IMG/VR virus record: IMGVR_UViG_3300005611_000006
Length of the DNA stretch: 64,000 nt
Strand: one strand, 5' to 3'
Source: a virus
Lineage: Duplodnaviria > Caudoviricetes
Both the position numbers and the translations under genes were made by a program. The notes under the pieces were generated by a model. That model did not search any database, was not told the DNA's origin, and saw only the letters and a list, made by a program, of their open reading frames with translations. Of this stretch, positions 1 to 64,000 are shown piece by piece; within the stretch, counting starts at the first letter, position 1, and the number at the start of each line of letters is the position of its first letter.

Positions 1-1
1 T

Positions 2-169
2 GGTGCAAATGTTGGAATTGGTGCAAGAAATAAAATGGTAATTCGTTCTACTGGAGGAATTTATCAGTCAGATACAACAATAATTTCAACAAGTGCATCA
101 TTAATTCCAACAAGTCTAAACGATTTGTTTAATAAATTAGTAGAAAATTTACTTTTTGATATAGTATAA
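2..169 (+). CDS. Partial CDS (3' end), probable virion/baseplate-region protein
   Basis: Frame 2 is open from the window start to TAA at 167-169, 2 nt before the next ATG. Confidence 0.5.
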   Translation, partial: GANVGIGARNKMVIRSTGGIYQSDTTIISTSASLIPTSLNDLFNKLVENLLFDIV

Positions 170-171
170 AA

Positions 172-870
172 ATGTCTTACATCGATCATTTAGAGTCTGG
201 GAGCGTTCAGATTGGAGATGCTCCATTACCACCAGTATCATCTATTGATATATGGCCATCTTTAGATCCAACAAAACCTTTTTCTGCTCAAAACTGGGGA
301 ATTTCAAATTTTGTTGGTGCTCACCATCAGATTGGAGTTCATCACGGAGTTGGATCACATCTTTTAAATGGACTTACATCTTTAATTGGATTCAAAACTG
401 GAGTTGGTGGTCAAGTTAATGCAGAACCAAAACAGATTAGTGCTGCACCTACTATAAGTTTTTCTTCTCCAAATGGTAGTTTAAACGGATTTTGGACATA
501 TAATGGTTCTAACATATGTGCCCCTTGTCCATCAGACAAAAGTGCGAAAGTTAATATTAAACCACTTGAAAGTTCATTAGAAAAAGTTTTAAGATTACAA
601 GGTGTTTCTTTTGGTTGGAACTCTGAAGTAGTACCACAGAGAGCAAAATCTCAGGAAATCTCTATTGGTTTAATTGCACAAGAAGTTGAAAAGGTAATTC
701 CAGAAGTTGTAGTTGAAGAATTAATAGAAGATAATAAATTAAAGACAATAGAATATGGAAACCTTATTGGTCTTTTAGTAGAGGCAATAAAGGAACAGCA
801 AGATCAGATCTCAACACTAAAGGAGACAGTTGAGGAACTGTCCACTAAACTTGCAAAGCACCTCTCTTGA
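172..870 (+). CDS. Small tail-fibre/spike protein with C-terminal intramolecular chaperone (peptidase S74-like)
   Basis: SDKSAKVNIKPL..LEKVLRLQGVSFGW..IGLIAQEVEKVIPEVV..YGNLIGLLVEAIKE followed by a coiled coil. Confidence 0.8.
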   Translation: MSYIDHLESGSVQIGDAPLPPVSSIDIWPSLDPTKPFSAQNWGISNFVGAHHQIGVHHGVGSHLLNGLTSLIGFKTGVGGQVNAEPKQISAAPTISFSSPNGSLNGFWTYNGSNICAPCPSDKSAKVNIKPLESSLEKVLRLQGVSFGWNSEVVPQRAKSQEISIGLIAQEVEKVIPEVVVEELIEDNKLKTIEYGNLIGLLVEAIKEQQDQISTLKETVEELSTKLAKHLS

Positions 871-879
871 TGCTATGAT
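822..879 (+). promoter_or_regulatory. Early-type promoter with 24-bp palindrome (copy 1)
   Basis: GGAGACAGTTGAGGAACTGTCCAC 822-845; TTGCAA 851-856; TGn-TATGAT 874-879. Confidence 0.75.
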
Positions 880-908
880 GAGTAGGTGAAGAACCACTGA
901 AATAAATT

Positions 909-1079
909 ATGCAAATTGATCGTGACCAACTGAAAGATCTTCAAGAAATTCAAGAAGATGTTGCTCAACATTTTACTGATTCTTATATTGTCAGTGGAGA
1001 AACCTATTGGACTTGTCTGCAATGCCTTGCAGAAACAAAACTTGCAGAACTCCGTGGAGAACTCACATATGATGCTTGA
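909..1079 (+). CDS. Small cyanophage hypothetical protein, 56 aa (MQIDRDQLKDLQEIQEDVAQHF...)
   Basis: ATG-TGA ORF directly downstream of promoter copy 1; below the ORF-track size cutoff. Confidence 0.7.
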   Translation: MQIDRDQLKDLQEIQEDVAQHFTDSYIVSGETYWTCLQCLAETKLAELRGELTYDA

Positions 1080-1110
1080 CTTAAGATTAATCTTGTGATA
1101 TGATATCCTT

Positions 1111-1155
1111 ATCCGTGTGAAGGAAGTTACTTGGAGAATTAAAATTCTCCTTTTT
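1111..1155 (+). ncRNA. Candidate ~45-nt small RNA or terminated leader upstream of tRNA-Leu
   Basis: TTGACT(1076)-17 bp-TGnTATGAT(1099) promoter, then ATCCGTGTGAAGGAAGTTACTT, a GGAGAATT/AATTCTCC hairpin and a T-run. Confidence 0.45.
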
Positions 1156-1157
1156 AT

Positions 1158-1242
1158 GCGAGTATGGCGGAATCGGTAGACGCACCAGACTTAAAATCTG
1201 TTGAGAATTAATCTCGTGGGAGTTCAAGTCTCCCTACTCGCA
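1158..1242 (+). tRNA. trnL: tRNA-Leu(TAA)
   Basis: GCGAGTA/TACTCGC acceptor stem, anticodon loop CTTAAAA, long variable arm, GTTCAAG T-loop; CCA not encoded. Confidence 0.95.
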
Positions 1243-1244
1243 CT

Positions 1245-2003
1245 TTATAACCACTCATCATTTGCAGGATCATTAAGAAATGATAGAATAGTATCACTTT
1301 CTTGAATTGATGAATTTAATTCTGCTTTAGATTGTTCATATGAATAATTTTGAAGTTCATAATTAGATCTACTTTTCTTTAAGAAGTTAATAGTTGTAAT
1401 TAAATCATTTCTTTCATTTTGTATTGGTAAAATTTGATTTTGTAATTCTGTTATAGAATTTGCATAGCTTACACAAATAGGTCCAGTACAAGTAGCACTA
1501 TTACAAGTACCAACTGGTCCAAAGTAAGATCCTATAGAAACTTGTGAAATATAGTTTTCAGTACCTATACCAAGATTTCCTGATACAATTTCTCCTCCAG
1601 TTGGGGAAAACGGGTTATTTCCACTATAAGAATATCCTCTATAGTTTAATTGATCTCTGTTTACAGTAATTGTGGTAAATCCTGGTGGACTTCCTTCAAA
1701 AATTCCAGTTGTTCCACAACCAATTGAATTTGCGTTTTGCCCTAAAATTAAAATTCTATTTTGCAAATCTACAATTTCAGAATTTAATTCTAAAACTTTA
1801 CTATCTATTTTTTCTATTGATGAAGTATAATTTTCTATAATTTCATTTGGTCCCCATACTTTAATTTTTTCAGTTTCTCCAATTCCTGTTTGAATTGTAT
1901 ATCCTTGCTGTACAAAATTAATTTGATCTAATTGCTTTTTGTCTAAGGAATTTTTTTGAGTATAAAAATCAACTAAGTCTTGAGTTTGAGTGCTGATTGC
2001 CAT
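1245..2003 (-). CDS. Hypothetical coiled-coil virion-associated protein
   Basis: 252-aa ORF with two heptad segments; late-type AATAAATA upstream on the - strand (~2022-2029). Confidence 0.7.
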   Translation of the reverse strand: MAISTQTQDLVDFYTQKNSLDKKQLDQINFVQQGYTIQTGIGETEKIKVWGPNEIIENYTSSIEKIDSKVLELNSEIVDLQNRILILGQNANSIGCGTTGIFEGSPPGFTTITVNRDQLNYRGYSYSGNNPFSPTGGEIVSGNLGIGTENYISQVSIGSYFGPVGTCNSATCTGPICVSYANSITELQNQILPIQNERNDLITTINFLKKSRSNYELQNYSYEQSKAELNSSIQESDTILSFLNDPANDEWL

Positions 2004-2071
2004 AATTAAAATACTAATAAATTTATTTATTGATAAATAAGACAGAAGAAATATTGTAGGATAATCTAAGA

Positions 2072-5000
2072 ATGGCTTTAGCTAGATTAGAAAATTTTCT
2101 GAAAAATTTAAGTGGTACTGTTCTTTATGTAGATCCGGGACAGTTAGATTCAACTGATTCTATTGATAACAGAGGAAACTCTGCTTTAAGACCTTTTAAA
2201 ACTATTCAAAGAGCATTACTTGAAGCTGTTAGATTTTCCTATGTTTCTGGTGTAAATAACGATATATTTAACCAAACTACAATTTTGCTTTCTCCTGGAA
2301 ATCATTTTATTGATAACCGTCCAGGACATTATGTAGACGGATCAACAATTAAAACTTTTTCTGGATCTGTATCTTCAATTCCAGAACTTTCATTAGAAAC
2401 TAATTTTGATATTGATGATCCTCAAAATGTTTTATACACTTATAATAGTATAGAAGGTGGTGTTATAGTTCCTAGGGGAGTTTCAATTGTAGCAGAAGAT
2501 ATAAGAAAAACAAAAATTCGTCCTAAGTATGTTCCTAATCCAAATGATGATTTAATTGATAGGTCTGCAATTTTCAGACTTACTGGTGCTTGCTATATTT
2601 TTGGATTTAGTATTTTAGATGGAGATCCAAATGGAACAGTTTTTTCAAGTCCATCTTCATTAGCAAAAGTTGTACCAGCATATTCTCACCATAAATTAAC
2701 AGCTTTTGAATATGCTGATGGTAAAAATAAGCAGACTAAAGGTGGAGTAAATCTTGATAAAACTGATCTTGATATTTACTATTATAAAGTAAGTTTAGGG
2801 TATGGAAATGCTGCTGGATCTCCAATCATTGTTGATGGTTATGATAATCTTCAACCAAACCCAGAAGAAAATAAAATTGTAGGTGATTTAGGTCAAGGTT
2901 CTATTCAAATTTCTGATATTATTGCTGGAGATGGTGGATCTAATGGAACTAATGTAATTACAGTAACGACATCTGTTGATCATGGATTATCACCATTTGC
3001 TTCAATTTTAATATCTAATGTTGGAAGTGATGACCAACAAAGGGCAGAATATAATGGACCATTCACTGTTGCTCAAGTTATTAGTGATACCGAATTTACT
3101 TATCGAGTACCTTCCACACCTTTATCTTCTCTGAATCCAGATGTAGTTATTGGTGATGATGGAAGTTCTGTTAGTATAGTATCGGATACTGTATCATCAG
3201 CCTCTCCATATGTATTCAATTGCAGCTTGAGATCTGTTTTTGGAATGTGTGGACTTCATGCAGATGGATCTAAAGCTACAGGATTTAAGAGCATTGTAAC
3301 GGCTCAATTTACTGGAATTTCTTTGCAGAAAGATGATCGTGCTTTTGTTTTGTATGATGAGGATACTGGAACATATCAATATCAAGATGCATATGGAACT
3401 AGTAAATTTCTACATCAAGATTCCAGATCAACATATCGTCCAGAATGGGAAAATTTTCACGTAAAATCTTCAAATAATGCATTTATTCAATGTGTAAGTA
3501 TTTTCGCAATTGGATATGCAAAGCAATTTGTTTCTGAAAGTGGTGGAGATCAATCTATCACAAATTCTAATTCAAATTTTGGAGCAATTTCGTTATTTTC
3601 AAACGGATTTAGAGATTATTCTTTATCTAAAGATAACTGTGGATATATTACTCACATTATTCCACCAAAAGAAATTTCTTCAATAGAAGATCAAATAAGG
3701 TGTATTACAATCGACTCGTCTTTGACTAGTTCAGAAGCATCTTCAAATGGTAATACTAGAGTATACTTAAAAGATTATACTAGTTTACTAGATCCCCCAG
3801 ATAGTAAATTTAGAGGTTTTACTATCGGTGCTAAAGATTCTGATAAAATCTTTTATAATTCATCTGGAACTGAATATTCAGCTACAATTTCACCAAATTA
3901 TAAATTAGAATTTAATATTACTGATATTGATCCATTAACTGGTTATATTACCTTATTAGAACCTTTTGATATTGGAACTGAGACTGGTATTAGTACAAGT
4001 CAAAAAGTTAGGATAGTATCAAAAAATGGAATTATTCCGGATGGATTAGAATCAAATAAGGTTTATTTTATCAACAGTGATATAATACCATCTAATGTGA
4101 AGATTTCATCTAATCTATTAAACTCAAGTGGTGGACCTATCGTAGATATAAAAAATCAAAACGGTGCCAGTACTGGAAATTTAAAATTAGTAAGTAAAGT
4201 AAACGATAGATCTCCAAATGATGTTTCTTCTCCAATTAAGTGGGATGAAAGTAATAATCAATGGTATATTCAAATAGAATCTAATAGTCAATTTATATCT
4301 TCATTATCTCAAGATTTTATATTCTATTTAAAGAGAAATATTGATACTCGTTCAGAAGATGATAAGTCTTATCGAGCAAGAATAGTAATCCCTAAAGAAT
4401 TTGAAAACGCTTCTGAACCAACAACAGGATTTATTATTCAAAATACTTCTTCAGATCTTTTTGAAGAATATTCTACAGAAGCAACTCTTACATCATTAAG
4501 TCAATTTAGAAATAAGAATATAATTATAGATGCTTGGGAATCTTCAGGAACTGCACACGTAATTACAAAAAATCCACATAGATTAAGTTCTAATAATTTA
4601 GTTGAAATTTATAATCTTAAGAGTGATAATGAACCAAATCCAGTCGGACTTGGTTCAGGAACTGGATTTAATGGATCATTTAGAGTTTCTTCTGTAGAGA
4701 GTGAAACAGAATTTACATATTCTTTACCAAGCGGTGTAAATCCTGGAGGAATTAGTACTTATAGTTCTTCTTCTCAAACTTGGTTGGATGAAGGAAATTG
4801 TGATTCATCAACTTATAGAGTTCCACCATATACAATTGATTCTAATTCAAGAAATAATCTTCCATACTTTGTATGTAAAGAAGTATCCTCAGCATATCAA
4901 TGTTATAAAATTGATACTATTCAAGAATTTTCTCCAGGATCTTCAGATGGTGTATACTATGCAACTTTAAATGCTTTTAAAAATACTCCATCTGAATCTC

Positions 5001-7369
5001 CATTTAATATACAAAGTATAAAGTTTTCTCAAAGTATTGAGAATTTATATCCTAAAATTGATGTTGATAATCTCATAGCAGATCCATTAGAATCTAGAAC
5101 AATTGCTTCTAACAAAACTATAGGAAAAGTTGAAATTAATGATGTTGAGAACAGTAGTACTAAAGAATCTACAATTGAATTTCTGAGGGATTATGGATTA
5201 GCAAATCAAATTACTCAGATAAGTGTAACAGGATCAACTTGTACAGTAACTACAAATATTAATCACGGATTGAGGGGAATTCAGCAACTTGCAGTTCAAT
5301 CTGCAGGGTCTGGATTTGTAAATGGAACTTGGTATGATATACCAGTTTGTCCCTATGATGGGTCTACTCAAGGTAGAGGTGCCAAAGTTAACGTAACTGT
5401 AAGTGGTGGAGTAGTAGCTTCCGCAAGTGTATCATATCCTGGAAGTGGATATGACCCTGGAAGTCTTGTTAGAATAAAGGGAATTCCACATACAGCAACA
5501 GATGGAGCAGAAGCTGCATTGGAAGTTGCTTCTGTGTTAAATAATACTCTTGATGGTATTCAAATATTTAATTCATTAAATCCTGAAAATAATGGATTTT
5601 TTGAGATTACAAGTGTAACTCCAAATACTATTGTATATGAAAATTCATCTGCAGTAGAAGAAACTATTTCAACTGCAATTTTTATTCCATCAGGAGTAAG
5701 AAATGCTGTTTCCAATTTTTCTTCTGGGACAAGGGTAGTTACAACGAGTTCTCCAAATTCGCTTTCTGTAGGAAATAAGGTTTATTTTTCATCACTCCCT
5801 GGTCAATCATTTAATGTCGTTTCCGTATTATCATCAACTAGTTTCAAAATTGATGGGACTTCTGATCCATCAGTAGCTGACAACTTATATGAAATTTCAC
5901 TATCCACATCATTAAGAGATAGTAATTCTTCTGCTGAAAATTTAAAATCTAGACAGTATTCATTCTTCACTGGAATTTCTGCTAGAACTAGAAATAATAG
6001 TGCCGGTGAAATTAGTTCCACTGATTCTGCTGTAAGACTAGTAAGCACTATAGGATTTTTTGTAGGAGACTTCATTCAAATTGATGAAGAAATTATGTAT
6101 GTCACTTCTGTGGCAGGATCTAATTTAAATATTAGTAGAGGATTATTTAATACAAAACCAGTTTTTCATATTAGAAATTCTATAGTTAGAAAACTAAATC
6201 CAATTCCAATAGAACTGAGAAGAAACTCAATTCTTCGTGCTTCTGGACATACTTTTGAGTACACTGGATATGGTCCAGGAAATTATTCTACAGGAATGCC
6301 AACAAATCAGGATAGAGTTTTAAGTGACGATGAAGTTTTAATTTCTCAGTCTTTACCCAGTAAGGGTGGATTAGTCTTATATACTGGAATGAATAGTGAT
6401 GGAGAATTTTTTATTGGTAAAAAGAAAATTAATGCCTTAACTGGAGAAGAAGTTTTATTGTCAGTACCTTTATCTGAAGATATTACAGAAAGAACTTTTT
6501 CAAATACTTTAGATGTCACTAAACTTACAGTAAATAGGGAATTAGATGCTTCTACTGCAAAAATTACTGCAAAAACTATAGAGGTTTTAGAATCAATTAC
6601 TACTGAAGATATAACTATCAATGGAGACTTTAATATAGATTCAATTGATGTTAATGATATAAATGGAAATACTTTAACTATTGGTTCTTCTCCAGGTATA
6701 ACAACAATTTCTAATGGAACTGTTGATACTAATACAGTAGATTCTGATACAGTAAATTCTACTACAGTAAATGCTACTACAGTAAATTCTACTACAGTAG
6801 GAGTTACTACATTAAATGCTACTACAGTAGGCGTTACTACAGTAAATGCTACTACAGTAAATGCTACTACTTTTGTCGGAAAGGGAACGATTCCAATTGG
6901 TGGAATTATTATGTGGTCTGGAACTCAAGCAGAACTTGACGAAATACCCGAATGGAAACTTTGTGATGGTGATGATGGAACTCCTGATTTGAGAAATAGA
7001 TTTATTGTTGCTGCTGCTACTATTAGTAAAAGCGGAACTACTTCTCAAACAGGTTCTGATCCTTATGATCCAGGTGATACTGGTGGTAATGCTAATGCGA
7101 TTGTTCCTCCCCATTATCATTTCATTGCCGCTAATACTGGAGCAACTTCTGGTGAAGATGGAAAGGATCCACTAACAGACACGCAATTTGTTTCTGATGT
7201 GGGATTTGGTGGAGAATCAGAACTTGATGAATATCGTGATTATGTATTAGAAACTTCGAATGATGAAGCGAATGTTGGAAGATCAAGTGGACCATTTCCA
7301 TCTGATGATGGTGCAAATGCAAACTTACCACCATATTATGCACTTGCATTTATTATGAGAATATCATAA
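2072..7369 (+). CDS. Large tail-fibre/structural protein with C-terminal tail-collar-like domain
   Basis: N-terminal MALARLENFLKN..RPFKTIQRALLEA typical of cyanophage fibres; C-terminal PIGGIIMWSG..WKLCDG..GTPDLRNRFIV..LPPYYALAFIMR; GATAAATA late promoter ~2032. Confidence 0.8.
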   Translation: MALARLENFLKNLSGTVLYVDPGQLDSTDSIDNRGNSALRPFKTIQRALLEAVRFSYVSGVNNDIFNQTTILLSPGNHFIDNRPGHYVDGSTIKTFSGSVSSIPELSLETNFDIDDPQNVLYTYNSIEGGVIVPRGVSIVAEDIRKTKIRPKYVPNPNDDLIDRSAIFRLTGACYIFGFSILDGDPNGTVFSSPSSLAKVVPAYSHHKLTAFEYADGKNKQTKGGVNLDKTDLDIYYYKVSLGYGNAAGSPIIVDGYDNLQPNPEENKIVGDLGQGSIQISDIIAGDGGSNGTNVITVTTSVDHGLSPFASILISNVGSDDQQRAEYNGPFTVAQVISDTEFTYRVPSTPLSSLNPDVVIGDDGSSVSIVSDTVSSASPYVFNCSLRSVFGMCGLHADGSKATGFKSIVTAQFTGISLQKDDRAFVLYDEDTGTYQYQDAYGTSKFLHQDSRSTYRPEWENFHVKSSNNAFIQCVSIFAIGYAKQFVSESGGDQSITNSNSNFGAISLFSNGFRDYSLSKDNCGYITHIIPPKEISSIEDQIRCITIDSSLTSSEASSNGNTRVYLKDYTSLLDPPDSKFRGFTIGAKDSDKIFYNSSGTEYSATISPNYKLEFNITDIDPLTGYITLLEPFDIGTETGISTSQKVRIVSKNGIIPDGLESNKVYFINSDIIPSNVKISSNLLNSSGGPIVDIKNQNGASTGNLKLVSKVNDRSPNDVSSPIKWDESNNQWYIQIESNSQFISSLSQDFIFYLKRNIDTRSEDDKSYRARIVIPKEFENASEPTTGFIIQNTSSDLFEEYSTEATLTSLSQFRNKNIIIDAWESSGTAHVITKNPHRLSSNNLVEIYNLKSDNEPNPVGLGSGTGFNGSFRVSSVESETEFTYSLPSGVNPGGISTYSSSSQTWLDEGNCDSSTYRVPPYTIDSNSRNNLPYFVCKEVSSAYQCYKIDTIQEFSPGSSDGVYYATLNAFKNTPSESPFNIQSIKFSQSIENLYPKIDVDNLIADPLESRTIASNKTIGKVEINDVENSSTKESTIEFLRDYGLANQITQISVTGSTCTVTTNINHGLRGIQQLAVQSAGSGFVNGTWYDIPVCPYDGSTQGRGAKVNVTVSGGVVASASVSYPGSGYDPGSLVRIKGIPHTATDGAEAALEVASVLNNTLDGIQIFNSLNPENNGFFEITSVTPNTIVYENSSAVEETISTAIFIPSGVRNAVSNFSSGTRVVTTSSPNSLSVGNKVYFSSLPGQSFNVVSVLSSTSFKIDGTSDPSVADNLYEISLSTSLRDSNSSAENLKSRQYSFFTGISARTRNNSAGEISSTDSAVRLVSTIGFFVGDFIQIDEEIMYVTSVAGSNLNISRGLFNTKPVFHIRNSIVRKLNPIPIELRRNSILRASGHTFEYTGYGPGNYSTGMPTNQDRVLSDDEVLISQSLPSKGGLVLYTGMNSDGEFFIGKKKINALTGEEVLLSVPLSEDITERTFSNTLDVTKLTVNRELDASTAKITAKTIEVLESITTEDITINGDFNIDSIDVNDINGNTLTIGSSPGITTISNGTVDTNTVDSDTVNSTTVNATTVNSTTVGVTTLNATTVGVTTVNATTVNATTFVGKGTIPIGGIIMWSGTQAELDEIPEWKLCDGDDGTPDLRNRFIVAAATISKSGTTSQTGSDPYDPGDTGGNANAIVPPHYHFIAANTGATSGEDGKDPLTDTQFVSDVGFGGESELDEYRDYVLETSNDEANVGRSSGPFPSDDGANANLPPYYALAFIMRIS
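6750..6870 (+). repeat. 15-bp coding tandem repeat (NSTTV/NATTV/GVTTV pentapeptides)
   Basis: About 8 consecutive GTAAATKCTACTACA-like units. Confidence 0.85.
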
Positions 7370-7398
7370 ATACCTCTATAGTGGAGCAGTAGAATTAA

Positions 7399-10300
7399 AT
7401 GTCAATACTAGACAATTTTTTCAAAGTTAAAGTTGGTTTAGGTGTTGGAACAGATACACTATATGCAAATGCTGTAGAAAAAAATATTGCTATAGGTGGA
7501 ACTTCAGCAGACTATAAACTAGATGTTTATGGAACTGTATATAGTGATAGAGATGTATTGGTCAGTCGTGATGTTGGAATTGGGACAACAGCACCTATTC
7601 ATGAATTAGACGTAAGAGGTGTTGGAATAATTTCTAGTAGGATTGGAATTGGAACCACTAATCCTGAACAAGTTTTACAAATAGGAACTGGAAGTTCTAT
7701 AATTGTAGCTACAGGTTTTGGAAGTTTTGGAATAGGAGTTTTAAATCCTGTACAAAATTTTCAAGTTGGATCTGGATCATCAGTAGTAGTTGTTACTGGG
7801 GTTGGTTCAATTGGTATTCGTACTGAAACGCCAACTTATGATTTTCAATTAATTTCTAGCCAAAGTTCAAGTGATTTTGTAATTACTGGACTTGGATCAG
7901 TTGGTATTAATACATTTTTTCCAAATTTTAATTTAGATATTGCAGGGGACTTAAGAGTTACTGGATTCGCTACAATCAATAATGAATTTGTAGGTGTTTC
8001 AACAATTGGATTTGCTTCAATTACTAATGAACTTGTAGGTGTTTCCACAATTGGATTCGCTACGATTACTAATGAATTTGTAGGTGTTTCCACAATTGGA
8101 TTTGCTTCAATTACTAATGAATTTGTAGGTGTTTCCACAATTGGATTTGCAACTATTACTGATGCTTATATAGGAGTTGCTACTGTAGGATTTGCAACTA
8201 TTACTAATGAATTTGTAGGTGTCTCTACTATTGGATTCGCTACTATTACTGATGCATTCATTGGAGTTGCTACTGTAGGATTCGCTACGATTACTAATGA
8301 ATTTGTAGGTGTTTCAACAATTGGATTTGCAACTATTACTGATGCTTATATAGGAGTTGCTACTGTAGGATTTGCAACTATTACTGATGCTTATATAGGA
8401 GTTGCTACTGTAGGAATTGCTACTATAGAAAGAGAAAAAGTAGTTGTTTCTGAAATTGAAAATCTTCTTGTTACTGGAATTACAACTACAGCAAAGTTAG
8501 ATGTTGGTATTGGTGCTACCTTAGCTAAATTTGAAAGTCTTGGAATTACTTCAGTTTATTCTTTAGATAATACGTTAATAAAAAATATTGAGCCAATTGT
8601 TGGTATTGGAACAACAATACCAACTAGAACCTTAGATATTGCAGGAGACTTAAGAGTTCGTGGTGAAATACTTGACGCAAATAATCAAGTTGGATTTGCT
8701 TATTCCGTTCTTTCTTCAAGTGGAGCTCCAGGAATTACTGATAGATTTGTTGATGGTGCAAATTTATTAATAAGAAATAAGAATTTTATTACTGAAGAAA
8801 TTGTAGGATTTATTACAGCAACTGATGGACCATTTGGAATTTATGGACCAAACTTTGATTATGGTCCAGTCGGAGTAGAAACTGGACGAGCAAAATGTAA
8901 AAGAGATCTTGGTATTATTATTGATGCAATTGCTTTTGATATTACTAGAGGAGGAAACTCTCAATCTGTTGGAGCAGGAATATCATATACTTTAGGAAAT
9001 TACTTAGAATCAAGTAATCCCGCACCAACTGGATTAGATGGATATGCTGGAGGATATGTAAAGTTTGCAACACTTGCTGGAATTAGTTCTATATCACATA
9101 TAGCACAATATGTTATTAATAACTCTCCACTTCCTAGATCACATCAATCTGGAGTTGGAAGTATTACACAATTAGTTGATACTGAAATTCTTCCAGATGG
9201 TGATAGTAATACAAATTATCAAGGTTGTGCAAATGTTGCATCAGCAATTCATACCACAGTAGGAATTGTAACGACTATTATAGAAAATAACGGAATTAAT
9301 GGTACTGGAATTAGTACAAACTATCCTTCAGGAGAATTAGAGTGGAAACCACCAGGACCTTTAATTGGAAATGAGTGGTTTGTTAATAAATTTGGTAGTG
9401 ATTCAAACAATGGGGATAGTCCAGGAAATGCTTTCTTAACTATCAAAAAAGCAGCATCAGTTGCAGAACCTGGTGATACAATTAGAATCTATGCTGGTCT
9501 ATACATTGAAGATGGTCCAATCTCTCTATCCGAAAGAGTTGCTGTTGTTGGAGAAGATCTTAGAAGAACTCTTGTTACAACTAAAGATAAAACAGATTTG
9601 TATTATGTTAAGAGAGGATGCTATGTAGCGCAGCAATCCTTTGTAGGTGAAAGTAATCCAGGCAAAGCGATGGTTTCATTCCCAACACAGGGATTTGGAT
9701 TTGCTGATGGAACAGAACAAAATTGGCAATCACCATATATTCAAAATTGCACTAATTTTGTTCCAGATAGTATTGGAATGAGAATTGATGGTTCCCGTGC
9801 TGGTGGATTTAAGTCAATGGTTCTTGATGCGTATACACAATATAATCAAGGTGGAATTGGTGTTTCAATTACTAACTTTGGATATGCTCAATTAGTTTCT
9901 CTATTTACTATTTGTTGTGATACTGCGGTTTTTTGTGATAGTGGTGGGGTTTGTGATTTAAACAATAGTAACTCTAGTTTTGGAAATTTCGGTCTTGTTT
10001 CAAATGGGGCAACTCCATTACAATATATTGGAGAAGTAACTAATGTACCTGATGTAGATAATATTGATAGTATTACAATTAATGTTGGTGCTGGAGCATC
10101 TCAAGAATTTATTGATTCTGTAGATCTTCTTCGTTTAAACAAAGATTTTATTGCATCTGAAGTTGTAGGATTTATAACAAGTTCAGACGGTCCTTTTGGT
10201 GCTGCTGGTACTAATTTTGATTATGGTGGTTCTAAAAAAGGAAGAGAACTTTGCAGGAGAGACTCTAAAATAATTATTGAAAAAATTGCCTCAGATATCT

Positions 10301-11379
10301 TGACTCTTGGAAATGGAAATTCAATTGAAGCAGGACTTGCATATAGAGATTCTGATGATGGATCTTTAACTTATCTTGGAGAGACATCTCCTCCACCAGT
10401 AGGATTTAATACTGGATATGTAAAAGATGCTGAAATTGCAGCAATTGAATATCTTGCTGGAATATCTACATTTATCGTTCAGAATATAAGTGTTCCAACT
10501 GTATATCAATCTGGTGTGGGAACATTTGCTCAAGTTAAAGATGAATCTAAAACTTATTCAGCAGGAATAAATGATTTCATAGAATCTAGATCTGGAATTA
10601 TTACTAGTATTATTGGAATTGGTACAACAGCAGCACCAACATTAATTCTTCCAAAAGGTCAAAGACCTTATAATGGTCAAATTTCAGTTATTGATACTCA
10701 ATACTATTTTGTAAGTTCTATTAGACTTACAAATCCAGGATCTGGATATGATCCAAATATACCAGTTGAAGTTATTATAGATCTTCCTTCTGATCCTAAC
10801 TTCTTTATTCCAGCAGAAGCTGTTGTTACTGAAGGTAATATTTCTAGTTCTGGGGGAATTATATCAATTGATGTTCTTGTGTCTGGGACTGGATATGATA
10901 TTAGTGATCTTCCACAAGTTACAATTTCCGATCCTCCTGGAGGAGGAATTACTGCAGAGGCAGAGGTTGTACTTGAAAAATTATTTTTCCGCCCAACAGG
11001 ATCTACTCCTGTTTCTGCTGGAGGAACAACAACTGTAACTTTTGATGAATTTATTACTTATCCAGTAAGTATTGGAGCAAGTGTTTTATTTTTCCAGTCT
11101 AGTAAAATTATTGCAAGTAGTATTACATTTGAATATGTTGGAACTGGTATAAATATTGTTGATGCTATACCTTCAAAAGGAGCAGTTCCAATTACTGAAA
11201 ATGAAATTGTTGCTACAAATGGTGGTCAAATACCATTTACAAGCACAGATCAAGGAGGAAATTTTAAAATTAGTGAAGGTATTACTATTAACCAAAATAC
11301 TGGAACAATTAGTGGGCAAGCATTTAGTAAAAGTTTGCAAGCAGAAGTTACTCCATTAATTATCGCACTTCAACAATAA
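7399..11379 (+). CDS. Tail-fibre/virion structural protein
   Basis: GIGT repeats, a 15-aa tandem repeat, a duplicated LL.NK.FI..E.VGFIT..DGPFG domain, and a beta-helix-type GSDSNNG..AFLTIKKAA motif. Confidence 0.75.
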   Translation: MSILDNFFKVKVGLGVGTDTLYANAVEKNIAIGGTSADYKLDVYGTVYSDRDVLVSRDVGIGTTAPIHELDVRGVGIISSRIGIGTTNPEQVLQIGTGSSIIVATGFGSFGIGVLNPVQNFQVGSGSSVVVVTGVGSIGIRTETPTYDFQLISSQSSSDFVITGLGSVGINTFFPNFNLDIAGDLRVTGFATINNEFVGVSTIGFASITNELVGVSTIGFATITNEFVGVSTIGFASITNEFVGVSTIGFATITDAYIGVATVGFATITNEFVGVSTIGFATITDAFIGVATVGFATITNEFVGVSTIGFATITDAYIGVATVGFATITDAYIGVATVGIATIEREKVVVSEIENLLVTGITTTAKLDVGIGATLAKFESLGITSVYSLDNTLIKNIEPIVGIGTTIPTRTLDIAGDLRVRGEILDANNQVGFAYSVLSSSGAPGITDRFVDGANLLIRNKNFITEEIVGFITATDGPFGIYGPNFDYGPVGVETGRAKCKRDLGIIIDAIAFDITRGGNSQSVGAGISYTLGNYLESSNPAPTGLDGYAGGYVKFATLAGISSISHIAQYVINNSPLPRSHQSGVGSITQLVDTEILPDGDSNTNYQGCANVASAIHTTVGIVTTIIENNGINGTGISTNYPSGELEWKPPGPLIGNEWFVNKFGSDSNNGDSPGNAFLTIKKAASVAEPGDTIRIYAGLYIEDGPISLSERVAVVGEDLRRTLVTTKDKTDLYYVKRGCYVAQQSFVGESNPGKAMVSFPTQGFGFADGTEQNWQSPYIQNCTNFVPDSIGMRIDGSRAGGFKSMVLDAYTQYNQGGIGVSITNFGYAQLVSLFTICCDTAVFCDSGGVCDLNNSNSSFGNFGLVSNGATPLQYIGEVTNVPDVDNIDSITINVGAGASQEFIDSVDLLRLNKDFIASEVVGFITSSDGPFGAAGTNFDYGGSKKGRELCRRDSKIIIEKIASDILTLGNGNSIEAGLAYRDSDDGSLTYLGETSPPPVGFNTGYVKDAEIAAIEYLAGISTFIVQNISVPTVYQSGVGTFAQVKDESKTYSAGINDFIESRSGIITSIIGIGTTAAPTLILPKGQRPYNGQISVIDTQYYFVSSIRLTNPGSGYDPNIPVEVIIDLPSDPNFFIPAEAVVTEGNISSSGGIISIDVLVSGTGYDISDLPQVTISDPPGGGITAEAEVVLEKLFFRPTGSTPVSAGGTTTVTFDEFITYPVSIGASVLFFQSSKIIASSITFEYVGTGINIVDAIPSKGAVPITENEIVATNGGQIPFTSTDQGGNFKISEGITINQNTGTISGQAFSKSLQAEVTPLIIALQQ
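7963..8427 (+). repeat. 45-bp coding tandem repeat (GFATITNEFVGVSTI / GFATITDAYIGVATV), about 10 units
   Basis: Visible directly in both DNA and protein. Confidence 0.9.
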
Positions 11380-11385
11380 ACAATT

Positions 11386-11769
11386 ATGGCACAATTACCT
11401 CTAAATCAATATAGGACAATCACTGGAATTGCAGAAACTACTAATGTAGGAATATATACAACAAAAACTGGTTATACTAGCGTCGTACTTTATGCTCAAG
11501 TAGCAAATACTGGATTAGGAATTGGAACTATAAGTTTTTATCATCAAAGAGATACGAGATCAGGTGGTGGTGGAATTACAACAGAAACCACAGAATTAAT
11601 TTATAATGTTCAGGTTCCACCTAATGATGCAGTAGTTTTACTTGATGGTAGATTAGTTTTAGAAAAAACAGCACTAAAGACTGATAGTCTTAGGTTAGTT
11701 GGTGTATCATCAACTAATCCAAATCATCTTAAATATACTGTCAGTATATTAGAAACTTTAAATCAATAA
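11386..11769 (+). CDS. Small fibre-associated structural protein
   Basis: 127-aa beta-rich ORF between fibre genes, ending ..VSILETLNQ. Confidence 0.7.
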   Translation: MAQLPLNQYRTITGIAETTNVGIYTTKTGYTSVVLYAQVANTGLGIGTISFYHQRDTRSGGGGITTETTELIYNVQVPPNDAVVLLDGRLVLEKTALKTDSLRLVGVSSTNPNHLKYTVSILETLNQ

Positions 11770-11806
11770 TAAATAACTTTAACTAGGGGGATAGTGGAAC
11801 CCAAAA

Positions 11807-14800
11807 ATGGCAAGATACCTAAGCAAAAGAGTTTCAAGAACACCACAGTCAAGATTAACCTCTGATAGATATCAATTTCTTGGGTTAAATCAAGCTGAAC
11901 CTAATTTAGGAGATCCTCCTGGAGTAGAAATTCCTATTGGTCAGCAATATATGGTAGTTAGTTTAACTAACTATCCAGGTGAAAGATATTGGGTTCCTGT
12001 TCCTCCCGGAATTGTTGAGCTTGGAATTACCGTAAGAGATGAAGGTAATATTATTGGTGGATTATCTGGAATTGGATCTATTACTCAATTAAATTTTGTT
12101 GGCCCAGGAGTTACTGTAACAGGGGTTGTAACTGAAGGATTAGGTATTGCAACAGTTACTGTAGAAGCTGTTAATTCAGTAGCAGATGAACCAGTAGATG
12201 CCTTTCCGAGATTTATTGGATTTACAAGTGTTAGATCTGGTTCTGCTGTAACATCATTTGATATTGCTCCAGATACTTTAGTATTCATTCCAAATACACA
12301 AAATCTTGGTATTGGTTCAACCCAACCTCAATATGCGATTGATGTTGGGTTATCTACTGTCAGAATTCAAGGGGATATTGCAGATAAGTTTGGTGATATA
12401 GGAACTGGGTTATATTTAAAAGCGTTAGGTCCTGGATTAGGTGTTACCTGGGCTACAGCGATTGGACCTCAAGGTCTTCAAGGTATACAAGGTATTCAGG
12501 GAACACAAGGTCTTCAGGGAATACAGGGAATAACTGGGGAACAAGGTCTTCAAGGAATTCAGGGAACTCAAGGGATTCAAGGTTCTCAGGGAATTCAGGG
12601 AATTCAAGGAATTATTGGTCCTCAAGGTTTTCAGGGAAATCAAGGAATTCAAGGAATTCAAGGAGATTTAGGACCACAGGGAACTCAAGGATCTCAAGGA
12701 CCTCAAGGAATCCAAGGAATTCAAGGTGAACAGGGAATTCAAGGTATTCAAGGAATTCAAGGTGAACAGGGAATTCAAGGAATCCAAGGAATTCAAGGTT
12801 CTCAAGGAACTCAAGGAACTCAAGGAATTCAAGGTATTGCTGGAGAAGGAAATCAAGGTCTACAAGGAATTCAAGGTAGACAGGGAATTCAAGGTAGACA
12901 AGGAACTCAAGGAATTCAAGGTATTGCTGGAGATCAAGGAAATCAAGGGACTCAAGGTAGGCAAGGATCCCAAGGATCACAAGGTAGACAGGGAATTCAA
13001 GGTATTGCTGGAGAAGGAAATCAAGGTTTACAGGGTACACAAGGAATTCAAGGTAGGCAAGGTCTACAAGGAATTCAAGGTTCAGGAGCTCAAGGTTTTC
13101 AAGGTAGACAAGGTAGGCAAGGTCTACAAGGAAGACAGGGAATTCAAGGTGAAATAGGAGCTGGTCTACAAGGAATCCAAGGAATTCAAGGAGTTCAAGG
13201 AATTCAAGGAGTTTCTGGGACAGGTGGAACTCAAGGATCTCAGGGAATTCAAGGTATTCAGGGTGAAATAGGATCCCAAGGAATTCAAGGAATTCAAGGA
13301 ATTCAAGGAATTCAAGGAAGGCAGGGTCTTCAAGGTGGTGCTGGAGAAGGTGGAACTCAAGGTCTTCAAGGAATTCAAGGTGAACAAGGAACTCAAGGAA
13401 TTCAAGGAACTCAAGGAACTCAAGGAATTCAAGGAATCCAAGGCGAACTAGGAGAACAAGGAATTCAAGGAATTCAAGGAATTTCTGGGTCAGGTGGAAC
13501 TCAAGGATCACAAGGAACTCAAGGAATTCAAGGAAGACAAGGAATTCAAGGTGAAACTGGACTTCAAGGTACTCAAGGAATTCAAGGAATTCAAGGAAGA
13601 CAAGGATCACAAGGAATTCAAGGTGAACTAGGAGAACAAGGAGTTCAAGGAATTCAAGGTGGTCCTGGAGAAGGTGGAATTCAAGGATCTCAAGGAATTC
13701 AAGGAATTCAAGGAATCCAAGGAATTCAGGGTAGACAAGGAACTCAAGGAATTCAGGGTAGACAAGGAACTCAAGGAACTCAAGGAACTAATGGAACTTC
13801 TGTAACAATTGTTGGAACTTTAGCTCTTACTCCAGGCAATGAGCAAGCAGAACTTAATGCAGTTTCAAATCCTTGGTATCCACCCTCAGCTGGAGATGGT
13901 GTTATAGATTCTAATACTGGAGATCTTTGGGTTTATGACGGTTCTGTTTGGAACAATGTAGGACAGATTCAAGGAGATGATGGAGCTCAAGGTATCCAAG
14001 GAATTCAAGGAATTCAAGGAATTCAAGGAACTCAAGGAATTCAAGGAATTCAAGGTGGTGCTGGAGAAGGTGGAACTCAAGGTGCTCAAGGTAGACAAGG
14101 AATTCAAGGAATACAAGGAATTCAAGGAAGGCAAGGAAGACAAGGAATTCAAGGAGATCAAGGAGATATAGGAACTCAAGGTGCTCAAGGTAGACAAGGT
14201 AGACAAGGTAGACAAGGAATTCAAGGAGATCAAGGAGATCAGGGTATTCAAGGTTTCCAAGGAACTTCTGGATCAGGTGGAACTCAAGGTGCTCAAGGTA
14301 GACAAGGAATTCAAGGTAGACAAGGAATTCAAGGAAGGCAAGGAAGACAAGGAATTCAAGGAGATCAAGGAGATATAGGAACTCAAGGTTTTCAGGGAAA
14401 TCAAGGAAGGCAAGGTAGACAAGGAATTCAAGGAATACAGGGCAGACAAGGTAGACAAGGTAGACAGGGAATTTCTGGAACGGGCGGAAGTCAAGGAATT
14501 CAGGGAATACAAGGAATTCAAGGTAGACAAGGTTTTCAAGGTAGACAAGGTAGACAAGGACTCACTGGAACTGGTGATCAGGGAACTCAAGGTATACAAG
14601 GAATTCAAGGTAGACAAGGTAGACAAGGAATTTCTGGAACTGGTAATCAGGGAGCTCAAGGAACTAAAGGCGATAGAGGTAATCAAGGTAGACAAGGAAT
14701 TCAAGGAATCTCTGGAGAAGGAAATCAAGGTTTACAAGGAATTCAAGGTAGACAAGGTAGACAAGGTAGACAGGGAATTTCTGGATCAATAGGTCTTCAA

Positions 14801-16198
14801 GGAAGGCAAGGAAGACAAGGTAGACAAGGAATTCAAGGAAGGCAAGGAAGACAAGGAGTTAAAGGGGATAGTGGAAGCACTGCTACAAGAGCGGATGCTG
14901 CAAGATTTTTATCTCCGAAGACTTCAGATTATAATAATGTAACTCAGCAAGGAGCTTATATTGATTGGAATAGATCTGAAGCTGTTAGAGGATCTACTTG
15001 GTTTATTAATCAAAGAGGAAGCGCATCTGGAGGATGGTATTTTGCAAGTTCAAATACGTCTAATACTCTAGAAAATAATATTCTTAGATTAAGTAGAGCT
15101 GGTGATTTATATTTTGAGGGTATTTCTGGAACAACTTCAAATCAAAGTCGTGGAATTTTTTGGACTGCCTATGATAAAGAAGGAACTAGTGATAGAAGTG
15201 ATGAAGCTTCAATTCGCCATAGAACCAATATAGGAGGACTTGCTGGATCTGTACTGGAGATAAAATCTTTAAATGATTCTAATGATGGAATAAACTTTGA
15301 TGTTCCTAATAATGATAGTGTTAGGATAAGAGGAAATATTGTTTTAAATGCAGGAAACTTTACTAATTTTGTTGCTGGAACTGCAACAAGATTACAAGCT
15401 ACAGTTGCCGGAAATGATTATATTCGTATTCAAGGTGGCGGTTCAAATAATAGTGGATACTTGGAAATTGCAACCGCTGATGATGCAAGTGAACCAATTT
15501 ATGTACGTCAATATTCAGGAGTATTCTCAAACATTAGTAGAACACTTACTCTTCTTGATGGTAGTGGAAATACTGTTGTTCCTGGAAGACTGGGTGTTAA
15601 TAGATCACCATCATCTCCATATCATTTAGATGTCAGTGGACAGGGAAGATTTAGCAACTCTGTTCTTATACAGAATAATTTAACTACAACAGGACAGATC
15701 TATATTAATAATGGTTCTCCAACAATTTACTTAAGAGATAGTAATCATAGATCTTCAATGATTCATTGCAATAGCAATAGATTCTATATATTAAGAGGAT
15801 CTGGAAACAACTCAACTAGTTGGGTATCAACTAATAATCATTGGCCACTAGAAATTAACTTGGAAAATAATGATGCTGAATTTGGGGGAGCACTTACTGT
15901 TAATGGTAATATACTTTCTACTGGTACAGTTACAGCAATTTCTGATATTAAATTGAAAGATAATATTGTAACAATTGAAAATGCTCTTGAAAAAGTTATG
16001 AATCTTCGTGGTGTTAAATATAATAGGAAAGACTTAGATAATGTTACTGAGATTGGTGTGATTGCCCAAGAAGTTCAAAAAGTACTTCCTGAAGTTGTTT
16101 TTGAAGATGATGGAATTAAATCCGTAGCATATGGAAATATTATTGCAGTTTTAATTGAAGCAATAAAAGAATTAAAATTAAAATTAGACAATAAATAG
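11807..16198 (+). CDS. Collagen-like (Gly-X-Gln) tail fibre with C-terminal S74-type intramolecular chaperone
   Basis: Roughly 250 GXQ triplets in two blocks; SDIKLKDNIVTIENALEKVMNLRGVKY..GVIAQEV at the C-terminus. Confidence 0.9.
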   Translation: MARYLSKRVSRTPQSRLTSDRYQFLGLNQAEPNLGDPPGVEIPIGQQYMVVSLTNYPGERYWVPVPPGIVELGITVRDEGNIIGGLSGIGSITQLNFVGPGVTVTGVVTEGLGIATVTVEAVNSVADEPVDAFPRFIGFTSVRSGSAVTSFDIAPDTLVFIPNTQNLGIGSTQPQYAIDVGLSTVRIQGDIADKFGDIGTGLYLKALGPGLGVTWATAIGPQGLQGIQGIQGTQGLQGIQGITGEQGLQGIQGTQGIQGSQGIQGIQGIIGPQGFQGNQGIQGIQGDLGPQGTQGSQGPQGIQGIQGEQGIQGIQGIQGEQGIQGIQGIQGSQGTQGTQGIQGIAGEGNQGLQGIQGRQGIQGRQGTQGIQGIAGDQGNQGTQGRQGSQGSQGRQGIQGIAGEGNQGLQGTQGIQGRQGLQGIQGSGAQGFQGRQGRQGLQGRQGIQGEIGAGLQGIQGIQGVQGIQGVSGTGGTQGSQGIQGIQGEIGSQGIQGIQGIQGIQGRQGLQGGAGEGGTQGLQGIQGEQGTQGIQGTQGTQGIQGIQGELGEQGIQGIQGISGSGGTQGSQGTQGIQGRQGIQGETGLQGTQGIQGIQGRQGSQGIQGELGEQGVQGIQGGPGEGGIQGSQGIQGIQGIQGIQGRQGTQGIQGRQGTQGTQGTNGTSVTIVGTLALTPGNEQAELNAVSNPWYPPSAGDGVIDSNTGDLWVYDGSVWNNVGQIQGDDGAQGIQGIQGIQGIQGTQGIQGIQGGAGEGGTQGAQGRQGIQGIQGIQGRQGRQGIQGDQGDIGTQGAQGRQGRQGRQGIQGDQGDQGIQGFQGTSGSGGTQGAQGRQGIQGRQGIQGRQGRQGIQGDQGDIGTQGFQGNQGRQGRQGIQGIQGRQGRQGRQGISGTGGSQGIQGIQGIQGRQGFQGRQGRQGLTGTGDQGTQGIQGIQGRQGRQGISGTGNQGAQGTKGDRGNQGRQGIQGISGEGNQGLQGIQGRQGRQGRQGISGSIGLQGRQGRQGRQGIQGRQGRQGVKGDSGSTATRADAARFLSPKTSDYNNVTQQGAYIDWNRSEAVRGSTWFINQRGSASGGWYFASSNTSNTLENNILRLSRAGDLYFEGISGTTSNQSRGIFWTAYDKEGTSDRSDEASIRHRTNIGGLAGSVLEIKSLNDSNDGINFDVPNNDSVRIRGNIVLNAGNFTNFVAGTATRLQATVAGNDYIRIQGGGSNNSGYLEIATADDASEPIYVRQYSGVFSNISRTLTLLDGSGNTVVPGRLGVNRSPSSPYHLDVSGQGRFSNSVLIQNNLTTTGQIYINNGSPTIYLRDSNHRSSMIHCNSNRFYILRGSGNNSTSWVSTNNHWPLEINLENNDAEFGGALTVNGNILSTGTVTAISDIKLKDNIVTIENALEKVMNLRGVKYNRKDLDNVTEIGVIAQEVQKVLPEVVFEDDGIKSVAYGNIIAVLIEAIKELKLKLDNK
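12464..14870 (+). repeat. 9-bp collagen-coding tandem repeat (CAAGGAATT-type), interrupted at ~13800-13960
   Basis: Direct reading. Confidence 0.95.
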
Positions 16199-16209
16199 GA
16201 GAAAATTCT

Positions 16210-16707
16210 ATGGCAATTTTACAAACAGATTTTAATAATATAGCAGTTACTAATAATAGTGGAAAAATTTTATTAAGGACTTCTGGGTCTGTTCTAGACT
16301 ATGTTCAGAATGGTACCACTCGTGCCGAGATTAACGTAAGTGTAGGCAATGGACGTGAAATTTCGAGAATAAGACCATCTATAACTCCAAAATCAAATGC
16401 TTCCAGAATTTTAGTAACGTTTAATATAAATTGGAGTACTGACCAAAATGGTTTTTATTACTTTTCATTAAGGAGATACATTAATGGGGCTTTAAATTAT
16501 ACGACAGGTAGATTAATAACTTTTAATATAGGTGGTATTGATCCTTCACAGCTTTATAATCCAATGAATTATACTTATATTGATCATCCAAACACAACTG
16601 CAACTGTTCAATATAGAGTACTGGTTACTGCTAGTGGGCCTCTGGAGATGGATATAAATAGAGTTGGAAATCCTTATAGTTCAATGCAATTGTTGGAGTT
16701 AGCATAA
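16210..16707 (+). CDS. Fibre-tip/accessory beta-sandwich protein
   Basis: 165 aa; ITPKSNASRILVT..YTYIDHPNTTATVQY..SSMQLLELA pattern seen in phage fibre-associated proteins. Confidence 0.6.
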   Translation: MAILQTDFNNIAVTNNSGKILLRTSGSVLDYVQNGTTRAEINVSVGNGREISRIRPSITPKSNASRILVTFNINWSTDQNGFYYFSLRRYINGALNYTTGRLITFNIGGIDPSQLYNPMNYTYIDHPNTTATVQYRVLVTASGPLEMDINRVGNPYSSMQLLELA

Positions 16708-17031
16708 ATGGAATCAAATTACTTTTTAATTGAAGCAATAAAAAAATTATACTCAGGAACTTTTAGTGTTACTGAAACTGGAATTTATGAAGAAATTGAG
16801 TGGTTATCTGAAGATATTGAAAAACCAACTCTTGAAGAAATTCAAGCAGAAGTGCAAAGACTTGAAGAAGAATGGGAAAAAACAGAATATCAAAGATTTC
16901 GATCTAAAGAATACCCTCCACTAGAAGATTTTGTAGATGCTTATTATTGGGTACAAAAAGGAGAAAGTACTCTAATGGATGAATATATTTCTAGGTGTGA
17001 TGAGGTAAAAGAAAAATATCCAAAATCTTAA
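16708..17031 (+). CDS. Tail-fibre assembly chaperone (XkdW/Tfa-like)
   Basis: IEWLS..KPTLEEI..YQRFRSKEYPPL..VKEKYPK. Confidence 0.7.
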   Translation: MESNYFLIEAIKKLYSGTFSVTETGIYEEIEWLSEDIEKPTLEEIQAEVQRLEEEWEKTEYQRFRSKEYPPLEDFVDAYYWVQKGESTLMDEYISRCDEVKEKYPKS

Positions 17032-17067
17032 ATAATAGATAAATAACTCTAGAATTAATTTAAAGTA

Positions 17068-17412
17068 ATGTCAGTAGCAGTAGTCAATTTAGTTATTGAG
17101 CAAGGTGCTGACTTTTCATTATCTTTAACATTGAAGGCAAATGGAGAACCTATAGATTTATCTGGATATACATATTCAGCTAAAATGAAAAAGCACTACG
17201 GTGCAAATACTTCATACCCATTTACAGTCACTCCAGGAACTCCTCTTACAAATGGAGTAGTAAGTATTGGAATGTCAGAATCTTTAACCGCAACAATTCC
17301 TCCCGGAAGATATGTTTATGATGTTTTAATTACTGATGCTGGAATTGGTTCATCTGCTATTACATCAAAATACTTTAAAGGTACAGTTATAGTGGAGGGA
17401 AGTGCGTCTTAA
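17068..17412 (+). CDS. Fibre attachment/adaptor protein (BppU-N-like Ig fold)
   Basis: NLVIEQGADF..PIDLSGY..GRYVYDVLI motif; translationally coupled to the next gene. Confidence 0.65.
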   Translation: MSVAVVNLVIEQGADFSLSLTLKANGEPIDLSGYTYSAKMKKHYGANTSYPFTVTPGTPLTNGVVSIGMSESLTATIPPGRYVYDVLITDAGIGSSAITSKYFKGTVIVEGSAS

Positions 17413-20400
17413 TGGAAATTGAAGTAAATAAAAACCAATCACCAATAAGTGTTGAAGTTTCAAATGGGTCTCAGATAAAATTTGAAACTAGTTCTTCTCC
17501 ACAAGTAGTTTCAGAATTAAATGGTTCTGAGAATAATTTAGAAATTAGAGCACAATTACCTTCTGGAGTTCAGGGACTACAAGGAATTCAGGGTAATTTT
17601 GGAGTACAAGGAACTCAAGGAAATCAAGGAACTCAAGGAATCACTGGTTCTCAAGGAACTCAAGGTATTCAAGGAATTCAAGGAGAACAAGGAATTCAGG
17701 GTACTTACGGTCCTAGGGGTATACAAGGAACTCAAGGAACTCAAGGAATTCAGGGTGAGTTAGGAACTCAAGGTACTCAAGGATTTCAAGGTATACGAGG
17801 AACTGATGCAAATGTTCAAGGAATTCAGGGAAATATAGGACTACAAGGAGATGTAGGAACTCAGGGAACTACAGGAACTCAAGGAACTACAGGAGAACAA
17901 GGAATTACTGGTTCTCAAGGAACTCAAGGTATACAAGGAATCACTGGTTCTCAAGGAACTACAGGAGAACAAGGAATTCAAGGAATCACTGGTTCTCAAG
18001 GAACTACAGGATTACAAGGAGATGTAGGAACTCAAGGAATTACTGGTTTTCAAGGAACTACAGGAGAACAAGGTATTCAAGGTAGATCTGGATTACAGGG
18101 TAATCGAGGATCTTTTGGATATCAAGGTCTTCAGGGAAATTTAGGAATTCAAGGAATTCAAGGAATTCAAGGAACTACAGGATCTCAAGGTATTCAAGGA
18201 CAACAAGGAATTCAAGGACAACAAGGAATTAGTGGATTTCAGGGAACTCAAGGAATTACTGGTTCTCAAGGAATTACTGGATCTCAGGGAATCCAAGGTG
18301 AATTAGGACTTCAGGGAATACAAGGAAATCAAGGAATTCAAGGAATAACTGGAGAACAAGGAATTCAAGGAATTCAAGGAATAACTGGAGAACAAGGAAT
18401 TCAAGGAACTACTGGATCTCAGGGGATCCAAGGAACTCAAGGAATAACTGGAGAACAAGGAATAACTGGATCTCAAGGAATCACTGGTTCTCAAGGAACT
18501 CAAGGAATAACTGGTTTTCAAGGAACTCAAGGATATCAAGGAATTCAAGGGGAAATTGGAGTCCAAGGTAATACAGGACAAATTGGGGATATAGGTTTTC
18601 AAGGAACTACTGGTTTTCAGGGAACTCAAGGAATAACTGGAGAACAAGGAATTCAGGGAATTCAAGGATCTTTTGGAAATCAAGGAATTCAAGGAACCAT
18701 AGGAGATGTAGGAACTCAAGGAGTCGCAGGAGTTCAAGGATCTTTTGGAAATCAAGGAATCCAAGGAATTCAAGGTCAAATTGGATCTGGATTGCAAGGT
18801 CTTACTGGAGAACAAGGAATCCAAGGAATTCAAGGAATTCAAGGACAACAAGGAATTCAAGGACAACAAGGAATTAGTGGGTTTCAGGGAATTCAAGGAC
18901 TTATAGGTTCTCAGGGTAATGATGGTAATTTTGGTGGAGCTACTTTTGATTATACATTTAGTTCAAACACATTAAACTCTGATCCTGGAGCAGGAAAATT
19001 AAAGTTTAGTGAATTTCCATTTTCGGGTTCCCTTAATTTGTATATTGATGATACTGATGATAATGGTACTAATATTGAACCATTTTTGAGAACAATTGAT
19101 GATTCAACATCAACAATTAAAGGTCATTTTAGAGTTTCAAATCGTTTAGATTCTTCTGATTTTGCTTTATTTACTATTTCTAATGTTTCAGAACTTAATG
19201 GATACTTTAATGTAAGTTCATCATATGTTTCTGGTAGTTCGCAATCTTTTACTGATGGTGAAGATGTAATTATCACTTTTGCTAGAACTGGAGATAAAGG
19301 AGATCAAGGATTTCAAGGAATTCAAGGAACTCAAGGAATAATTGGAGAACAAGGAATTCAGGGAATTCAAGGAATTCAAGGTGAACAAGGGATTCAAGGA
19401 ATTCAAGGGATTCAAGGAACTCAAGGAACTCAAGGAATAACTGGAGAACAAGGAATTCAAGGTGAACAAGGAATTCAAGGAACTCAAGGAATAACTGGAG
19501 AACAAGGAATTCAAGGAATTCAAGGAATTCAAGGTGAACAAGGAATTCAAGGAATTCAAGGAACTCAAGGAATAACTGGAGAACAAGGAATTCAAGGAAT
19601 TCAAGGATTAACTGGAGAACAAGGAATTCAAGGAATTCAAGGTGAACAAGGGATTCAAGGGATTCAAGGAATTCAAGGAATAACTGGAGAACAAGGAATT
19701 CAAGGAATTCAAGGTGAACAAGGAATTCAAGGAAGACAAGGTAGACAAGGAATCACTGGTTCTCAAGGAATTCAAGGAAGACAAGGTAGACAAGGAATCA
19801 CTGGTTCTCAAGGAACTCAAGGAAGACAGGGTACTCAAGGTCCTGGTGGACTTACAACACTTAATGCAAATACTCTTGACAATTTAGATAGTACGCAATT
19901 TCTAAGGTCTGATTCTAATGACATATACACCGGAACATTAACCGGAGCTGGAAATATCAGTTTTAGTGGAGGATATATTGAAATTGGCGACGGAAGTGGT
20001 TCTGTTGCAATGACAATTAACGATGGTTATGGTAATGCAAACCTTTGCTTTAACCACGCCTATGGAGTTCCTGATGTAACTGGTAACGCCCTTAGAATCG
20101 AGACCAACGTTGACTCCACAACAGGCGCTGCATTCTTCTTTGAGGGTAAGTCTAACGTTGCCGCAAACACCGCAACAAGTCTTAACAATCTGTTCACGAT
20201 GGACGAGGGAGGTGCAACCTGTCTTGGCAATGTTGTCTGGCACGCTGGTAACGACGGTGCTGGTTCTGGTCTTGATGCTGATTTACTTGATGGCATTAGT
20301 AGTGCAAGTTTCTTAAGGTCTAATGCTGATGATACTTTTACCGGAAATTTAGCAAATAATGGAAATAATTATATTACTTTTGGACCTAACTCTACTTGGA

Positions 20401-23400
20401 GTAGATACTTAAGAGTCGGTGGAAATGGATATCAGGGAAGTAGTACTGTTGCAAATATTGCTACCACAAATGGCAATTTACATTTAGATGCAGCAAGTGG
20501 GGGTTTTAGTACTTTACTTAACTATTATGCAGGCACAGCGGGTGTTGGTTTTGGAAACGGTTCTACTACATTTGTTGCTTGGATGGGTCCAGATGGTGAC
20601 TTGTGGAAAGGTAGTGCGGATAATAGTGGTTCTAAGTATTGGCACGCAGGTAACGATGGTTCTAGTTCTGGTCTTGATGCTGACCTGCTTGATGGCATCC
20701 AAGGTGCAAATTACGTTAGGAACAACTCCACTGCAACTATCAGTGCTCGTCATAGGTTCAATCATAATGAGATCAATAATAGCGACACCATCGCAACTGC
20801 AACCGGTAGCCTTGGCGCTTTTGAAGTTTTTAACAGCGGTGCTGGTAACGATGCCTTCATCTCCTTCCATGCTGGTGGTGACCATGCCTTCTATTTTGGT
20901 TTGGACGCTGATACCAACGACCTTGCAATAGGTGGTTGGTCAAAAGGTGCAAATAAGTACAGGATCTGGCACGCCGGTAACGACGGTGCTGGTTCTGGTC
21001 TTGATGCTGATTTACTTGATGGCATTAGTAGTGCAAGTTTCTTAAGGTCTGATGCTAACGACTATAAGACAGGCGGTTTCTTGCGTTTCAATGATAACCT
21101 AAACCTGCAGATGGGATCAGACAATGACATTTCCTTCTTCTATAACGGAAGTGATTTCTACATGGACTTCCAGACAGCGGGTGATAGCTGGTATATTCGA
21201 GACAGTGGCGATAATGCAGTTTTTGGATTCTCGGACTCAGGTAACCTTAGTCTTTATAAGGGTGATCTCAATGTAGGAGACGGTGGCGATAATTCTAGAA
21301 TACTCATCAAGAAGGCAGATAATAACGTTTCCGATCACATTCAGTTCTATAACGGAACTACAAGAATGGGCGAGATTGGATGTGAAGATACTACTTGGTT
21401 AAGAATCAACCAAGAGACTGCTAAAAATATCTTCACTCCACGTATGATTCGTGCTGATGGTGGTTTCACAGTTGGTAGCGGCACTGTCTGGCACTCTGGT
21501 AATGATGGTGCTGGTTCTGGACTTGATGCTGACTTACTTGATGGTATTAGTAGTGCAAGTTTCTTAAGGTCTAATGCTAATGATAGCATTACTGCTATAA
21601 TTACGGGTCATGCAAGCGATACAGAAGTTTTTAGATTACGAAGTTCTACTTACTCTACAAAATATGTTTACTATGGTGGTTGGAGTACAGCTAACAGCAA
21701 TGACATTTCAAGAATTAGATCCAGCGGTAACCTTCATATAGATTCTCCAGCAAACGGACATCTTTACTTGAATTGGTATGCCTCTAACAGAACTATTCAT
21801 CTCGGAAATACTGGGCAAGTAGTTAGAGCTGCTGGTTCAAATATTGTCTGGCACGCAGGTAACGATGGTGCTGGTTCTGGTCTTGATGCTGACCTGCTTG
21901 ATGGTTTACAAGCAAGTAGTTTCTTGAGGTCTAACGCTGCTTCAGAAATCACCGCTCCACTGACAATCGACTCAGACAATAATGTTAATGGTGCACTTAG
22001 GATTGAAAATAACGTAACCGATACGAATAACGACTTTTATTTTGCTCAAGAAATTTCACAGACATTATCAGGATCTCAAGTTGCAACTGCTGATCGTTCG
22101 CAGGGTGGAATCTATATGGATATCAACTCTACCAATACTGGTGGAGATACTTCCAATGATCACCGTGCATATGGAATCTACATTGATTTAGATAGCACAG
22201 GTGATGCTAATGCTGTTTATGGAATTCATGTCAATAATACTGCTACTCCAACTACAGGAACTACAAGTAATGTTTGGGCTGGTTACTTCTTTGCTGAGGA
22301 TAATGGGGGTGCTGGAGCAGTAACTAATGTTTATGGAGTACAAGCATTTGCATATTCAGATAATAGTAATTCTGATACTAATACTCAGTATGGAGGATAT
22401 TTTAAGTCATATTGTGACACAGACTCAGCAGCAGTTGGTGCTGCTTATGGAGTCTATTCTGAAATAGAAATAAATGGAACAACAGATCTCTATGGATCTT
22501 GTTATGCATTACGAGCAGAGATTGATAATAACACTAATGTCGCACAGACAAATACATCTTACTTACTTTATGGTAACTATTCGGGAACTTTACCTACAAC
22601 AGCTTATGGTGTTTACATAAACAATAATGTTCCAAGTTATTTTGGTGGTGGAATAGAAATTCCTGATGGACCAGGAACGATTGCAGGTGCAACTTTTGCA
22701 AATGGTTGGTTAAGAATTGGTACATCAACAACTGGTTGGGCATTTGATAGCAACGAACTAATCACATTTGGTTCTTGCATTGTTGGTAGTGCATCTGGAA
22801 GTTCATTAACTTTCAACGCCAGACCTGCTTTTAATGGTGGTACATCTGGTAGCAGTTCTCCATTTACTGTAGATAGTACTCAAGTAGTTACTAACCTAAA
22901 TGCTGATTTACTTGATGGCGAACAACTCAGTGATAGCGCAACTGCAAACACAGTTGTTAGTAGAAATGGATCTGCTGATATTACCTGTCGTCTTTTAAGA
23001 CCAAATTATGGAAACCAGTCAACTATTTCTGGAGCTATAGCCTACAGAGTCAATGATGGAAATGACAACTATGTTCGTTTCTGTAACGATACAGCAGCAA
23101 TAAGAACATTCCTAGGAGTAACTGCAACAGGATCTGATGGTAATTACTTAAGGTCTAATGCTAATGATGAGTATGATAATGGGCAACTAACTATTAGGTC
23201 AAATAGTGCAAATGGACACTACTGGGGAGTTGGTCTCGAATACTATAGTAGCGCCTGGAGACATACAAATGATAATAGTTGGGGTTTTGTCTTTAGAAAT
23301 AGTGGAGGCATTCTGGATATATACAGTGCTACGGCAGCTGGTACTGCAGGAGCTACTGCAACTTATAAAGCGTTCAGAATTGGGGGTTCCAGTTTACTAC

Positions 23401-26400
23401 TTCAATATGACGGAAATAATGTTTTCCATGACAGTTATCATCCAAACGCAGATAAGCTAACAACTGCTAGGACTATTAGTTTGTCTGGAGATGCAACAGG
23501 ATCTATTTCATTTGATGGCAGTGCAAATAAAACTATTTCTGTTGCTGTAGTCAATGATTCACATACTCATGATGGAAGATATTTCACAGAAACAGAATCA
23601 GATGCTAGATATCTTCATGACTATTTTGAAGCTGCTATTAATAGTCAAAGTGCAGAATCTGGAACTTGGACTAAAAGTTCTAGCTCCAGTAACTGGGGTC
23701 AACCAAAATTTAGCAATACGCATAACCAAAGAAGATATGCTGATGCAGGCGCGTACGTTCAATACAACGTACCATCAGGATATAAGTCCGCCTGGATAAG
23801 TCACCTTACATGGAACACTGGAGGATATGCTGATTGTTATGGAGTTCAAGCTGATGGCGACTTGATTTTCCTAAGAAGAATTAACACAAGACAACTGGTT
23901 GAAAACACTAATCACGGTGATCCAGATTTTCACGATGGATCTACTATTACGCATATTGGTAGTGGATTGGACCATTTTACTGCGATTAGAATTCAAAATC
24001 GAGTCGGAAGGATACACTTAACCGGTCTTGCATGGTCAAAAAATGATAACGCTGGTTATGAAGGAACTGGTATGGTTCACCCAGCGCAAATATCTCATCA
24101 AGGTGCTGGGTCTGGTCTTGATGCTGATACTCTTGATGGAGCACAACCTAGTGTAAATGCATCAAACAGCACTATTGTACAGAGACATTCATCTGGATAC
24201 ATCTACGCAAACTACTTTAACACTACCCCAAACGATGTTTCTAGTGGAGTAACAAGAATTTGCTGTGAAACAGGGAATGATGGATTTATCCGTCACGCAA
24301 CTGCTGATGCAGTTAGAGCATTTATTGATGATGGTAGGTATTTAAGATCTAATGCTAATGATACTTTTAGTGGAATTTTAACCGCAAGTGGAGCAGGAAG
24401 AATTACCTTTACAAATAATGTCGCTAATTATGATACAGCAGCTGAAATCCCAACATCAGATAATCATATTACTCCAGGCAAAGATAATGGAACAAATAAT
24501 ACTATTCCAGCAAATTTAAATCTTTGGTCTTGGTATGGAATTGGTTTTGGTCCTACAATCACCTCGCAAACAGTACCTAATGGTCAACTATCTCATTTAT
24601 TTAATGTAAGAAATGGTGATGCTACATTCCGAGGACTTCTAAGTATCTTGGGTGGAAAGATTGGAGTTAAAGCAACTCCTAGCGGTACTCCTGCTGCTAG
24701 AAATGCATTTATTGCATTAGGAGATGCCGATACAGGTATTGCACAAAATGGCGACGGTCAGCTTGAGTTGTGGGCAAATAATCAAGAATGCATAAACGTC
24801 ACAAGTGGAGGCATTACATCATATAAGAGCTGGTTTTTTGACAACAACAACCAAACTGGACAAAACAATGATTATGAAGCAGTAAGAGTTGATGCTGATT
24901 ATAGTGGAACAGCTGCGTTTACTACTAATAGAACCTTAACTGGCTTGCGAGTTACTCTAGATAGCTCAAAGTCAAACACAACAACTACTAATGGCAACAG
25001 AAAATATTTAAAAGGATTCAGGGTAGATTCAACTGCTACTCAGTTTTGCTATGACAATACTGGTATTTATTCATTAGCAAAATCAACAGGAAACGGGAGT
25101 GGAGTCGGTACTCAATCTATTTTCGGTGTATATGGTTATGCCCAGGCTTATGCGGCTGGTGGTGCCGTTAATGCCTATGGTGGCCATTTCTTAGCTTACA
25201 GAGGCGGCGGTACATCCGGCGGCACACTTTATGCAGTTTATGGTAGAGCACTGCAGACAGATAATGGATCTGGTAAATCTGGTAATGCAGTTGGCGGATA
25301 TTTTGAAGTCGAATGTGATGAAGAAACTATTGCAGATGCAAAGGCAGTTCAGGCACATATTGATCATGATGGAGGAACTATAACAACTGGACATTTATTC
25401 TACGGATCATATGCTGGCACTATAGGAACAAAATATGGATTGTACTTAACAGGTGAAGGGCAAAACTATCTATCTGGAAATTTAGGAGTTTTTTCAGAAA
25501 CAAATCGTACAGGTATGCGATTAGATGTCAATGGTTATGCAATTGCTAATCGATGGTATTGCAATAGTACAACCAGATTCATATCATCTGTATCTGGTGA
25601 TTATGGAACAGTTCAGTGTGGAGGATCTGGAGCAGGAAATTGGGAAGGATACAGCATTGATGGTCGTGCTGTTTTTATGCACGACGGTGGTAGTGCAATG
25701 GGATTGTATGACGATGTAAATAACCACTGGGCGATCCACCATACTTTCAATGGAGCCACAAAAATATATTACGACGGTTCGGAAAAATTTAGGTCAGCTT
25801 CAACTGGAGTTTATTTCAATTCTCAAACAAGAACTCGATTCGATATGTTGGCGGGAATTGATGATGGTGGAGTATATGGTGCCAACAACCAAAAATTTGA
25901 GGCTAGACATGGTACTGCTAATGGATCAACAACAGAAGGTGGACATACATTTATTAGAGGCAATAGAACAGCAGATTCGACAGCATGTTTAGAAATTCAA
26001 GTTGCCGGTGACAACAAAATCAGATTACGAGCAGATGGTAACGGAAGATTTGATGGCGGTGCAGATACTGGTAATGCTGACTATGCGGAGTACTTTGAAT
26101 GGGAAGACGGTAATCCAGATAACGAAGATAGACGAGGAATCCCTGTTGTCTTAGTTGAAGATAAAATCAGGATGGCATTGCCCGATGATGATGTCAATGA
26201 CATTATTGGTGTAATATCTGCTGCACCTGGAATTGTTGGTGATTCGGCAGAGCTTGGTTGGCAAGGACGTAATTTAAAAGATGAATATGGTGCCAAAGTA
26301 GTAAATCGTAAGCAATATTTAATCTGGAACGATGAAGAAACCGACCCTCAACCTGGCAACAATACAGATGCCGGGAATGCAGATCAAAAGCGTGAAATAA

Positions 26401-26660
26401 CAGAAAACTTCCCAGATGACCTTGATGATGAAGTCCCATCTTGGGCAATTGCAAATAACATACGGGGATATTCAGATGAACAAGTACAAAACCCTGATTA
26501 TGATCCCAATCGTGAATATGTACCAAGGTCTGAAAGATCGGAATGGGATGCAGTAGGACTTATGGGTAAACTCGTTATTCGCAATGGACTGCCAGTTAAT
26601 CCAAGGTGGAAACGAATGAAGGATATAAATGAAAATCTAAGTAAGTGGCTTGTCATGTAA
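17412..26660 (+). CDS. Giant modular tail fibre: collagen stalk, hinge-separated modules, C-terminal peptidase G2-type autocleaving chaperone
   Basis: About 210 GXQ triplets; repeated WHAGNDGAGSGLDADLLDG; DYAEYFEWEDGNPDNEDRRG..RSERSEWDAVGLMGKL. Confidence 0.9.
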   Translation: MEIEVNKNQSPISVEVSNGSQIKFETSSSPQVVSELNGSENNLEIRAQLPSGVQGLQGIQGNFGVQGTQGNQGTQGITGSQGTQGIQGIQGEQGIQGTYGPRGIQGTQGTQGIQGELGTQGTQGFQGIRGTDANVQGIQGNIGLQGDVGTQGTTGTQGTTGEQGITGSQGTQGIQGITGSQGTTGEQGIQGITGSQGTTGLQGDVGTQGITGFQGTTGEQGIQGRSGLQGNRGSFGYQGLQGNLGIQGIQGIQGTTGSQGIQGQQGIQGQQGISGFQGTQGITGSQGITGSQGIQGELGLQGIQGNQGIQGITGEQGIQGIQGITGEQGIQGTTGSQGIQGTQGITGEQGITGSQGITGSQGTQGITGFQGTQGYQGIQGEIGVQGNTGQIGDIGFQGTTGFQGTQGITGEQGIQGIQGSFGNQGIQGTIGDVGTQGVAGVQGSFGNQGIQGIQGQIGSGLQGLTGEQGIQGIQGIQGQQGIQGQQGISGFQGIQGLIGSQGNDGNFGGATFDYTFSSNTLNSDPGAGKLKFSEFPFSGSLNLYIDDTDDNGTNIEPFLRTIDDSTSTIKGHFRVSNRLDSSDFALFTISNVSELNGYFNVSSSYVSGSSQSFTDGEDVIITFARTGDKGDQGFQGIQGTQGIIGEQGIQGIQGIQGEQGIQGIQGIQGTQGTQGITGEQGIQGEQGIQGTQGITGEQGIQGIQGIQGEQGIQGIQGTQGITGEQGIQGIQGLTGEQGIQGIQGEQGIQGIQGIQGITGEQGIQGIQGEQGIQGRQGRQGITGSQGIQGRQGRQGITGSQGTQGRQGTQGPGGLTTLNANTLDNLDSTQFLRSDSNDIYTGTLTGAGNISFSGGYIEIGDGSGSVAMTINDGYGNANLCFNHAYGVPDVTGNALRIETNVDSTTGAAFFFEGKSNVAANTATSLNNLFTMDEGGATCLGNVVWHAGNDGAGSGLDADLLDGISSASFLRSNADDTFTGNLANNGNNYITFGPNSTWSRYLRVGGNGYQGSSTVANIATTNGNLHLDAASGGFSTLLNYYAGTAGVGFGNGSTTFVAWMGPDGDLWKGSADNSGSKYWHAGNDGSSSGLDADLLDGIQGANYVRNNSTATISARHRFNHNEINNSDTIATATGSLGAFEVFNSGAGNDAFISFHAGGDHAFYFGLDADTNDLAIGGWSKGANKYRIWHAGNDGAGSGLDADLLDGISSASFLRSDANDYKTGGFLRFNDNLNLQMGSDNDISFFYNGSDFYMDFQTAGDSWYIRDSGDNAVFGFSDSGNLSLYKGDLNVGDGGDNSRILIKKADNNVSDHIQFYNGTTRMGEIGCEDTTWLRINQETAKNIFTPRMIRADGGFTVGSGTVWHSGNDGAGSGLDADLLDGISSASFLRSNANDSITAIITGHASDTEVFRLRSSTYSTKYVYYGGWSTANSNDISRIRSSGNLHIDSPANGHLYLNWYASNRTIHLGNTGQVVRAAGSNIVWHAGNDGAGSGLDADLLDGLQASSFLRSNAASEITAPLTIDSDNNVNGALRIENNVTDTNNDFYFAQEISQTLSGSQVATADRSQGGIYMDINSTNTGGDTSNDHRAYGIYIDLDSTGDANAVYGIHVNNTATPTTGTTSNVWAGYFFAEDNGGAGAVTNVYGVQAFAYSDNSNSDTNTQYGGYFKSYCDTDSAAVGAAYGVYSEIEINGTTDLYGSCYALRAEIDNNTNVAQTNTSYLLYGNYSGTLPTTAYGVYINNNVPSYFGGGIEIPDGPGTIAGATFANGWLRIGTSTTGWAFDSNELITFGSCIVGSASGSSLTFNARPAFNGGTSGSSSPFTVDSTQVVTNLNADLLDGEQLSDSATANTVVSRNGSADITCRLLRPNYGNQSTISGAIAYRVNDGNDNYVRFCNDTAAIRTFLGVTATGSDGNYLRSNANDEYDNGQLTIRSNSANGHYWGVGLEYYSSAWRHTNDNSWGFVFRNSGGILDIYSATAAGTAGATATYKAFRIGGSSLLLQYDGNNVFHDSYHPNADKLTTARTISLSGDATGSISFDGSANKTISVAVVNDSHTHDGRYFTETESDARYLHDYFEAAINSQSAESGTWTKSSSSSNWGQPKFSNTHNQRRYADAGAYVQYNVPSGYKSAWISHLTWNTGGYADCYGVQADGDLIFLRRINTRQLVENTNHGDPDFHDGSTITHIGSGLDHFTAIRIQNRVGRIHLTGLAWSKNDNAGYEGTGMVHPAQISHQGAGSGLDADTLDGAQPSVNASNSTIVQRHSSGYIYANYFNTTPNDVSSGVTRICCETGNDGFIRHATADAVRAFIDDGRYLRSNANDTFSGILTASGAGRITFTNNVANYDTAAEIPTSDNHITPGKDNGTNNTIPANLNLWSWYGIGFGPTITSQTVPNGQLSHLFNVRNGDATFRGLLSILGGKIGVKATPSGTPAARNAFIALGDADTGIAQNGDGQLELWANNQECINVTSGGITSYKSWFFDNNNQTGQNNDYEAVRVDADYSGTAAFTTNRTLTGLRVTLDSSKSNTTTTNGNRKYLKGFRVDSTATQFCYDNTGIYSLAKSTGNGSGVGTQSIFGVYGYAQAYAAGGAVNAYGGHFLAYRGGGTSGGTLYAVYGRALQTDNGSGKSGNAVGGYFEVECDEETIADAKAVQAHIDHDGGTITTGHLFYGSYAGTIGTKYGLYLTGEGQNYLSGNLGVFSETNRTGMRLDVNGYAIANRWYCNSTTRFISSVSGDYGTVQCGGSGAGNWEGYSIDGRAVFMHDGGSAMGLYDDVNNHWAIHHTFNGATKIYYDGSEKFRSASTGVYFNSQTRTRFDMLAGIDDGGVYGANNQKFEARHGTANGSTTEGGHTFIRGNRTADSTACLEIQVAGDNKIRLRADGNGRFDGGADTGNADYAEYFEWEDGNPDNEDRRGIPVVLVEDKIRMALPDDDVNDIIGVISAAPGIVGDSAELGWQGRNLKDEYGAKVVNRKQYLIWNDEETDPQPGNNTDAGNADQKREITENFPDDLDDEVPSWAIANNIRGYSDEQVQNPDYDPNREYVPRSERSEWDAVGLMGKLVIRNGLPVNPRWKRMKDINENLSKWLVM
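17565..19850 (+). repeat. 9-bp collagen-coding tandem repeat, interrupted by a globular insert at ~18925-19290
   Basis: Direct reading. Confidence 0.95.
20238..21938 (+). repeat. Five dispersed ~60-90 bp direct repeats (fibre hinge) starting at 20238, 20640, 20967, 21489, 21849
   Basis: Copies 20238-20321 and 20967-21050 are 83/84 identical; a partial copy lies at ~24102. Confidence 0.9.
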
Positions 26661-26779
26661 ATCTTTAAGTATCTATTACTTATCTTCAAACCTAACAGAG
26701 TTATTTTAGTCATATTTTGATGTCTTGTCAACTATATGAATAACTTGACAACTAAAATATAATGAGTTATATTATAAAA

Positions 26780-26873
26780 GTCTACACATCTTTGTATCTT
26801 TGAGATGTGAGACCCGTCTGTGGTGGGACGGTTTTCAAGGTGGAACACAGGGGGGTCTTCGGACCCCTTTTTT
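26780..26873 (+). ncRNA. Candidate three-hairpin small RNA ending in an intrinsic terminator
   Basis: TTGACA(26745)-17 bp-TATATT(26768) promoter; stems CACATCT/AGATGTG, CCGTC/GACGG and GGGGTC-TTCG-GACCCC followed by a T-run. Confidence 0.5.
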
Positions 26874-26883
26874 CTTGTATACT
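26824..26883 (+). promoter_or_regulatory. Palindrome promoter copy 2 (degenerate; a terminator hairpin fills the spacer)
   Basis: TGGGACGGTTTTCAAGGTGGAACA 26824-26847; TATACT 26878-26883. Confidence 0.55.
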
Positions 26884-26908
26884 GAAAGGAGTTCAAAGCA
26901 GACCCTGT

Positions 26909-29053
26909 ATGATCAACAAAGAAGTTAAAGGAATGCTTGCCAAATGTCTGGCAACTGAGAATCTTGTAGTTGAGCATCGTAATGTAATGACTGCGATGTT
27001 TGATGTTCAACGACGTGTTCTTACACTTCCAAATTGGCAGAAAGCTAGTAATACTGTATATGATCTCCTGGTTGCACACGAAGTAGGACACGCACTTTAT
27101 ACTGATAATATTGACTGGAAAGTAGAGTATCCAGATGTTCCTAAAGATTTCGTGAATGTCGTTGAAGATGCACGTATCGAACGTATGATGAAGAAAAAGT
27201 ATGGTGGTCTTTCTCGTACTTTTTATAATGGTTATCAGGAACTAAATGATGATGATTTTTTCTCAGTAAAGAATGAAAAGTTTGAGAGAATGAGTCTGAT
27301 TGATCGTATCAATCTTTATTTCAAGATTGGTGCATTTCATCAAATTCCTTTTAATGATGTTGAGAATGAATTTTTGACTCAAATCAGTCTTTCTGAGACT
27401 TTTGATGATGTTCTAAAAATCTCTCAGAATATCTATAATTATGTAAAGACAAAAGGTGATGATGATAAAATGAATTTCCCACAAATGGGAGATCACTCTC
27501 AATCTATGTCTTCAAGTTCTAGTAGTGAGGGCAATCAAGAGGGAGAAGAAGTAGAAGAAGATAATACAGGAGAAGAGGGAGATTCTGAAGAATCTGGAGA
27601 TTCTAAAGATTCTGAAGAAAATGGTGAGGGTGAAGATATTGATAATGATACAGATTCTTCTACTGGGGGAATGCAACCTGAGGATAAGGAAATAAATGAG
27701 ATGGAGTCTAAAACCTCTAGTTCTTTTGAAGAAAAATCAAAAGAACTTAATAATAGAATGGATTCGGATTCAGTTTCTTATGTTGAACTTCCTGAGTTTG
27801 ATCTAAGCAAAACTATTATTCCAAATAGTCACATTCATAAACTAAACGAGGAATTTTATTCTGATGATTATTATAAAGAATATGTCAATAGTAGTAATCA
27901 AAATTACATTGAGTTTAAGAAAAAATCTGAGAGAGAAGTATCTTATCTCGTAAAAGAGTTTGAGAGTAAGAAATCTGCAGATCAGTATGCTCGGGCATCA
28001 ATTGCAAGAACTGGCATTCTTGATACAACCAAACTTCATACTTATAAGTATAATGAAGACTTGTTTCGTAAAATTTCTGTTCTTCCTAATGGAAAGAATC
28101 ATGGACTAATTTTTATTCTTGATTGGTCTGGATCAATGTCTGATTATTTGCTTGATACTTATAAGCAACTTTGCAGTTTGATTTGGTTCTGTCGTAAGGT
28201 TAGTATTCCATTCGAGGTATATTCTTTCACTAATGATCCTAATGCATATATTGAATATGATCCAAATCACAATCCTACATATGAACCAAAAGATGGATTT
28301 ATTATGCCAGAAAAGTCATTTCGTTTGATGAATATTTTCACCAGTAAAGTAAACAATCGTGAATTGGAAAATCAAATGAAAATTATGTGGAGAATCTGTG
28401 AAGCATTCCAGAGTAGATATGGTTATGTCCCAAATCATATGTCTCTTTCTGGAACTCCTCTTGGAGAAACAATGATTGCAATGAATCAAGTTATTCCACA
28501 TTTCATTTCACAATACAAAGTTCAGAAAACTAACGTTGTTTTTCTAACTGATGGTGAGGGATATACAAATCCTTGTGGAATTTTTAGGAAAAGTTACACT
28601 GGCGAACAATACGTTGGAGCTAAGTATTCATGGCAAACTGTGATTCGTAATCGTAAAAATGGAAGAATGTATCCTGCCTATACTGAAAGAAATTTTGCTG
28701 CTTATTCAAAGGTATTGATGACATACTTGAAAGATTCATTTACAAATGTTAACTTTGTTAACTTTAGGATTGCTAATGGAAAAGAACTTTACAGTTGCTG
28801 GTCCAATTTTAGTGATAGAACAGATTATGAAAAGGTAAAAGTTTCCTTCCGAAAGAATAAGTTTGTATCTCTTGAAAAAACTGCATTTGACAAATTCTTT
28901 GTCCTTTCTTCAAATAATGTAAATGTCGATTCTGAGTTTGAAGTTGCAGAAGATGCCACAAAAACTCAAATCAAAACTGCATTTGTAAAATCTCTAGGAA
29001 AGAAGAAAGCAAACAAGAAAGTTCTCAGTGAGTTCATTTCTATGGTCTGCTGA
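26909..29053 (+). CDS. HEXXH metallopeptidase-like plus VWA domain protein (CobT-like partner of a MoxR AAA+)
   Basis: AHEVGH motif, acidic linker, MIDAS motif LDWSGSM..SGTP..LTDGE. The start is probably ATG 26909, not the GTG/upstream start in the ORF track. Confidence 0.85.
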   Translation: MINKEVKGMLAKCLATENLVVEHRNVMTAMFDVQRRVLTLPNWQKASNTVYDLLVAHEVGHALYTDNIDWKVEYPDVPKDFVNVVEDARIERMMKKKYGGLSRTFYNGYQELNDDDFFSVKNEKFERMSLIDRINLYFKIGAFHQIPFNDVENEFLTQISLSETFDDVLKISQNIYNYVKTKGDDDKMNFPQMGDHSQSMSSSSSSEGNQEGEEVEEDNTGEEGDSEESGDSKDSEENGEGEDIDNDTDSSTGGMQPEDKEINEMESKTSSSFEEKSKELNNRMDSDSVSYVELPEFDLSKTIIPNSHIHKLNEEFYSDDYYKEYVNSSNQNYIEFKKKSEREVSYLVKEFESKKSADQYARASIARTGILDTTKLHTYKYNEDLFRKISVLPNGKNHGLIFILDWSGSMSDYLLDTYKQLCSLIWFCRKVSIPFEVYSFTNDPNAYIEYDPNHNPTYEPKDGFIMPEKSFRLMNIFTSKVNNRELENQMKIMWRICEAFQSRYGYVPNHMSLSGTPLGETMIAMNQVIPHFISQYKVQKTNVVFLTDGEGYTNPCGIFRKSYTGEQYVGAKYSWQTVIRNRKNGRMYPAYTERNFAAYSKVLMTYLKDSFTNVNFVNFRIANGKELYSCWSNFSDRTDYEKVKVSFRKNKFVSLEKTAFDKFFVLSSNNVNVDSEFEVAEDATKTQIKTAFVKSLGKKKANKKVLSEFISMVC

Positions 29054-29109
29054 GACGGTTCAGAGAGTGTCCATAGGGCACTCTCCCGACCCCTTATGCC
29101 TGCTATACT
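29051..29109 (+). promoter_or_regulatory. Palindrome promoter copy 3
   Basis: TGAGACGGTTCAGAGAGTGTCCAT begins on the upstream stop codon; 29 bp gap; TGn-TATACT; no -35. Confidence 0.7.
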
Positions 29110-29151
29110 ACTTAAGTAGTTCAGCATCAGTCCTTTACACTTTACTTGATT

Positions 29152-30252
29152 ATGGAAAACGCAATTAAACTTCTCAAAGAGCAATTTGGTGCTGAATTTG
29201 GTGCTGATGCTGTTCGTTCTGTTGCTTCTGAACTTAATACAACTTATGCAACTCTCTCTAAAAAACTGTCTCAATACAAAGTATCTCGTGGTAAGTGGAA
29301 TCTCGAAGTGACTCAAGAAAAAGTAGAAGAACTTGAAAAAGATTATGCTGCTCCTGCTGTTGAAGGTGTAGCAACAATTCAATCTGTAAAGCAAAATCTT
29401 ATTCCTCAAAAAGATGATACCTTCGTCAGCTTTGGTAACTTCTCTGATATTAAAAAAATTATTAACTCCCGTCTATTCTATCCTGCATTCATTACAGGGC
29501 TTTCTGGCAATGGTAAAACATTCTGTATTGAGCAAGCGTGTGCTCAACTTGGACGAGAATTGATCCGAGTAAACATTACTATTGAAACAGATGAAGATGA
29601 TCTCATTGGTGGATTCCGTCTTGTTAATGGTGAAACCGTTTGGCATAATGGTCCGGTCATCGAAGCCTTGGAGCGCGGTGCGATTCTATTGCTTGACGAG
29701 ATTGACTTGGCTTCCAACAAGATTCTTTGCCTTCAATCAATCCTTGAAGGAAAAGGAGTCTTTCTGAAGAAGATTGGTAGGTGGGTAAATCCTTCTGCTG
29801 GTTTCAATATCTTTGCAACTGCAAATACTAAGGGTAAAGGTTCTGATGATGGACGTTTTATCGGTACTAATGTTCTTAACGAAGCATTCCTTGAGCGTTT
29901 TCCTGTAACATTTGAGCAAGATTATCCAACTGTTTCAATCGAGAAAAAGATCTTGACAAATGTTGCTGAATCGCTTAGTATTCCTATGGTGAGTGAGCAT
30001 ACTGACTTCATTACCCACCTTTGTACTTGGTCGGAAATTATCCGAAAAACTTTTAATGATGGGGGAATTGATGAAGTAATTAGTACTCGTCGTCTAGTAC
30101 ATATTCTTCGTGCTTACTCTATTTTTGGTAAAAAAGAAAAAGCAATCAAAGTTTGTTTGAATCGTTTTGATGATGAAACCAAATCTACTTTTGCAGAACT
30201 TTATGATAAAATTGATGCAGAGTTTGCAAATGATGACAAAGAAGAGGGATAA
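29152..30252 (+). CDS. cobS: MoxR/CobS-like AAA+ ATPase (cyanophage core gene)
   Basis: Walker A GLSGNGKT, Walker B LLLDEID, ATANTKG, NEAFLERF, STRRLV. Confidence 0.92.
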   Translation: MENAIKLLKEQFGAEFGADAVRSVASELNTTYATLSKKLSQYKVSRGKWNLEVTQEKVEELEKDYAAPAVEGVATIQSVKQNLIPQKDDTFVSFGNFSDIKKIINSRLFYPAFITGLSGNGKTFCIEQACAQLGRELIRVNITIETDEDDLIGGFRLVNGETVWHNGPVIEALERGAILLLDEIDLASNKILCLQSILEGKGVFLKKIGRWVNPSAGFNIFATANTKGKGSDDGRFIGTNVLNEAFLERFPVTFEQDYPTVSIEKKILTNVAESLSIPMVSEHTDFITHLCTWSEIIRKTFNDGGIDEVISTRRLVHILRAYSIFGKKEKAIKVCLNRFDDETKSTFAELYDKIDAEFANDDKEEG

Positions 30253-30262
30253 TTCCCTCTTT
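30242..30262 (+). terminator. Hairpin at the end of the cobS-like gene
   Basis: AAGAGGGA-TAAT-TCCCTCTT with a short T tail. Confidence 0.5.
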
Positions 30263-30303
30263 GTGTCTATATAAAAAAACTTTTCTTTATTCAAATAAAT
30301 TCT

Positions 30304-30441
30304 ATGTATTTACTACTCACTGAAAAGGATGCTGATACAATTTATGAAGAATATCAGGAATGGGAACAGGATGAACAATTTGAAGAAGATGAATATAGAG
30401 AAGATAGAATGGAACAAATGATCTCTAGACACTATTACTAA
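30304..30441 (+). CDS. Very acidic 45-aa protein
   Basis: MYLLLTEKDADTIYEEYQEWEQDEQFEEDEYREDRMEQMISRHYY*. Confidence 0.55.
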   Translation: MYLLLTEKDADTIYEEYQEWEQDEQFEEDEYREDRMEQMISRHYY

Positions 30442-30462
30442 ATACCAGTATAATTATTTTCT

Positions 30463-30534
30463 GGGCTCATAGTTAAACGGATATAACTACCGCCTTCTAA
30501 GCGGTTATTCTAGGTTCGATTCCTAGTGAGCCTG
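30463..30534 (+). tRNA. trnR: tRNA-Arg(TCT)
   Basis: Anticodon arm ACCGC-CTTCTAA-GCGGT; T arm CTAGG-TTCGATT-CCTAG. Confidence 0.95.
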
Positions 30535-30556
30535 CTATATTTTTCCAGGATTAAAG

Positions 30557-30811
30557 ATGCTAATTGAAGAAATTTTTGTTAATGAAAAAACTGAAGAAGT
30601 TACAGTAACTGCTATTATAGAAGATGCTGTTTTAGTTTATCATCAAACTTTATTAGATCCTCCAGAATATGGTCCTGCATTGTGTATTACTTCATTCCCT
30701 TTAGAACAAATTGATTTTAATTTAAATGATAAAGATGCTCTTAAAGATTTCCTTTCAGATGCAGATTGGGAAGTATTAAGACATAAAGATTACGATTATG
30801 ATTATGACTGA
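30557..30811 (+). CDS. Acidic hypothetical protein
   Basis: 84-aa ORF with a QTLLDPPEYGPALC motif. Confidence 0.7.
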   Translation: MLIEEIFVNEKTEEVTVTAIIEDAVLVYHQTLLDPPEYGPALCITSFPLEQIDFNLNDKDALKDFLSDADWEVLRHKDYDYDYD

Positions 30812-30989
30812 AAAGAAGAAAAATCTTTTTCCATATTCAATGTTTCCAGTAAGACTTGAACATATGGAAGGAAAAGACAAAAAAATATGTTTTTTTACTC
30901 ATAAAGATGATATGACTAAGTATGTGAGTAGATTAAAATTAAAGAAAAAAGACTACAAGTTTTCTGTAAAATCTGATAAAAAAAAGTGA
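30798..30989 (+). CDS. Basic hypothetical protein
   Basis: 63-aa ORF, FPY..FPVRLEH..KICFF; overlaps the upstream stop. Confidence 0.65.
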   Translation: MIMTEKKKNLFPYSMFPVRLEHMEGKDKKICFFTHKDDMTKYVSRLKLKKKDYKFSVKSDKKK

Positions 30990-31188
30990 AACGATATGGA
31001 AATGTATAAACCTAATATTGATCAAAAGTTAAATTACTTAGAAAATGAAAATGTAGAAACCACAAATGTTTTATATGAATTAAGTAACAAAATTGATGAT
31101 TTGAATAATCGTCTACAAGTTCTTGAAAATTATCTTTTATCTGATGGCAAATAGTATAAATAAATCTAAGAACTAATTTAGATCTATA

Positions 31189-31665
31189 ATGAAAACCTTC
31201 AATGATTTTCTTAAAGAAGCACATATTTTTGAGATGCGTAAAGAGGATAAAGTTAAAGGCAAAGAAAAAACTCCTCTTTATGTAAATCCAAAAATAAATG
31301 TGATGAAGAAATCTGATGATGGTAAATGGAAAAAAGAAACATCTAATAGATTTTCTGGAAAGGGAAGAATAAATCCAGTGGTTTCAATGGCAAGGGCAAA
31401 ACGCCCAAGCAGTAAACAGAGTTTTGGAATGTCTGGGTATGGAGCAATGGCAAATGATCCAGGAGCACCACAACCACAAGGAACTTCTGCTGGTAAAAAA
31501 GGAATTTTTAGAGGAAAGAAAAAGAGCGATCCAGAAATTCAAAAATTGAAAAAAAGTGCTCCAATGGGAGACTTAAATAATCCAATAACTAGACTTACAG
31601 CAAAAACTCCAAAAGAAAAAATGGATCTCAAAAGAAGTAGAAGAAAAATTAACTATGGAAGTTGA
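31189..31665 (+). CDS. Putative internal head (ejected) protein with capsid-targeting-like N-terminus
   Basis: TATAAATA late promoter at 31155; MKTFNDFLKEA resembles the T4 capsid-targeting sequence MKTYQEFIAE; very basic. Confidence 0.65.
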   Translation: MKTFNDFLKEAHIFEMRKEDKVKGKEKTPLYVNPKINVMKKSDDGKWKKETSNRFSGKGRINPVVSMARAKRPSSKQSFGMSGYGAMANDPGAPQPQGTSAGKKGIFRGKKKSDPEIQKLKKSAPMGDLNNPITRLTAKTPKEKMDLKRSRRKINYGS

Positions 31666-31681
31666 GGGTAATTAAAAATCT

Positions 31682-31990
31682 ATGACTAAATTTAAACATA
31701 ATTTTTTTGAATATGAATGGGGTGGAGAAGATACTTGGTATACAAAATCTAAACGATGGGCAAAAAATCAAAATCCAATAGTTAAAGATTTGGCATTGGG
31801 TTTTATCGAATGGTTATGGATTAAGTGGATAGAAAGGAAAGTAAAAATGGAAATGTCTTTCGTTGATAAGCAGGCAGAAGAGATTGTTGATATGTGGGAA
31901 ATTCAAGATAAACCAATTGTAAAATCAGAGAAATCTGAAGTTGATGGACTAGATATTATTAGTATCTCTACTTTCGATGAGAATAATTAA
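31682..31990 (+). CDS. Hypothetical protein
   Basis: 102-aa Trp-rich ORF. Confidence 0.7.
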   Translation: MTKFKHNFFEYEWGGEDTWYTKSKRWAKNQNPIVKDLALGFIEWLWIKWIERKVKMEMSFVDKQAEEIVDMWEIQDKPIVKSEKSEVDGLDIISISTFDENN

Positions 31991-32600
31991 CGATTATGGA
32001 AAGAATTAATCTTACTGAAAAAATGAGAAAAAGAGATGCTGCAGCAAATGCGGCATTATCCCTAGCATTTGCTGCAAATGCTGCATCATCACCTGAAGCA
32101 TTTCTTCGTTCTGGTCATATTGAAGGACCAGGATTTCAACTAATGTCCAGAATGATGAGAAAGAGAAAAGAAGCAGATAGAAATTTAGATAGTGAAAGAG
32201 TGTCAGAACCAGCAAGAAATAAAAAGGAGAGACCAAAGATGAAAACCTTTGAAGAGTTTATGAGTGAAAAAACTGGGATGATGACGGGAGCCGTTGATGA
32301 GGCATTTAAGCAAATGCCTGGGGAATTGATGAACAGACAAATTCAAAAATTAGAAAGAAGTAAATTAGATTTGAGGAAAGGAAGACAAACTGAGAAAAAA
32401 AGATATAAAGAAATTGATTACGAAAAACAAATGAAAAGAATTCAATTAGCAGGAAAGCAAGATTATAATTCTAAAGGTGAATCATATAGTAAGTTTTATC
32501 AAGACCCACTAAAAACTGGAAAGATTCGTGACCATAGATTTAGATAATACAACTAATGAGAATAATTAACGATTATGGAAAAAATTAATCTTACTGAAAA
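31977..32600 (+). repeat. 45-bp direct repeat (31977-32021 and 32556-32600) bracketing one gene
   Basis: ATGAGAATAATTAACGATTATGGAAARAATTAATCTTACTGAAAA; the two copies differ at 1 position. Confidence 0.9.
31996..32547 (+). CDS. Putative internal head protein with an internal MKTFEEFMSE motif
   Basis: 183 aa, basic; capsid-targeting-like motif in mid-protein. Confidence 0.6.
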   Translation: MERINLTEKMRKRDAAANAALSLAFAANAASSPEAFLRSGHIEGPGFQLMSRMMRKRKEADRNLDSERVSEPARNKKERPKMKTFEEFMSEKTGMMTGAVDEAFKQMPGELMNRQIQKLERSKLDLRKGRQTEKKRYKEIDYEKQMKRIQLAGKQDYNSKGESYSKFYQDPLKTGKIRDHRFR

Positions 32601-32730
32601 TAAAGAAGAAAATATAGATTCTTCTAGATTAAATGAAATTGAAAACAGACTAAAAACACTTGAAAAAAGATTTGACAATCTTATTATGACACTTAAACTT
32701 GAATTTTACGAGGGTGGAAAAATATGTTAA
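32575..32730 (+). CDS. 51-aa coiled-coil protein
   Basis: MEKINLTENKEENIDSSRLNEIENRLKTLEKRFDN...; starts inside the second repeat copy. Confidence 0.6.
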   Translation: MEKINLTENKEENIDSSRLNEIENRLKTLEKRFDNLIMTLKLEFYEGGKIC

Positions 32731-32867
32731 TTACTACTATAGTAGTTGGACTCATTCAAATAGCACCTAATATTTGTAGAGTCGATATACTCAATCCAGA
32801 TATGAGTATTGATGTATTTAATACAAAATGCGAAATTTTATTCGAGGAATCAATTTTAAAAATATGA
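32724..32867 (+). CDS. 47-aa hypothetical protein
   Basis: MLITTIVVGLIQIAPNICRVDILNPD...; overlaps both neighbours. Confidence 0.5.
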   Translation: MLITTIVVGLIQIAPNICRVDILNPDMSIDVFNTKCEILFEESILKI

Positions 32868-33031
32868 AAATAGAAATAATTTATCAAAACGGACATTATG
32901 AATGGAAGTTTTGGGACGGACCAGATGGTATCGATTATTTTAGAGGAACGGCAAATTCAATTGGTCAAGCAATGGAACATATAATTGAAAAGAAAATTGA
33001 AAATGATAGGTACTACAAAGATACTCTATGA
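32864..33031 (+). CDS. Hypothetical protein
   Basis: MKIEIIYQNGHYEWKFWDGPDGID...; ATGA overlaps at both ends. Confidence 0.6.
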   Translation: MKIEIIYQNGHYEWKFWDGPDGIDYFRGTANSIGQAMEHIIEKKIENDRYYKDTL

Positions 33032-33222
33032 AAACTTTATTTTTGTTTTCTTTTTTATTTTTTTGGGATACTTTAGATTTGACTAATAAAACTCCTTTAG
33101 AAAAGTTTTTGAATGAGTTTAACAGACAAAATGAAACTGGAGTATATGAAAAGGTAAAATCTTCTTGTTATGTTGAAGGAGAATTTTACAAAGTTTGTCC
33201 TGAATTTGAGGACACTTTCTAA
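33028..33222 (+). CDS. Hypothetical protein with hydrophobic N-terminus
   Basis: 64 aa, C-terminal SCYVEGEFYKVC. Confidence 0.55.
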   Translation: MKTLFLFSFLFFWDTLDLTNKTPLEKFLNEFNRQNETGVYEKVKSSCYVEGEFYKVCPEFEDTF

Positions 33223-33266
33223 ACCGTCCACTCTGCCCCTGACTCTGCCCCACTCTGCCCTATAAT
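33208..33266 (+). promoter_or_regulatory. Palindrome promoter copy 4
   Basis: GAGGACACTTTCTAAACCGTCCAC; 29-bp spacer containing three CTCTGCCC units; TATAAT. Confidence 0.75.
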
Positions 33267-33290
33267 GAGTAAGTCATCGAAAGGGAATCA

Positions 33291-33515
33291 ATGGAAATCC
33301 TTGAAATTCAAAATTCGTCTGCTGTGAAGAAAGTTTGCTTCGATTATGATGAGAATAAAGTTGGAGTTGCCTATACTTACAAGCAAGACAATTTTTACTT
33401 TTTTGGGTGTAATGACATTGAAGACTTTAAATCAAAAATTGCATCTGCTGAAAGTGTAGGTAAACTTATTTCTCAGAGTAAGAAAAATGGAACACTTCAA
33501 TCTATTGACATTTGA
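33291..33515 (+). CDS. KTSC-like small nucleic-acid-binding protein
   Basis: SSAVKKVCFD..SAESVGKLI pattern of KTSC domains. Confidence 0.55.
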   Translation: MEILEIQNSSAVKKVCFDYDENKVGVAYTYKQDNFYFFGCNDIEDFKSKIASAESVGKLISQSKKNGTLQSIDI

Positions 33516-33541
33516 GTCAATTTGAAATATAGTGATCATAT

Positions 33542-33626
33542 GGAGAGGTGACCGAGTGGATTAAGGTATCAGTCTTGAAAACTGCCGATGTGAAAGCATC
33601 CGTGGGTTCGAATCCCACCCTCTCCG
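33542..33626 (+). tRNA. trnS: tRNA-Ser(TGA)
   Basis: GGAGAGG/CCTCTCC acceptor, loop CTTGAAA, long variable arm; own TTGACA-17-TATAGT promoter at 33505-33533. Confidence 0.95.
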
Positions 33627-33663
33627 TTGACAATTATACTATATGTGGTATAATTGTCTTATC

Positions 33664-33735
33664 GGGTGAATAACTCAGTGGTAGAGTTCCTCCTTTACAC
33701 GGAGGCAGTCGGGGGTTCAAATCCCTCTTCACCCA
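33664..33735 (+). tRNA. trnV: tRNA-Val(TAC)
   Basis: Anticodon arm CCTCC-TTTACAC-GGAGG; TTGACA..TATAAT promoter at 33627-33654. Confidence 0.95.
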
Positions 33736-33758
33736 CTTGGAGATTGATCATCTCCATA

Positions 33759-33946
33759 GGGTATGACAGAATAGTTGGTGTGGTCAAGCACCCGACAATG
33801 TATAGTAAGGAAGGCTGTGGTGGCCGCCATATTACCTGGAGACAGGAGATATGAGAACTCATACCAAGAGTCCTGAAAGTTCAGAGGAAAACTTACATTA
33901 GTGAGACCCCTCTGTTGAAGGTATAATGTAATCCTTCTACCCACCC
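33759..33946 (+). ncRNA. Structured ncRNA inside the tRNA cluster, probably the manA RNA motif
   Basis: GC-richer ~190 nt closed by GGGTA/TACCC with an inner GAAGG/CCTTC stem. The GGGTATGACAGAAT start and tRNA-adjacent position match my recollection of cyanophage manA RNAs; not verified. Confidence 0.55.
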
Positions 33947-34013
33947 ACAACCAAATACCTTGGGACGGATTGCCCCAAAATTGCAGGTTGGTTCACCTGC
34001 TTTATATAAACAA

Positions 34014-34090
34014 CGGAACGTAGCTCAGTTTGGTAGAGCACTCGCTTTGGGAGCGAGATGTCGCAGGTTCGAATCCTGTCGTTCCGACCA
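34014..34090 (+). tRNA. trnP: tRNA-Pro(TGG), CCA encoded
   Basis: Anticodon arm CTCGC-TTTGGGA-GCGAG. Confidence 0.95.
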
Positions 34091-34104
34091 CTATTATCAT
34101 TTTT

Positions 34105-34284
34105 ATGAAAATTAATCTTTGGTATTCTAAGCATCTTCATCAATGGCGATGGACACTTTCTGATGATCGTGATAAAACTATTCAGGAATCGGGTCAACAA
34201 AATGATCTTCGCAATGCTATGAATGATGTAGCAAAAACTGTTGAATACATTTTAAGTAATTATAATTCTAATGATCCTCTGTAG
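34105..34284 (+). CDS. Small cyanophage protein
   Basis: MKINLWYSKHLHQWRWTL..QESGQ..LRNAMNDVAKTVEY; its stop overlaps the 5' end of tRNA-Asn. Confidence 0.7.
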   Translation: MKINLWYSKHLHQWRWTLSDDRDKTIQESGQQNDLRNAMNDVAKTVEYILSNYNSNDPL

Positions 34285-34346
34285 CACAGCGGTAGTGCAA
34301 ACGACTGTTAATCGTTGGGTCGCAGGTTCGAATCCTGCCGGGGGAG
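34275..34346 (+). tRNA. trnN: tRNA-Asn(GTT)
   Basis: Anticodon arm AACGA-CTGTTAA-TCGTT. Confidence 0.93.
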
Positions 34347-34349
34347 TTA

Positions 34350-34430
34350 GCTTCAGTGGCGGAATGGTAGACGCAGCAGACTTAGAATCTGCCGCCAGTT
34401 GGCGTGGAAGTTCAAATCTTCTCTGGAGCA
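34350..34430 (+). tRNA. trnL: tRNA-Leu(TAG)
   Basis: Anticodon arm GCAGA-CTTAGAA-TCTGC; long variable arm. Confidence 0.93.
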
Positions 34431-34437
34431 CTACTAA

Positions 34438-34496
34438 AAGGACACTTAAAAAACTGGCACAGTCATCATTGATCCCGGCAAAATATGCTCTATACT
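34438..34496 (+). promoter_or_regulatory. Palindrome promoter copy 5
   Basis: AAGGACACTTAAAAAACTGGCACA; 29 bp gap; TATACT. Confidence 0.75.
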
Positions 34497-34659
34497 AAGG
34501 AGGTAATCAAACTTGTATGAAACTTTCAACTCAATTTCTTTTAGGACTAATAGTAATCATTGGATTAAATTCATTTCTAGTAAAGAGAGATAGAGATCTA
34601 ATTCGAGCATACGAAGTATGCACTCAGTTCACTTATCATCCAGATTGCCCTTATCATCA

Positions 34660-34860
34660 ATGAAAACAAAAAAGAAATTCGTTAATGTTGAGCCTATTTC
34701 AGAAAAAGCAAGGTTTAGGTTTATTACTGAAATGAATTATTTTCACGCTTGTGAGGTTAAAGAAGAGAAAGATGATATGTATTTTGTTTGTTCTTTGAAT
34801 AAGCAATACTATATGTGGTTACCAAAAAAAGGTAATGATCACTGGAAAGTTATAAAATAA
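34660..34860 (+). CDS. Hypothetical protein
   Basis: MKTKKKFVNVEPISEKARFRF..SLNKQYYMWLPKKGNDHW. Confidence 0.7.
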   Translation: MKTKKKFVNVEPISEKARFRFITEMNYFHACEVKEEKDDMYFVCSLNKQYYMWLPKKGNDHWKVIK

Positions 34861-34892
34861 TATAAATATTCCTAGAAGAATAAAAAACTAAA

Positions 34893-35399
34893 ATGGATTC
34901 TAATAATCTCATCAAAAGTTTAACAGAAGCATATCTTGATGTTTATACATCTGATGAAGAAATTGGTGAAGCAACTTCTAATGAAACGGTTGAAGAAAAC
35001 AGTGGATATAATATGGATAAAATTAAGAAGGATCCTCTTGCTTCAATGACTCCTGCAACATTCTTGAAAAATAAAGAGGCAGGACAACAATTTGCATCAC
35101 CTAGAAGAAAAGGTCCTGGTGGTGGTAGAATTCCTTCAAGTCTTGCTCCTTCAAGAACTGCTGCAAATGTTGCAGATATTACTAAAGGAAGTGAGAGAAA
35201 CATTTCAAGATCACGTAGACTTCCTACTGATCCAAAGAGAACCAAAATGGTTAAAAAAGATGGTAAGTGGATGAAGGAAGCATTCGATATTGTACTTGAA
35301 CATCTTCTTGATGAAGGTTATGCAGATAATCAAGAAGCAGCAGTAAAAATTATGGCAAATATGAGTGAAGAATGGGTTAATAGCATTCTTGTTGACTGA
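34893..35399 (+). CDS. Late, putative internal virion protein
   Basis: TATAAATA at 34861; SLTEAYLDVY N-terminal motif and FDIVLEHLLDEGYAD..IMANMSEEW C-terminal motif. Confidence 0.65.
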   Translation: MDSNNLIKSLTEAYLDVYTSDEEIGEATSNETVEENSGYNMDKIKKDPLASMTPATFLKNKEAGQQFASPRRKGPGGGRIPSSLAPSRTAANVADITKGSERNISRSRRLPTDPKRTKMVKKDGKWMKEAFDIVLEHLLDEGYADNQEAAVKIMANMSEEWVNSILVD

Positions 35400-35456
35400 G
35401 GACACTCTATAAAGTGCCACACAGACCCCTCCGGGGGTCTTTTTTTATGCTATAGT
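35398..35456 (+). promoter_or_regulatory. Palindrome promoter copy 6 with an embedded terminator
   Basis: GAGGACACTCTATAAAGTGCCACA; the 29-bp spacer contains AGACCCC-TCCG-GGGGTCT and a T-run; TGn-TATAGT. Confidence 0.75.
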
Positions 35457-35470
35457 TTACTCGTAAACAA

Positions 35471-35704
35471 ATGAGACAGATGACTTCTTTCACACCAGAA
35501 ACAATCTCAGTTGAATTTACTGAATGTGAACTTCAAGATCTTCGTATTGCAATGATGGATTATACGTCAAAGTGGATGAATTATCATTCAGATTGTATTT
35601 TAGGTGTAGCACCAAAAAATATGAGTGAAGAGGGAGCACGTCTTTGTTATGAAGATGCAAGAAAACTCCAAGAACGTATTATTGTACTTTCTAAGAATTT
35701 TTGA
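35471..35704 (+). CDS. Early hypothetical protein
   Basis: 77-aa ORF directly after promoter copy 6. Confidence 0.65.
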   Translation: MRQMTSFTPETISVEFTECELQDLRIAMMDYTSKWMNYHSDCILGVAPKNMSEEGARLCYEDARKLQERIIVLSKNF

Positions 35705-35868
35705 TGAAACAAATTAAAATTGAAAGGATCGTAGAAGACATTGAAAGAAACCTTAAAATAGGTAAGAAATCACTTGAGGATAACGAAAAAAGTTATCCTT
35801 ATGTTGCTGGATTCTATGAAGCAACATTGAAAACTATTTCCTTTATGCTTTCTCAGGAGATTAAATGA
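35704..35868 (+). CDS. 54-aa early hypothetical protein
   Basis: MKQIKIERIVEDIERNL..SYPYVAGFYEATLK; coupled to both neighbours. Confidence 0.55.
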   Translation: MKQIKIERIVEDIERNLKIGKKSLEDNEKSYPYVAGFYEATLKTISFMLSQEIK

Positions 35869-36134
35869 CTTTTTCTAATCTTTCTAAGATCAAACCAAAA
35901 CTTCGCACACAAGGTAGGTTATCTGGTAATTTTGGAAAGTCAAAAGTAAAAGCAGGTTCATCATTAAGTCAAATTGGAGTTACTAAAGCAAAAGTCGTGA
36001 AAGTTACAACACAAGACGAATATCTCAATCGCCTTTACACTGCTTTTGATAAAGCAGAAGATTCTAAATTAAAAGGATTTCTTTATGAAGAGATTCGTAA
36101 AATTCTTGTTCAACGAGGTCAGTGGTCAAAATGA
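35865..36134 (+). CDS. Basic early protein
   Basis: MTFSNLSKIKPKLRTQG..SGNFGKSKVKAGSSL; AGGAG ribosome-binding site. Confidence 0.75.
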   Translation: MTFSNLSKIKPKLRTQGRLSGNFGKSKVKAGSSLSQIGVTKAKVVKVTTQDEYLNRLYTAFDKAEDSKLKGFLYEEIRKILVQRGQWSK

Positions 36135-36385
36135 GTTCTATGTCTGAAATTCAAAAAGCATATGATATTCTCAATGCAGTTGTTCAAAAAGAAAATGGAC
36201 TGCACTTGATGGATATGACAATTTATTCATCTGATGTTGATATTATTCAATATGAGATTCTTCCAGTTCTTGAAAGTATTATTGATTATGAACCCTCAGA
36301 TGAAGAATTGTGTGGAGAACCTTCAATTACAATGAATGAAATGCATAGTGCTGCTCATAAGAGGCACATTGAGATGCATTCTTAA
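36131..36385 (+). CDS. Acidic early protein
   Basis: ..DYEPSDEELCGEPSITMNEMHSAAH.. Confidence 0.7.
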   Translation: MSSMSEIQKAYDILNAVVQKENGLHLMDMTIYSSDVDIIQYEILPVLESIIDYEPSDEELCGEPSITMNEMHSAAHKRHIEMHS

Positions 36386-36393
36386 CAATAATG

Positions 36394-36452
36394 TGTGCCA
36401 CTTGTAGAACTGGCACAGTGTGCTTGACTTGAGGCGGATAATCCCTTATATT
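36394..36452 (+). promoter_or_regulatory. Palindrome promoter copy 7
   Basis: TGTGCCACTTGTAGAACTGGCACA; TTGACT-17-TATATT; 29 bp gap. Confidence 0.85.
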
Positions 36453-36475
36453 AGGAGGGTAGTCAAGTCAAGCAG

Positions 36476-36613
36476 ATGACTTCAATTCGATTCACTTACG
36501 ACATTCAAACTCAAGAAAAAGTTTATGTTGTGGTTAAGAAGAATAAATATGTTTTAACCAATTCAATTACGAATGCAATTCGTATATCCCAAAATGAAAA
36601 ACAAGAAAATTAA
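36476..36613 (+). CDS. 45-aa early protein
   Basis: MTSIRFTYDIQTQEKVYVVV...; first ORF after promoter copy 7. Confidence 0.5.
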   Translation: MTSIRFTYDIQTQEKVYVVVKKNKYVLTNSITNAIRISQNEKQEN

Positions 36614-36768
36614 TAAACCAATAAAAGAAGACAGTGAAATGTCTTTAGGTGAATTAATTGACACTCCAAAGTTCCAAAAAGAACTTTATAAGTGTTCTCC
36701 TTGTAACTGTTCAAAATCTTCTAAACAAGTCTAATCTAAATCTTGATTTTTACAATTCTTATTTCAAA

Positions 36769-37002
36769 ATGAATTTCAAACTTTCTATTCAAGAATACGA
36801 AAAGCAACTTAAGATTGCAAAGAAAAAATATGACAAACTTTGCAAACAATATAAAAGATGTAAAAGTGCTTATCAAGCAGAAATGATTTCAGAAGATTTG
36901 GAGGACACACGTCAAGACGTTATTGAACTTCAAATTATTGTTAATGAGATTAGGCAAGAGAAAAAACTTCACGAATGTGATTCTTCTCAATTTGTTTACT
37001 GA
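36769..37002 (+). CDS. Coiled-coil early protein
   Basis: MNFKLSIQEYEKQLKIAKKKYDKL... Confidence 0.7.
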   Translation: MNFKLSIQEYEKQLKIAKKKYDKLCKQYKRCKSAYQAEMISEDLEDTRQDVIELQIIVNEIRQEKKLHECDSSQFVY

Positions 37003-37024
37003 TCACTTATCTACGAAAAAAATT

Positions 37025-37276
37025 ATGAATGACATTAATCTTTCTGGTGTGTTTCTAACTGCTGAAGAGCACGGTTGTGTTTATACAGTTGACTCTGAAG
37101 GTGAATTGTTTTATACACCATTATATCAAGATGGTAGTGCAAATCTTGAAGAGTTTGATTTTGTAGATTTTGAAGAAAGTGATGCTGGTGATGAACAACT
37201 TGAAGAAATTCAAGAAGTTCTTTGTAAAATGATGCAAGTTGCAGGTCTTTATTTTAGACCTGCTGTGCCAGTCTAA
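37025..37276 (+). CDS. Acidic early protein
   Basis: MNDINLSGVFLTAEEHGCVYTVDSEGELFYTP... Confidence 0.7.
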   Translation: MNDINLSGVFLTAEEHGCVYTVDSEGELFYTPLYQDGSANLEEFDFVDFEESDAGDEQLEEIQEVLCKMMQVAGLYFRPAVPV

Positions 37277-37322
37277 AAACTGGCACAAAACGCTTGCCAA
37301 GGCACCCAGATGGTGCTATATT
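37264..37322 (+). promoter_or_regulatory. Palindrome promoter copy 8
   Basis: TGTGCCAGTCTAAAAACTGGCACA; TTGCCA-17-TATATT; 29 bp gap. Confidence 0.85.
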
Positions 37323-37349
37323 AAAAAAGTCGATCAAAGGAGTTATTCA

Positions 37350-37496
37350 ATGTCTTCCAATGAAATGGTTCTTCACGATGATTATGAATCATTTGCCAGT
37401 TATCTTGGTGTCGATTACGACGACTATTATGAAATGATCAATGATTTGAATCTTGAATCTGAAGAGATAGAGATTGAATACTCCTTGACTATTTGA
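37350..37496 (+). CDS. Very acidic 48-aa early protein
   Basis: AAGGAG ribosome-binding site; MSSNEMVLHDDYESFASYLGVDYDDYYEM... Confidence 0.65.
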   Translation: MSSNEMVLHDDYESFASYLGVDYDDYYEMINDLNLESEEIEIEYSLTI

Positions 37497-37530
37497 TTAA
37501 ATAATAATAGAACATTTTCCTCTTGGAACA

Positions 37531-37656
37531 ATGAGCACTCCTAATTGGATTCATAATTCTGGAAAGAAAAAGAATCCCCGAGGAGTGTCTAAGGGGAAAC
37601 TTAAATCTCGCAAACAATCTCTTAATCATTTCAAAAGAAAGTACAAATCAAAATGA
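37531..37656 (+). CDS. 41-aa basic peptide
   Basis: MSTPNWIHNSGKKKNPRGVSKGKLKSRKQSLNHFKRKYKSK*. Confidence 0.55.
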   Translation: MSTPNWIHNSGKKKNPRGVSKGKLKSRKQSLNHFKRKYKSK

Positions 37657-38093
37657 CTGAATTTGCAGATTTTGTTGCTACAAAACCCAACACAACTTTA
37701 CGAATGGAAAAGGTGATTGACTTGATTGAAAAGTTTTGCGATGTTCTTCGCACAAACTATCAAGAGTACGCAATCTATCAGCATCGTCGTCATATTCTAC
37801 AAAATGATAATGTAGAGTATCATCAAAAGCAAATTGATGAACTTTGTGAAGGTGAAGGTGTGGATAAGTTTGTGTATGAAAAAGGTCGTAAGTACGCAAA
37901 GATTATTCATATCACTAATGCTGGTAATCGAAGTGCTCACGCATTCGTAGATATGAAAACAGGTGATGTATATAAATCTGCAAGTTGGAAATCTCCTGCA
38001 AAGGGAATTCGATATAATCTTCTAGATGAAAAATCTAGAACTGAAATGTATAAGCGTGCAGACTGGGCAGGTTCTTATCTTTATAACAAATGA
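37653..38093 (+). CDS. Widespread phage early protein of unknown function
   Basis: GRKYAKI..SAHAFVD..TGDVYKSASWKSPAKGIRYNL motif. Confidence 0.8.
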   Translation: MTEFADFVATKPNTTLRMEKVIDLIEKFCDVLRTNYQEYAIYQHRRHILQNDNVEYHQKQIDELCEGEGVDKFVYEKGRKYAKIIHITNAGNRSAHAFVDMKTGDVYKSASWKSPAKGIRYNLLDEKSRTEMYKRADWAGSYLYNK

Positions 38094-38278
38094 AAGAAGA
38101 ATTCTATGATGGTCTAGAAATCAACTATCAAGGTCAAAATGGCACTGTACGTTTTGTTTGTGATTCTTATATTACAATGTGCATTCATTTAGATGAATTA
38201 AGATTCAGAGATGTTTGTATTGTAATACCTTCAGAAAGATACTCTGAAATTAAACTCAAAAAACAATCTGACAAATGA
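38090..38278 (+). CDS. Small SH3-like hypothetical protein
   Basis: 62 aa, GTVRFVCDSYITMCI; ATGA overlaps. Confidence 0.65.
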   Translation: MKEEFYDGLEINYQGQNGTVRFVCDSYITMCIHLDELRFRDVCIVIPSERYSEIKLKKQSDK

Positions 38279-38775
38279 CTCCTGAACAAAAGTTTCAACA
38301 ACTCTTTGAAGAAATGTATTCGCTTTGCGATGAACAGGGTTGGGGTGATCCTTTTTCTTACGCAAGATCTAGAGAAATTCATATGGCAGGAGTTCTGAAG
38401 CATCAAATTGCAAAAGAATATAGTGGTGCTGATGCTTATGACGAAGAAGGTGGAGCAGAATATAAATCTACTATTGCAAAAACTATAAATGCAACCTATA
38501 ATGGAATTAGTGTTCAAGACACTTGGGAAGATCAAGAAAGATATTTGATAGAAGATAAAATTGGTAAATATAAGAACCACTATTATGCACGCTATGAAGG
38601 TGGTAAAATTGTAGAAGTTTGGAAGTTAGATTGTAATGATGTACTTGCTATTATTCTTCCTAAAGCAAAGAAACAATATCCTAAGAAAAAGAATGGTAAT
38701 GCAAAAGATCCTCGTATCGGTGTTACTATCTCTAAGACAGAAATTTATTCAGTTGGAACCTGTATTTTTGGATGA
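38275..38775 (+). CDS. Putative PD-(D/E)XK restriction endonuclease, PvuII-like
   Basis: GADAYDEEGGAEYKS catalytic signature; similarity along the length to R.PvuII as recalled; adjacent methyltransferase. Confidence 0.6.
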   Translation: MTPEQKFQQLFEEMYSLCDEQGWGDPFSYARSREIHMAGVLKHQIAKEYSGADAYDEEGGAEYKSTIAKTINATYNGISVQDTWEDQERYLIEDKIGKYKNHYYARYEGGKIVEVWKLDCNDVLAIILPKAKKQYPKKKNGNAKDPRIGVTISKTEIYSVGTCIFG

Positions 38776-38778
38776 ACT

Positions 38779-39327
38779 ATGATAAACTCTAAAAAAATTA
38801 TGTATTCCTCAGGAAATAATGATGAATCATATACTCCTGATTATGGTGTAAAACCAATTCTAAAATATATCCCTAAAGATGCTGTTGTTTGGTGTCCATT
38901 CGATACTGAAGAAAGCGAATTTGTAAAACAAATTGGGGAGCAGAATGAAGTAATATATTCTCATATTCAAGATGGATCTGACTTTTTAACTTATGAACCA
39001 GAGTTTCATAAGTGGGATGTAATTGTATCAAATCCACCTTTTACAAATAAAAGAAAATACTTTGAACGAGCATTATCTTTTAACAAACCATTTGCATTAA
39101 TTATGACAAATACTTGGTTGAATGATTCTGCACCAAAGCAAATATTTAAGGATAGAGATCTACAACTTCTGATGTTTGATAAAAGGATGAAATTTAATAA
39201 TCCAGATGGTAGACCTAACGATAAGATTACATTTAGTAGTAGTTATTATTGTTGGAATTTTCTTCCGAAACAAATCATAATGGAAAATCTCGATGTGCCA
39301 ACTAAGAAAGCGGCACAAACCACTTGA
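38779..39327 (+). CDS. Small amino (N6-A or N4-C) DNA methyltransferase
   Basis: DESYTP..VVWCPFD (SAM-binding region)..DVIVSNPPF (catalytic motif IV). Confidence 0.85.
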   Translation: MINSKKIMYSSGNNDESYTPDYGVKPILKYIPKDAVVWCPFDTEESEFVKQIGEQNEVIYSHIQDGSDFLTYEPEFHKWDVIVSNPPFTNKRKYFERALSFNKPFALIMTNTWLNDSAPKQIFKDRDLQLLMFDKRMKFNNPDGRPNDKITFSSSYYCWNFLPKQIIMENLDVPTKKAAQTT

Positions 39328-39352
39328 CTTCTCAGTCAATCCTCTGTATAGT
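39294..39352 (+). promoter_or_regulatory. Palindrome promoter copy 9
   Basis: TGTGCCAACTAAGAAAGCGGCACA within the methyltransferase 3' end; TTGACT-17-TATAGT; 29 bp gap. Confidence 0.8.
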
Positions 39353-39374
39353 TACGAAGTAATCAAAAAACAAA

Positions 39375-39509
39375 ATGCACGAATCCACACTCGATCTTTT
39401 TTGTGACCAAGACGATGATAAATTTGCTGAAGAGTTTTGGTTGGAAATTGAAAGGAAAGCAGCAGAACTAGAAGTTACTGTTGATTATTATATGATGGAG
39501 TTTATGTGA
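39375..39509 (+). CDS. Acidic 44-aa early protein
   Basis: MHESTLDLFCDQDDDKFAEEFWLEIERKAAELEVTVDYYMMEFM*. Confidence 0.65.
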   Translation: MHESTLDLFCDQDDDKFAEEFWLEIERKAAELEVTVDYYMMEFM

Positions 39510-39516
39510 TTCCATT

Positions 39517-39587
39517 GCCCTTATAGTTAAAAGGTATAACAGTTGCCTTGTAAGCATCAATTTCCAGTTCAATTCTGGATGAGGGCT
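39517..39587 (+). tRNA. trnT: tRNA-Thr(TGT)
   Basis: GCCCTTA/TGAGGGC acceptor, loop CTTGTAA; one mismatch in the anticodon stem. Confidence 0.85.
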
Positions 39588-39602
39588 TTTACTTAACAAA
39601 AC

Positions 39603-39687
39603 TGTGCCACCTGTAGAACTGGCACAATAAATGAGCACAGATCCCAAAGTGCTCTATATTGGTTAAGTGGTTGAGAGAGACCACACT
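39603..39687 (+). promoter_or_regulatory. Palindrome promoter copy 10 (subfamily B, 85-bp repeat with 43892-43976)
   Basis: TGTGCCACCTGTAGAACTGGCACA; TATATT; leader hairpin GTGGT-TGAGAGAG-ACCAC. Confidence 0.85.
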
Positions 39688-39705
39688 CAAACTTTATTCT
39701 TTTCT

Positions 39706-40914
39706 ATGCCACTTCTTTCTTATCAGAAAACTGCTGTTGCTCAGATCAAAAAGCATAAGAAAGGAACTATCTTCATTCCTACTGGTGGTGGTAAAACATA
39801 TGTCTTTATGACAGATGCAAAGAATCGTATTCAAGAATCTAATTCTCCTCTCACTATTATTGTTGTTGCTCCTCGTATTCTTTTGTCTGAGCAACTTGCA
39901 TCTGAGTTTCAAGAGTTTCTAAAAGATGAAGAGATTTCAATTACTCACGTTCACTCTGGTCATAAGAATGGTACAACAAAACCACACGTAATTGCAACTT
40001 ATGATGCTGCTATAAAAGCATTGAATAAACATCATATTATATTTACAACTTACAAATCTCTTGAGAAGGTGAATGAGTCTGGCATTCCTATGAATGTTGT
40101 TTATTTTGATGAAGCACATAATGCAGTTAAACCAGCAACTCAAGTTGGTGTTGCACATACTTCTCAAGTCTCAGATCATACTTACTTCTTCACTGCAACT
40201 CCAAAGATTGCAATGAATCAGACAAATATCTATGGTTCTAACATTGTCTCGGTGTCTGCTACTGAATTGATAAACGCGGGAACTATTCTTTCTCCTAAAG
40301 TCGAAACTTATGAGTTCAACGAAATACGAACGAAAGAGAATGCGCCACTTGTCGATGCAAGTAATATCATTGGGATTCTGAGTGAAGTCGAGGAGGGGAA
40401 TCCTAAAGTTCTGGTTGCAGCACCATCAACCAAAATTATTTGGGAATCATTGTCACAGACTGCATTGCTTGGTGATCTGAATGCAATGGGTTACACAGTT
40501 ATGCACATCACCTCAAAGCACGGTGCATATATCGACAAGAAAAAAGTAAGTCGTCAAGTATTCTTTGAAAAACTGACAGAGTATGGAAATGATCCCACAA
40601 AGAAAATCATTGTGTTTCACTATTCAATCCTGTCAGAAGGTATCAATGTGCCCGGATTGACTCATTGCATTATGCTTAGGAATCTTCCGACAGTTGAGAT
40701 GTTGCAAACAATCGGTAGGGTCATTCGAGTTGCAAAGGAAGACAGAGATGCTATTGAGAAGAGAAAGATTCAACCAGGGCAATTTGAGTTCTACAAAAAG
40801 TCGGAGGGCAAAATTATCATTCCAGTATCTAAAGGATACGGAGCAAACATTCAACGGAACATTCAGAATCTTGTCGATGCGGTATTTGTACAAGGTCAAA
40901 CTGTAATCTCTTAA
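39706..40914 (+). CDS. SF2 DEAH helicase (ResIII-like)
   Basis: PTGGGKT, FDEAH, FTATP, LSEGINVP, QTIGRVIR; true start probably ATG 39706. Confidence 0.9.
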   Translation: MPLLSYQKTAVAQIKKHKKGTIFIPTGGGKTYVFMTDAKNRIQESNSPLTIIVVAPRILLSEQLASEFQEFLKDEEISITHVHSGHKNGTTKPHVIATYDAAIKALNKHHIIFTTYKSLEKVNESGIPMNVVYFDEAHNAVKPATQVGVAHTSQVSDHTYFFTATPKIAMNQTNIYGSNIVSVSATELINAGTILSPKVETYEFNEIRTKENAPLVDASNIIGILSEVEEGNPKVLVAAPSTKIIWESLSQTALLGDLNAMGYTVMHITSKHGAYIDKKKVSRQVFFEKLTEYGNDPTKKIIVFHYSILSEGINVPGLTHCIMLRNLPTVEMLQTIGRVIRVAKEDRDAIEKRKIQPGQFEFYKKSEGKIIIPVSKGYGANIQRNIQNLVDAVFVQGQTVIS

Positions 40915-40929
40915 TTTTCCGTAATTCAA

Positions 40930-41232
40930 ATGATACAAGAATGGAAATGTATGGTGAAAACACCATCAGGTCGAATTCAAACAATGTTTGTTGATGCTTA
41001 TGACATTGAGGATGCAACTATTGCTGCGGAATCTCAAACTGGAGGAGAAGCAATTAATGTAACTCCGCAATTTACTTCTAGTGATGATGCGGAATATTCT
41101 TCAGATTTTAGTGGAAGTGGATTACTTGGATTGATAATTATTGGACTTTGCTTCTACTTTTGGAAGTGGTTTCTAATGATTGGTGCAATTGGATTCATTT
41201 TATTCCTAATTTATCATTTCTGGGATGAATGA
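40930..41232 (+). CDS. Early membrane protein with C-terminal transmembrane hairpin
   Basis: Hydrophobic C-terminus GLLGLIIIGLCFYFWKWFLMIGAIGFILFLIYHFW. Confidence 0.7.
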   Translation: MIQEWKCMVKTPSGRIQTMFVDAYDIEDATIAAESQTGGEAINVTPQFTSSDDAEYSSDFSGSGLLGLIIIGLCFYFWKWFLMIGAIGFILFLIYHFWDE

Positions 41233-41240
41233 GAAGAATG

Positions 41241-41316
41241 TGTGCCACCTGTAGAACCGTCCCTAACACCCCCCACAACCCCCTCAGGGGTGCTATGATT
41301 ACGAAGTAATCAATCA
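41241..41316 (+). promoter_or_regulatory. Palindrome promoter copy 11 (subfamily C)
   Basis: TGTGCCACCTGTAGAACCGTCCCT; C-rich 29-bp spacer; TATGATTACGAAGTAATCAATCA. Confidence 0.85.
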
Positions 41317-41323
41317 GGGATGT

Positions 41324-41512
41324 ATGTTCATCATTTGTCCAGTTTCTTTTGATCTATGTGATGCAGAATGGTATGATGATATTGATGATGCATCTGAAAA
41401 TGCACTTGAATGGAGTGTTGATCTTCAAGGATCTAATGTAAAAGTTTACGAAGCAATTCTTCGTAATGATGAAACTTACTCTTTCAATTGTCTAAAGTCT
41501 ATTTGTGCTTGA
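41324..41512 (+). CDS. Acidic early protein
   Basis: 62-aa ORF after promoter copy 11. Confidence 0.65.
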   Translation: MFIICPVSFDLCDAEWYDDIDDASENALEWSVDLQGSNVKVYEAILRNDETYSFNCLKSICA

Positions 41513-41513
41513 A

Positions 41514-41717
41514 ATGAACATTTTTCCTCTTGATGATCAACTGGTAATGTTAATTGACCGACTGAATAATGCGGTCAATGTTTGTTATGAAGCACCAGAA
41601 ATTGAAGATCAAGGTTATGCTTATGCGACAGGTTATTCACGATCTGCGATGACTGATGTGGCAGATAGTTTAAGTAAAATTGTTAAACAAATCCGAGAGG
41701 ACAATGCAGAATCTTGA
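41514..41717 (+). CDS. Early hypothetical protein
   Basis: ..LIDRLNNAVNVC..GYAYATGYSRSAM.. Confidence 0.65.
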   Translation: MNIFPLDDQLVMLIDRLNNAVNVCYEAPEIEDQGYAYATGYSRSAMTDVADSLSKIVKQIREDNAES

Positions 41718-41877
41718 AATGTTGATGCAACGTGAACAATTAATGGAAGACATTCATTGTATCATTGAATCAAACTTTGGTGGGGTTGAATACAAAAAGT
41801 TGACGGATCATATCATCGATGATGTAATATGTCAACTTTGTGATGCTGTCTGTAAAAACTTTCCAATTAACAACTGA
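41704..41877 (+). CDS. Early hypothetical protein
   Basis: MQNLEMLMQREQLMEDI..LCDAVCKNFP. Confidence 0.65.
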   Translation: MQNLEMLMQREQLMEDIHCIIESNFGGVEYKKLTDHIIDDVICQLCDAVCKNFPINN

Positions 41878-42122
41878 TGAACTACACACTAAAAGATCTT
41901 CAAAATCGTGTCAACAATCTGATTGCACAACAGGGTGAAGATGCACCTGTCGCGTGGTGGATTTATACCAATGAGGATGTTTTTACTATTGATGACAATG
42001 GTAATGAACAATATAAACCACTTGATGTTTGTGAAAAAGTCTTATCAAATTTGTGGGACATTGATTACATTCATACTGTAATTGTTGATGCTATTGATGA
42101 AGAACTTCGAGAGACTAATTAA
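41877..42122 (+). CDS. Acidic early protein
   Basis: TLKDLQNRVNNLIAQQGEDAPVAWWIYTNEDV. Confidence 0.7.
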   Translation: MNYTLKDLQNRVNNLIAQQGEDAPVAWWIYTNEDVFTIDDNGNEQYKPLDVCEKVLSNLWDIDYIHTVIVDAIDEELRETN

Positions 42123-42127
42123 CATCT

Positions 42128-42203
42128 TGTGCCACCTGTAGAAGTGGCACTAACAACCCCCACAGTGCCCCCTGAGGCGCTATAATTACGAAGTAATCAA
42201 TCA
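42128..42203 (+). promoter_or_regulatory. Palindrome promoter copy 12 (subfamily C)
   Basis: TGTGCCACCTGTAGAAGTGGCACT; 29 bp gap; TATAATTACGAAGTAATCAATCA. Confidence 0.88.
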
Positions 42204-42210
42204 GACAGCA

Positions 42211-42888
42211 ATGGATCGCTCTCAAGTCATCGCCAAGATTCAATCAATTCTGAAACTTAAGAATGGAACTACATTCGATGGTGAGGCAGATGCTGCCGCT
42301 AAAATGATTGATAAACTTTGTAAACAGTATGGTGTCACTGTTAATGAAGCAACTGAAGTACAAGTTTCTGATGAAGAGTTTTCTTCATTCAAGAGAATCA
42401 ATCAAGCACACGCAACAATCCTGAATGCAATTGCATCTTTTTATGATGCAAAAGCATATCTTAAGAAGAGTGGAGATCTTAAATCTCTTCAGGTGATTGG
42501 TAGTGAGGGTCAGCAAATTCAGGTTAAACTTTACTTTGATTATCTGATTCAGGTAATGGAGAAAGAAGCAGAAGTTGCATATAAAGCAGAGAAAGTCATT
42601 GCTGATATTCAAGGAACTAAAGTATCACGTAGTTTCAAACTTAACTTTAGAAAGGCATTTGCAGATAAGATCTCCATTAGACTTGATGATATGAAAAAGC
42701 AAGAGGGTAGAGTTCACGAAGATAAAGAAGCAGTTTCCAAGAAATTATCTACTATGCGATTTGGAAATGTAAAGAGAGGAACATCTGCTAACGGTGCAGG
42801 TGCGGCATCTGGTAATTCTGTTGGTGCTGGTGTTTCTCTTCATAGGCAAACATCTGGAAGTGTTACAAAACAACTGTGTGGGGTATAA
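42211..42888 (+). CDS. DUF2786-like protein
   Basis: VIAKIQSILKL..TTFDGEADAAAKMIDKLCKQYGV N-terminal motif. Confidence 0.75.
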   Translation: MDRSQVIAKIQSILKLKNGTTFDGEADAAAKMIDKLCKQYGVTVNEATEVQVSDEEFSSFKRINQAHATILNAIASFYDAKAYLKKSGDLKSLQVIGSEGQQIQVKLYFDYLIQVMEKEAEVAYKAEKVIADIQGTKVSRSFKLNFRKAFADKISIRLDDMKKQEGRVHEDKEAVSKKLSTMRFGNVKRGTSANGAGAASGNSVGAGVSLHRQTSGSVTKQLCGV

Positions 42889-42933
42889 TTACCCTATTAT
42901 CCTATAAATAAATTTTTTCAATTTACAAGAATT

Positions 42934-43125
42934 ATGACTCCTCAAAAAATTCAAGAATACAAAGATTATGTTATTTCAGTTTTCAATGAAGATGTAAAAA
43001 ATCTTCTTGATGAATTTATTGAAAATGATCCAGAACTTAATCAACTCAATTACGATGATGTTGTTGATTATGTAAATGCTAATCTTAATAGTAAAGTAGA
43101 ATGGGTTGATCAAGTCTCACAATGA
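42934..43125 (+). CDS. Acidic 63-aa protein
   Basis: ORF preceded by TATAAATA (late-type promoter) at 42903. Confidence 0.6.
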   Translation: MTPQKIQEYKDYVISVFNEDVKNLLDEFIENDPELNQLNYDDVVDYVNANLNSKVEWVDQVSQ

Positions 43126-43134
43126 GACCGACCG

Positions 43135-43210
43135 TGTGCCAGTCCACAAACCGGCACACAACCCTCCCATAACGCCCCCTGAGGCGCTATGATTACAAGG
43201 TAATCAATCA
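43135..43210 (+). promoter_or_regulatory. Palindrome promoter copy 13 (subfamily C)
   Basis: TGTGCCAGTCCACAAACCGGCACA; 29 bp gap; TATGATTACAAGGTAATCAATCA. Confidence 0.85.
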
Positions 43211-43216
43211 ACCACT

Positions 43217-43399
43217 ATGGCAACTCGATACAGTGTCCTCTGTCCTTCACAACCTCAAGAATCTGAATCTGTATTAACATTAGATCAGGCGTGGGATGTA
43301 TGTTATGATCTTGCTGAAGAGTTTGGTTATGCTGAGGTGAGAGATCCTAATGGTGATTACATTGGAGATTGCGGTAATCCTGCATCATTCTTTAACTGA
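43217..43399 (+). CDS. Acidic early protein
   Basis: YSVLCPS..LDQAWDVCYDLAEEFGYAEVR. Confidence 0.7.
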   Translation: MATRYSVLCPSQPQESESVLTLDQAWDVCYDLAEEFGYAEVRDPNGDYIGDCGNPASFFN

Positions 43400-43420
43400 T
43401 TCAATCAACCCATTAACAAA

Positions 43421-43663
43421 ATGACTACTTCTACACTTTCAACTAAAACCTATCAAGGTTGGGCAAATTACGAGACTTGGAATGTCGCACTTTATATTGG
43501 TAATCATTATGGACTCTATAATCAAGCAAGGAGATCCAAAACCTATCAAGATCTTGTGAACTATTTGTATAAGTGTGGATCAACTGAAACTCCAGATGGT
43601 GTTGAATGGACTGATACTAAGATTGATGGTATTGCTATTAATGAGATGATGAAAGATCTCTGA
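43421..43663 (+). CDS. Early protein with YQGWANYETWNVALYI motif
   Basis: Motif I recognise from phage early proteins. Confidence 0.75.
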   Translation: MTTSTLSTKTYQGWANYETWNVALYIGNHYGLYNQARRSKTYQDLVNYLYKCGSTETPDGVEWTDTKIDGIAINEMMKDL

Positions 43664-43729
43664 TTGATGAATTGACCTGATGATGTCATTAAACTCATCA
43701 TATTGTACACACTAACTTCTTCTTTTATT

Positions 43730-43885
43730 ATGACTTCCATTAATCTTGATCTCACCCGTGAAGTTGCTATTGATATGCTTCGCAAGGGAAATACTGGTAA
43801 TGAGATTCTTCAGATCCTGAATGCTATTGTTCCTGATCAAGATGATGCACCTAATGAAGGTACACTGGAACCCATTGAGTTCTGA
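43730..43885 (+). CDS. 51-aa early protein
   Basis: MTSINLDLTREVAIDMLRKGNTGNEILQILN... Confidence 0.65.
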   Translation: MTSINLDLTREVAIDMLRKGNTGNEILQILNAIVPDQDDAPNEGTLEPIEF

Positions 43886-43891
43886 TACCCT

Positions 43892-43976
43892 TGTGCCACC
43901 TATACAAGTGTCACAATAAATGAGCACAGACCTCAAAATGGTCTATAGTGTATAGGTGGTTGAGAGAGACCACACT
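43892..43976 (+). promoter_or_regulatory. Palindrome promoter copy 14 (subfamily B)
   Basis: 73/85 identical to 39603-39687. Confidence 0.85.
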
Positions 43977-44000
43977 TTTGTTCTTTATTCCTTCTCATCA

Positions 44001-44177
44001 ATGACTACTTCACAACGAATGGAACGTCAATTCTTTATTCGATTCATCACACTTGTTAATGATGTGCAAGGATATACTCAACTGCCTTCTGAGATTAATT
44101 CTTCGCGGAAGTCAACTTGGATGAAACAAGTAAAGAATCCAAAAATGAAGAAAGATGCACTGTCTTCCGTGAAATAA
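44001..44177 (+). CDS. 58-aa basic early protein
   Basis: MTTSQRMERQFFIRFITLVNDVQG..LPS..RKSTW. Confidence 0.6.
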   Translation: MTTSQRMERQFFIRFITLVNDVQGYTQLPSEINSSRKSTWMKQVKNPKMKKDALSSVK

Positions 44178-44221
44178 TGGTATAAATGTTAACATATTAA
44201 AAATATGTTAAAAAACCATTA

Positions 44222-44302
44222 CTTATTCCTCTTAATGTCTCTATTATGTCTCTTAATGCCTGTTAATGTCTCTATTATTCCTCTTAATGCCTGTTAATGT
44301 CT
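44222..44302. repeat. Tandem 10/11-bp repeats (STTAATGYCT-type), about 8 units
   Basis: cttattcct cttaatgtct ctattatgtct cttaatgcct gttaatgtct ctattattcct cttaatgcct gttaatgtct. Confidence 0.85.
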
Positions 44303-44326
44303 TCACTTATTGTGATCTTAGCCAGC

Positions 44327-44385
44327 ATAATACCACAAAAACTTCGTGGTGTCAAGAGAACTGGGACACTTCACAAAGTGGCACA
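44327..44385 (-). promoter_or_regulatory. Palindrome promoter copy 15, inverted orientation
   Basis: Minus strand TGTGCCACTTTGTGAAGTGTCCCA, then TTGACA-17-TATTAT with extended TGn; same 29 bp gap. Confidence 0.8.
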
Positions 44386-44392
44386 TAATAAG

Positions 44393-44435
44393 TTTTCCAC
44401 AACCCTGTGGAAAACTATTAGTAACCTGTGGAAAA
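44393..44435. promoter_or_regulatory. Three cyanobacterial-type DnaA boxes (TTTTCCACA)
   Basis: Perfect matches at 44393-44401 (+), 44406-44414 (-) and 44427-44435 (-). Confidence 0.6.
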
Positions 44436-44452
44436 CTTATTAACTCATAGGG

Positions 44453-44482
44453 TTGACAATAACCACACAGTTAGATTATAAT
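44453..44482 (+). promoter_or_regulatory. Consensus sigma70-type promoter firing into non-coding DNA
   Basis: TTGACA-18-TATAAT. Confidence 0.65.
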
Positions 44483-44773
44483 AACAGTGAAATAACAGCA
44501 GTATTTTAGACCCCCCCCTATTCGTTCATTCTGAGTATTATGAATCAACAACAGTTCGTGTTCTTTATACGTTCTCTAAGGTGTCTATAATCGTCTACAA
44601 TCATACTGAGAGGTTATTCGAGTATAGTTCGTTGTTTTATTATTAGTTCGTGTTATAGACGATTCTGAGAGGAGTTATAACTTTAGAGTTTTCTGGGAGT
44701 TTATAATTGTGTAAGTTATATAATTATAATTAACTTTACCCGATGTATTATTATTATAAAATCTGAAAGGACA

Positions 44774-44815
44774 GTCTATTAGTAATACAATCTAATCCAA
44801 GTATTACTAATAGAC
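44774..44815. repeat. Perfect 15-bp inverted repeat
   Basis: GTCTATTAGTAATAC-12 bp-GTATTACTAATAGAC; a third half-site GTATTAGTAATAC at ~44826. Confidence 0.85.
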
Positions 44816-45136
44816 AGTCAGGTTAGTATTAGTAATACATTGGCAGTTTCTATTAATAATTCGTGTTCGTTCATTGACAGTTATACCGGGGGGTTTGTGT
44901 TAATTATTATGGGTAATGCGATATAAAAATGCCAAACATCCCTAACCTACAGAGGTGACAAATCGAGAGAGTGATTTCGAGTCAATAAAAAAAATTTTTC
45001 CCAAAATTTTTTAGAGAAAACCTTTTTTGGAGAAAAAAATTTCCGTGGTAAAAAACCTATGAGGGTATTCGATTGACAAGAGATAAATAATCGAGTATCA
45101 TTGAGTTGGTACAATATAACCTAATTATTACTTAAA

Positions 45137-45901
45137 ATGGCAAAAGGATTTAGAGTTAAAGCAAAAGCACCAACAACTAAAGAAGAGAAAGAAGATAGTC
45201 TATTTGATATTAACGAATGTAAAGAGAGAATTCGCGGAAAGAGTATTGTATTTTGTCTTCCAGGTAGGGGAGTTTCTTATAGGTATTTGAAGAGTTTTGT
45301 GCAGTTGTGTTTCGACCTAGTTCAAGCAGGGGCAAGCATTCAGATCAGTCAGGACTATTCAAGTATGGTCAATTTCGCTCGATGCAAGTGCCTAGGGGCA
45401 AATGTATTGAAAGGACCTGACCAAATTCCCTGGGATGGAAAGTTGAAGTATGACTATCAGCTTTGGATTGATTCTGATATTGTGTTTAACTCGGATGCAT
45501 TCTGGGCAGTATTTGCGATGGACAAAGATATTGCTTGTGGGTGGTATGCAACTGAAGATGGAAAAACCACAAGTGTCGCGCATTGGCTTGAGGAGGATGA
45601 CTTCAAGAACAATGGAGGAGTAATGAACCATGAGATGGTTGATACGATTGGGCAACGTAAGAAGCCTTTTACAGTTGACTACACAGGATTTGGTTGGACA
45701 TTGATCAAGCACGGCGTGTTTGAGCATCCTGAAATGAAGTATCCTTGGTTTGCCCCTCAGATGCAAGTCTTCGACTCTGGAGAGGTTCAGGATATGTGTG
45801 GAGAGGATGTTTCATTCTGTCTCGATGCTAAGAAGGCTGGTTTTGAGATCTGGTGTCATCCACAGGTCAGAGTTGGTCACGAAAAAATGAGAGTAATCTA
45901 A
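45137..45901 (+). CDS. Conserved cyanophage protein, GT-A glycosyltransferase-like
   Basis: MAKGFRVKA..VNFARCKCLGA..LWIDSDIVF (DxD motif)..GEDVSFC..RVGHEK. Confidence 0.8.
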   Translation: MAKGFRVKAKAPTTKEEKEDSLFDINECKERIRGKSIVFCLPGRGVSYRYLKSFVQLCFDLVQAGASIQISQDYSSMVNFARCKCLGANVLKGPDQIPWDGKLKYDYQLWIDSDIVFNSDAFWAVFAMDKDIACGWYATEDGKTTSVAHWLEEDDFKNNGGVMNHEMVDTIGQRKKPFTVDYTGFGWTLIKHGVFEHPEMKYPWFAPQMQVFDSGEVQDMCGEDVSFCLDAKKAGFEIWCHPQVRVGHEKMRVI

Positions 45902-46509
45902 TGATTTTAACTGATGATGTCATTTGGAAACATTGTCATTTAAAAGATCTTTGGATATTTGATAAATTAATTTTAAGTCAGGTTTTGGGATATCGCTGTG
46001 GACCAGTTGGTCTTCAGGTCCCAGAGCCTGATTTTTATTGTATTAGACCAATTACAAATGTACTTGGTATGGGAAGATATGCAAGAATTGAATGGATTCA
46101 GGATAGCACTGATCACTATCATCCAGGAGAGTTTTGGTGTGAGGTTTTTGAAGGAGAACATCTCAGTGTTGATTATTATCAGAAGCAATCTGTATTGGTC
46201 GTGAGAGGGGAAAGAGAAAAGAATGCTCCATTGTATCAGTGGAAGAAATGGGAGAGGTTAGAGAAGCAGGTAGAGTTCCCTCAGGTCCTAAATGAATTAT
46301 ATGATGATTATGAATGGATTAATTGTGAGTTTATTGGAGATAAACTAATTGAGGTTCATTTTCGTAGTAATCCAGATTTTGTTTACAATAATTCTGTTGC
46401 AATTCCTATTTGGGATGGCGCAGAAAATGAAATTAAAAATGAAGAAAATTATAAGTATATTACCTCTTCAGATTATCACCGAATAGGTTTCCTTATTGAC
46501 GAAAAATAA
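45901..46509 (+). CDS. Hypothetical protein, possibly ATP-grasp-like
   Basis: TAATG-coupled start at 45901; EVFEGEHLSVDY..INCEFIGDKLIEVHFRSNPDF. Confidence 0.7.
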   Translation: MILTDDVIWKHCHLKDLWIFDKLILSQVLGYRCGPVGLQVPEPDFYCIRPITNVLGMGRYARIEWIQDSTDHYHPGEFWCEVFEGEHLSVDYYQKQSVLVVRGEREKNAPLYQWKKWERLEKQVEFPQVLNELYDDYEWINCEFIGDKLIEVHFRSNPDFVYNNSVAIPIWDGAENEIKNEENYKYITSSDYHRIGFLIDEK

Positions 46510-46535
46510 ATATCATTTAGTTACATTTTCAGCAA

Positions 46536-46706
46536 ATGAAAACAGAAAAAATTAATATATACTGTCAGGGGAGAAAGATTTATACAGGTCTTTCTGAAGA
46601 ATCAATGTTCGAAGTTCTTGATGAATTAACTGAAGAATTTTATGCAACAGGGGTTCCCCTTCCTGAGGATATTATGGTAGAATATACAAGTACCACGGAA
46701 ACATAA
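46536..46706 (+). CDS. 56-aa cyanophage hypothetical protein
   Basis: MKTEKINIYCQGRKIYTGLSEESMFEVLDELTEEFYATG...; AATAAATA upstream. Confidence 0.7.
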   Translation: MKTEKINIYCQGRKIYTGLSEESMFEVLDELTEEFYATGVPLPEDIMVEYTSTTET

Positions 46707-46708
46707 TT

Positions 46709-46852
46709 ATGGCACTGCGTCCAGGTAAAAATGGAAAGGACACTATCGAAAGTCGTCCGAAAAAAACGAGACAGGGGAGTTCACAATATACGAAACTCTC
46801 TGCATCGTCTCGGAATGGAAGGCGAAAGCGTTATAGGGGTCAAGGTAAATAA
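46709..46852 (+). CDS. 47-aa basic cyanophage protein
   Basis: ..RPKKTRQGSSQYTKLSASSRNGRRKRYRGQGK*. Confidence 0.75.
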   Translation: MALRPGKNGKDTIESRPKKTRQGSSQYTKLSASSRNGRRKRYRGQGK

Positions 46853-46861
46853 TTCTTTAAA

Positions 46862-47073
46862 ACTATTTCTGACTTGAGAGTCTATGTCTTTTACGTACGT
46901 TAAATGTCAAATACTCTCAGAAAACTGAATAGCGTTAACTTAACGACGCTTTTAATTACAGTGATGGCATCTTCTGCCCTTATCAAAATGTCGGTAGCGT
47001 CATTATATCTTGAGGATTACTTTGATTGAATTCTCTCAGATTCCAAGAAGTCTCGTAAGAGGCTTCTTTTTTT
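46862..47073 (+). ncRNA. Candidate ~210-nt structured RNA with intrinsic terminator
   Basis: No credible ORF; four successive stem-loops, then AAGAAGTCTC-GTAA-GAGGCTTCTT and a T-run. Confidence 0.4.
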
Positions 47074-47115
47074 ATGCTTTGATTTTTATAAGAGTAATTA
47101 TATGCGGCGAGTTTG

Positions 47116-47162
47116 AACTCGCGTTTCTTTCAATAGGTATAACTCGCGTTTCTTTCAATAGG
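47116..47162 (+). repeat. 22-bp perfect direct repeat
   Basis: AACTCGCGTTTCTTTCAATAGG at 47116 and 47141. Confidence 0.9.
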
Positions 47163-47205
47163 AAAAATCACAATAAATACATATATAATTTTTGAGAAAG
47201 ACAAA

Positions 47206-47610
47206 GTGCCTCTCAATTCAGTATCAATAGGATTTAAAGATATTAGTTTATCTTTTTTAAGACATCCTGTAACAAATGACATTTCAACCTTAAGGGATGA
47301 GGATGCAATCAAAAAGTCAGTAATGAACTTGATTCGCACTCAAGTGGGAGAAAGATTTTTCAATTCACTTTTAGGATCAAATATTGAAGGATCTATATTT
47401 GAACTTGCAACAGATGATTTACTTGATCCATTACAAATTGAAATTGAAACTGTTATTAATAATTTTGAACCAAGAGTAGTATTAAGGAAGGTTGAAGTTA
47501 ATCCTCGACCAGACGAAAATGCATTAAATATTTCTATAAATTACGATATTGTTGGATTAGGTGCTCCTACACAATCAATTAACTTTGTATTACAACCAAC
47601 CCGATACTAA
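47206..47610 (+). CDS. gp25: Baseplate wedge subunit
   Basis: FKDISLSF.RHPVTNDI..AIKKSVMNLI.T..GERFFN..NFEPRV; GTG start. Confidence 0.92.
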   Translation: MPLNSVSIGFKDISLSFLRHPVTNDISTLRDEDAIKKSVMNLIRTQVGERFFNSLLGSNIEGSIFELATDDLLDPLQIEIETVINNFEPRVVLRKVEVNPRPDENALNISINYDIVGLGAPTQSINFVLQPTRY

Positions 47611-49493
47611 TGGCATTTACACAACTCACGAATTTAGACTTCGATCAAATTCGGGCATCAATTAAGGACTACTTAAGATCAAATTCAACATTTACAGATT
47701 TTGATTTTGAGGGATCGAACTTTTCAATCCTCATTGACATTCTGGCTTACAATACTTATTTGACTGCCTACAACACTAATATGGTGGCAAACGAGGCGTT
47801 TCTAGACTCCGCTACCATTCGTGAGAATGTAGTATCCCTTGCACGTAATATTGGGTATATTCCTTTATCTCGTAGGGCAGCAAGAGCAAGTATATCCTTC
47901 AGTGCATTTGATTTACCTGAATCTTCTTTAACAGCAACTCTTAAAGCAGGTATTATTTGTACTGGAAATTTAAATAATACAAGTTACATTTTCTCGATTC
48001 CTGAAGATATTCAGGTTGGAGTCGTAAATAATAGAGCAAATTTTTTAGATATTGAAATTTATGAAGGAACTTTAATTACAAAAAAGTTCATAGTCGATGA
48101 TTCTCAGCCAAATCAGAAATATATTTTACAAAATCCTTATATTGATACCTCTACAATTAGAGTTGAAGTTAAAAATACCTCTACTGATACTACTTCAGAG
48201 GAGTATACTGCAATAGATAATATCACAAATATCAATTCCGACTCTCAAATATTCTTAATCCAGGAAGTTTCTGACGAAAAGTATGAAATTTTCTTTGGAG
48301 ATGGTATTTTAGGAAAGAAATTAAGTAATAACAATGAAATTACTGTAACTTATATCGTTACAAATGGAAGATCTGGTAACGGAGCATCCAATTTTACGTT
48401 TTCCGGTGTAATTTTAGACAATAATTCCGCAAATATTACTCAAAATAGTGGATCTATCATTGTAAATGAGGCAGCATCTAACGGAGATGAGATACAGAGT
48501 GTTGAATCAGTGCGTTATTATGCACCAAGGCTCTATTCAACGCAGTATAGAGCAGTCACTGCTGCAGATTATGAAGCAATTCTACCATCAATATTCCCAA
48601 ATATTGAATCTGCCACAGCATATGGTGGTGAAGAGTTAGATAATCCAGAATATGGGAAGATTTTTCTTGCAATCAAACCTAAAAATTCAGAATATTTAAG
48701 TGAATACTCAAAAGATTTGATTCGTCAGTCTCTTAAACAGTATTCAGTTTCTGGAATGAGATTAGAGTTTGTTGATGTGAATGTACTTTATGTTGAATTA
48801 TACAGTACTTTCTATTACAATGCAAATTTAATTTCATCTTCATCAAATTTAAAGTCAAATGTTACAAAATCTTTAACAACATTTGCAAATTCTTCAGATT
48901 TAAATAAGTTTGGTGGAAGATTTAAGTATAGTAAAGCAGTTCGTATTATTGACGCAACAAATGAAGCAATTACATCAAATATTACAAAGGTAAGAATTCG
49001 TCGTAATATCCCAGTAACTTTAAATACTCCAACAAAATACTCAATTTGCTTTGAAAATGAATTTAATGTCTTAAATCAGAACCACAATATTCGTTCAACA
49101 GGATTTAAGGTTAACGGAATTAGTGAAACAGTTTATATCGGTGATCAACCAGATTCCAATCTATCTAAAGGAACTTTATTCTTATTTTCTTACGTTGAAG
49201 ATAAAGTTACCATTAAAGTTCAAAACGTTGGATCTATAAATTATACCACTGGAAAAATTGATATAGATAATATAAATGTAACTTCAACTATTTTACAAAA
49301 TAATATAATTGAAATTGATGCAATTCCACATTCAAACGATGTAATTGCTAAAAAATCAATCTATTTGAAATTGGACATCGGAAGAAGTATCATTAGTCCT
49401 GTTAAGGACATAATTTCATCAGGAGAAAATGTTTCCGGAAGTAGATTTACTCCAGAATCAAGTTATTTTTCAGACTCAAAGATAAGAATTTAA
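47610..49493 (+). CDS. gp6: Baseplate wedge protein
   Basis: LDFDQIRASIKDYLR..FTDFDFEGSNFSILIDILAYNTY..QYRAVTAADYE. Confidence 0.93.
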   Translation: MAFTQLTNLDFDQIRASIKDYLRSNSTFTDFDFEGSNFSILIDILAYNTYLTAYNTNMVANEAFLDSATIRENVVSLARNIGYIPLSRRAARASISFSAFDLPESSLTATLKAGIICTGNLNNTSYIFSIPEDIQVGVVNNRANFLDIEIYEGTLITKKFIVDDSQPNQKYILQNPYIDTSTIRVEVKNTSTDTTSEEYTAIDNITNINSDSQIFLIQEVSDEKYEIFFGDGILGKKLSNNNEITVTYIVTNGRSGNGASNFTFSGVILDNNSANITQNSGSIIVNEAASNGDEIQSVESVRYYAPRLYSTQYRAVTAADYEAILPSIFPNIESATAYGGEELDNPEYGKIFLAIKPKNSEYLSEYSKDLIRQSLKQYSVSGMRLEFVDVNVLYVELYSTFYYNANLISSSSNLKSNVTKSLTTFANSSDLNKFGGRFKYSKAVRIIDATNEAITSNITKVRIRRNIPVTLNTPTKYSICFENEFNVLNQNHNIRSTGFKVNGISETVYIGDQPDSNLSKGTLFLFSYVEDKVTIKVQNVGSINYTTGKIDIDNINVTSTILQNNIIEIDAIPHSNDVIAKKSIYLKLDIGRSIISPVKDIISSGENVSGSRFTPESSYFSDSKIRI

Positions 49494-49494
49494 A

Positions 49495-52400
49495 ATGAAT
49501 CAAGATAAAAAAGTAATTAAAATTAGTGATGTTGTTGAAAATCAAATTCCAGAATTTATTTTCACAGAGAATCCAAATTTTGCAGAATTTTTAAAGCAAT
49601 ATTACATATCACAAGAGTTTCAAGGTGGAACTGTAGATATTGCTGAAAACTTAATTGAGTATAAAAATTTTGATTCGTTTGATTCAAGTAATCTAATCAC
49701 AAAAACAACACTATCTTCTGATATTGATATTTTTGAAGAGACAATTCCTGTAGTATCTACTAAAGGTTGGCCAGAAAAGTATGGTCTTTTAAAAATTAAT
49801 GATGAGATTATAACTTATACTGGAATAACTACAAATTCTTTTACTGGTTGTGTAAGAGGATTTAGTGCAATTGAATCGATTGTAAAGGAAAATGATCCAG
49901 AGTATCTTGTATTTTCACAATCGGAATCAGATTTCCATAAAGATGGGGATTCTGTAGATAACTTAAGTAATTTATTCTTAATTGAATTTTTTAAAAAGAC
50001 TAAATCCCAGTTCATTCCTGGATTTGAAGACTTAAATTTTGATTCTAGAATTGATATTCCCAACTTTATTAGTAAAGCTAAAGACTTTTATCAGTCTAAA
50101 GGAACTGATGAATCCTTTGAAATTTTATTTAAAGTTCTTTTTGGAGAAAAAGTAGAAGTTATTAAACCAAAAGACTTTTTATTCGCTCCTTCAGATGACA
50201 AGTGGATTGTAGTTGAAAACTTTGTTTGCGATTTAGTTGAAGGAGATCCTTTAAAGTTAAATGGTCAAACTCTATATCAAGATAAAAATATTTCAGGATC
50301 AGTTTTAGAGTCTAATGGATCAATTTATTCTGTCAGTTCTTTAAATATTGGAGAAAATATTTTTTATAAAGTTAGTATATTTTCAGGATATTCTAATAAC
50401 TTAAATCCAAAAGGATCTATTTTTGGAGAATTTAAAACTACCCCAAAAACATATGTAGTTTCTGAAGTTTCTAGTAATAGCACTACAATTCCAGTTGTAT
50501 CTACAGTTGGATTTGATAGCAGTGGTAAGTTAATTATTGATGGGTCTGAGATAACTTATACGGATAAGACTTCAACAGAGTTCTTGAACTGCTCAGGAAT
50601 ACAAAGCGATATCAATTCTTCAACTAAAGTATATGCAGATAATTTTGTATATTCTTATGAAGATGGTAATATCAATTCTGTCGTCAAGTTAAGAATTATT
50701 AATACAGTTTCAAATATTGATTCAAGTGGTCTAGTTTTAATAAATGAAGGGGATAAAATTAATATTAAAAACTTAGGATCTACTGAAAAAAGTATATTTA
50801 CAGAATCATTAAATTATAATGTACCATCAATTATTTTTGCCGGAAAAGTTTTTCCTGCTGAAACAAATATAGGTTCATTAGATGAAGGGATTAGCATTAA
50901 TGGTTTTGTGAAAACTAAATATCCACATTACCTAAAAGAGGGTGATGCTGTTGAAGTTTATAATTCATCTAGAGGTGAAAAAATAACTAACTCTATTGTT
51001 AGTAATGTTAACTCTGAGAGATCTTTTACAATTAGTGATGCTCAAAATTTAAAAAATTATAAAAATAACCAAATAAAAATTAGAAGAATTCCGTTTAGAT
51101 CAAATTCTTCAATGTATCCTGAGATTAATGGCATTTTTGCAGTCAACATTCAAAATTCATATGAAGACTCAAATTGTTATTACGTTGAATCAAACGGGTT
51201 GCCAGATAATAACATTAAACCTTACAAGAAAGAATATTCATTCTCCTGTGATAATGATACATTAACTATTATATCTGATAGTAATAATGGATCAGAACAT
51301 TATTATGAAAATGGGGATGTTGTAAATATATCTAATATTGTTGGCGTATCTACTATATTATCTACCAATATTGATTATTATATCAAAAAATTAAATGTTG
51401 ATGAGGTAAAAATTGCTAGAAGTTTACTTGATGTAATACAAAATAATTTTATTACTCCTGATATTGAACAAGTTACTTTAACATCTAAGTCTTTATATGG
51501 AAAACAGTTTACTTCTTCAAAATCATTTAAAAAGATATTAAAAAATATTGATTACACTAAAACTGAAAAAACTACAAAACCGGGATCAATCGGAATTTTA
51601 GTTAATGGTGTTGAGATTCAAAATTATAAATCTTCGGATAAAGTTTATTTTGGAAATTTAGAAAATATAAAAGTTTTAAATTCCGGATCTGGATATGATT
51701 TATTGAATCCTCCTACGTTTGAGATTAACGATGGCACTGATACGACTTCATCAATCATTCCACAGATGGAAGGAATAGTTGAAAGTATTATTGTAAGTGA
51801 TCCTGGGTATGATTATGTAGAAACTCCAATAGTTACTATTAAGAATGGTAGCAACGAAGAGATTAAAACTGAAGTTAGAATGAAACTAATTTCAAGAGAA
51901 CTTGAGTTTAATGCCGCTAATTCTGATATAGTTGCTACTTTAGATATAGAAGAAAAGTTTATATTTACAGAACCCCACAGATTAATTGTTGGTGATGGAG
52001 TAATATATGATTCTTCTTCAGGAACTAAAATTGGAATAGGAACTCAAGTTTCTGATGGAACATTATTAGATGACTCTGTTTATTTTGTTTCTTCTATTGG
52101 TGCTGGAACTTCTTTTAGATTAGCACCAACATATAATGATGCTATAAATGAAACGAATTTAATTAAATTAAGAACTCTTGGAACTGGAATTCAGAAATTT
52201 ACTTCAGTTAAAAAAGTCAAAGTTATAGATTCCGTCAACATAACTGATAGTAATCCGGTATTAAAATATAAAAAAGTTGTAGCGAGAGAAGATGATATCA
52301 ACAAATATGATAACATTATAAACATTAAAAACCATGGATTTTTATCCGGAGATGAAATTTCATATTCATATTCTAGTGGTAGTGGTTTAGATGGTCTTTT

Positions 52401-55400
52401 AGTATCACAATATTATTATATTGTTAAAATTGATGATAATAGTTTTAAATTATCATCAACAAAAAATTTAAACAATATTGTAGATTTTGACCTAATTGAC
52501 AGTTCAGTTCACATCTTTGAATATTCTCCAATAAGAGTAGATATTTTAGGATCGTTAACAATTTCTGGAATTTCTACAATAGGAACTTCTGCAGTATTAA
52601 CCCCAGTAGTTAGAGGATCGATTAATGATATAAAAATTGAAGAATCTGATCCTGAATATAATTCAAACTATACTGCATATCTTAACTATAACCTTAACCC
52701 GACAATTAGAGTTGTTAATGGAAAAGGTGCATTTCTACAACCAGTAATTACTAATGGTAAAATCACTAATGTAATTATTTTGAGCCAAGGTGAAAACTAC
52801 TTTAATTCACTGGAAATTGATGTTATTGGAGTAGGTAATGGAGCAAAGTTATCTCCAGTAGTTGTTAATGGTAGAATTACCAGTGTAAACATTATAAACA
52901 AAGGTATTGGATATGACTCAAACACAACAATTAAAATTAGAACTATAGGATCCAACTTTAGTGCGATAGGTGAAATTAAAAGTTATACTTTAAATGAAGT
53001 TGATAGATATCCAAATTCTATACTAAAGAGAGGTATTATTGTTAATGATGTTTACCACCCTGATCAAAACATATATGGAGTTTATAAGTTAACAGATACT
53101 TTAGAATCTTTATTAAATTTAAATGATGCAAATAGACATTCTCCGATAATTGGATGGGCATATGATGGTTGTCCAATTTACGGACCTTATGCGTATGAAA
53201 ATCCTGATGGTACTGGTAATATTATTGAAATGACCAGTAGTTATAAAAAATCTAAAGTAGGAGATATTCCTTTAGGTCTCATAGAAGATTATTCTTATAT
53301 TCAAAATCGTGGTTCTTTAGATAAGCATAATGGAAGATACTGCATTACTCCAGAGTATCCAAATGGAGTTTATGCATATTTTGCAACTTCAAAATTTCCT
53401 TATTTTATAGGAGATACATATAAGTTCACTCCATTACCAGAAAATTTTGATTTCCATCATACTCAAAATTTAAACTATAATCAATTAGATATTGTTAAAA
53501 ATACTTTACCGTACTACGTTGAAGATGAATTAAATTACTATGATTATTTTGATTATAGACCAAATCCCGAAAAGGAAGAAGCATTTGTACTAAAAAGTTT
53601 ATCAGGAGATATTGATAGTATTGATGTGGTAGATTCTGGTGAAGGTTATTCTATAGGGAGCAAATTAATATTTGATAATACTGGTACAGGTGGATATGGT
53701 GCATCAGCAGAAATTACTGAACTTTCTGGAGTTGGTATCTCATCTATAGAATCTACTACTAAAACAATTCAAAATATAACATTCATTTCAGATAATAATA
53801 CTATTATAGGAGTTGCTACAACTGCACATAATTTCAAAGATGAGTATTTTATAAAAATCTCAGGAATTACAAGCACTACTTTTATATCTTTAAATGGAGT
53901 TAAAAAGATAAATGTTGATGAGATTGTAACAAATCTAGAAGATGCTTTAGATTCTGAGTCTGTAACTGGAATTACAACTTCAATTAAGATTAAAGATTCT
54001 ATAACAATTTTTGATATAGATTCTAAAATAAGAATTTCTAATGAGAATGCAACTGTTATTGGTCTTGACTACTTAAATAATAGAATTAATATCTTAAGAG
54101 AATCTTCATCTCCATCATATGCAGTTGACGAATATGTTTATTTAAATCAAAATAAATTTTATTTTGAAGAAAATAAATCTTTAGATCTCCCAGAAGCAAA
54201 TGTATCATATTATTTTGATTCTAATCTTGTATCTATTGGAATAGATACCTCTGTAGGAGCAGGAAATACTATTACTTCATATCCACTTGGAGTTGGAGTT
54301 TCGCAAACGAAGTACATTAGAACAGCAGGAATCTGGATGCCCAATCACAGATTTAAATCTGGTGAATCTGTATCTTATTCTAATGATAGTGCATTTTTAA
54401 ATGTACAAACAAGTTTAAGTAGTCAGTTCTTATCGGATTTTTCTAATTTATACATTGTAGACTTTGGAAATGATGTAGTTGGATTAACTACTATTCAAAA
54501 TGAGTTTAGTGGATTGTTATATTATACCAGTGCTGGAACAGGAAGACTCCACAAACTAAAAACAAATAGAAATATAATTTCTGGTCAAGCGATATTTAAT
54601 GAAACTATTGTTTCAACAGCATCTTCTCACGGGTTAGATGTTGGTGACAAAGTAAAGTTAAATGTTACTTCTGGTTTAACTACAAATTATACTGTAACAT
54701 ATAGTTCGGGAAATGCAAAACTAAGAATTGATGGTGATAATAATCCAGAAATAAATGTTTACAGAAATCAAAAAGTTGTATTTGATACTTCTGCATCATC
54801 ATTAAATAGAACTCATTTTAAACTGTATACAGATAGTGATTATAAAAATGAATATATTGGAACTGGAAATTCTGGAGTTGAAGTTGTAGTTGGAGTTAAC
54901 TCTGTAACTTTAAATATTCAAGATACAACTTTATCAACTCTTTATTATAATATTGAATCCACATCTAAAAAAGTATTTGATGATGAAACAGTTTTTAATC
55001 ACAATAGAATAAATGTTAAACAAAGTCTTTATAATATTACTAGTGGAATCGTTACTAATACAAATGAATCTTTTACAGTTAATTTACCATATTCTCCAGA
55101 AGAAAATAATTATAGTTCATCTGATTCTAATAAAATTTCTTATACAGTTAGAGAATCTGATGTTTTAGGTCCAATTTCTGAAGTAAAAGTAACTTCTAAG
55201 GGAGTTGATTATAAAAAAATTCCATCTATTAAGAGTGTAGAAGGTGATGGTAAAGATGCCGTACTAATTCCTATAACTAAAAACATTGGAAGAGTATCTG
55301 AAATAGGTCCTTTAGCAGTTAATATATGTCCTTCTGATAAAACTTTAGTTCCAACTTCAAATTTATATTCAGTTCTATATTTAAAAAATAACTATAAAGT

Positions 55401-57675
55401 ATCTACAGTAGACTTAACTTTTTCTGGAAAAAATTATTTAAATCCTCCTAAAGTAAAATTATTTAATACAGAAACAAATTCTTTAGAAGATTCCTTTAGT
55501 GCATTCTGTAATTTAAAAGGAAATACTGTTGACGAAATATTAATTATTAATCCTGGTAATGGTTTACATAGATTTTCTAATAAATTAGTATTTACAGATA
55601 ATTCTAATGGAGTCAAGATTTTAAGTGCAAGTTCTGTACAAGATTCTCCTTCACTGTATACAGTTTCATTAACTCTTGAGACACCATTATCTGGATTTAC
55701 AACTTCAAATCCTCCACCATTTGATCTCAATGATGATATATTTGTTGAAAATCTTGGCACTAACTATGATTCATCAGATTATTCTTATAATACATTTAAA
55801 GTAGTAGGAATAGTTACTAATTATAGTAGTGAGAATGAAACCATATTAAGATATCAAGTCTCTAAGTCTCCTGGTAGTGTGCTTTCATATGATAATGCTT
55901 ATGTAATTAATTCAAATGATCTTCCGCAAGCAAATGTTTCATTGATTCAAAGTTCATTTATTGCTGGAGAAGATATTAATGGTGAAAAGTCCATATCAAA
56001 CAAAATAGATAATTATACAAATAATATTGTAAAAGTTGAAGATTTAGAATCAATAAAAGTTGGAGATGATATTAAAGGAAACTTAAGTTTTTCAGAGGGA
56101 AACGTAGTTAAGATTGATAAATTTAGTTCAAAGTTCAATGTTAGTAATAGTATTTCTAGTAAATTCGGATGGAAAGAATTTAAAGGAAAACTTTCTGTAA
56201 ATGATCAAAATTTATCTGATAACGATTATTATCAAAATTTTTCATATTCTTTACGTAGTAAAATACAAATTTCTGATTGGAATTCTCAAGTTTCTGATTT
56301 AAATCATATTGCAGGATTTAAAAAGTTTAGCGATCTACAAGTAGAATCTAAATCGACTATATCTGGACAACAATCTAATTCGTCTTCTATAGTTAATGTA
56401 TCAATAAATTCTTTTGGAGATATAAACACAAAAAATAATTTTGATCTAGTTTTAGAGGACGTTGATGAAAATAATAATGAATATTCTGAATTATTAAAAT
56501 TCAGGTCTAGGAAACTTTCTGACTATTTACTTTCAGAAGAAAATAGAGTTTTGTCTATAGATAATGTATCAACAAATTTTAATAATCAAACTTCCTTTGC
56601 AGAAATTATAGTAGACACTTTACCAACAATTAATACTGGAGGAATAGTTGCAAAATATTTTGTTCTTATAGAATCTACAACTTCACTTTTTACAGACTTT
56701 GAACTTCCTTTACTTGCAGAAGTTTTTATAACTAAACAAAGTGATTCTATTAATGGAGGAGTAAGTTTAATTACATACTCTTACTTTGAAGACATTCCAT
56801 TAGGAACATTTACTTCTGCATTGAATCCTCAAAATAAAAATGAAATTTTATTGAAGTTTGCACCAATAAATGTTAATAATATAATATCAGCTAGAACTAT
56901 AACAGACTATATTCCTTTAGATGTATCTACAGAAAGTAACAGTTATGGAAATGTTAATAGTGTAGCAATTACTAGCACGTTTCCTGCAGAAAGTTCTCCA
57001 ACACAAAAAGAAATTATACTATCTCCTTTATCTGAGTGCCAGTCTGGTTCAATATATGTTGGTATTGCTTCAGTTGCTTCTCAAATTGAAGAATTTAAAG
57101 AAATTGGATTTTTATATAATGGGACAAATGTTTTATTCACTACTTATTCTGAAAGTGAATTAAATAATTTAGGAGAGGTTGGAATTTCTACAAGTGGAAG
57201 TAATTTAGTTATTACATATGATGGAATTGCAAATACAGGTGTTACTGTGTATGTAGATTCAACCTTACTTGTAGAAACTCAAACTTCTCCAAATCAGATT
57301 CAAAGTGATTATGGACTATTAAATAGTTCAAGGTCACAATTTACTGGAAGTTCCCCAGTAGGACTAACAACAATTACTTCAGATTATGGAGTTTCAAATT
57401 TTATAGTTGAAATTGAAAAAACTGTTGGTGTTACATTAACAAGATCTGTTGCTCAAATAAATGCAGTTCATTATGATATAAACTTCTTAGAGAATAAATA
57501 TTTGGCAAATATTACTTATAGTGCTCTCGGTAATTTCAATGACATAGATTTTGATTTAACTTTCGATCCAGGTTCAAACTCTTATACTCTTTCTTATGTT
57601 CCGTCTGAAGTTGGAACTTTTGATATAAAATTATCTCAAAAGAGTATATTAAGATCCACAAATCCATTATTGTAA
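49495..57675 (+). CDS. gp7: Baseplate wedge initiator-like giant structural protein (YHYH-like domain)
   Basis: Follows gp6; QIPEFI..FLKQYY..KDFYQSKGT; HSPIIGWAYDGCPIYGPY..LDKHNGRYCITPEYPNGVYAYF; DNDYYQNFSYSLRS..HIAGFKKFSD. Confidence 0.75.
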   Translation: MNQDKKVIKISDVVENQIPEFIFTENPNFAEFLKQYYISQEFQGGTVDIAENLIEYKNFDSFDSSNLITKTTLSSDIDIFEETIPVVSTKGWPEKYGLLKINDEIITYTGITTNSFTGCVRGFSAIESIVKENDPEYLVFSQSESDFHKDGDSVDNLSNLFLIEFFKKTKSQFIPGFEDLNFDSRIDIPNFISKAKDFYQSKGTDESFEILFKVLFGEKVEVIKPKDFLFAPSDDKWIVVENFVCDLVEGDPLKLNGQTLYQDKNISGSVLESNGSIYSVSSLNIGENIFYKVSIFSGYSNNLNPKGSIFGEFKTTPKTYVVSEVSSNSTTIPVVSTVGFDSSGKLIIDGSEITYTDKTSTEFLNCSGIQSDINSSTKVYADNFVYSYEDGNINSVVKLRIINTVSNIDSSGLVLINEGDKINIKNLGSTEKSIFTESLNYNVPSIIFAGKVFPAETNIGSLDEGISINGFVKTKYPHYLKEGDAVEVYNSSRGEKITNSIVSNVNSERSFTISDAQNLKNYKNNQIKIRRIPFRSNSSMYPEINGIFAVNIQNSYEDSNCYYVESNGLPDNNIKPYKKEYSFSCDNDTLTIISDSNNGSEHYYENGDVVNISNIVGVSTILSTNIDYYIKKLNVDEVKIARSLLDVIQNNFITPDIEQVTLTSKSLYGKQFTSSKSFKKILKNIDYTKTEKTTKPGSIGILVNGVEIQNYKSSDKVYFGNLENIKVLNSGSGYDLLNPPTFEINDGTDTTSSIIPQMEGIVESIIVSDPGYDYVETPIVTIKNGSNEEIKTEVRMKLISRELEFNAANSDIVATLDIEEKFIFTEPHRLIVGDGVIYDSSSGTKIGIGTQVSDGTLLDDSVYFVSSIGAGTSFRLAPTYNDAINETNLIKLRTLGTGIQKFTSVKKVKVIDSVNITDSNPVLKYKKVVAREDDINKYDNIINIKNHGFLSGDEISYSYSSGSGLDGLLVSQYYYIVKIDDNSFKLSSTKNLNNIVDFDLIDSSVHIFEYSPIRVDILGSLTISGISTIGTSAVLTPVVRGSINDIKIEESDPEYNSNYTAYLNYNLNPTIRVVNGKGAFLQPVITNGKITNVIILSQGENYFNSLEIDVIGVGNGAKLSPVVVNGRITSVNIINKGIGYDSNTTIKIRTIGSNFSAIGEIKSYTLNEVDRYPNSILKRGIIVNDVYHPDQNIYGVYKLTDTLESLLNLNDANRHSPIIGWAYDGCPIYGPYAYENPDGTGNIIEMTSSYKKSKVGDIPLGLIEDYSYIQNRGSLDKHNGRYCITPEYPNGVYAYFATSKFPYFIGDTYKFTPLPENFDFHHTQNLNYNQLDIVKNTLPYYVEDELNYYDYFDYRPNPEKEEAFVLKSLSGDIDSIDVVDSGEGYSIGSKLIFDNTGTGGYGASAEITELSGVGISSIESTTKTIQNITFISDNNTIIGVATTAHNFKDEYFIKISGITSTTFISLNGVKKINVDEIVTNLEDALDSESVTGITTSIKIKDSITIFDIDSKIRISNENATVIGLDYLNNRINILRESSSPSYAVDEYVYLNQNKFYFEENKSLDLPEANVSYYFDSNLVSIGIDTSVGAGNTITSYPLGVGVSQTKYIRTAGIWMPNHRFKSGESVSYSNDSAFLNVQTSLSSQFLSDFSNLYIVDFGNDVVGLTTIQNEFSGLLYYTSAGTGRLHKLKTNRNIISGQAIFNETIVSTASSHGLDVGDKVKLNVTSGLTTNYTVTYSSGNAKLRIDGDNNPEINVYRNQKVVFDTSASSLNRTHFKLYTDSDYKNEYIGTGNSGVEVVVGVNSVTLNIQDTTLSTLYYNIESTSKKVFDDETVFNHNRINVKQSLYNITSGIVTNTNESFTVNLPYSPEENNYSSSDSNKISYTVRESDVLGPISEVKVTSKGVDYKKIPSIKSVEGDGKDAVLIPITKNIGRVSEIGPLAVNICPSDKTLVPTSNLYSVLYLKNNYKVSTVDLTFSGKNYLNPPKVKLFNTETNSLEDSFSAFCNLKGNTVDEILIINPGNGLHRFSNKLVFTDNSNGVKILSASSVQDSPSLYTVSLTLETPLSGFTTSNPPPFDLNDDIFVENLGTNYDSSDYSYNTFKVVGIVTNYSSENETILRYQVSKSPGSVLSYDNAYVINSNDLPQANVSLIQSSFIAGEDINGEKSISNKIDNYTNNIVKVEDLESIKVGDDIKGNLSFSEGNVVKIDKFSSKFNVSNSISSKFGWKEFKGKLSVNDQNLSDNDYYQNFSYSLRSKIQISDWNSQVSDLNHIAGFKKFSDLQVESKSTISGQQSNSSSIVNVSINSFGDINTKNNFDLVLEDVDENNNEYSELLKFRSRKLSDYLLSEENRVLSIDNVSTNFNNQTSFAEIIVDTLPTINTGGIVAKYFVLIESTTSLFTDFELPLLAEVFITKQSDSINGGVSLITYSYFEDIPLGTFTSALNPQNKNEILLKFAPINVNNIISARTITDYIPLDVSTESNSYGNVNSVAITSTFPAESSPTQKEIILSPLSECQSGSIYVGIASVASQIEEFKEIGFLYNGTNVLFTTYSESELNNLGEVGISTSGSNLVITYDGIANTGVTVYVDSTLLVETQTSPNQIQSDYGLLNSSRSQFTGSSPVGLTTITSDYGVSNFIVEIEKTVGVTLTRSVAQINAVHYDINFLENKYLANITYSALGNFNDIDFDLTFDPGSNSYTLSYVPSEVGTFDIKLSQKSILRSTNPLL

Positions 57676-57681
57676 AATAAA

Positions 57682-60384
57682 ATGCCAGTATCAGGTTCTA
57701 CAAATTCAGTATATGTACCAACTAGTCTTGGTGTTAATTCCTTTAAGTTAAAGCATAGAGGAGATTCAATTTTCTATAAAATTTTTAATGCATCAGATTC
57801 TGAAATTATAGACCTAGATAGGGATAGAATAAAAATTAAAAATCACTTTTTTAAAACTGGAGAAAAATTAACTTACGAAATTGAGGAAGGTGGACAAAGA
57901 TTAGGAATTTCTACATTAAGTCCTGGAAATACTTTATCAACTTCATTTTTACCAGATGAGGTATATCCAATAGTTGTTGATTCTGAAAATATAAGACTTG
58001 CTTTTAGTACTTCATTAGCAGAATCAAATCAATATATAGATATTACTTCTCTTGGAATTGGAACAGTTCAATCCTTTGAAGCAGAAAAGCAAAATACAAA
58101 GTGTATAATTCTAATTGATAATATTATACAATCTCCAGTTTCTGTTGCATCTACTGTAGGTATAACAGATTTTACCTCAAGTAATTTAGTTTTAAATAAT
58201 TTAGATAACATAAACATAGGATCAACTCTTAAAATAAGTGATGAATTAGTTAAAGTAACAAAAGTTGATTATTCAAATAATACAATAACTATTTTAAGAG
58301 GTCCAGATTACTTAGGTACTGAAAAAGAAGATTTTACATCTGCAACTACAGTTGCTAGTGTAATGTCTGGACAATATAATATTGTTGAGGACGTTATTTA
58401 CTTTTGTGATCCTCCATTTGAAGGTATTAGACTTAAGTATCAATTAACCCCTTCAGATTTTAATTATCTTGATAATTCTTTTAATATATTTGATAGTAAA
58501 ATAGAAACTGGTTCAATTATAACAATATCCTCACAAAATCCCCCAGAAGGATTAGAAGGATCTACAACTTACTTTGCAATTAAAAATACTGAAAATAATT
58601 TCAGCTTTGCCGAAACTTATAATAAAGCAATTTCTGAAGATGCAATTACTATTCAAAATTTAGGTGGAATTGATCCAACAGCACCAGTAACTGATGTTGA
58701 TTTATTTTTATTAGATATAACTGGAGGTAGCACCTTTGAAGGAAGAGTTTTTCTTAGAAGTGATTATACAGGAAATATTGTATTTGATGATTTTTCTGAG
58801 CAATTTAATGGAATAACTTCATCTTTTGAACTTACGCAATCTGGAATATCTACTGTAGGAATAAAGTCTGATAATGGAATTGTTTTGATTAATAATATTT
58901 TTCAGTATCCTGAATTTGATGAATCATTTTATTTTGATGAGTCTGGATCTTCAACAAATATAATTTTTACAGGAATATCTTCTGCAAATGGATTTACTAC
59001 TACTAAAGATTATGATGTGAATGTTAGAGGTCTTCCAAGAAATGGTATTATAGTTTCTTATGGAACAACTAATGGAACTAATTATCAACCTCAAAGAAGT
59101 GCATCTTTATATGAAACTGAAATAGTTGAAGATGGAAATGGATTTTATATTATTGATAATGATAATATTGGAATTGCTTATAGTGGTTCTGGATATAGAG
59201 ATGTCGCAGGATATGCAACTTCAGTATTCTTTGAAAACATATATGGACAAAGAATTTCAGGATATGGTACAGCAATAATTGAAAATGGATATGTAACTAG
59301 TATCGATATTTCCATAGGTTCAACATATTTACCATCAGATCCAACACCAGTTATAAAAATTGATCCTCCAATTCCATATTCAAATGTTGAACTTTCTGGA
59401 GTTTCGAATGGAATTGGTGCTAAAGCATCTTTAGTAGTTAATGATGATGGTACAATATCTAAATTAACTCTTACTAATACAGGATATGGGTATACAGTTG
59501 GAGAAGTTCTTACAATCCCATCTATTGTTGGCACATCTACTCAAATTTCTTCAGAAAGGATAGAATTTACAGTTTTAAGCGTTGGTAAAGATACATTTTC
59601 TGCTTGGAATATCGGTAATCTTAGAAAATTAGATGATTTGAGTCAGTTTGCAAATGGCACTAGAAGATCTTTTAATATTAAAGAAAATGGAGATCTTCTC
59701 AGTTTAGAATCTACTCCAGGATCAGATATAGATATTTCTCAAAATCTTTTAATATTTGTAAATGATGTTTTGCAAACTCCTGAGGATTCATATTCATTTA
59801 CTGGAGGAACTCAAATTATATTTTCTGAAGCTCCTCCAGCAGGAAGTTCTGTAAAAGTATATTTCTACTCTGGTAGTCAAGGTGATACATCTATTGTTGA
59901 CATAATACCTCCAATAGAAATTGGAGATGAACTTAATATAAAGAAAATAGTAGAAAAAAATCCAGAAACTCAGTTAAAAAGAACTGCTAAAAGAATTATA
60001 TCTTCTGATATTTTAAAAACTGAACTGTATGATGATAAAGGTCTATCTTTTGATTCATTTACATATAGACCAATAAGTTTAACACCGCAAAAAAGAGATA
60101 TTTTAATTGGTGGAGAATATATAACTAAATCAAGAGAATCATTAAAATCTAAACTTATTTCTTATACATTTATTACTACTGCACCTGGAACATTTGTAGG
60201 GATAAATACAAATTCTGTTGGAATTGATACTACTTCAATTCAGATTGGTGATTACCTCGAATCTGAGTACACTGATGGACATACCATCATATCAATTTCT
60301 GCTGGTGAAGTTGGTCTATCAACAGACTCTACTTTTGATGGAAGTGTTTCTCCTGTTGATTGTAATATATGGAGAAAAATTTGA
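57682..60384 (+). CDS. Baseplate-associated structural protein (resembles distal part of longer cyanophage gp7-like proteins)
   Basis: Lies between gp7 and gp8; FDDFSEQFNGITSSF, VNDVLQTP..FSEAP motifs. Confidence 0.7.
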   Translation: MPVSGSTNSVYVPTSLGVNSFKLKHRGDSIFYKIFNASDSEIIDLDRDRIKIKNHFFKTGEKLTYEIEEGGQRLGISTLSPGNTLSTSFLPDEVYPIVVDSENIRLAFSTSLAESNQYIDITSLGIGTVQSFEAEKQNTKCIILIDNIIQSPVSVASTVGITDFTSSNLVLNNLDNINIGSTLKISDELVKVTKVDYSNNTITILRGPDYLGTEKEDFTSATTVASVMSGQYNIVEDVIYFCDPPFEGIRLKYQLTPSDFNYLDNSFNIFDSKIETGSIITISSQNPPEGLEGSTTYFAIKNTENNFSFAETYNKAISEDAITIQNLGGIDPTAPVTDVDLFLLDITGGSTFEGRVFLRSDYTGNIVFDDFSEQFNGITSSFELTQSGISTVGIKSDNGIVLINNIFQYPEFDESFYFDESGSSTNIIFTGISSANGFTTTKDYDVNVRGLPRNGIIVSYGTTNGTNYQPQRSASLYETEIVEDGNGFYIIDNDNIGIAYSGSGYRDVAGYATSVFFENIYGQRISGYGTAIIENGYVTSIDISIGSTYLPSDPTPVIKIDPPIPYSNVELSGVSNGIGAKASLVVNDDGTISKLTLTNTGYGYTVGEVLTIPSIVGTSTQISSERIEFTVLSVGKDTFSAWNIGNLRKLDDLSQFANGTRRSFNIKENGDLLSLESTPGSDIDISQNLLIFVNDVLQTPEDSYSFTGGTQIIFSEAPPAGSSVKVYFYSGSQGDTSIVDIIPPIEIGDELNIKKIVEKNPETQLKRTAKRIISSDILKTELYDDKGLSFDSFTYRPISLTPQKRDILIGGEYITKSRESLKSKLISYTFITTAPGTFVGINTNSVGIDTTSIQIGDYLESEYTDGHTIISISAGEVGLSTDSTFDGSVSPVDCNIWRKI

Positions 60385-60411
60385 TAAATAAGGATAAAAT
60401 AGACTTTTAAA

Positions 60412-61968
60412 ATGCCAGCAATTATATCAGACAATTTAAAAATTCAAAATTGCTCTAATTTTATCTCTCAAGTTGCAGGTTCGGCAAATAATAACAATGA
60501 ATCTAATTACTATATGTTCATTGGACTTGCGAATCCTGATGAGTATTTTTTAGATTGGGATTCAAATCCACAATCACCAATAGATAATACAACTTATCTA
60601 AATTCTTATAGAGATAATATTCTTGGAGTTAAAAGAATAAAAGAATCAGATGTAGTTAGAGTTATTCCTAAAGTTGAGTGGAAGACTGGAACTACTTATG
60701 ATATGTATAGACATGATTATAGCATACATAACCTTACAAAAGTAACTGGATTTAGTAGTTTATACGATAGTAATTATTACGTTATAAATGATTATAGAGT
60801 TTATATTTGTTTAAGTAATGGTGCTTCATTCTCTAATAGTATGAAGGGATTACCTTCTACCATAGCCCCAGTTCATACTGACACTGCAGATTTAACTGAT
60901 AAAGGAGATGGATATGTTTGGAAATATCTTTATACTATTACTCCTGGAGATTTCTTAAAATATGATTCTACTGATTTTATTTCAGTTCCAAATAACTGGA
61001 AAACTTCTTCAGATGCTTCAATCATATCTGTTAGAGGAAATGCTATAGATGGAGAGATAAAAATTGTTCTCATTGAAAAATCTACAGCATACAATATTAC
61101 CTCAAATACTGTTACTTGTAATATTGAAGGGGATGGAACTGGAGCAACTGCATCAGTAACTTTTGACAACTTAGGTAAACCAATCAAAGTTCAAGTTTTA
61201 ACTGGTGGATCTGGATATACTTTTGGAACTTTGAATCTAGATGCTGTAGTTTCTCCTATAGATAGTTCTAATAAGTCTATCTTTAATGTAATTATTCCTC
61301 CAGAAGGTGGTCATGGTGCTGATATATACAAAGAATTGGGAGCGTATAGAGCTTTAGTTTATAGTAGAATAGAAAACTCATTAACAAACCCAGACTTTAT
61401 TGTAAATAATCAATTTGCAACAGTTGGAATTATAAAAGATGTTAAGACATATAATACCTCAGGACTTTTTACAGATGATACTGGATCAGGTTTATATGGT
61501 ATAGCACTTAATACTACTGATGTATTAGCGAGTGATTCATTTATAGAGCAATCATCTACTAATGCTAGAGGAACTTTAATCAGTAGTTCGGAAGTTTCAG
61601 GTGTAACTATAGTAAAATACTCTCAAAGTAGAGATGATTATACAGACTACTATAATTCAAATAATATTATAAAAACTTTCGATCCTTATATTGTAAATCC
61701 AGATTACTCAGGTATAACTACATCTACGGTTTATAGTTCTAGCGAATTTGATATTACTGATGTAACAATTTCTTCTACTAATTATGGTGTTGCAAACATT
61801 AGTGGGAATGAATATGAAGGAGCATATCTTGGTCAAACATTTACATCAGGTATTTCAAAACCTGACATAAATACAAAGAGTGGTGATATTTTGTACGTAG
61901 ATAATCGAGCATCTGTAACCAGATCATCACAACAAAGAGAAGACATTAAAATTATTATAGAGTTCTAA
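60412..61968 (+). CDS. gp8: Baseplate wedge protein
   Basis: MPAIISD..YDMYRHDYS..YRVYICLSNG..DGYVWKYLYTI..GDILYVDNR..REDIKIIIEF. Confidence 0.9.
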   Translation: MPAIISDNLKIQNCSNFISQVAGSANNNNESNYYMFIGLANPDEYFLDWDSNPQSPIDNTTYLNSYRDNILGVKRIKESDVVRVIPKVEWKTGTTYDMYRHDYSIHNLTKVTGFSSLYDSNYYVINDYRVYICLSNGASFSNSMKGLPSTIAPVHTDTADLTDKGDGYVWKYLYTITPGDFLKYDSTDFISVPNNWKTSSDASIISVRGNAIDGEIKIVLIEKSTAYNITSNTVTCNIEGDGTGATASVTFDNLGKPIKVQVLTGGSGYTFGTLNLDAVVSPIDSSNKSIFNVIIPPEGGHGADIYKELGAYRALVYSRIENSLTNPDFIVNNQFATVGIIKDVKTYNTSGLFTDDTGSGLYGIALNTTDVLASDSFIEQSSTNARGTLISSSEVSGVTIVKYSQSRDDYTDYYNSNNIIKTFDPYIVNPDYSGITTSTVYSSSEFDITDVTISSTNYGVANISGNEYEGAYLGQTFTSGISKPDINTKSGDILYVDNRASVTRSSQQREDIKIIIEF

Positions 61969-61971
61969 AAA

Positions 61972-64000
61972 ATGTCACAAAGCACAAATTTAAATGTCAA
62001 TCCATATTATGACGATTTTGATTCCCAAAAAAACTACTATAAGGTACTCTTTAAACCTGGAGTAACTGTTCAAGCAAGAGAACTTACAACTTTACAGTCG
62101 ATTTTACAAAATCAGATTGAAAAATTTGGTAGTAGTTTCTATTCAAATGGTGGAATAGTAATTCCAGGAAACTTTGCATATGACGGAACTTTTACTTGTG
62201 TTGAAGTCGAATCTACGTACAAAGGAGTTGATGTAGAGACATATTTCAATTCTTTAGTTGGAAAAGTTGTAGAGGGTAAAAATACAGGAATTACTGCAAA
62301 AGTAGAAAGTGTTTTATCAAAAATTAATTCTATTAGAAACGTAACAACTTTATATATCAAGTATCAAAAATCTTCATCAGACGACTTTTCTACAGAAATT
62401 TTTGAAAATGGTGAGGAATTGTCAGTACAATCTGATGTAGTTTCAGGAAGTACTTTAATAGAATCTGGACAAGATGTATTTAAAGTAATTTCTCCAGTTG
62501 ATAGAAGTGCTTGTTCTGTTGGTTCTGCTGCAAAAATTGAATCTGGTGTTTATTTTATAAGAGGTTATTTTGTAGATATTGAATCTGATTTAATTTTATT
62601 GGATCAATATACAAATACTCCATCATATAGAGTTGGTTTAAATGTAAAAGAAAGTATTATAGATGCTAATGATGATTTATCATTGTATGATAATGCTCAA
62701 GGATTTTCAAATTATGCTGCGCCAGGAGCAGATAGGTTTAAAATATCTTTATCTTTATCTAAGAAAGAAATTGATGATTTTATTGACAATGATTTTATTG
62801 AACTCTTTAGAGTTGAAAATGGAATAGTCAAAAAAATTAAACAAAATGATCAATACTCCTGGATAAATGATATATTAGCAAGAAGAACTTTTGATGAATC
62901 GGGAAATTATTATGTTTCTCCTTTTGGAGTAGAATCCTTAGAGTCTTTAAATGACAGATTGGGTAATCAAGGATTATATTTGAGTAGTCAAAAAACTTCT
63001 GATGGATCTACCCCATCAGATGATTTAGCTGTTCTTAAAATATCTCCAGGAAAAGCTTATGTTAAAGGATATGAAGTGCCGACTTCTACTGAAGTTTTAG
63101 ATTTACCAAAACCAAGAACTACAAAAGAAGTAGAATCATCCTCTAGCAATTTTTATGCTGCGAATTTAATTAGAGTTAATAATGTTCAAGATTTACCTAA
63201 GATAGGTTTAACCACTGATTCTTCTATATCTCTCTATGATTCTAGATTGGTAAATGGATCTGTTTCAGCAGGAACAACAATTGGACTAGCTAAAATATAT
63301 GATTTTGAATCTCATAATAATTCATATGAAGATGATTCTAGTCAATCTAACTTATACTTATTTGACATTCAGACATATACAAACTTAACTTTAAGTGGTT
63401 CAGTAACTGCAGGTGTTGGAGAGTACGTTCAAGGGCAGTACAGCAATGCCTCAGGATATGTTAAATCTGGATCTGGTGGCGATTTAACTCTATATCAAGT
63501 ATCTGGTGAATTTATTGTAGATGAGCCTTTAATTATTTCTGGCATCTCAACAACTACTAATATTAATTCTATTCAAGACTACTCGATACAAGATATTAAA
63601 TCTGTTGGTGTTGACAATTTTGCTTCAGATACTTTACTTTCTAAAGAAATATCGGTTGATGGACCTTTCGACTTTGTATCAAGTGCAGGAGTTTCGACAA
63701 TAACTGCATTTGATGGAAGTGCATTTGCTACTGGATTTAAAGTTAATGATATTATTAAATACTCTAGATCTGGAGTAGATCTTCCAAGTTTTTCTAAAGT
63801 TACTAATATTAATAACTCTTTAACTAGCGTTACTGTTACAGGAGTTTCTACTGTTACAAATGTTTGTGATGGTGGTATTGGATCGACAACAACTTTACAA
63901 AATATCAAAATAGTTAGACCAGAAGTATTAAACTTTGAAGATTCTTCACTATATTCGAGATTAAATAATAGTAATATTTCAGAAATTAGTTTCTTAAATT
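61972..64000 (+). CDS. Partial VrlC/DUF4815-like large virion structural protein
   Basis: MSQSTNLNVNPYYDDFD..KVLFKPG..VQARELTTLQSILQNQIEKFG; appears to run off the window end (absent from the ORF track). Confidence 0.85.
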   Translation, partial: MSQSTNLNVNPYYDDFDSQKNYYKVLFKPGVTVQARELTTLQSILQNQIEKFGSSFYSNGGIVIPGNFAYDGTFTCVEVESTYKGVDVETYFNSLVGKVVEGKNTGITAKVESVLSKINSIRNVTTLYIKYQKSSSDDFSTEIFENGEELSVQSDVVSGSTLIESGQDVFKVISPVDRSACSVGSAAKIESGVYFIRGYFVDIESDLILLDQYTNTPSYRVGLNVKESIIDANDDLSLYDNAQGFSNYAAPGADRFKISLSLSKKEIDDFIDNDFIELFRVENGIVKKIKQNDQYSWINDILARRTFDESGNYYVSPFGVESLESLNDRLGNQGLYLSSQKTSDGSTPSDDLAVLKISPGKAYVKGYEVPTSTEVLDLPKPRTTKEVESSSSNFYAANLIRVNNVQDLPKIGLTTDSSISLYDSRLVNGSVSAGTTIGLAKIYDFESHNNSYEDDSSQSNLYLFDIQTYTNLTLSGSVTAGVGEYVQGQYSNASGYVKSGSGGDLTLYQVSGEFIVDEPLIISGISTTTNINSIQDYSIQDIKSVGVDNFASDTLLSKEISVDGPFDFVSSAGVSTITAFDGSAFATGFKVNDIIKYSRSGVDLPSFSKVTNINNSLTSVTVTGVSTVTNVCDGGIGSTTTLQNIKIVRPEVLNFEDSSLYSRLNNSNISEISFLN

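Follow-up and report, generated by a model that had tools for sequence, protein, structure and literature searches.

A conserved palindrome in early-type promoters of T4-like cyanophages shares its half-site with a promoter element of host small-RNA genes

Introduction

What would activate a phage promoter that has a strong -10 box, mostly no usable -35 box and a conserved palindrome upstream? The question is raised by a 64,000-nucleotide stretch of virus DNA (IMG/VR record IMGVR_UViG_3300005611_000006; hereafter the window). The original prediction, made from the sequence alone, described 15 palindromes at a fixed distance from -10 boxes and interpreted them as sites of a dimeric activator. 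The window comes from a divergent, uncultured lineage of T4-like cyanomyoviruses, its helicase being less than 48% identical to that of any phage in the collection searched. To our knowledge, T4-like cyanophages lack MotA, AsiA and Alt, the early and middle factors of T4.

Results

Fifteen palindromes stand at a fixed distance from -10 boxes

All 15 palindromes of the original prediction are present in the window, at exactly the starts given for them. They follow the 24-bp two-fold symmetric pattern TGTG(C/A)CA(S)TT-N4-AA(S)TG(G/T)CACA, in which G4, C6, A7, T18, G19 and C21 are invariant or nearly so. The promoter-proximal arm is slightly better kept (10.0 bits of information) than the distal arm (8.8 bits). 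With up to three mismatches, the strict consensus finds 8 matches in the window, against 0.01 expected from shuffles. A weight matrix built from the 15 sites scores only these above 8 bits, plus a weak match at 25203; this recovery is circular, the matrix having been trained on the same sites.

Each palindrome forms a cassette with its -10 box, on the plus strand in cassettes 1 to 14 and on the minus strand in cassette 15. Cassette 1 (822-879; palindrome 822-845, gap 28 bp, -10 TATGAT at 874-879) is followed by a 56-aa ORF and a tRNA-Leu gene. Cassette 2 (26824-26883; palindrome 26824-26847, -10 TATACT) holds a terminator hairpin in its 30-bp spacer and lies upstream of a gene for a 714-aa protein of phrog_459 ('peptidase'), while cobS lies downstream of cassette 3 (29051-29109; gap 29 bp, -10 TATACT). 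Cassette 4 (33208-33266; C-rich spacer, -10 TATAAT) heads a 74-aa ORF, five tRNA genes and a manA RNA. Cassette 5 (34438-34496) has a 29-bp gap and TATACT as its -10; cassette 6 (35398-35456; -10 TATAGT) likewise holds a terminator hairpin in its spacer. Perfect palindromes are combined with a TATATT box in cassettes 7 (36394-36452; -35 TTGACT) and 8 (37264-37322; -35 TTGCCA), the latter heading an operon that includes the DUF7717 gene (37653-38093). A 44-aa ORF and a tRNA-Thr gene follow cassette 9 (39294-39352; -35 TTGACT, -10 TATAGT), and the helicase gene lies downstream of cassette 10 (39603-39660; gap 28 bp, -10 TATATT). C-rich spacers recur in cassettes 11 (41241-41299; -10 TATGAT), whose proximal arm is degenerate, 12 (42128-42186; -10 TATAAT) and 13 (43135-43193; -10 TATGAT). 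Cassette 14 (43892-43949) has a 28-bp gap and a TATAGT box. Cassette 15 (44327-44385) consists of a palindrome at 44362-44385, a -35 box TTGACA at 44350-44355 and, 17 bp on, a -10 box TATTAT at 44327-44332; it faces some 120 nt of non-coding repeat sequence.

The gap between palindrome and TATNNT box is 29 bp in 11 of the 15 cassettes, 28 bp in three (822, 39603 and 43892) and 30 bp in one (26824), just as had been claimed. A strong TATNNT box is found in every cassette, and it is an extended -10 (TGn) in six. Most copies were also said to lack a good -35: we find a match of at most three of six positions in 8 of the 15 and of at least five of six in four. The canonical hairpins within the spacers of 26824 and 35398 bear out a further claim, that a spacer can hold a terminator. 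Taken together, 8 of the 15 cassettes either have neither a usable -35 nor a TGn or have a terminator hairpin in the spacer.

Median identity among the 15 spacers is only 32%, and still the gap stays at 28-30 bp. Because the gap holds across spacers that differ in sequence or carry terminators, the distance from palindrome to -10 is probably under selection. With a start 7 nt past the -10 box, the site is predicted to span about -65 to -42 with its centre at -53.5. Every point that the sequence can test fits an upstream symmetric protein site near this position, which favours the activator site predicted near -53. None of the 15 palindromes stands in front of a structural gene; structural genes use an upstream motif of their own, NATAAATA, with 18 copies on the plus strand against 2 on the minus strand, both as anticipated. 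This layout supports the view that the palindromes serve -35-poor promoters of small non-structural genes.

Metatranscriptome contigs from four runs start at 35478-35527, downstream of cassette 6, and RNA contigs start at 36472-36485 after cassette 7, two of them joined to adapter sequence. These contigs, which come from relatives, thus start 15-25 nt past the predicted starts of the cassettes at 35398 and 36394. We take them as a weak hint: RNA contig ends cannot define start sites, and some of the ends near 42128 and 43135 probably arose where assemblies broke off at the repeated cassette sequence.

The layout is shared by cyanomyoviruses

A scan of relatives, one of the checks proposed with the original prediction, finds the palindrome-plus--10 layout in Syn9, P-TIM40, S-PM2, P-SSM2 and the freshwater phage S-CRM01, and it is present in more than 120 IMG/VR stretches. 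Allowing up to two mismatches, we count 10 sites in S-PM2, 16 in P-SSM2, 18 in S-CRM01 and 14 in P-TIM40, whereas the reversed-pattern control gives 0-1 (1 in P-TIM40, where the sites cluster at 48-55 kb). In Syn9, sites followed by a -10 box at 28-29 bp include those at 43113, 47204, 48558, 51000, 52996, 127492 and 148742. In both Syn9 and P-TIM40 the cassettes cluster in small-gene regions. Among 223 unique perfect palindromes from IMG/VR, TANNNT peaks at an offset of 29-30, and in a relative with 93% identity the changes within sites are confined to degenerate positions. An exact 45-mer from the window had no match in IMG/VR. Cyanomyoviruses thus keep the motif as a group, and contigs of viral metagenomes hold it in abundance. 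The motif census did not find it in T4, in a pelagiphage, in the T7-like cyanophages P-SSP7 and Syn5, or in S-TIM5 and P-SS2. The pelagiphage belongs to the same virus family, and its host is not a cyanobacterium.

Doron et al. reportedly described in 2016 (ISME J 10:1437) a 'novel regulatory element' of early genes in the T4-like cyanophages Syn9 and P-TIM40. The window palindrome is most likely this element, whose logo it would match and whose early timing it would share. We know of no reader assigned to it. The suspicion that the motif had already been reported thus seems right. The same palindrome-plus--10 layout is present in those two phages, and the window adds a divergent uncultured lineage. 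The 15 elements are very probably promoter cassettes of an early-gene type common to T4-like cyanophages. A full-text literature search, which did not extend to Doron 2016 and Mann 2005, returned no description of the palindrome sequence.

Host yfr2-type promoters share the half-site and its register

Searched for as such, the strict phage palindrome shows no excess over its control, either in 301 host genomes (about 54 sites against about 83, by hand count) or in a set of five (28 against 31), and the proximal arm plus -10 is no more frequent than its control in three Synechococcus genomes (10 against 12). These searches had suggested that there is no host regulon, a reading that we dropped once yfr2 promoters were examined with the weight matrix.

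The Cyano-1/Yfr2 RNA is present in 39 of 41 sampled host genomes. Scored with the matrix derived from the 15 phage sites only, 28 of the 39 promoters of these Yfr2-type sRNAs exceed the 99th percentile of 7366 background zones. The best match lies at -63 to -71 from the GTGAGG of the RNA in 33 of the 39, and a TANNNT follows most top matches by 28-31 nt, which is the register to the -10 seen in the phage. Taken in register, the right arm exceeds the 90th background percentile in 29 of the 39. What phage palindromes and host yfr2-type promoters have in common is the half-site GTG(A/C)CAGTT; both the G and the T arm variant occur on the host side, as they do in the phage.

A regulatory element of these host promoters, CGRE1, has been studied experimentally. 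Pull-down, EMSA and an R50A mutant have established that the GntR regulator PMM1637/PlmA binds it (Lambrecht, Wahlig and Steglich 2018, PMC6191309). In a GFP reporter CGRE1 has a positive effect on yfr2 transcription, and PMM1637 acts positively on the yfr2 and yfr4 promoters (PMC6191309). CGRE1 is a palindrome of 21-22 nt with abutting units, AACTGKCAC-N1-GTGMCAGTT, that begins 55-57 nt upstream of the start; one case sits at -20, and phage promoters are not mentioned (PMC6191309).

The two elements share the 9-10 bp unit GTG(A/C)CAGTT with both arm variants, the predicted placement of one unit at about -66 to -57 and a position upstream of the -10 in -35-poor promoters. They differ in arrangement: the CGRE1 units abut around a centre at about -67, whereas the phage has them the other way round, GTGMCAGTT-N4-AACTGKCAC, around -53.5. 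With starts as predicted, the distal phage unit would fall at about -65 to -56, on the place of the promoter-proximal CGRE1 unit, and the phage site would reach on to -42. In many host promoters the left unit alone is retained, with a weak AGCG(C/G)C standing where the right arm would be. Going by unit order, the phage arrangement is not CGRE1, and a single unit would share its position. Because the order is swapped, a rigid dimer could not bind both arrangements alike.

Discussion

Who reads the palindrome?

The original prediction had left the activator as host-encoded, virion-delivered or encoded elsewhere. The host-encoded option gains direct support from the yfr2-type promoters, which share half-site and register with the phage and whose site is bound by a GntR regulator (PMC6191309). 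Each of five host genomes has one GntR gene, and none was found in Syn9, S-PM2, P-SSM2, S-CRM01 or P-TIM40. We infer, with slightly better than even confidence, that the host's single PlmA-type GntR, the PMM1637 homologue, reads the phage arms and activates. The phage arms would copy the half-site of the CGRE1 that fronts yfr2 small-RNA genes; the regulator, already in the host cell, would bind incoming phage DNA and, once bound, help unmodified host RNA polymerase to start at promoters mostly lacking a -35. This scheme supposes that PMM1637 binds the phage arrangement, that it activates there, and that the downstream genes are early in this phage.

Other explanations have to be weighed against this one. 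The palindrome might have no protein reader and be a nucleic-acid structure, whether a PeSL-like stem-loop or terminator, a cruciform or a recombination signal, as the location of cassettes at gene-module borders would allow; indels of relatives fall exactly at cassette edges, and one junction runs between two cassettes, as in PeSLs (PMC4122927). Mirrored positions do not co-vary, however: at 10 of 10 positions among 98 sites, complementary pairs are as numerous as expected for independent arms, compensatory changes are lacking, and arms mixing C/A with G/T variants are common. Nor does a T-run follow the palindrome, the true terminators being separate and inside two spacers, and the arm sequence itself is kept between phages with less than 50% protein identity. 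Such a structure is very improbable in our view; arms that do not co-vary, and a spacing kept despite unrelated or terminator-bearing spacers, support a putative protein site rather than a hairpin. A protein at -65 to -42 might also serve as a brake, the palindrome being an operator for shut-off or tuning at which RNA polymerase is held or blocked on self-sufficient core promoters once early transcription has to end. The TATNNT boxes of all 15 cassettes, the six extended -10s and the four good -35s suit this idea, as do the half-sites that overlap the -35 region in some host yfr2 promoters, a repressor-like place, and the CGRE1 case at -20 (PMC6191309). Against it, the eight cassettes with neither usable -35 nor TGn or with a spacer hairpin point to dependence on upstream help, a site kept at a distance constant within 1 bp, ahead of the polymerase footprint, is a usual feature of recruitment, and the effect of PMM1637 on the yfr2 and yfr4 promoters is positive (PMC6191309). 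We consider an operator quite unlikely.

The activator could instead be a phage protein, either delivered with the virion or made from the cassettes with good -35 boxes and then boosting the rest; four of the 15 have a near-consensus -35 and could fire unaided. In that case the likeness to host yfr2 promoters would have arisen by convergence, or PlmA would face competition from the phage protein. Only cyanobacterial Kyanoviridae carry the motif, and it is absent from four other cyanophage lineages infecting the same hosts (P-SSP7, Syn5, S-TIM5 and P-SS2), which leaves room for a lineage-specific phage factor, and the phage half-site order is unlike that of the experimentally bound CGRE1. DUF7717 is a strongly conserved early protein, with 62-76% identity across 2248 clusters against only about 47% for the helicase. 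It is present in exactly those of 12 sequences (the window and 11 reference phage genomes) that have the motif, its gene always lying just downstream of a cassette. This co-occurrence is, however, essentially one phylogenetic contrast, and the predicted model of DUF7717 has no helix-turn-helix and no significant structural match: Foldseek gave nothing below E 0.27, and a profile search against the PDB gave no match. In the protein atlas it falls into unnamed viral clusters only. As a MotA-like factor it was rejected, with a VIA-align Z of 4.2 to the C-terminal domain of T4 MotA, which is noise level, and an hhalign probability of 0.06. Another candidate, Syn9 gp230 (phrog_385, 'transcriptional regulator'), matches nothing in Pfam or the PDB, and its weak presence extends to the motif-free pelagiphage. 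Pfam scans of 20 early ORFs of the window detect no DNA-binding domain, in keeping with the earlier remark that no obvious regulator gene is to be seen there. A phage reader would also leave the shared half-site and register of the host yfr2 promoters unexplained, and we judge it unlikely.

Comparison with other promoter elements and exchange of modules

The cassettes resemble the MotA/AsiA middle promoters of T4 in combining a good -10 and a dispensable -35 with a specific upstream activator box. The MotA box is single, asymmetric, located at -30 and read by a phage protein, whereas the window has a dyad at a predicted -65 to -42, a difference that had been pointed out. The motif is absent from T4, and the searches lend no support to a MotA-like protein. 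Cyanobacterial CRP-family sites are alike in that a dimer site replaces the -35 at -10-only promoters. Their class II sites for NtcA and SyCRP are centred at -41.5, against -53.5 for the palindrome, and half-site, spacing and position all differ from NtcA (GTA-N8-TAC) and SyCRP (TGTGA-N6-TCACA), as had been argued. A sigma-54 reading of TGGCAC was discarded, as TTGC does not stand at the right distance and sigma-54 is missing from cyanobacteria.

A closer parallel in genome organization is the promoter-early stem-loop (PeSL) cassettes found at module borders of T4-like phages (Arbiol et al. 2010; Comeau et al. 2014, PMC4122927). Both are compact early-promoter composites, repeated at the borders of variable modules, that act as recombination points and mediate indels. 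The upstream part of a PeSL is a stem-loop or terminator that varies in sequence and is kept in structure, whereas in the window it is a sequence-conserved, non-covarying palindrome, and a terminator, where present, lies between palindrome and -10. In one relative (L226), the gene that follows cassette 43135 comes directly after cassette 42128, and indel borders in relatives fall exactly at 43134 and also at 37499/37653. We propose that the cassettes secondarily act as recombination points for the gain and loss of gene modules, marking where early modules are exchanged between phages.

Implications for cyanophage infection

While the promoter type appears to have been reported already, its arms match the site of a host regulator, which gives early infection a candidate switch. 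Sharing half-site and register with yfr2 promoters activated by PMM1637 makes the proposal directly testable with one purified host protein and one 24-mer. There is about an even chance that T4-like cyanophages start their infection programme by borrowing host PlmA, their early promoters being optimised, re-arranged copies of the yfr2 promoter. If so, the confinement of the element to phages of cyanobacteria would be explained, early phage expression would be linked to light and nitrogen status as sensed by way of PlmA (and PII-PipX), and the opening minutes of infection in the most abundant phototrophs of the ocean would be tied to the light and nitrogen signalling of the host.

The probable early-promoter cassettes and their setting

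We assign the window to the T4-like cyanomyoviruses because its PHROG matches comprise baseplate wedge proteins, tail fibres, CobS and the phrog_459 'peptidase', it carries eight tRNA genes, and tblastn matches of its helicase are nearly all to Synechococcus and Prochlorococcus phages. The lineage is divergent: the helicase is less than 48% identical to that of every phage in the collection searched, and megablast gave no match. Unlike the rest of the window, which is below 50% identity to known phages, two neighbouring early ORFs at 38275-39327 (+), the second with weak methyltransferase signatures, reach 75% and 82% protein identity to P-SSM2, which suggests that this module was exchanged recently.

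All 15 palindromes of the original prediction were recovered in place. The spacing it described also held, with a gap from palindrome to TATNNT of 29 bp in 11 cassettes, 28 bp in three and 30 bp in one. The strict consensus, allowing up to three mismatches, gives eight matches against 0.01 expected, and a weight matrix built from the 15 sites finds no additional site above 8 bits apart from a weak one at 25203. Assuming a start 7 nt past the hexamer, the palindrome occupies -65 to -42, with its centre at -53.5. Most cassettes, as had been noticed, lack a good -35 element (five or more of six positions match in only four of the 15, three or fewer in eight); the minus-strand site 44362 has TTGACA, 17 bp and TATTAT. 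The terminator hairpins described in spacers prove to be complete intrinsic terminators in cassettes 26824 and 35398. The next start codon lies 15-52 nt past the -10 box, and the genes behind the cassettes are small ORFs of unknown function, the helicase, cobS, the phrog_459 gene and the tRNA cluster. This cluster (33541-34431) lies entirely downstream of cassette 33208, with a manA RNA (Rfam RF01745, 82.7 bits) at 33738-33947 (+) between tRNA-Val and tRNA-Pro. Structural genes do use a separate late box, the T4-type NATAAATA, upstream of them (18 copies on the plus strand, two on the minus strand).

In many cassettes a short inverted repeat begins within the -10 box (e.g. TGATTAC-gaa-GTAATCA; examples at 41296-41312, 35455-35468 and 29107-29120). 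Between -10 and +22, the best stem averages 4.2 over the 15 cassettes versus 3.39 +/- 0.21 in shuffles, an excess for which related leaders account in part. Almost 1 kb at 44190-45130 is free of ORFs; a ~29-nt unit is tandemly repeated there at 44225-44305, behind the minus-strand cassette, and the stretch also has a hairpin TTTTCCACA...TGTGGAAAA and, at ~44454-44482, a perfect TTGACA-17-TATAAT promoter with no gene downstream. The stretch could encode small RNAs or serve as an origin.

Selection, expression and module exchange

Identity among the 15 spacers is near random (median 32%) but their length is fixed, and the spacing is therefore under selection, not just inherited through duplicated cassettes. 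In the 93% identical IMG/VR relative L226, the palindromes differ at seven of 192 positions, every one degenerate, compared with ~7% divergence in their flanks. The promoter-proximal arm carries 10.0 bits versus 8.8 bits for the other. A stem-loop in RNA or DNA is disfavoured because all ten mirrored position pairs show the number of complementary pairs expected of independent columns (98 sites, five phages), arm variants mix freely (C/A on one side with G/T on the other), and the palindrome is not followed by a T-run. These results favour a dimer-type protein site, and within the limits of sequence evidence the activator-type upstream site originally proposed agrees with the data.

The cassette region is covered by metatranscriptome contigs from relatives with 90-99% similarity. 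RNA contigs begin 15-25 nt past the starts predicted for cassettes 35398 and 36394, two of them joined to adapter sequence; because a start site cannot be proved from contigs, these beginnings are only a weak hint of transcription from the two predicted starts.

The cassettes also appear to play a secondary role at gene-module indels. In L226, cassette 42128 joins directly to the gene behind cassette 43135, giving a hybrid of the 42128 palindrome and the 43135 gene, and the 1-kb module between them is therefore missing. Positions 42892-43133 are missing from a second relative, L228, and from three metatranscriptome runs, and this gap ends exactly at the palindrome edge. Across relatives and RNA contigs, gene-sized indels are bordered by cassette edges (37499/37653, 42891/43134, 41457/41839), behaving as at the promoter-early stem-loop (PeSL) cassettes of other T4-like phages (PMC4122927).

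Distribution among phages

The search in related cyanophages that the original prediction had proposed was positive: the small-gene region of Syn9 has the same layout of palindrome plus -10 box, as do S-PM2, P-SSM2, S-CRM01 and P-TIM40. Allowing two mismatches, with a reversed-pattern control at 0-1, we counted 10 sites in S-PM2, 16 in P-SSM2, 18 in the freshwater S-CRM01 and 14 in P-TIM40. T4 has none, pelagiphage HTVC008M has three weak matches (reversed control 0), and the T7-like P-SSP7 and Syn5, the myovirus S-TIM5 and the siphovirus P-SS2 are at control level. In IMG/VR the palindrome occurs in at least 120 stretches, and among the matches listed, 223 unique perfect palindromes show a sharp TANNNT peak at offsets 29-30. 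Near-perfect phage-type palindromes on small cyanobacterial MAG contigs (G153:C133, G013:C28, G102:C39/C41, G172:C2/C32) look like binned cyanophage DNA, not host sites.

For Syn9 and P-TIM40, Doron et al. (2016, ISME J 10:1437) reportedly state in their abstract that early-gene transcription is controlled by 'a novel regulatory element', which is said to be conserved among T4-like cyanophages. The palindrome is very probably this early element, and the cassettes belong to an already reported promoter class of such phages; text searches of the literature did not turn up a description of the palindrome sequence.

Host and phage candidates for the factor reading the palindrome

In promoters of the host small RNA Yfr2, Lambrecht, Wahlig and Steglich (2018, PMC6191309) named a palindrome CGRE1, 21-22 nt long and beginning 55-57 nt upstream of the start. 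Their pull-down recovered PMM1637, a regulator of the GntR family and homologue of PlmA, with binding confirmed by EMSA and an R50A mutant; yfr2 and yfr4 promoters gave higher expression with wild-type PMM1637, and induction was seen under high light and nitrogen starvation (PMC6191309). Phage promoters are not mentioned there.

In five host genomes we found a single GntR gene apiece (328-333 aa); none was found in Syn9, S-PM2, P-SSM2, S-CRM01 or P-TIM40. General GntR operators have the form GT-Nx-AC, which we take the inner phage dyad, GTT-N4-AAC, to resemble. At the host loci L274-L278, a conserved AATTGTCAC that resembles the phage proximal arm lies 50-100 nt ahead of the lone GntR gene, often with a second AATTGGCAT ~21 nt further upstream; in the published EMSA, however, PMM1637 did not bind its own promoter.

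The phage palindrome is distinct from CGRE1. In CGRE1 the units abut (AACTGKCAC, one base, GTGMCAGTT) around a centre near -67, whereas in the phage site they stand in swapped order, four bases apart, around -53.5; the two sites share only the GTGMCAGTT unit, at about -66 to -57. Since these arrangements differ and the motif is lacking in four other cyanophage lineages, a phage-encoded reader is a real rival. The best such candidate seen is the early protein DUF7717 (PF24835; 37653-38093, +), whose gene always lies just downstream of a cassette. It is present in Syn9, S-PM2, P-SSM2, S-CRM01, P-TIM40 and the window, absent from six phages lacking the motif, and its presence matches that of the palindrome throughout a comparison of 12 sequences, the window and 11 reference phage genomes. 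Its 2248 protein clusters, 62-76% identical to the window's copy, are conserved far better than core genes. Its confident model (pLDDT 87), one long helix and a four-stranded sheet, lacks a DNA-binding fold and matches no known structure significantly. A link between DUF7717 and MotA was not supported. Syn9 also encodes gp230 (L004:25642-25872; phrog_385), a small protein whose annotation is 'transcriptional regulator'. It is conserved among cyanomyoviruses, has a weak counterpart in the pelagiphage, and gives no Pfam or PDB match.

As a whole, the phage arrangement is not enriched in hosts, where the original prediction had suggested searching: TGTGCCA-N10-TGGCACA gave ~54 sites versus ~83 in the control at up to one mismatch (301 host-family genomes, hand count) and 28 versus 31 at up to two (five marine Synechococcus genomes), and the proximal arm plus -10 box showed no enrichment in three Synechococcus genomes. 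Of 41 host genomes sampled, 39 have the Yfr2-type RNA (Rfam Cyano-1), and about half of 39 such promoters carry the half-site G(A/C)CAGT(T/C) 61-67 nt upstream of the RNA's conserved GTGAGG. With the matrix from the window's 15 sites alone, 28 of the 39 exceed the 99th percentile of 7366 background zones; in an unrestricted scan (-125 to -24) the best match starts at -63 to -71 in 33, and TANNNT follows most top matches 28-31 nt past the 24-nt site. For the right arm, taken in register, 29 of the 39 score above the 90th background percentile, and many host promoters resemble a weak version of the phage site, GACAGTT-N5-AGCG(C/G)C. The testable contribution is that the cassette arms match the half-sites of the PlmA/PMM1637-activated host yfr2 promoters, held in the same register.
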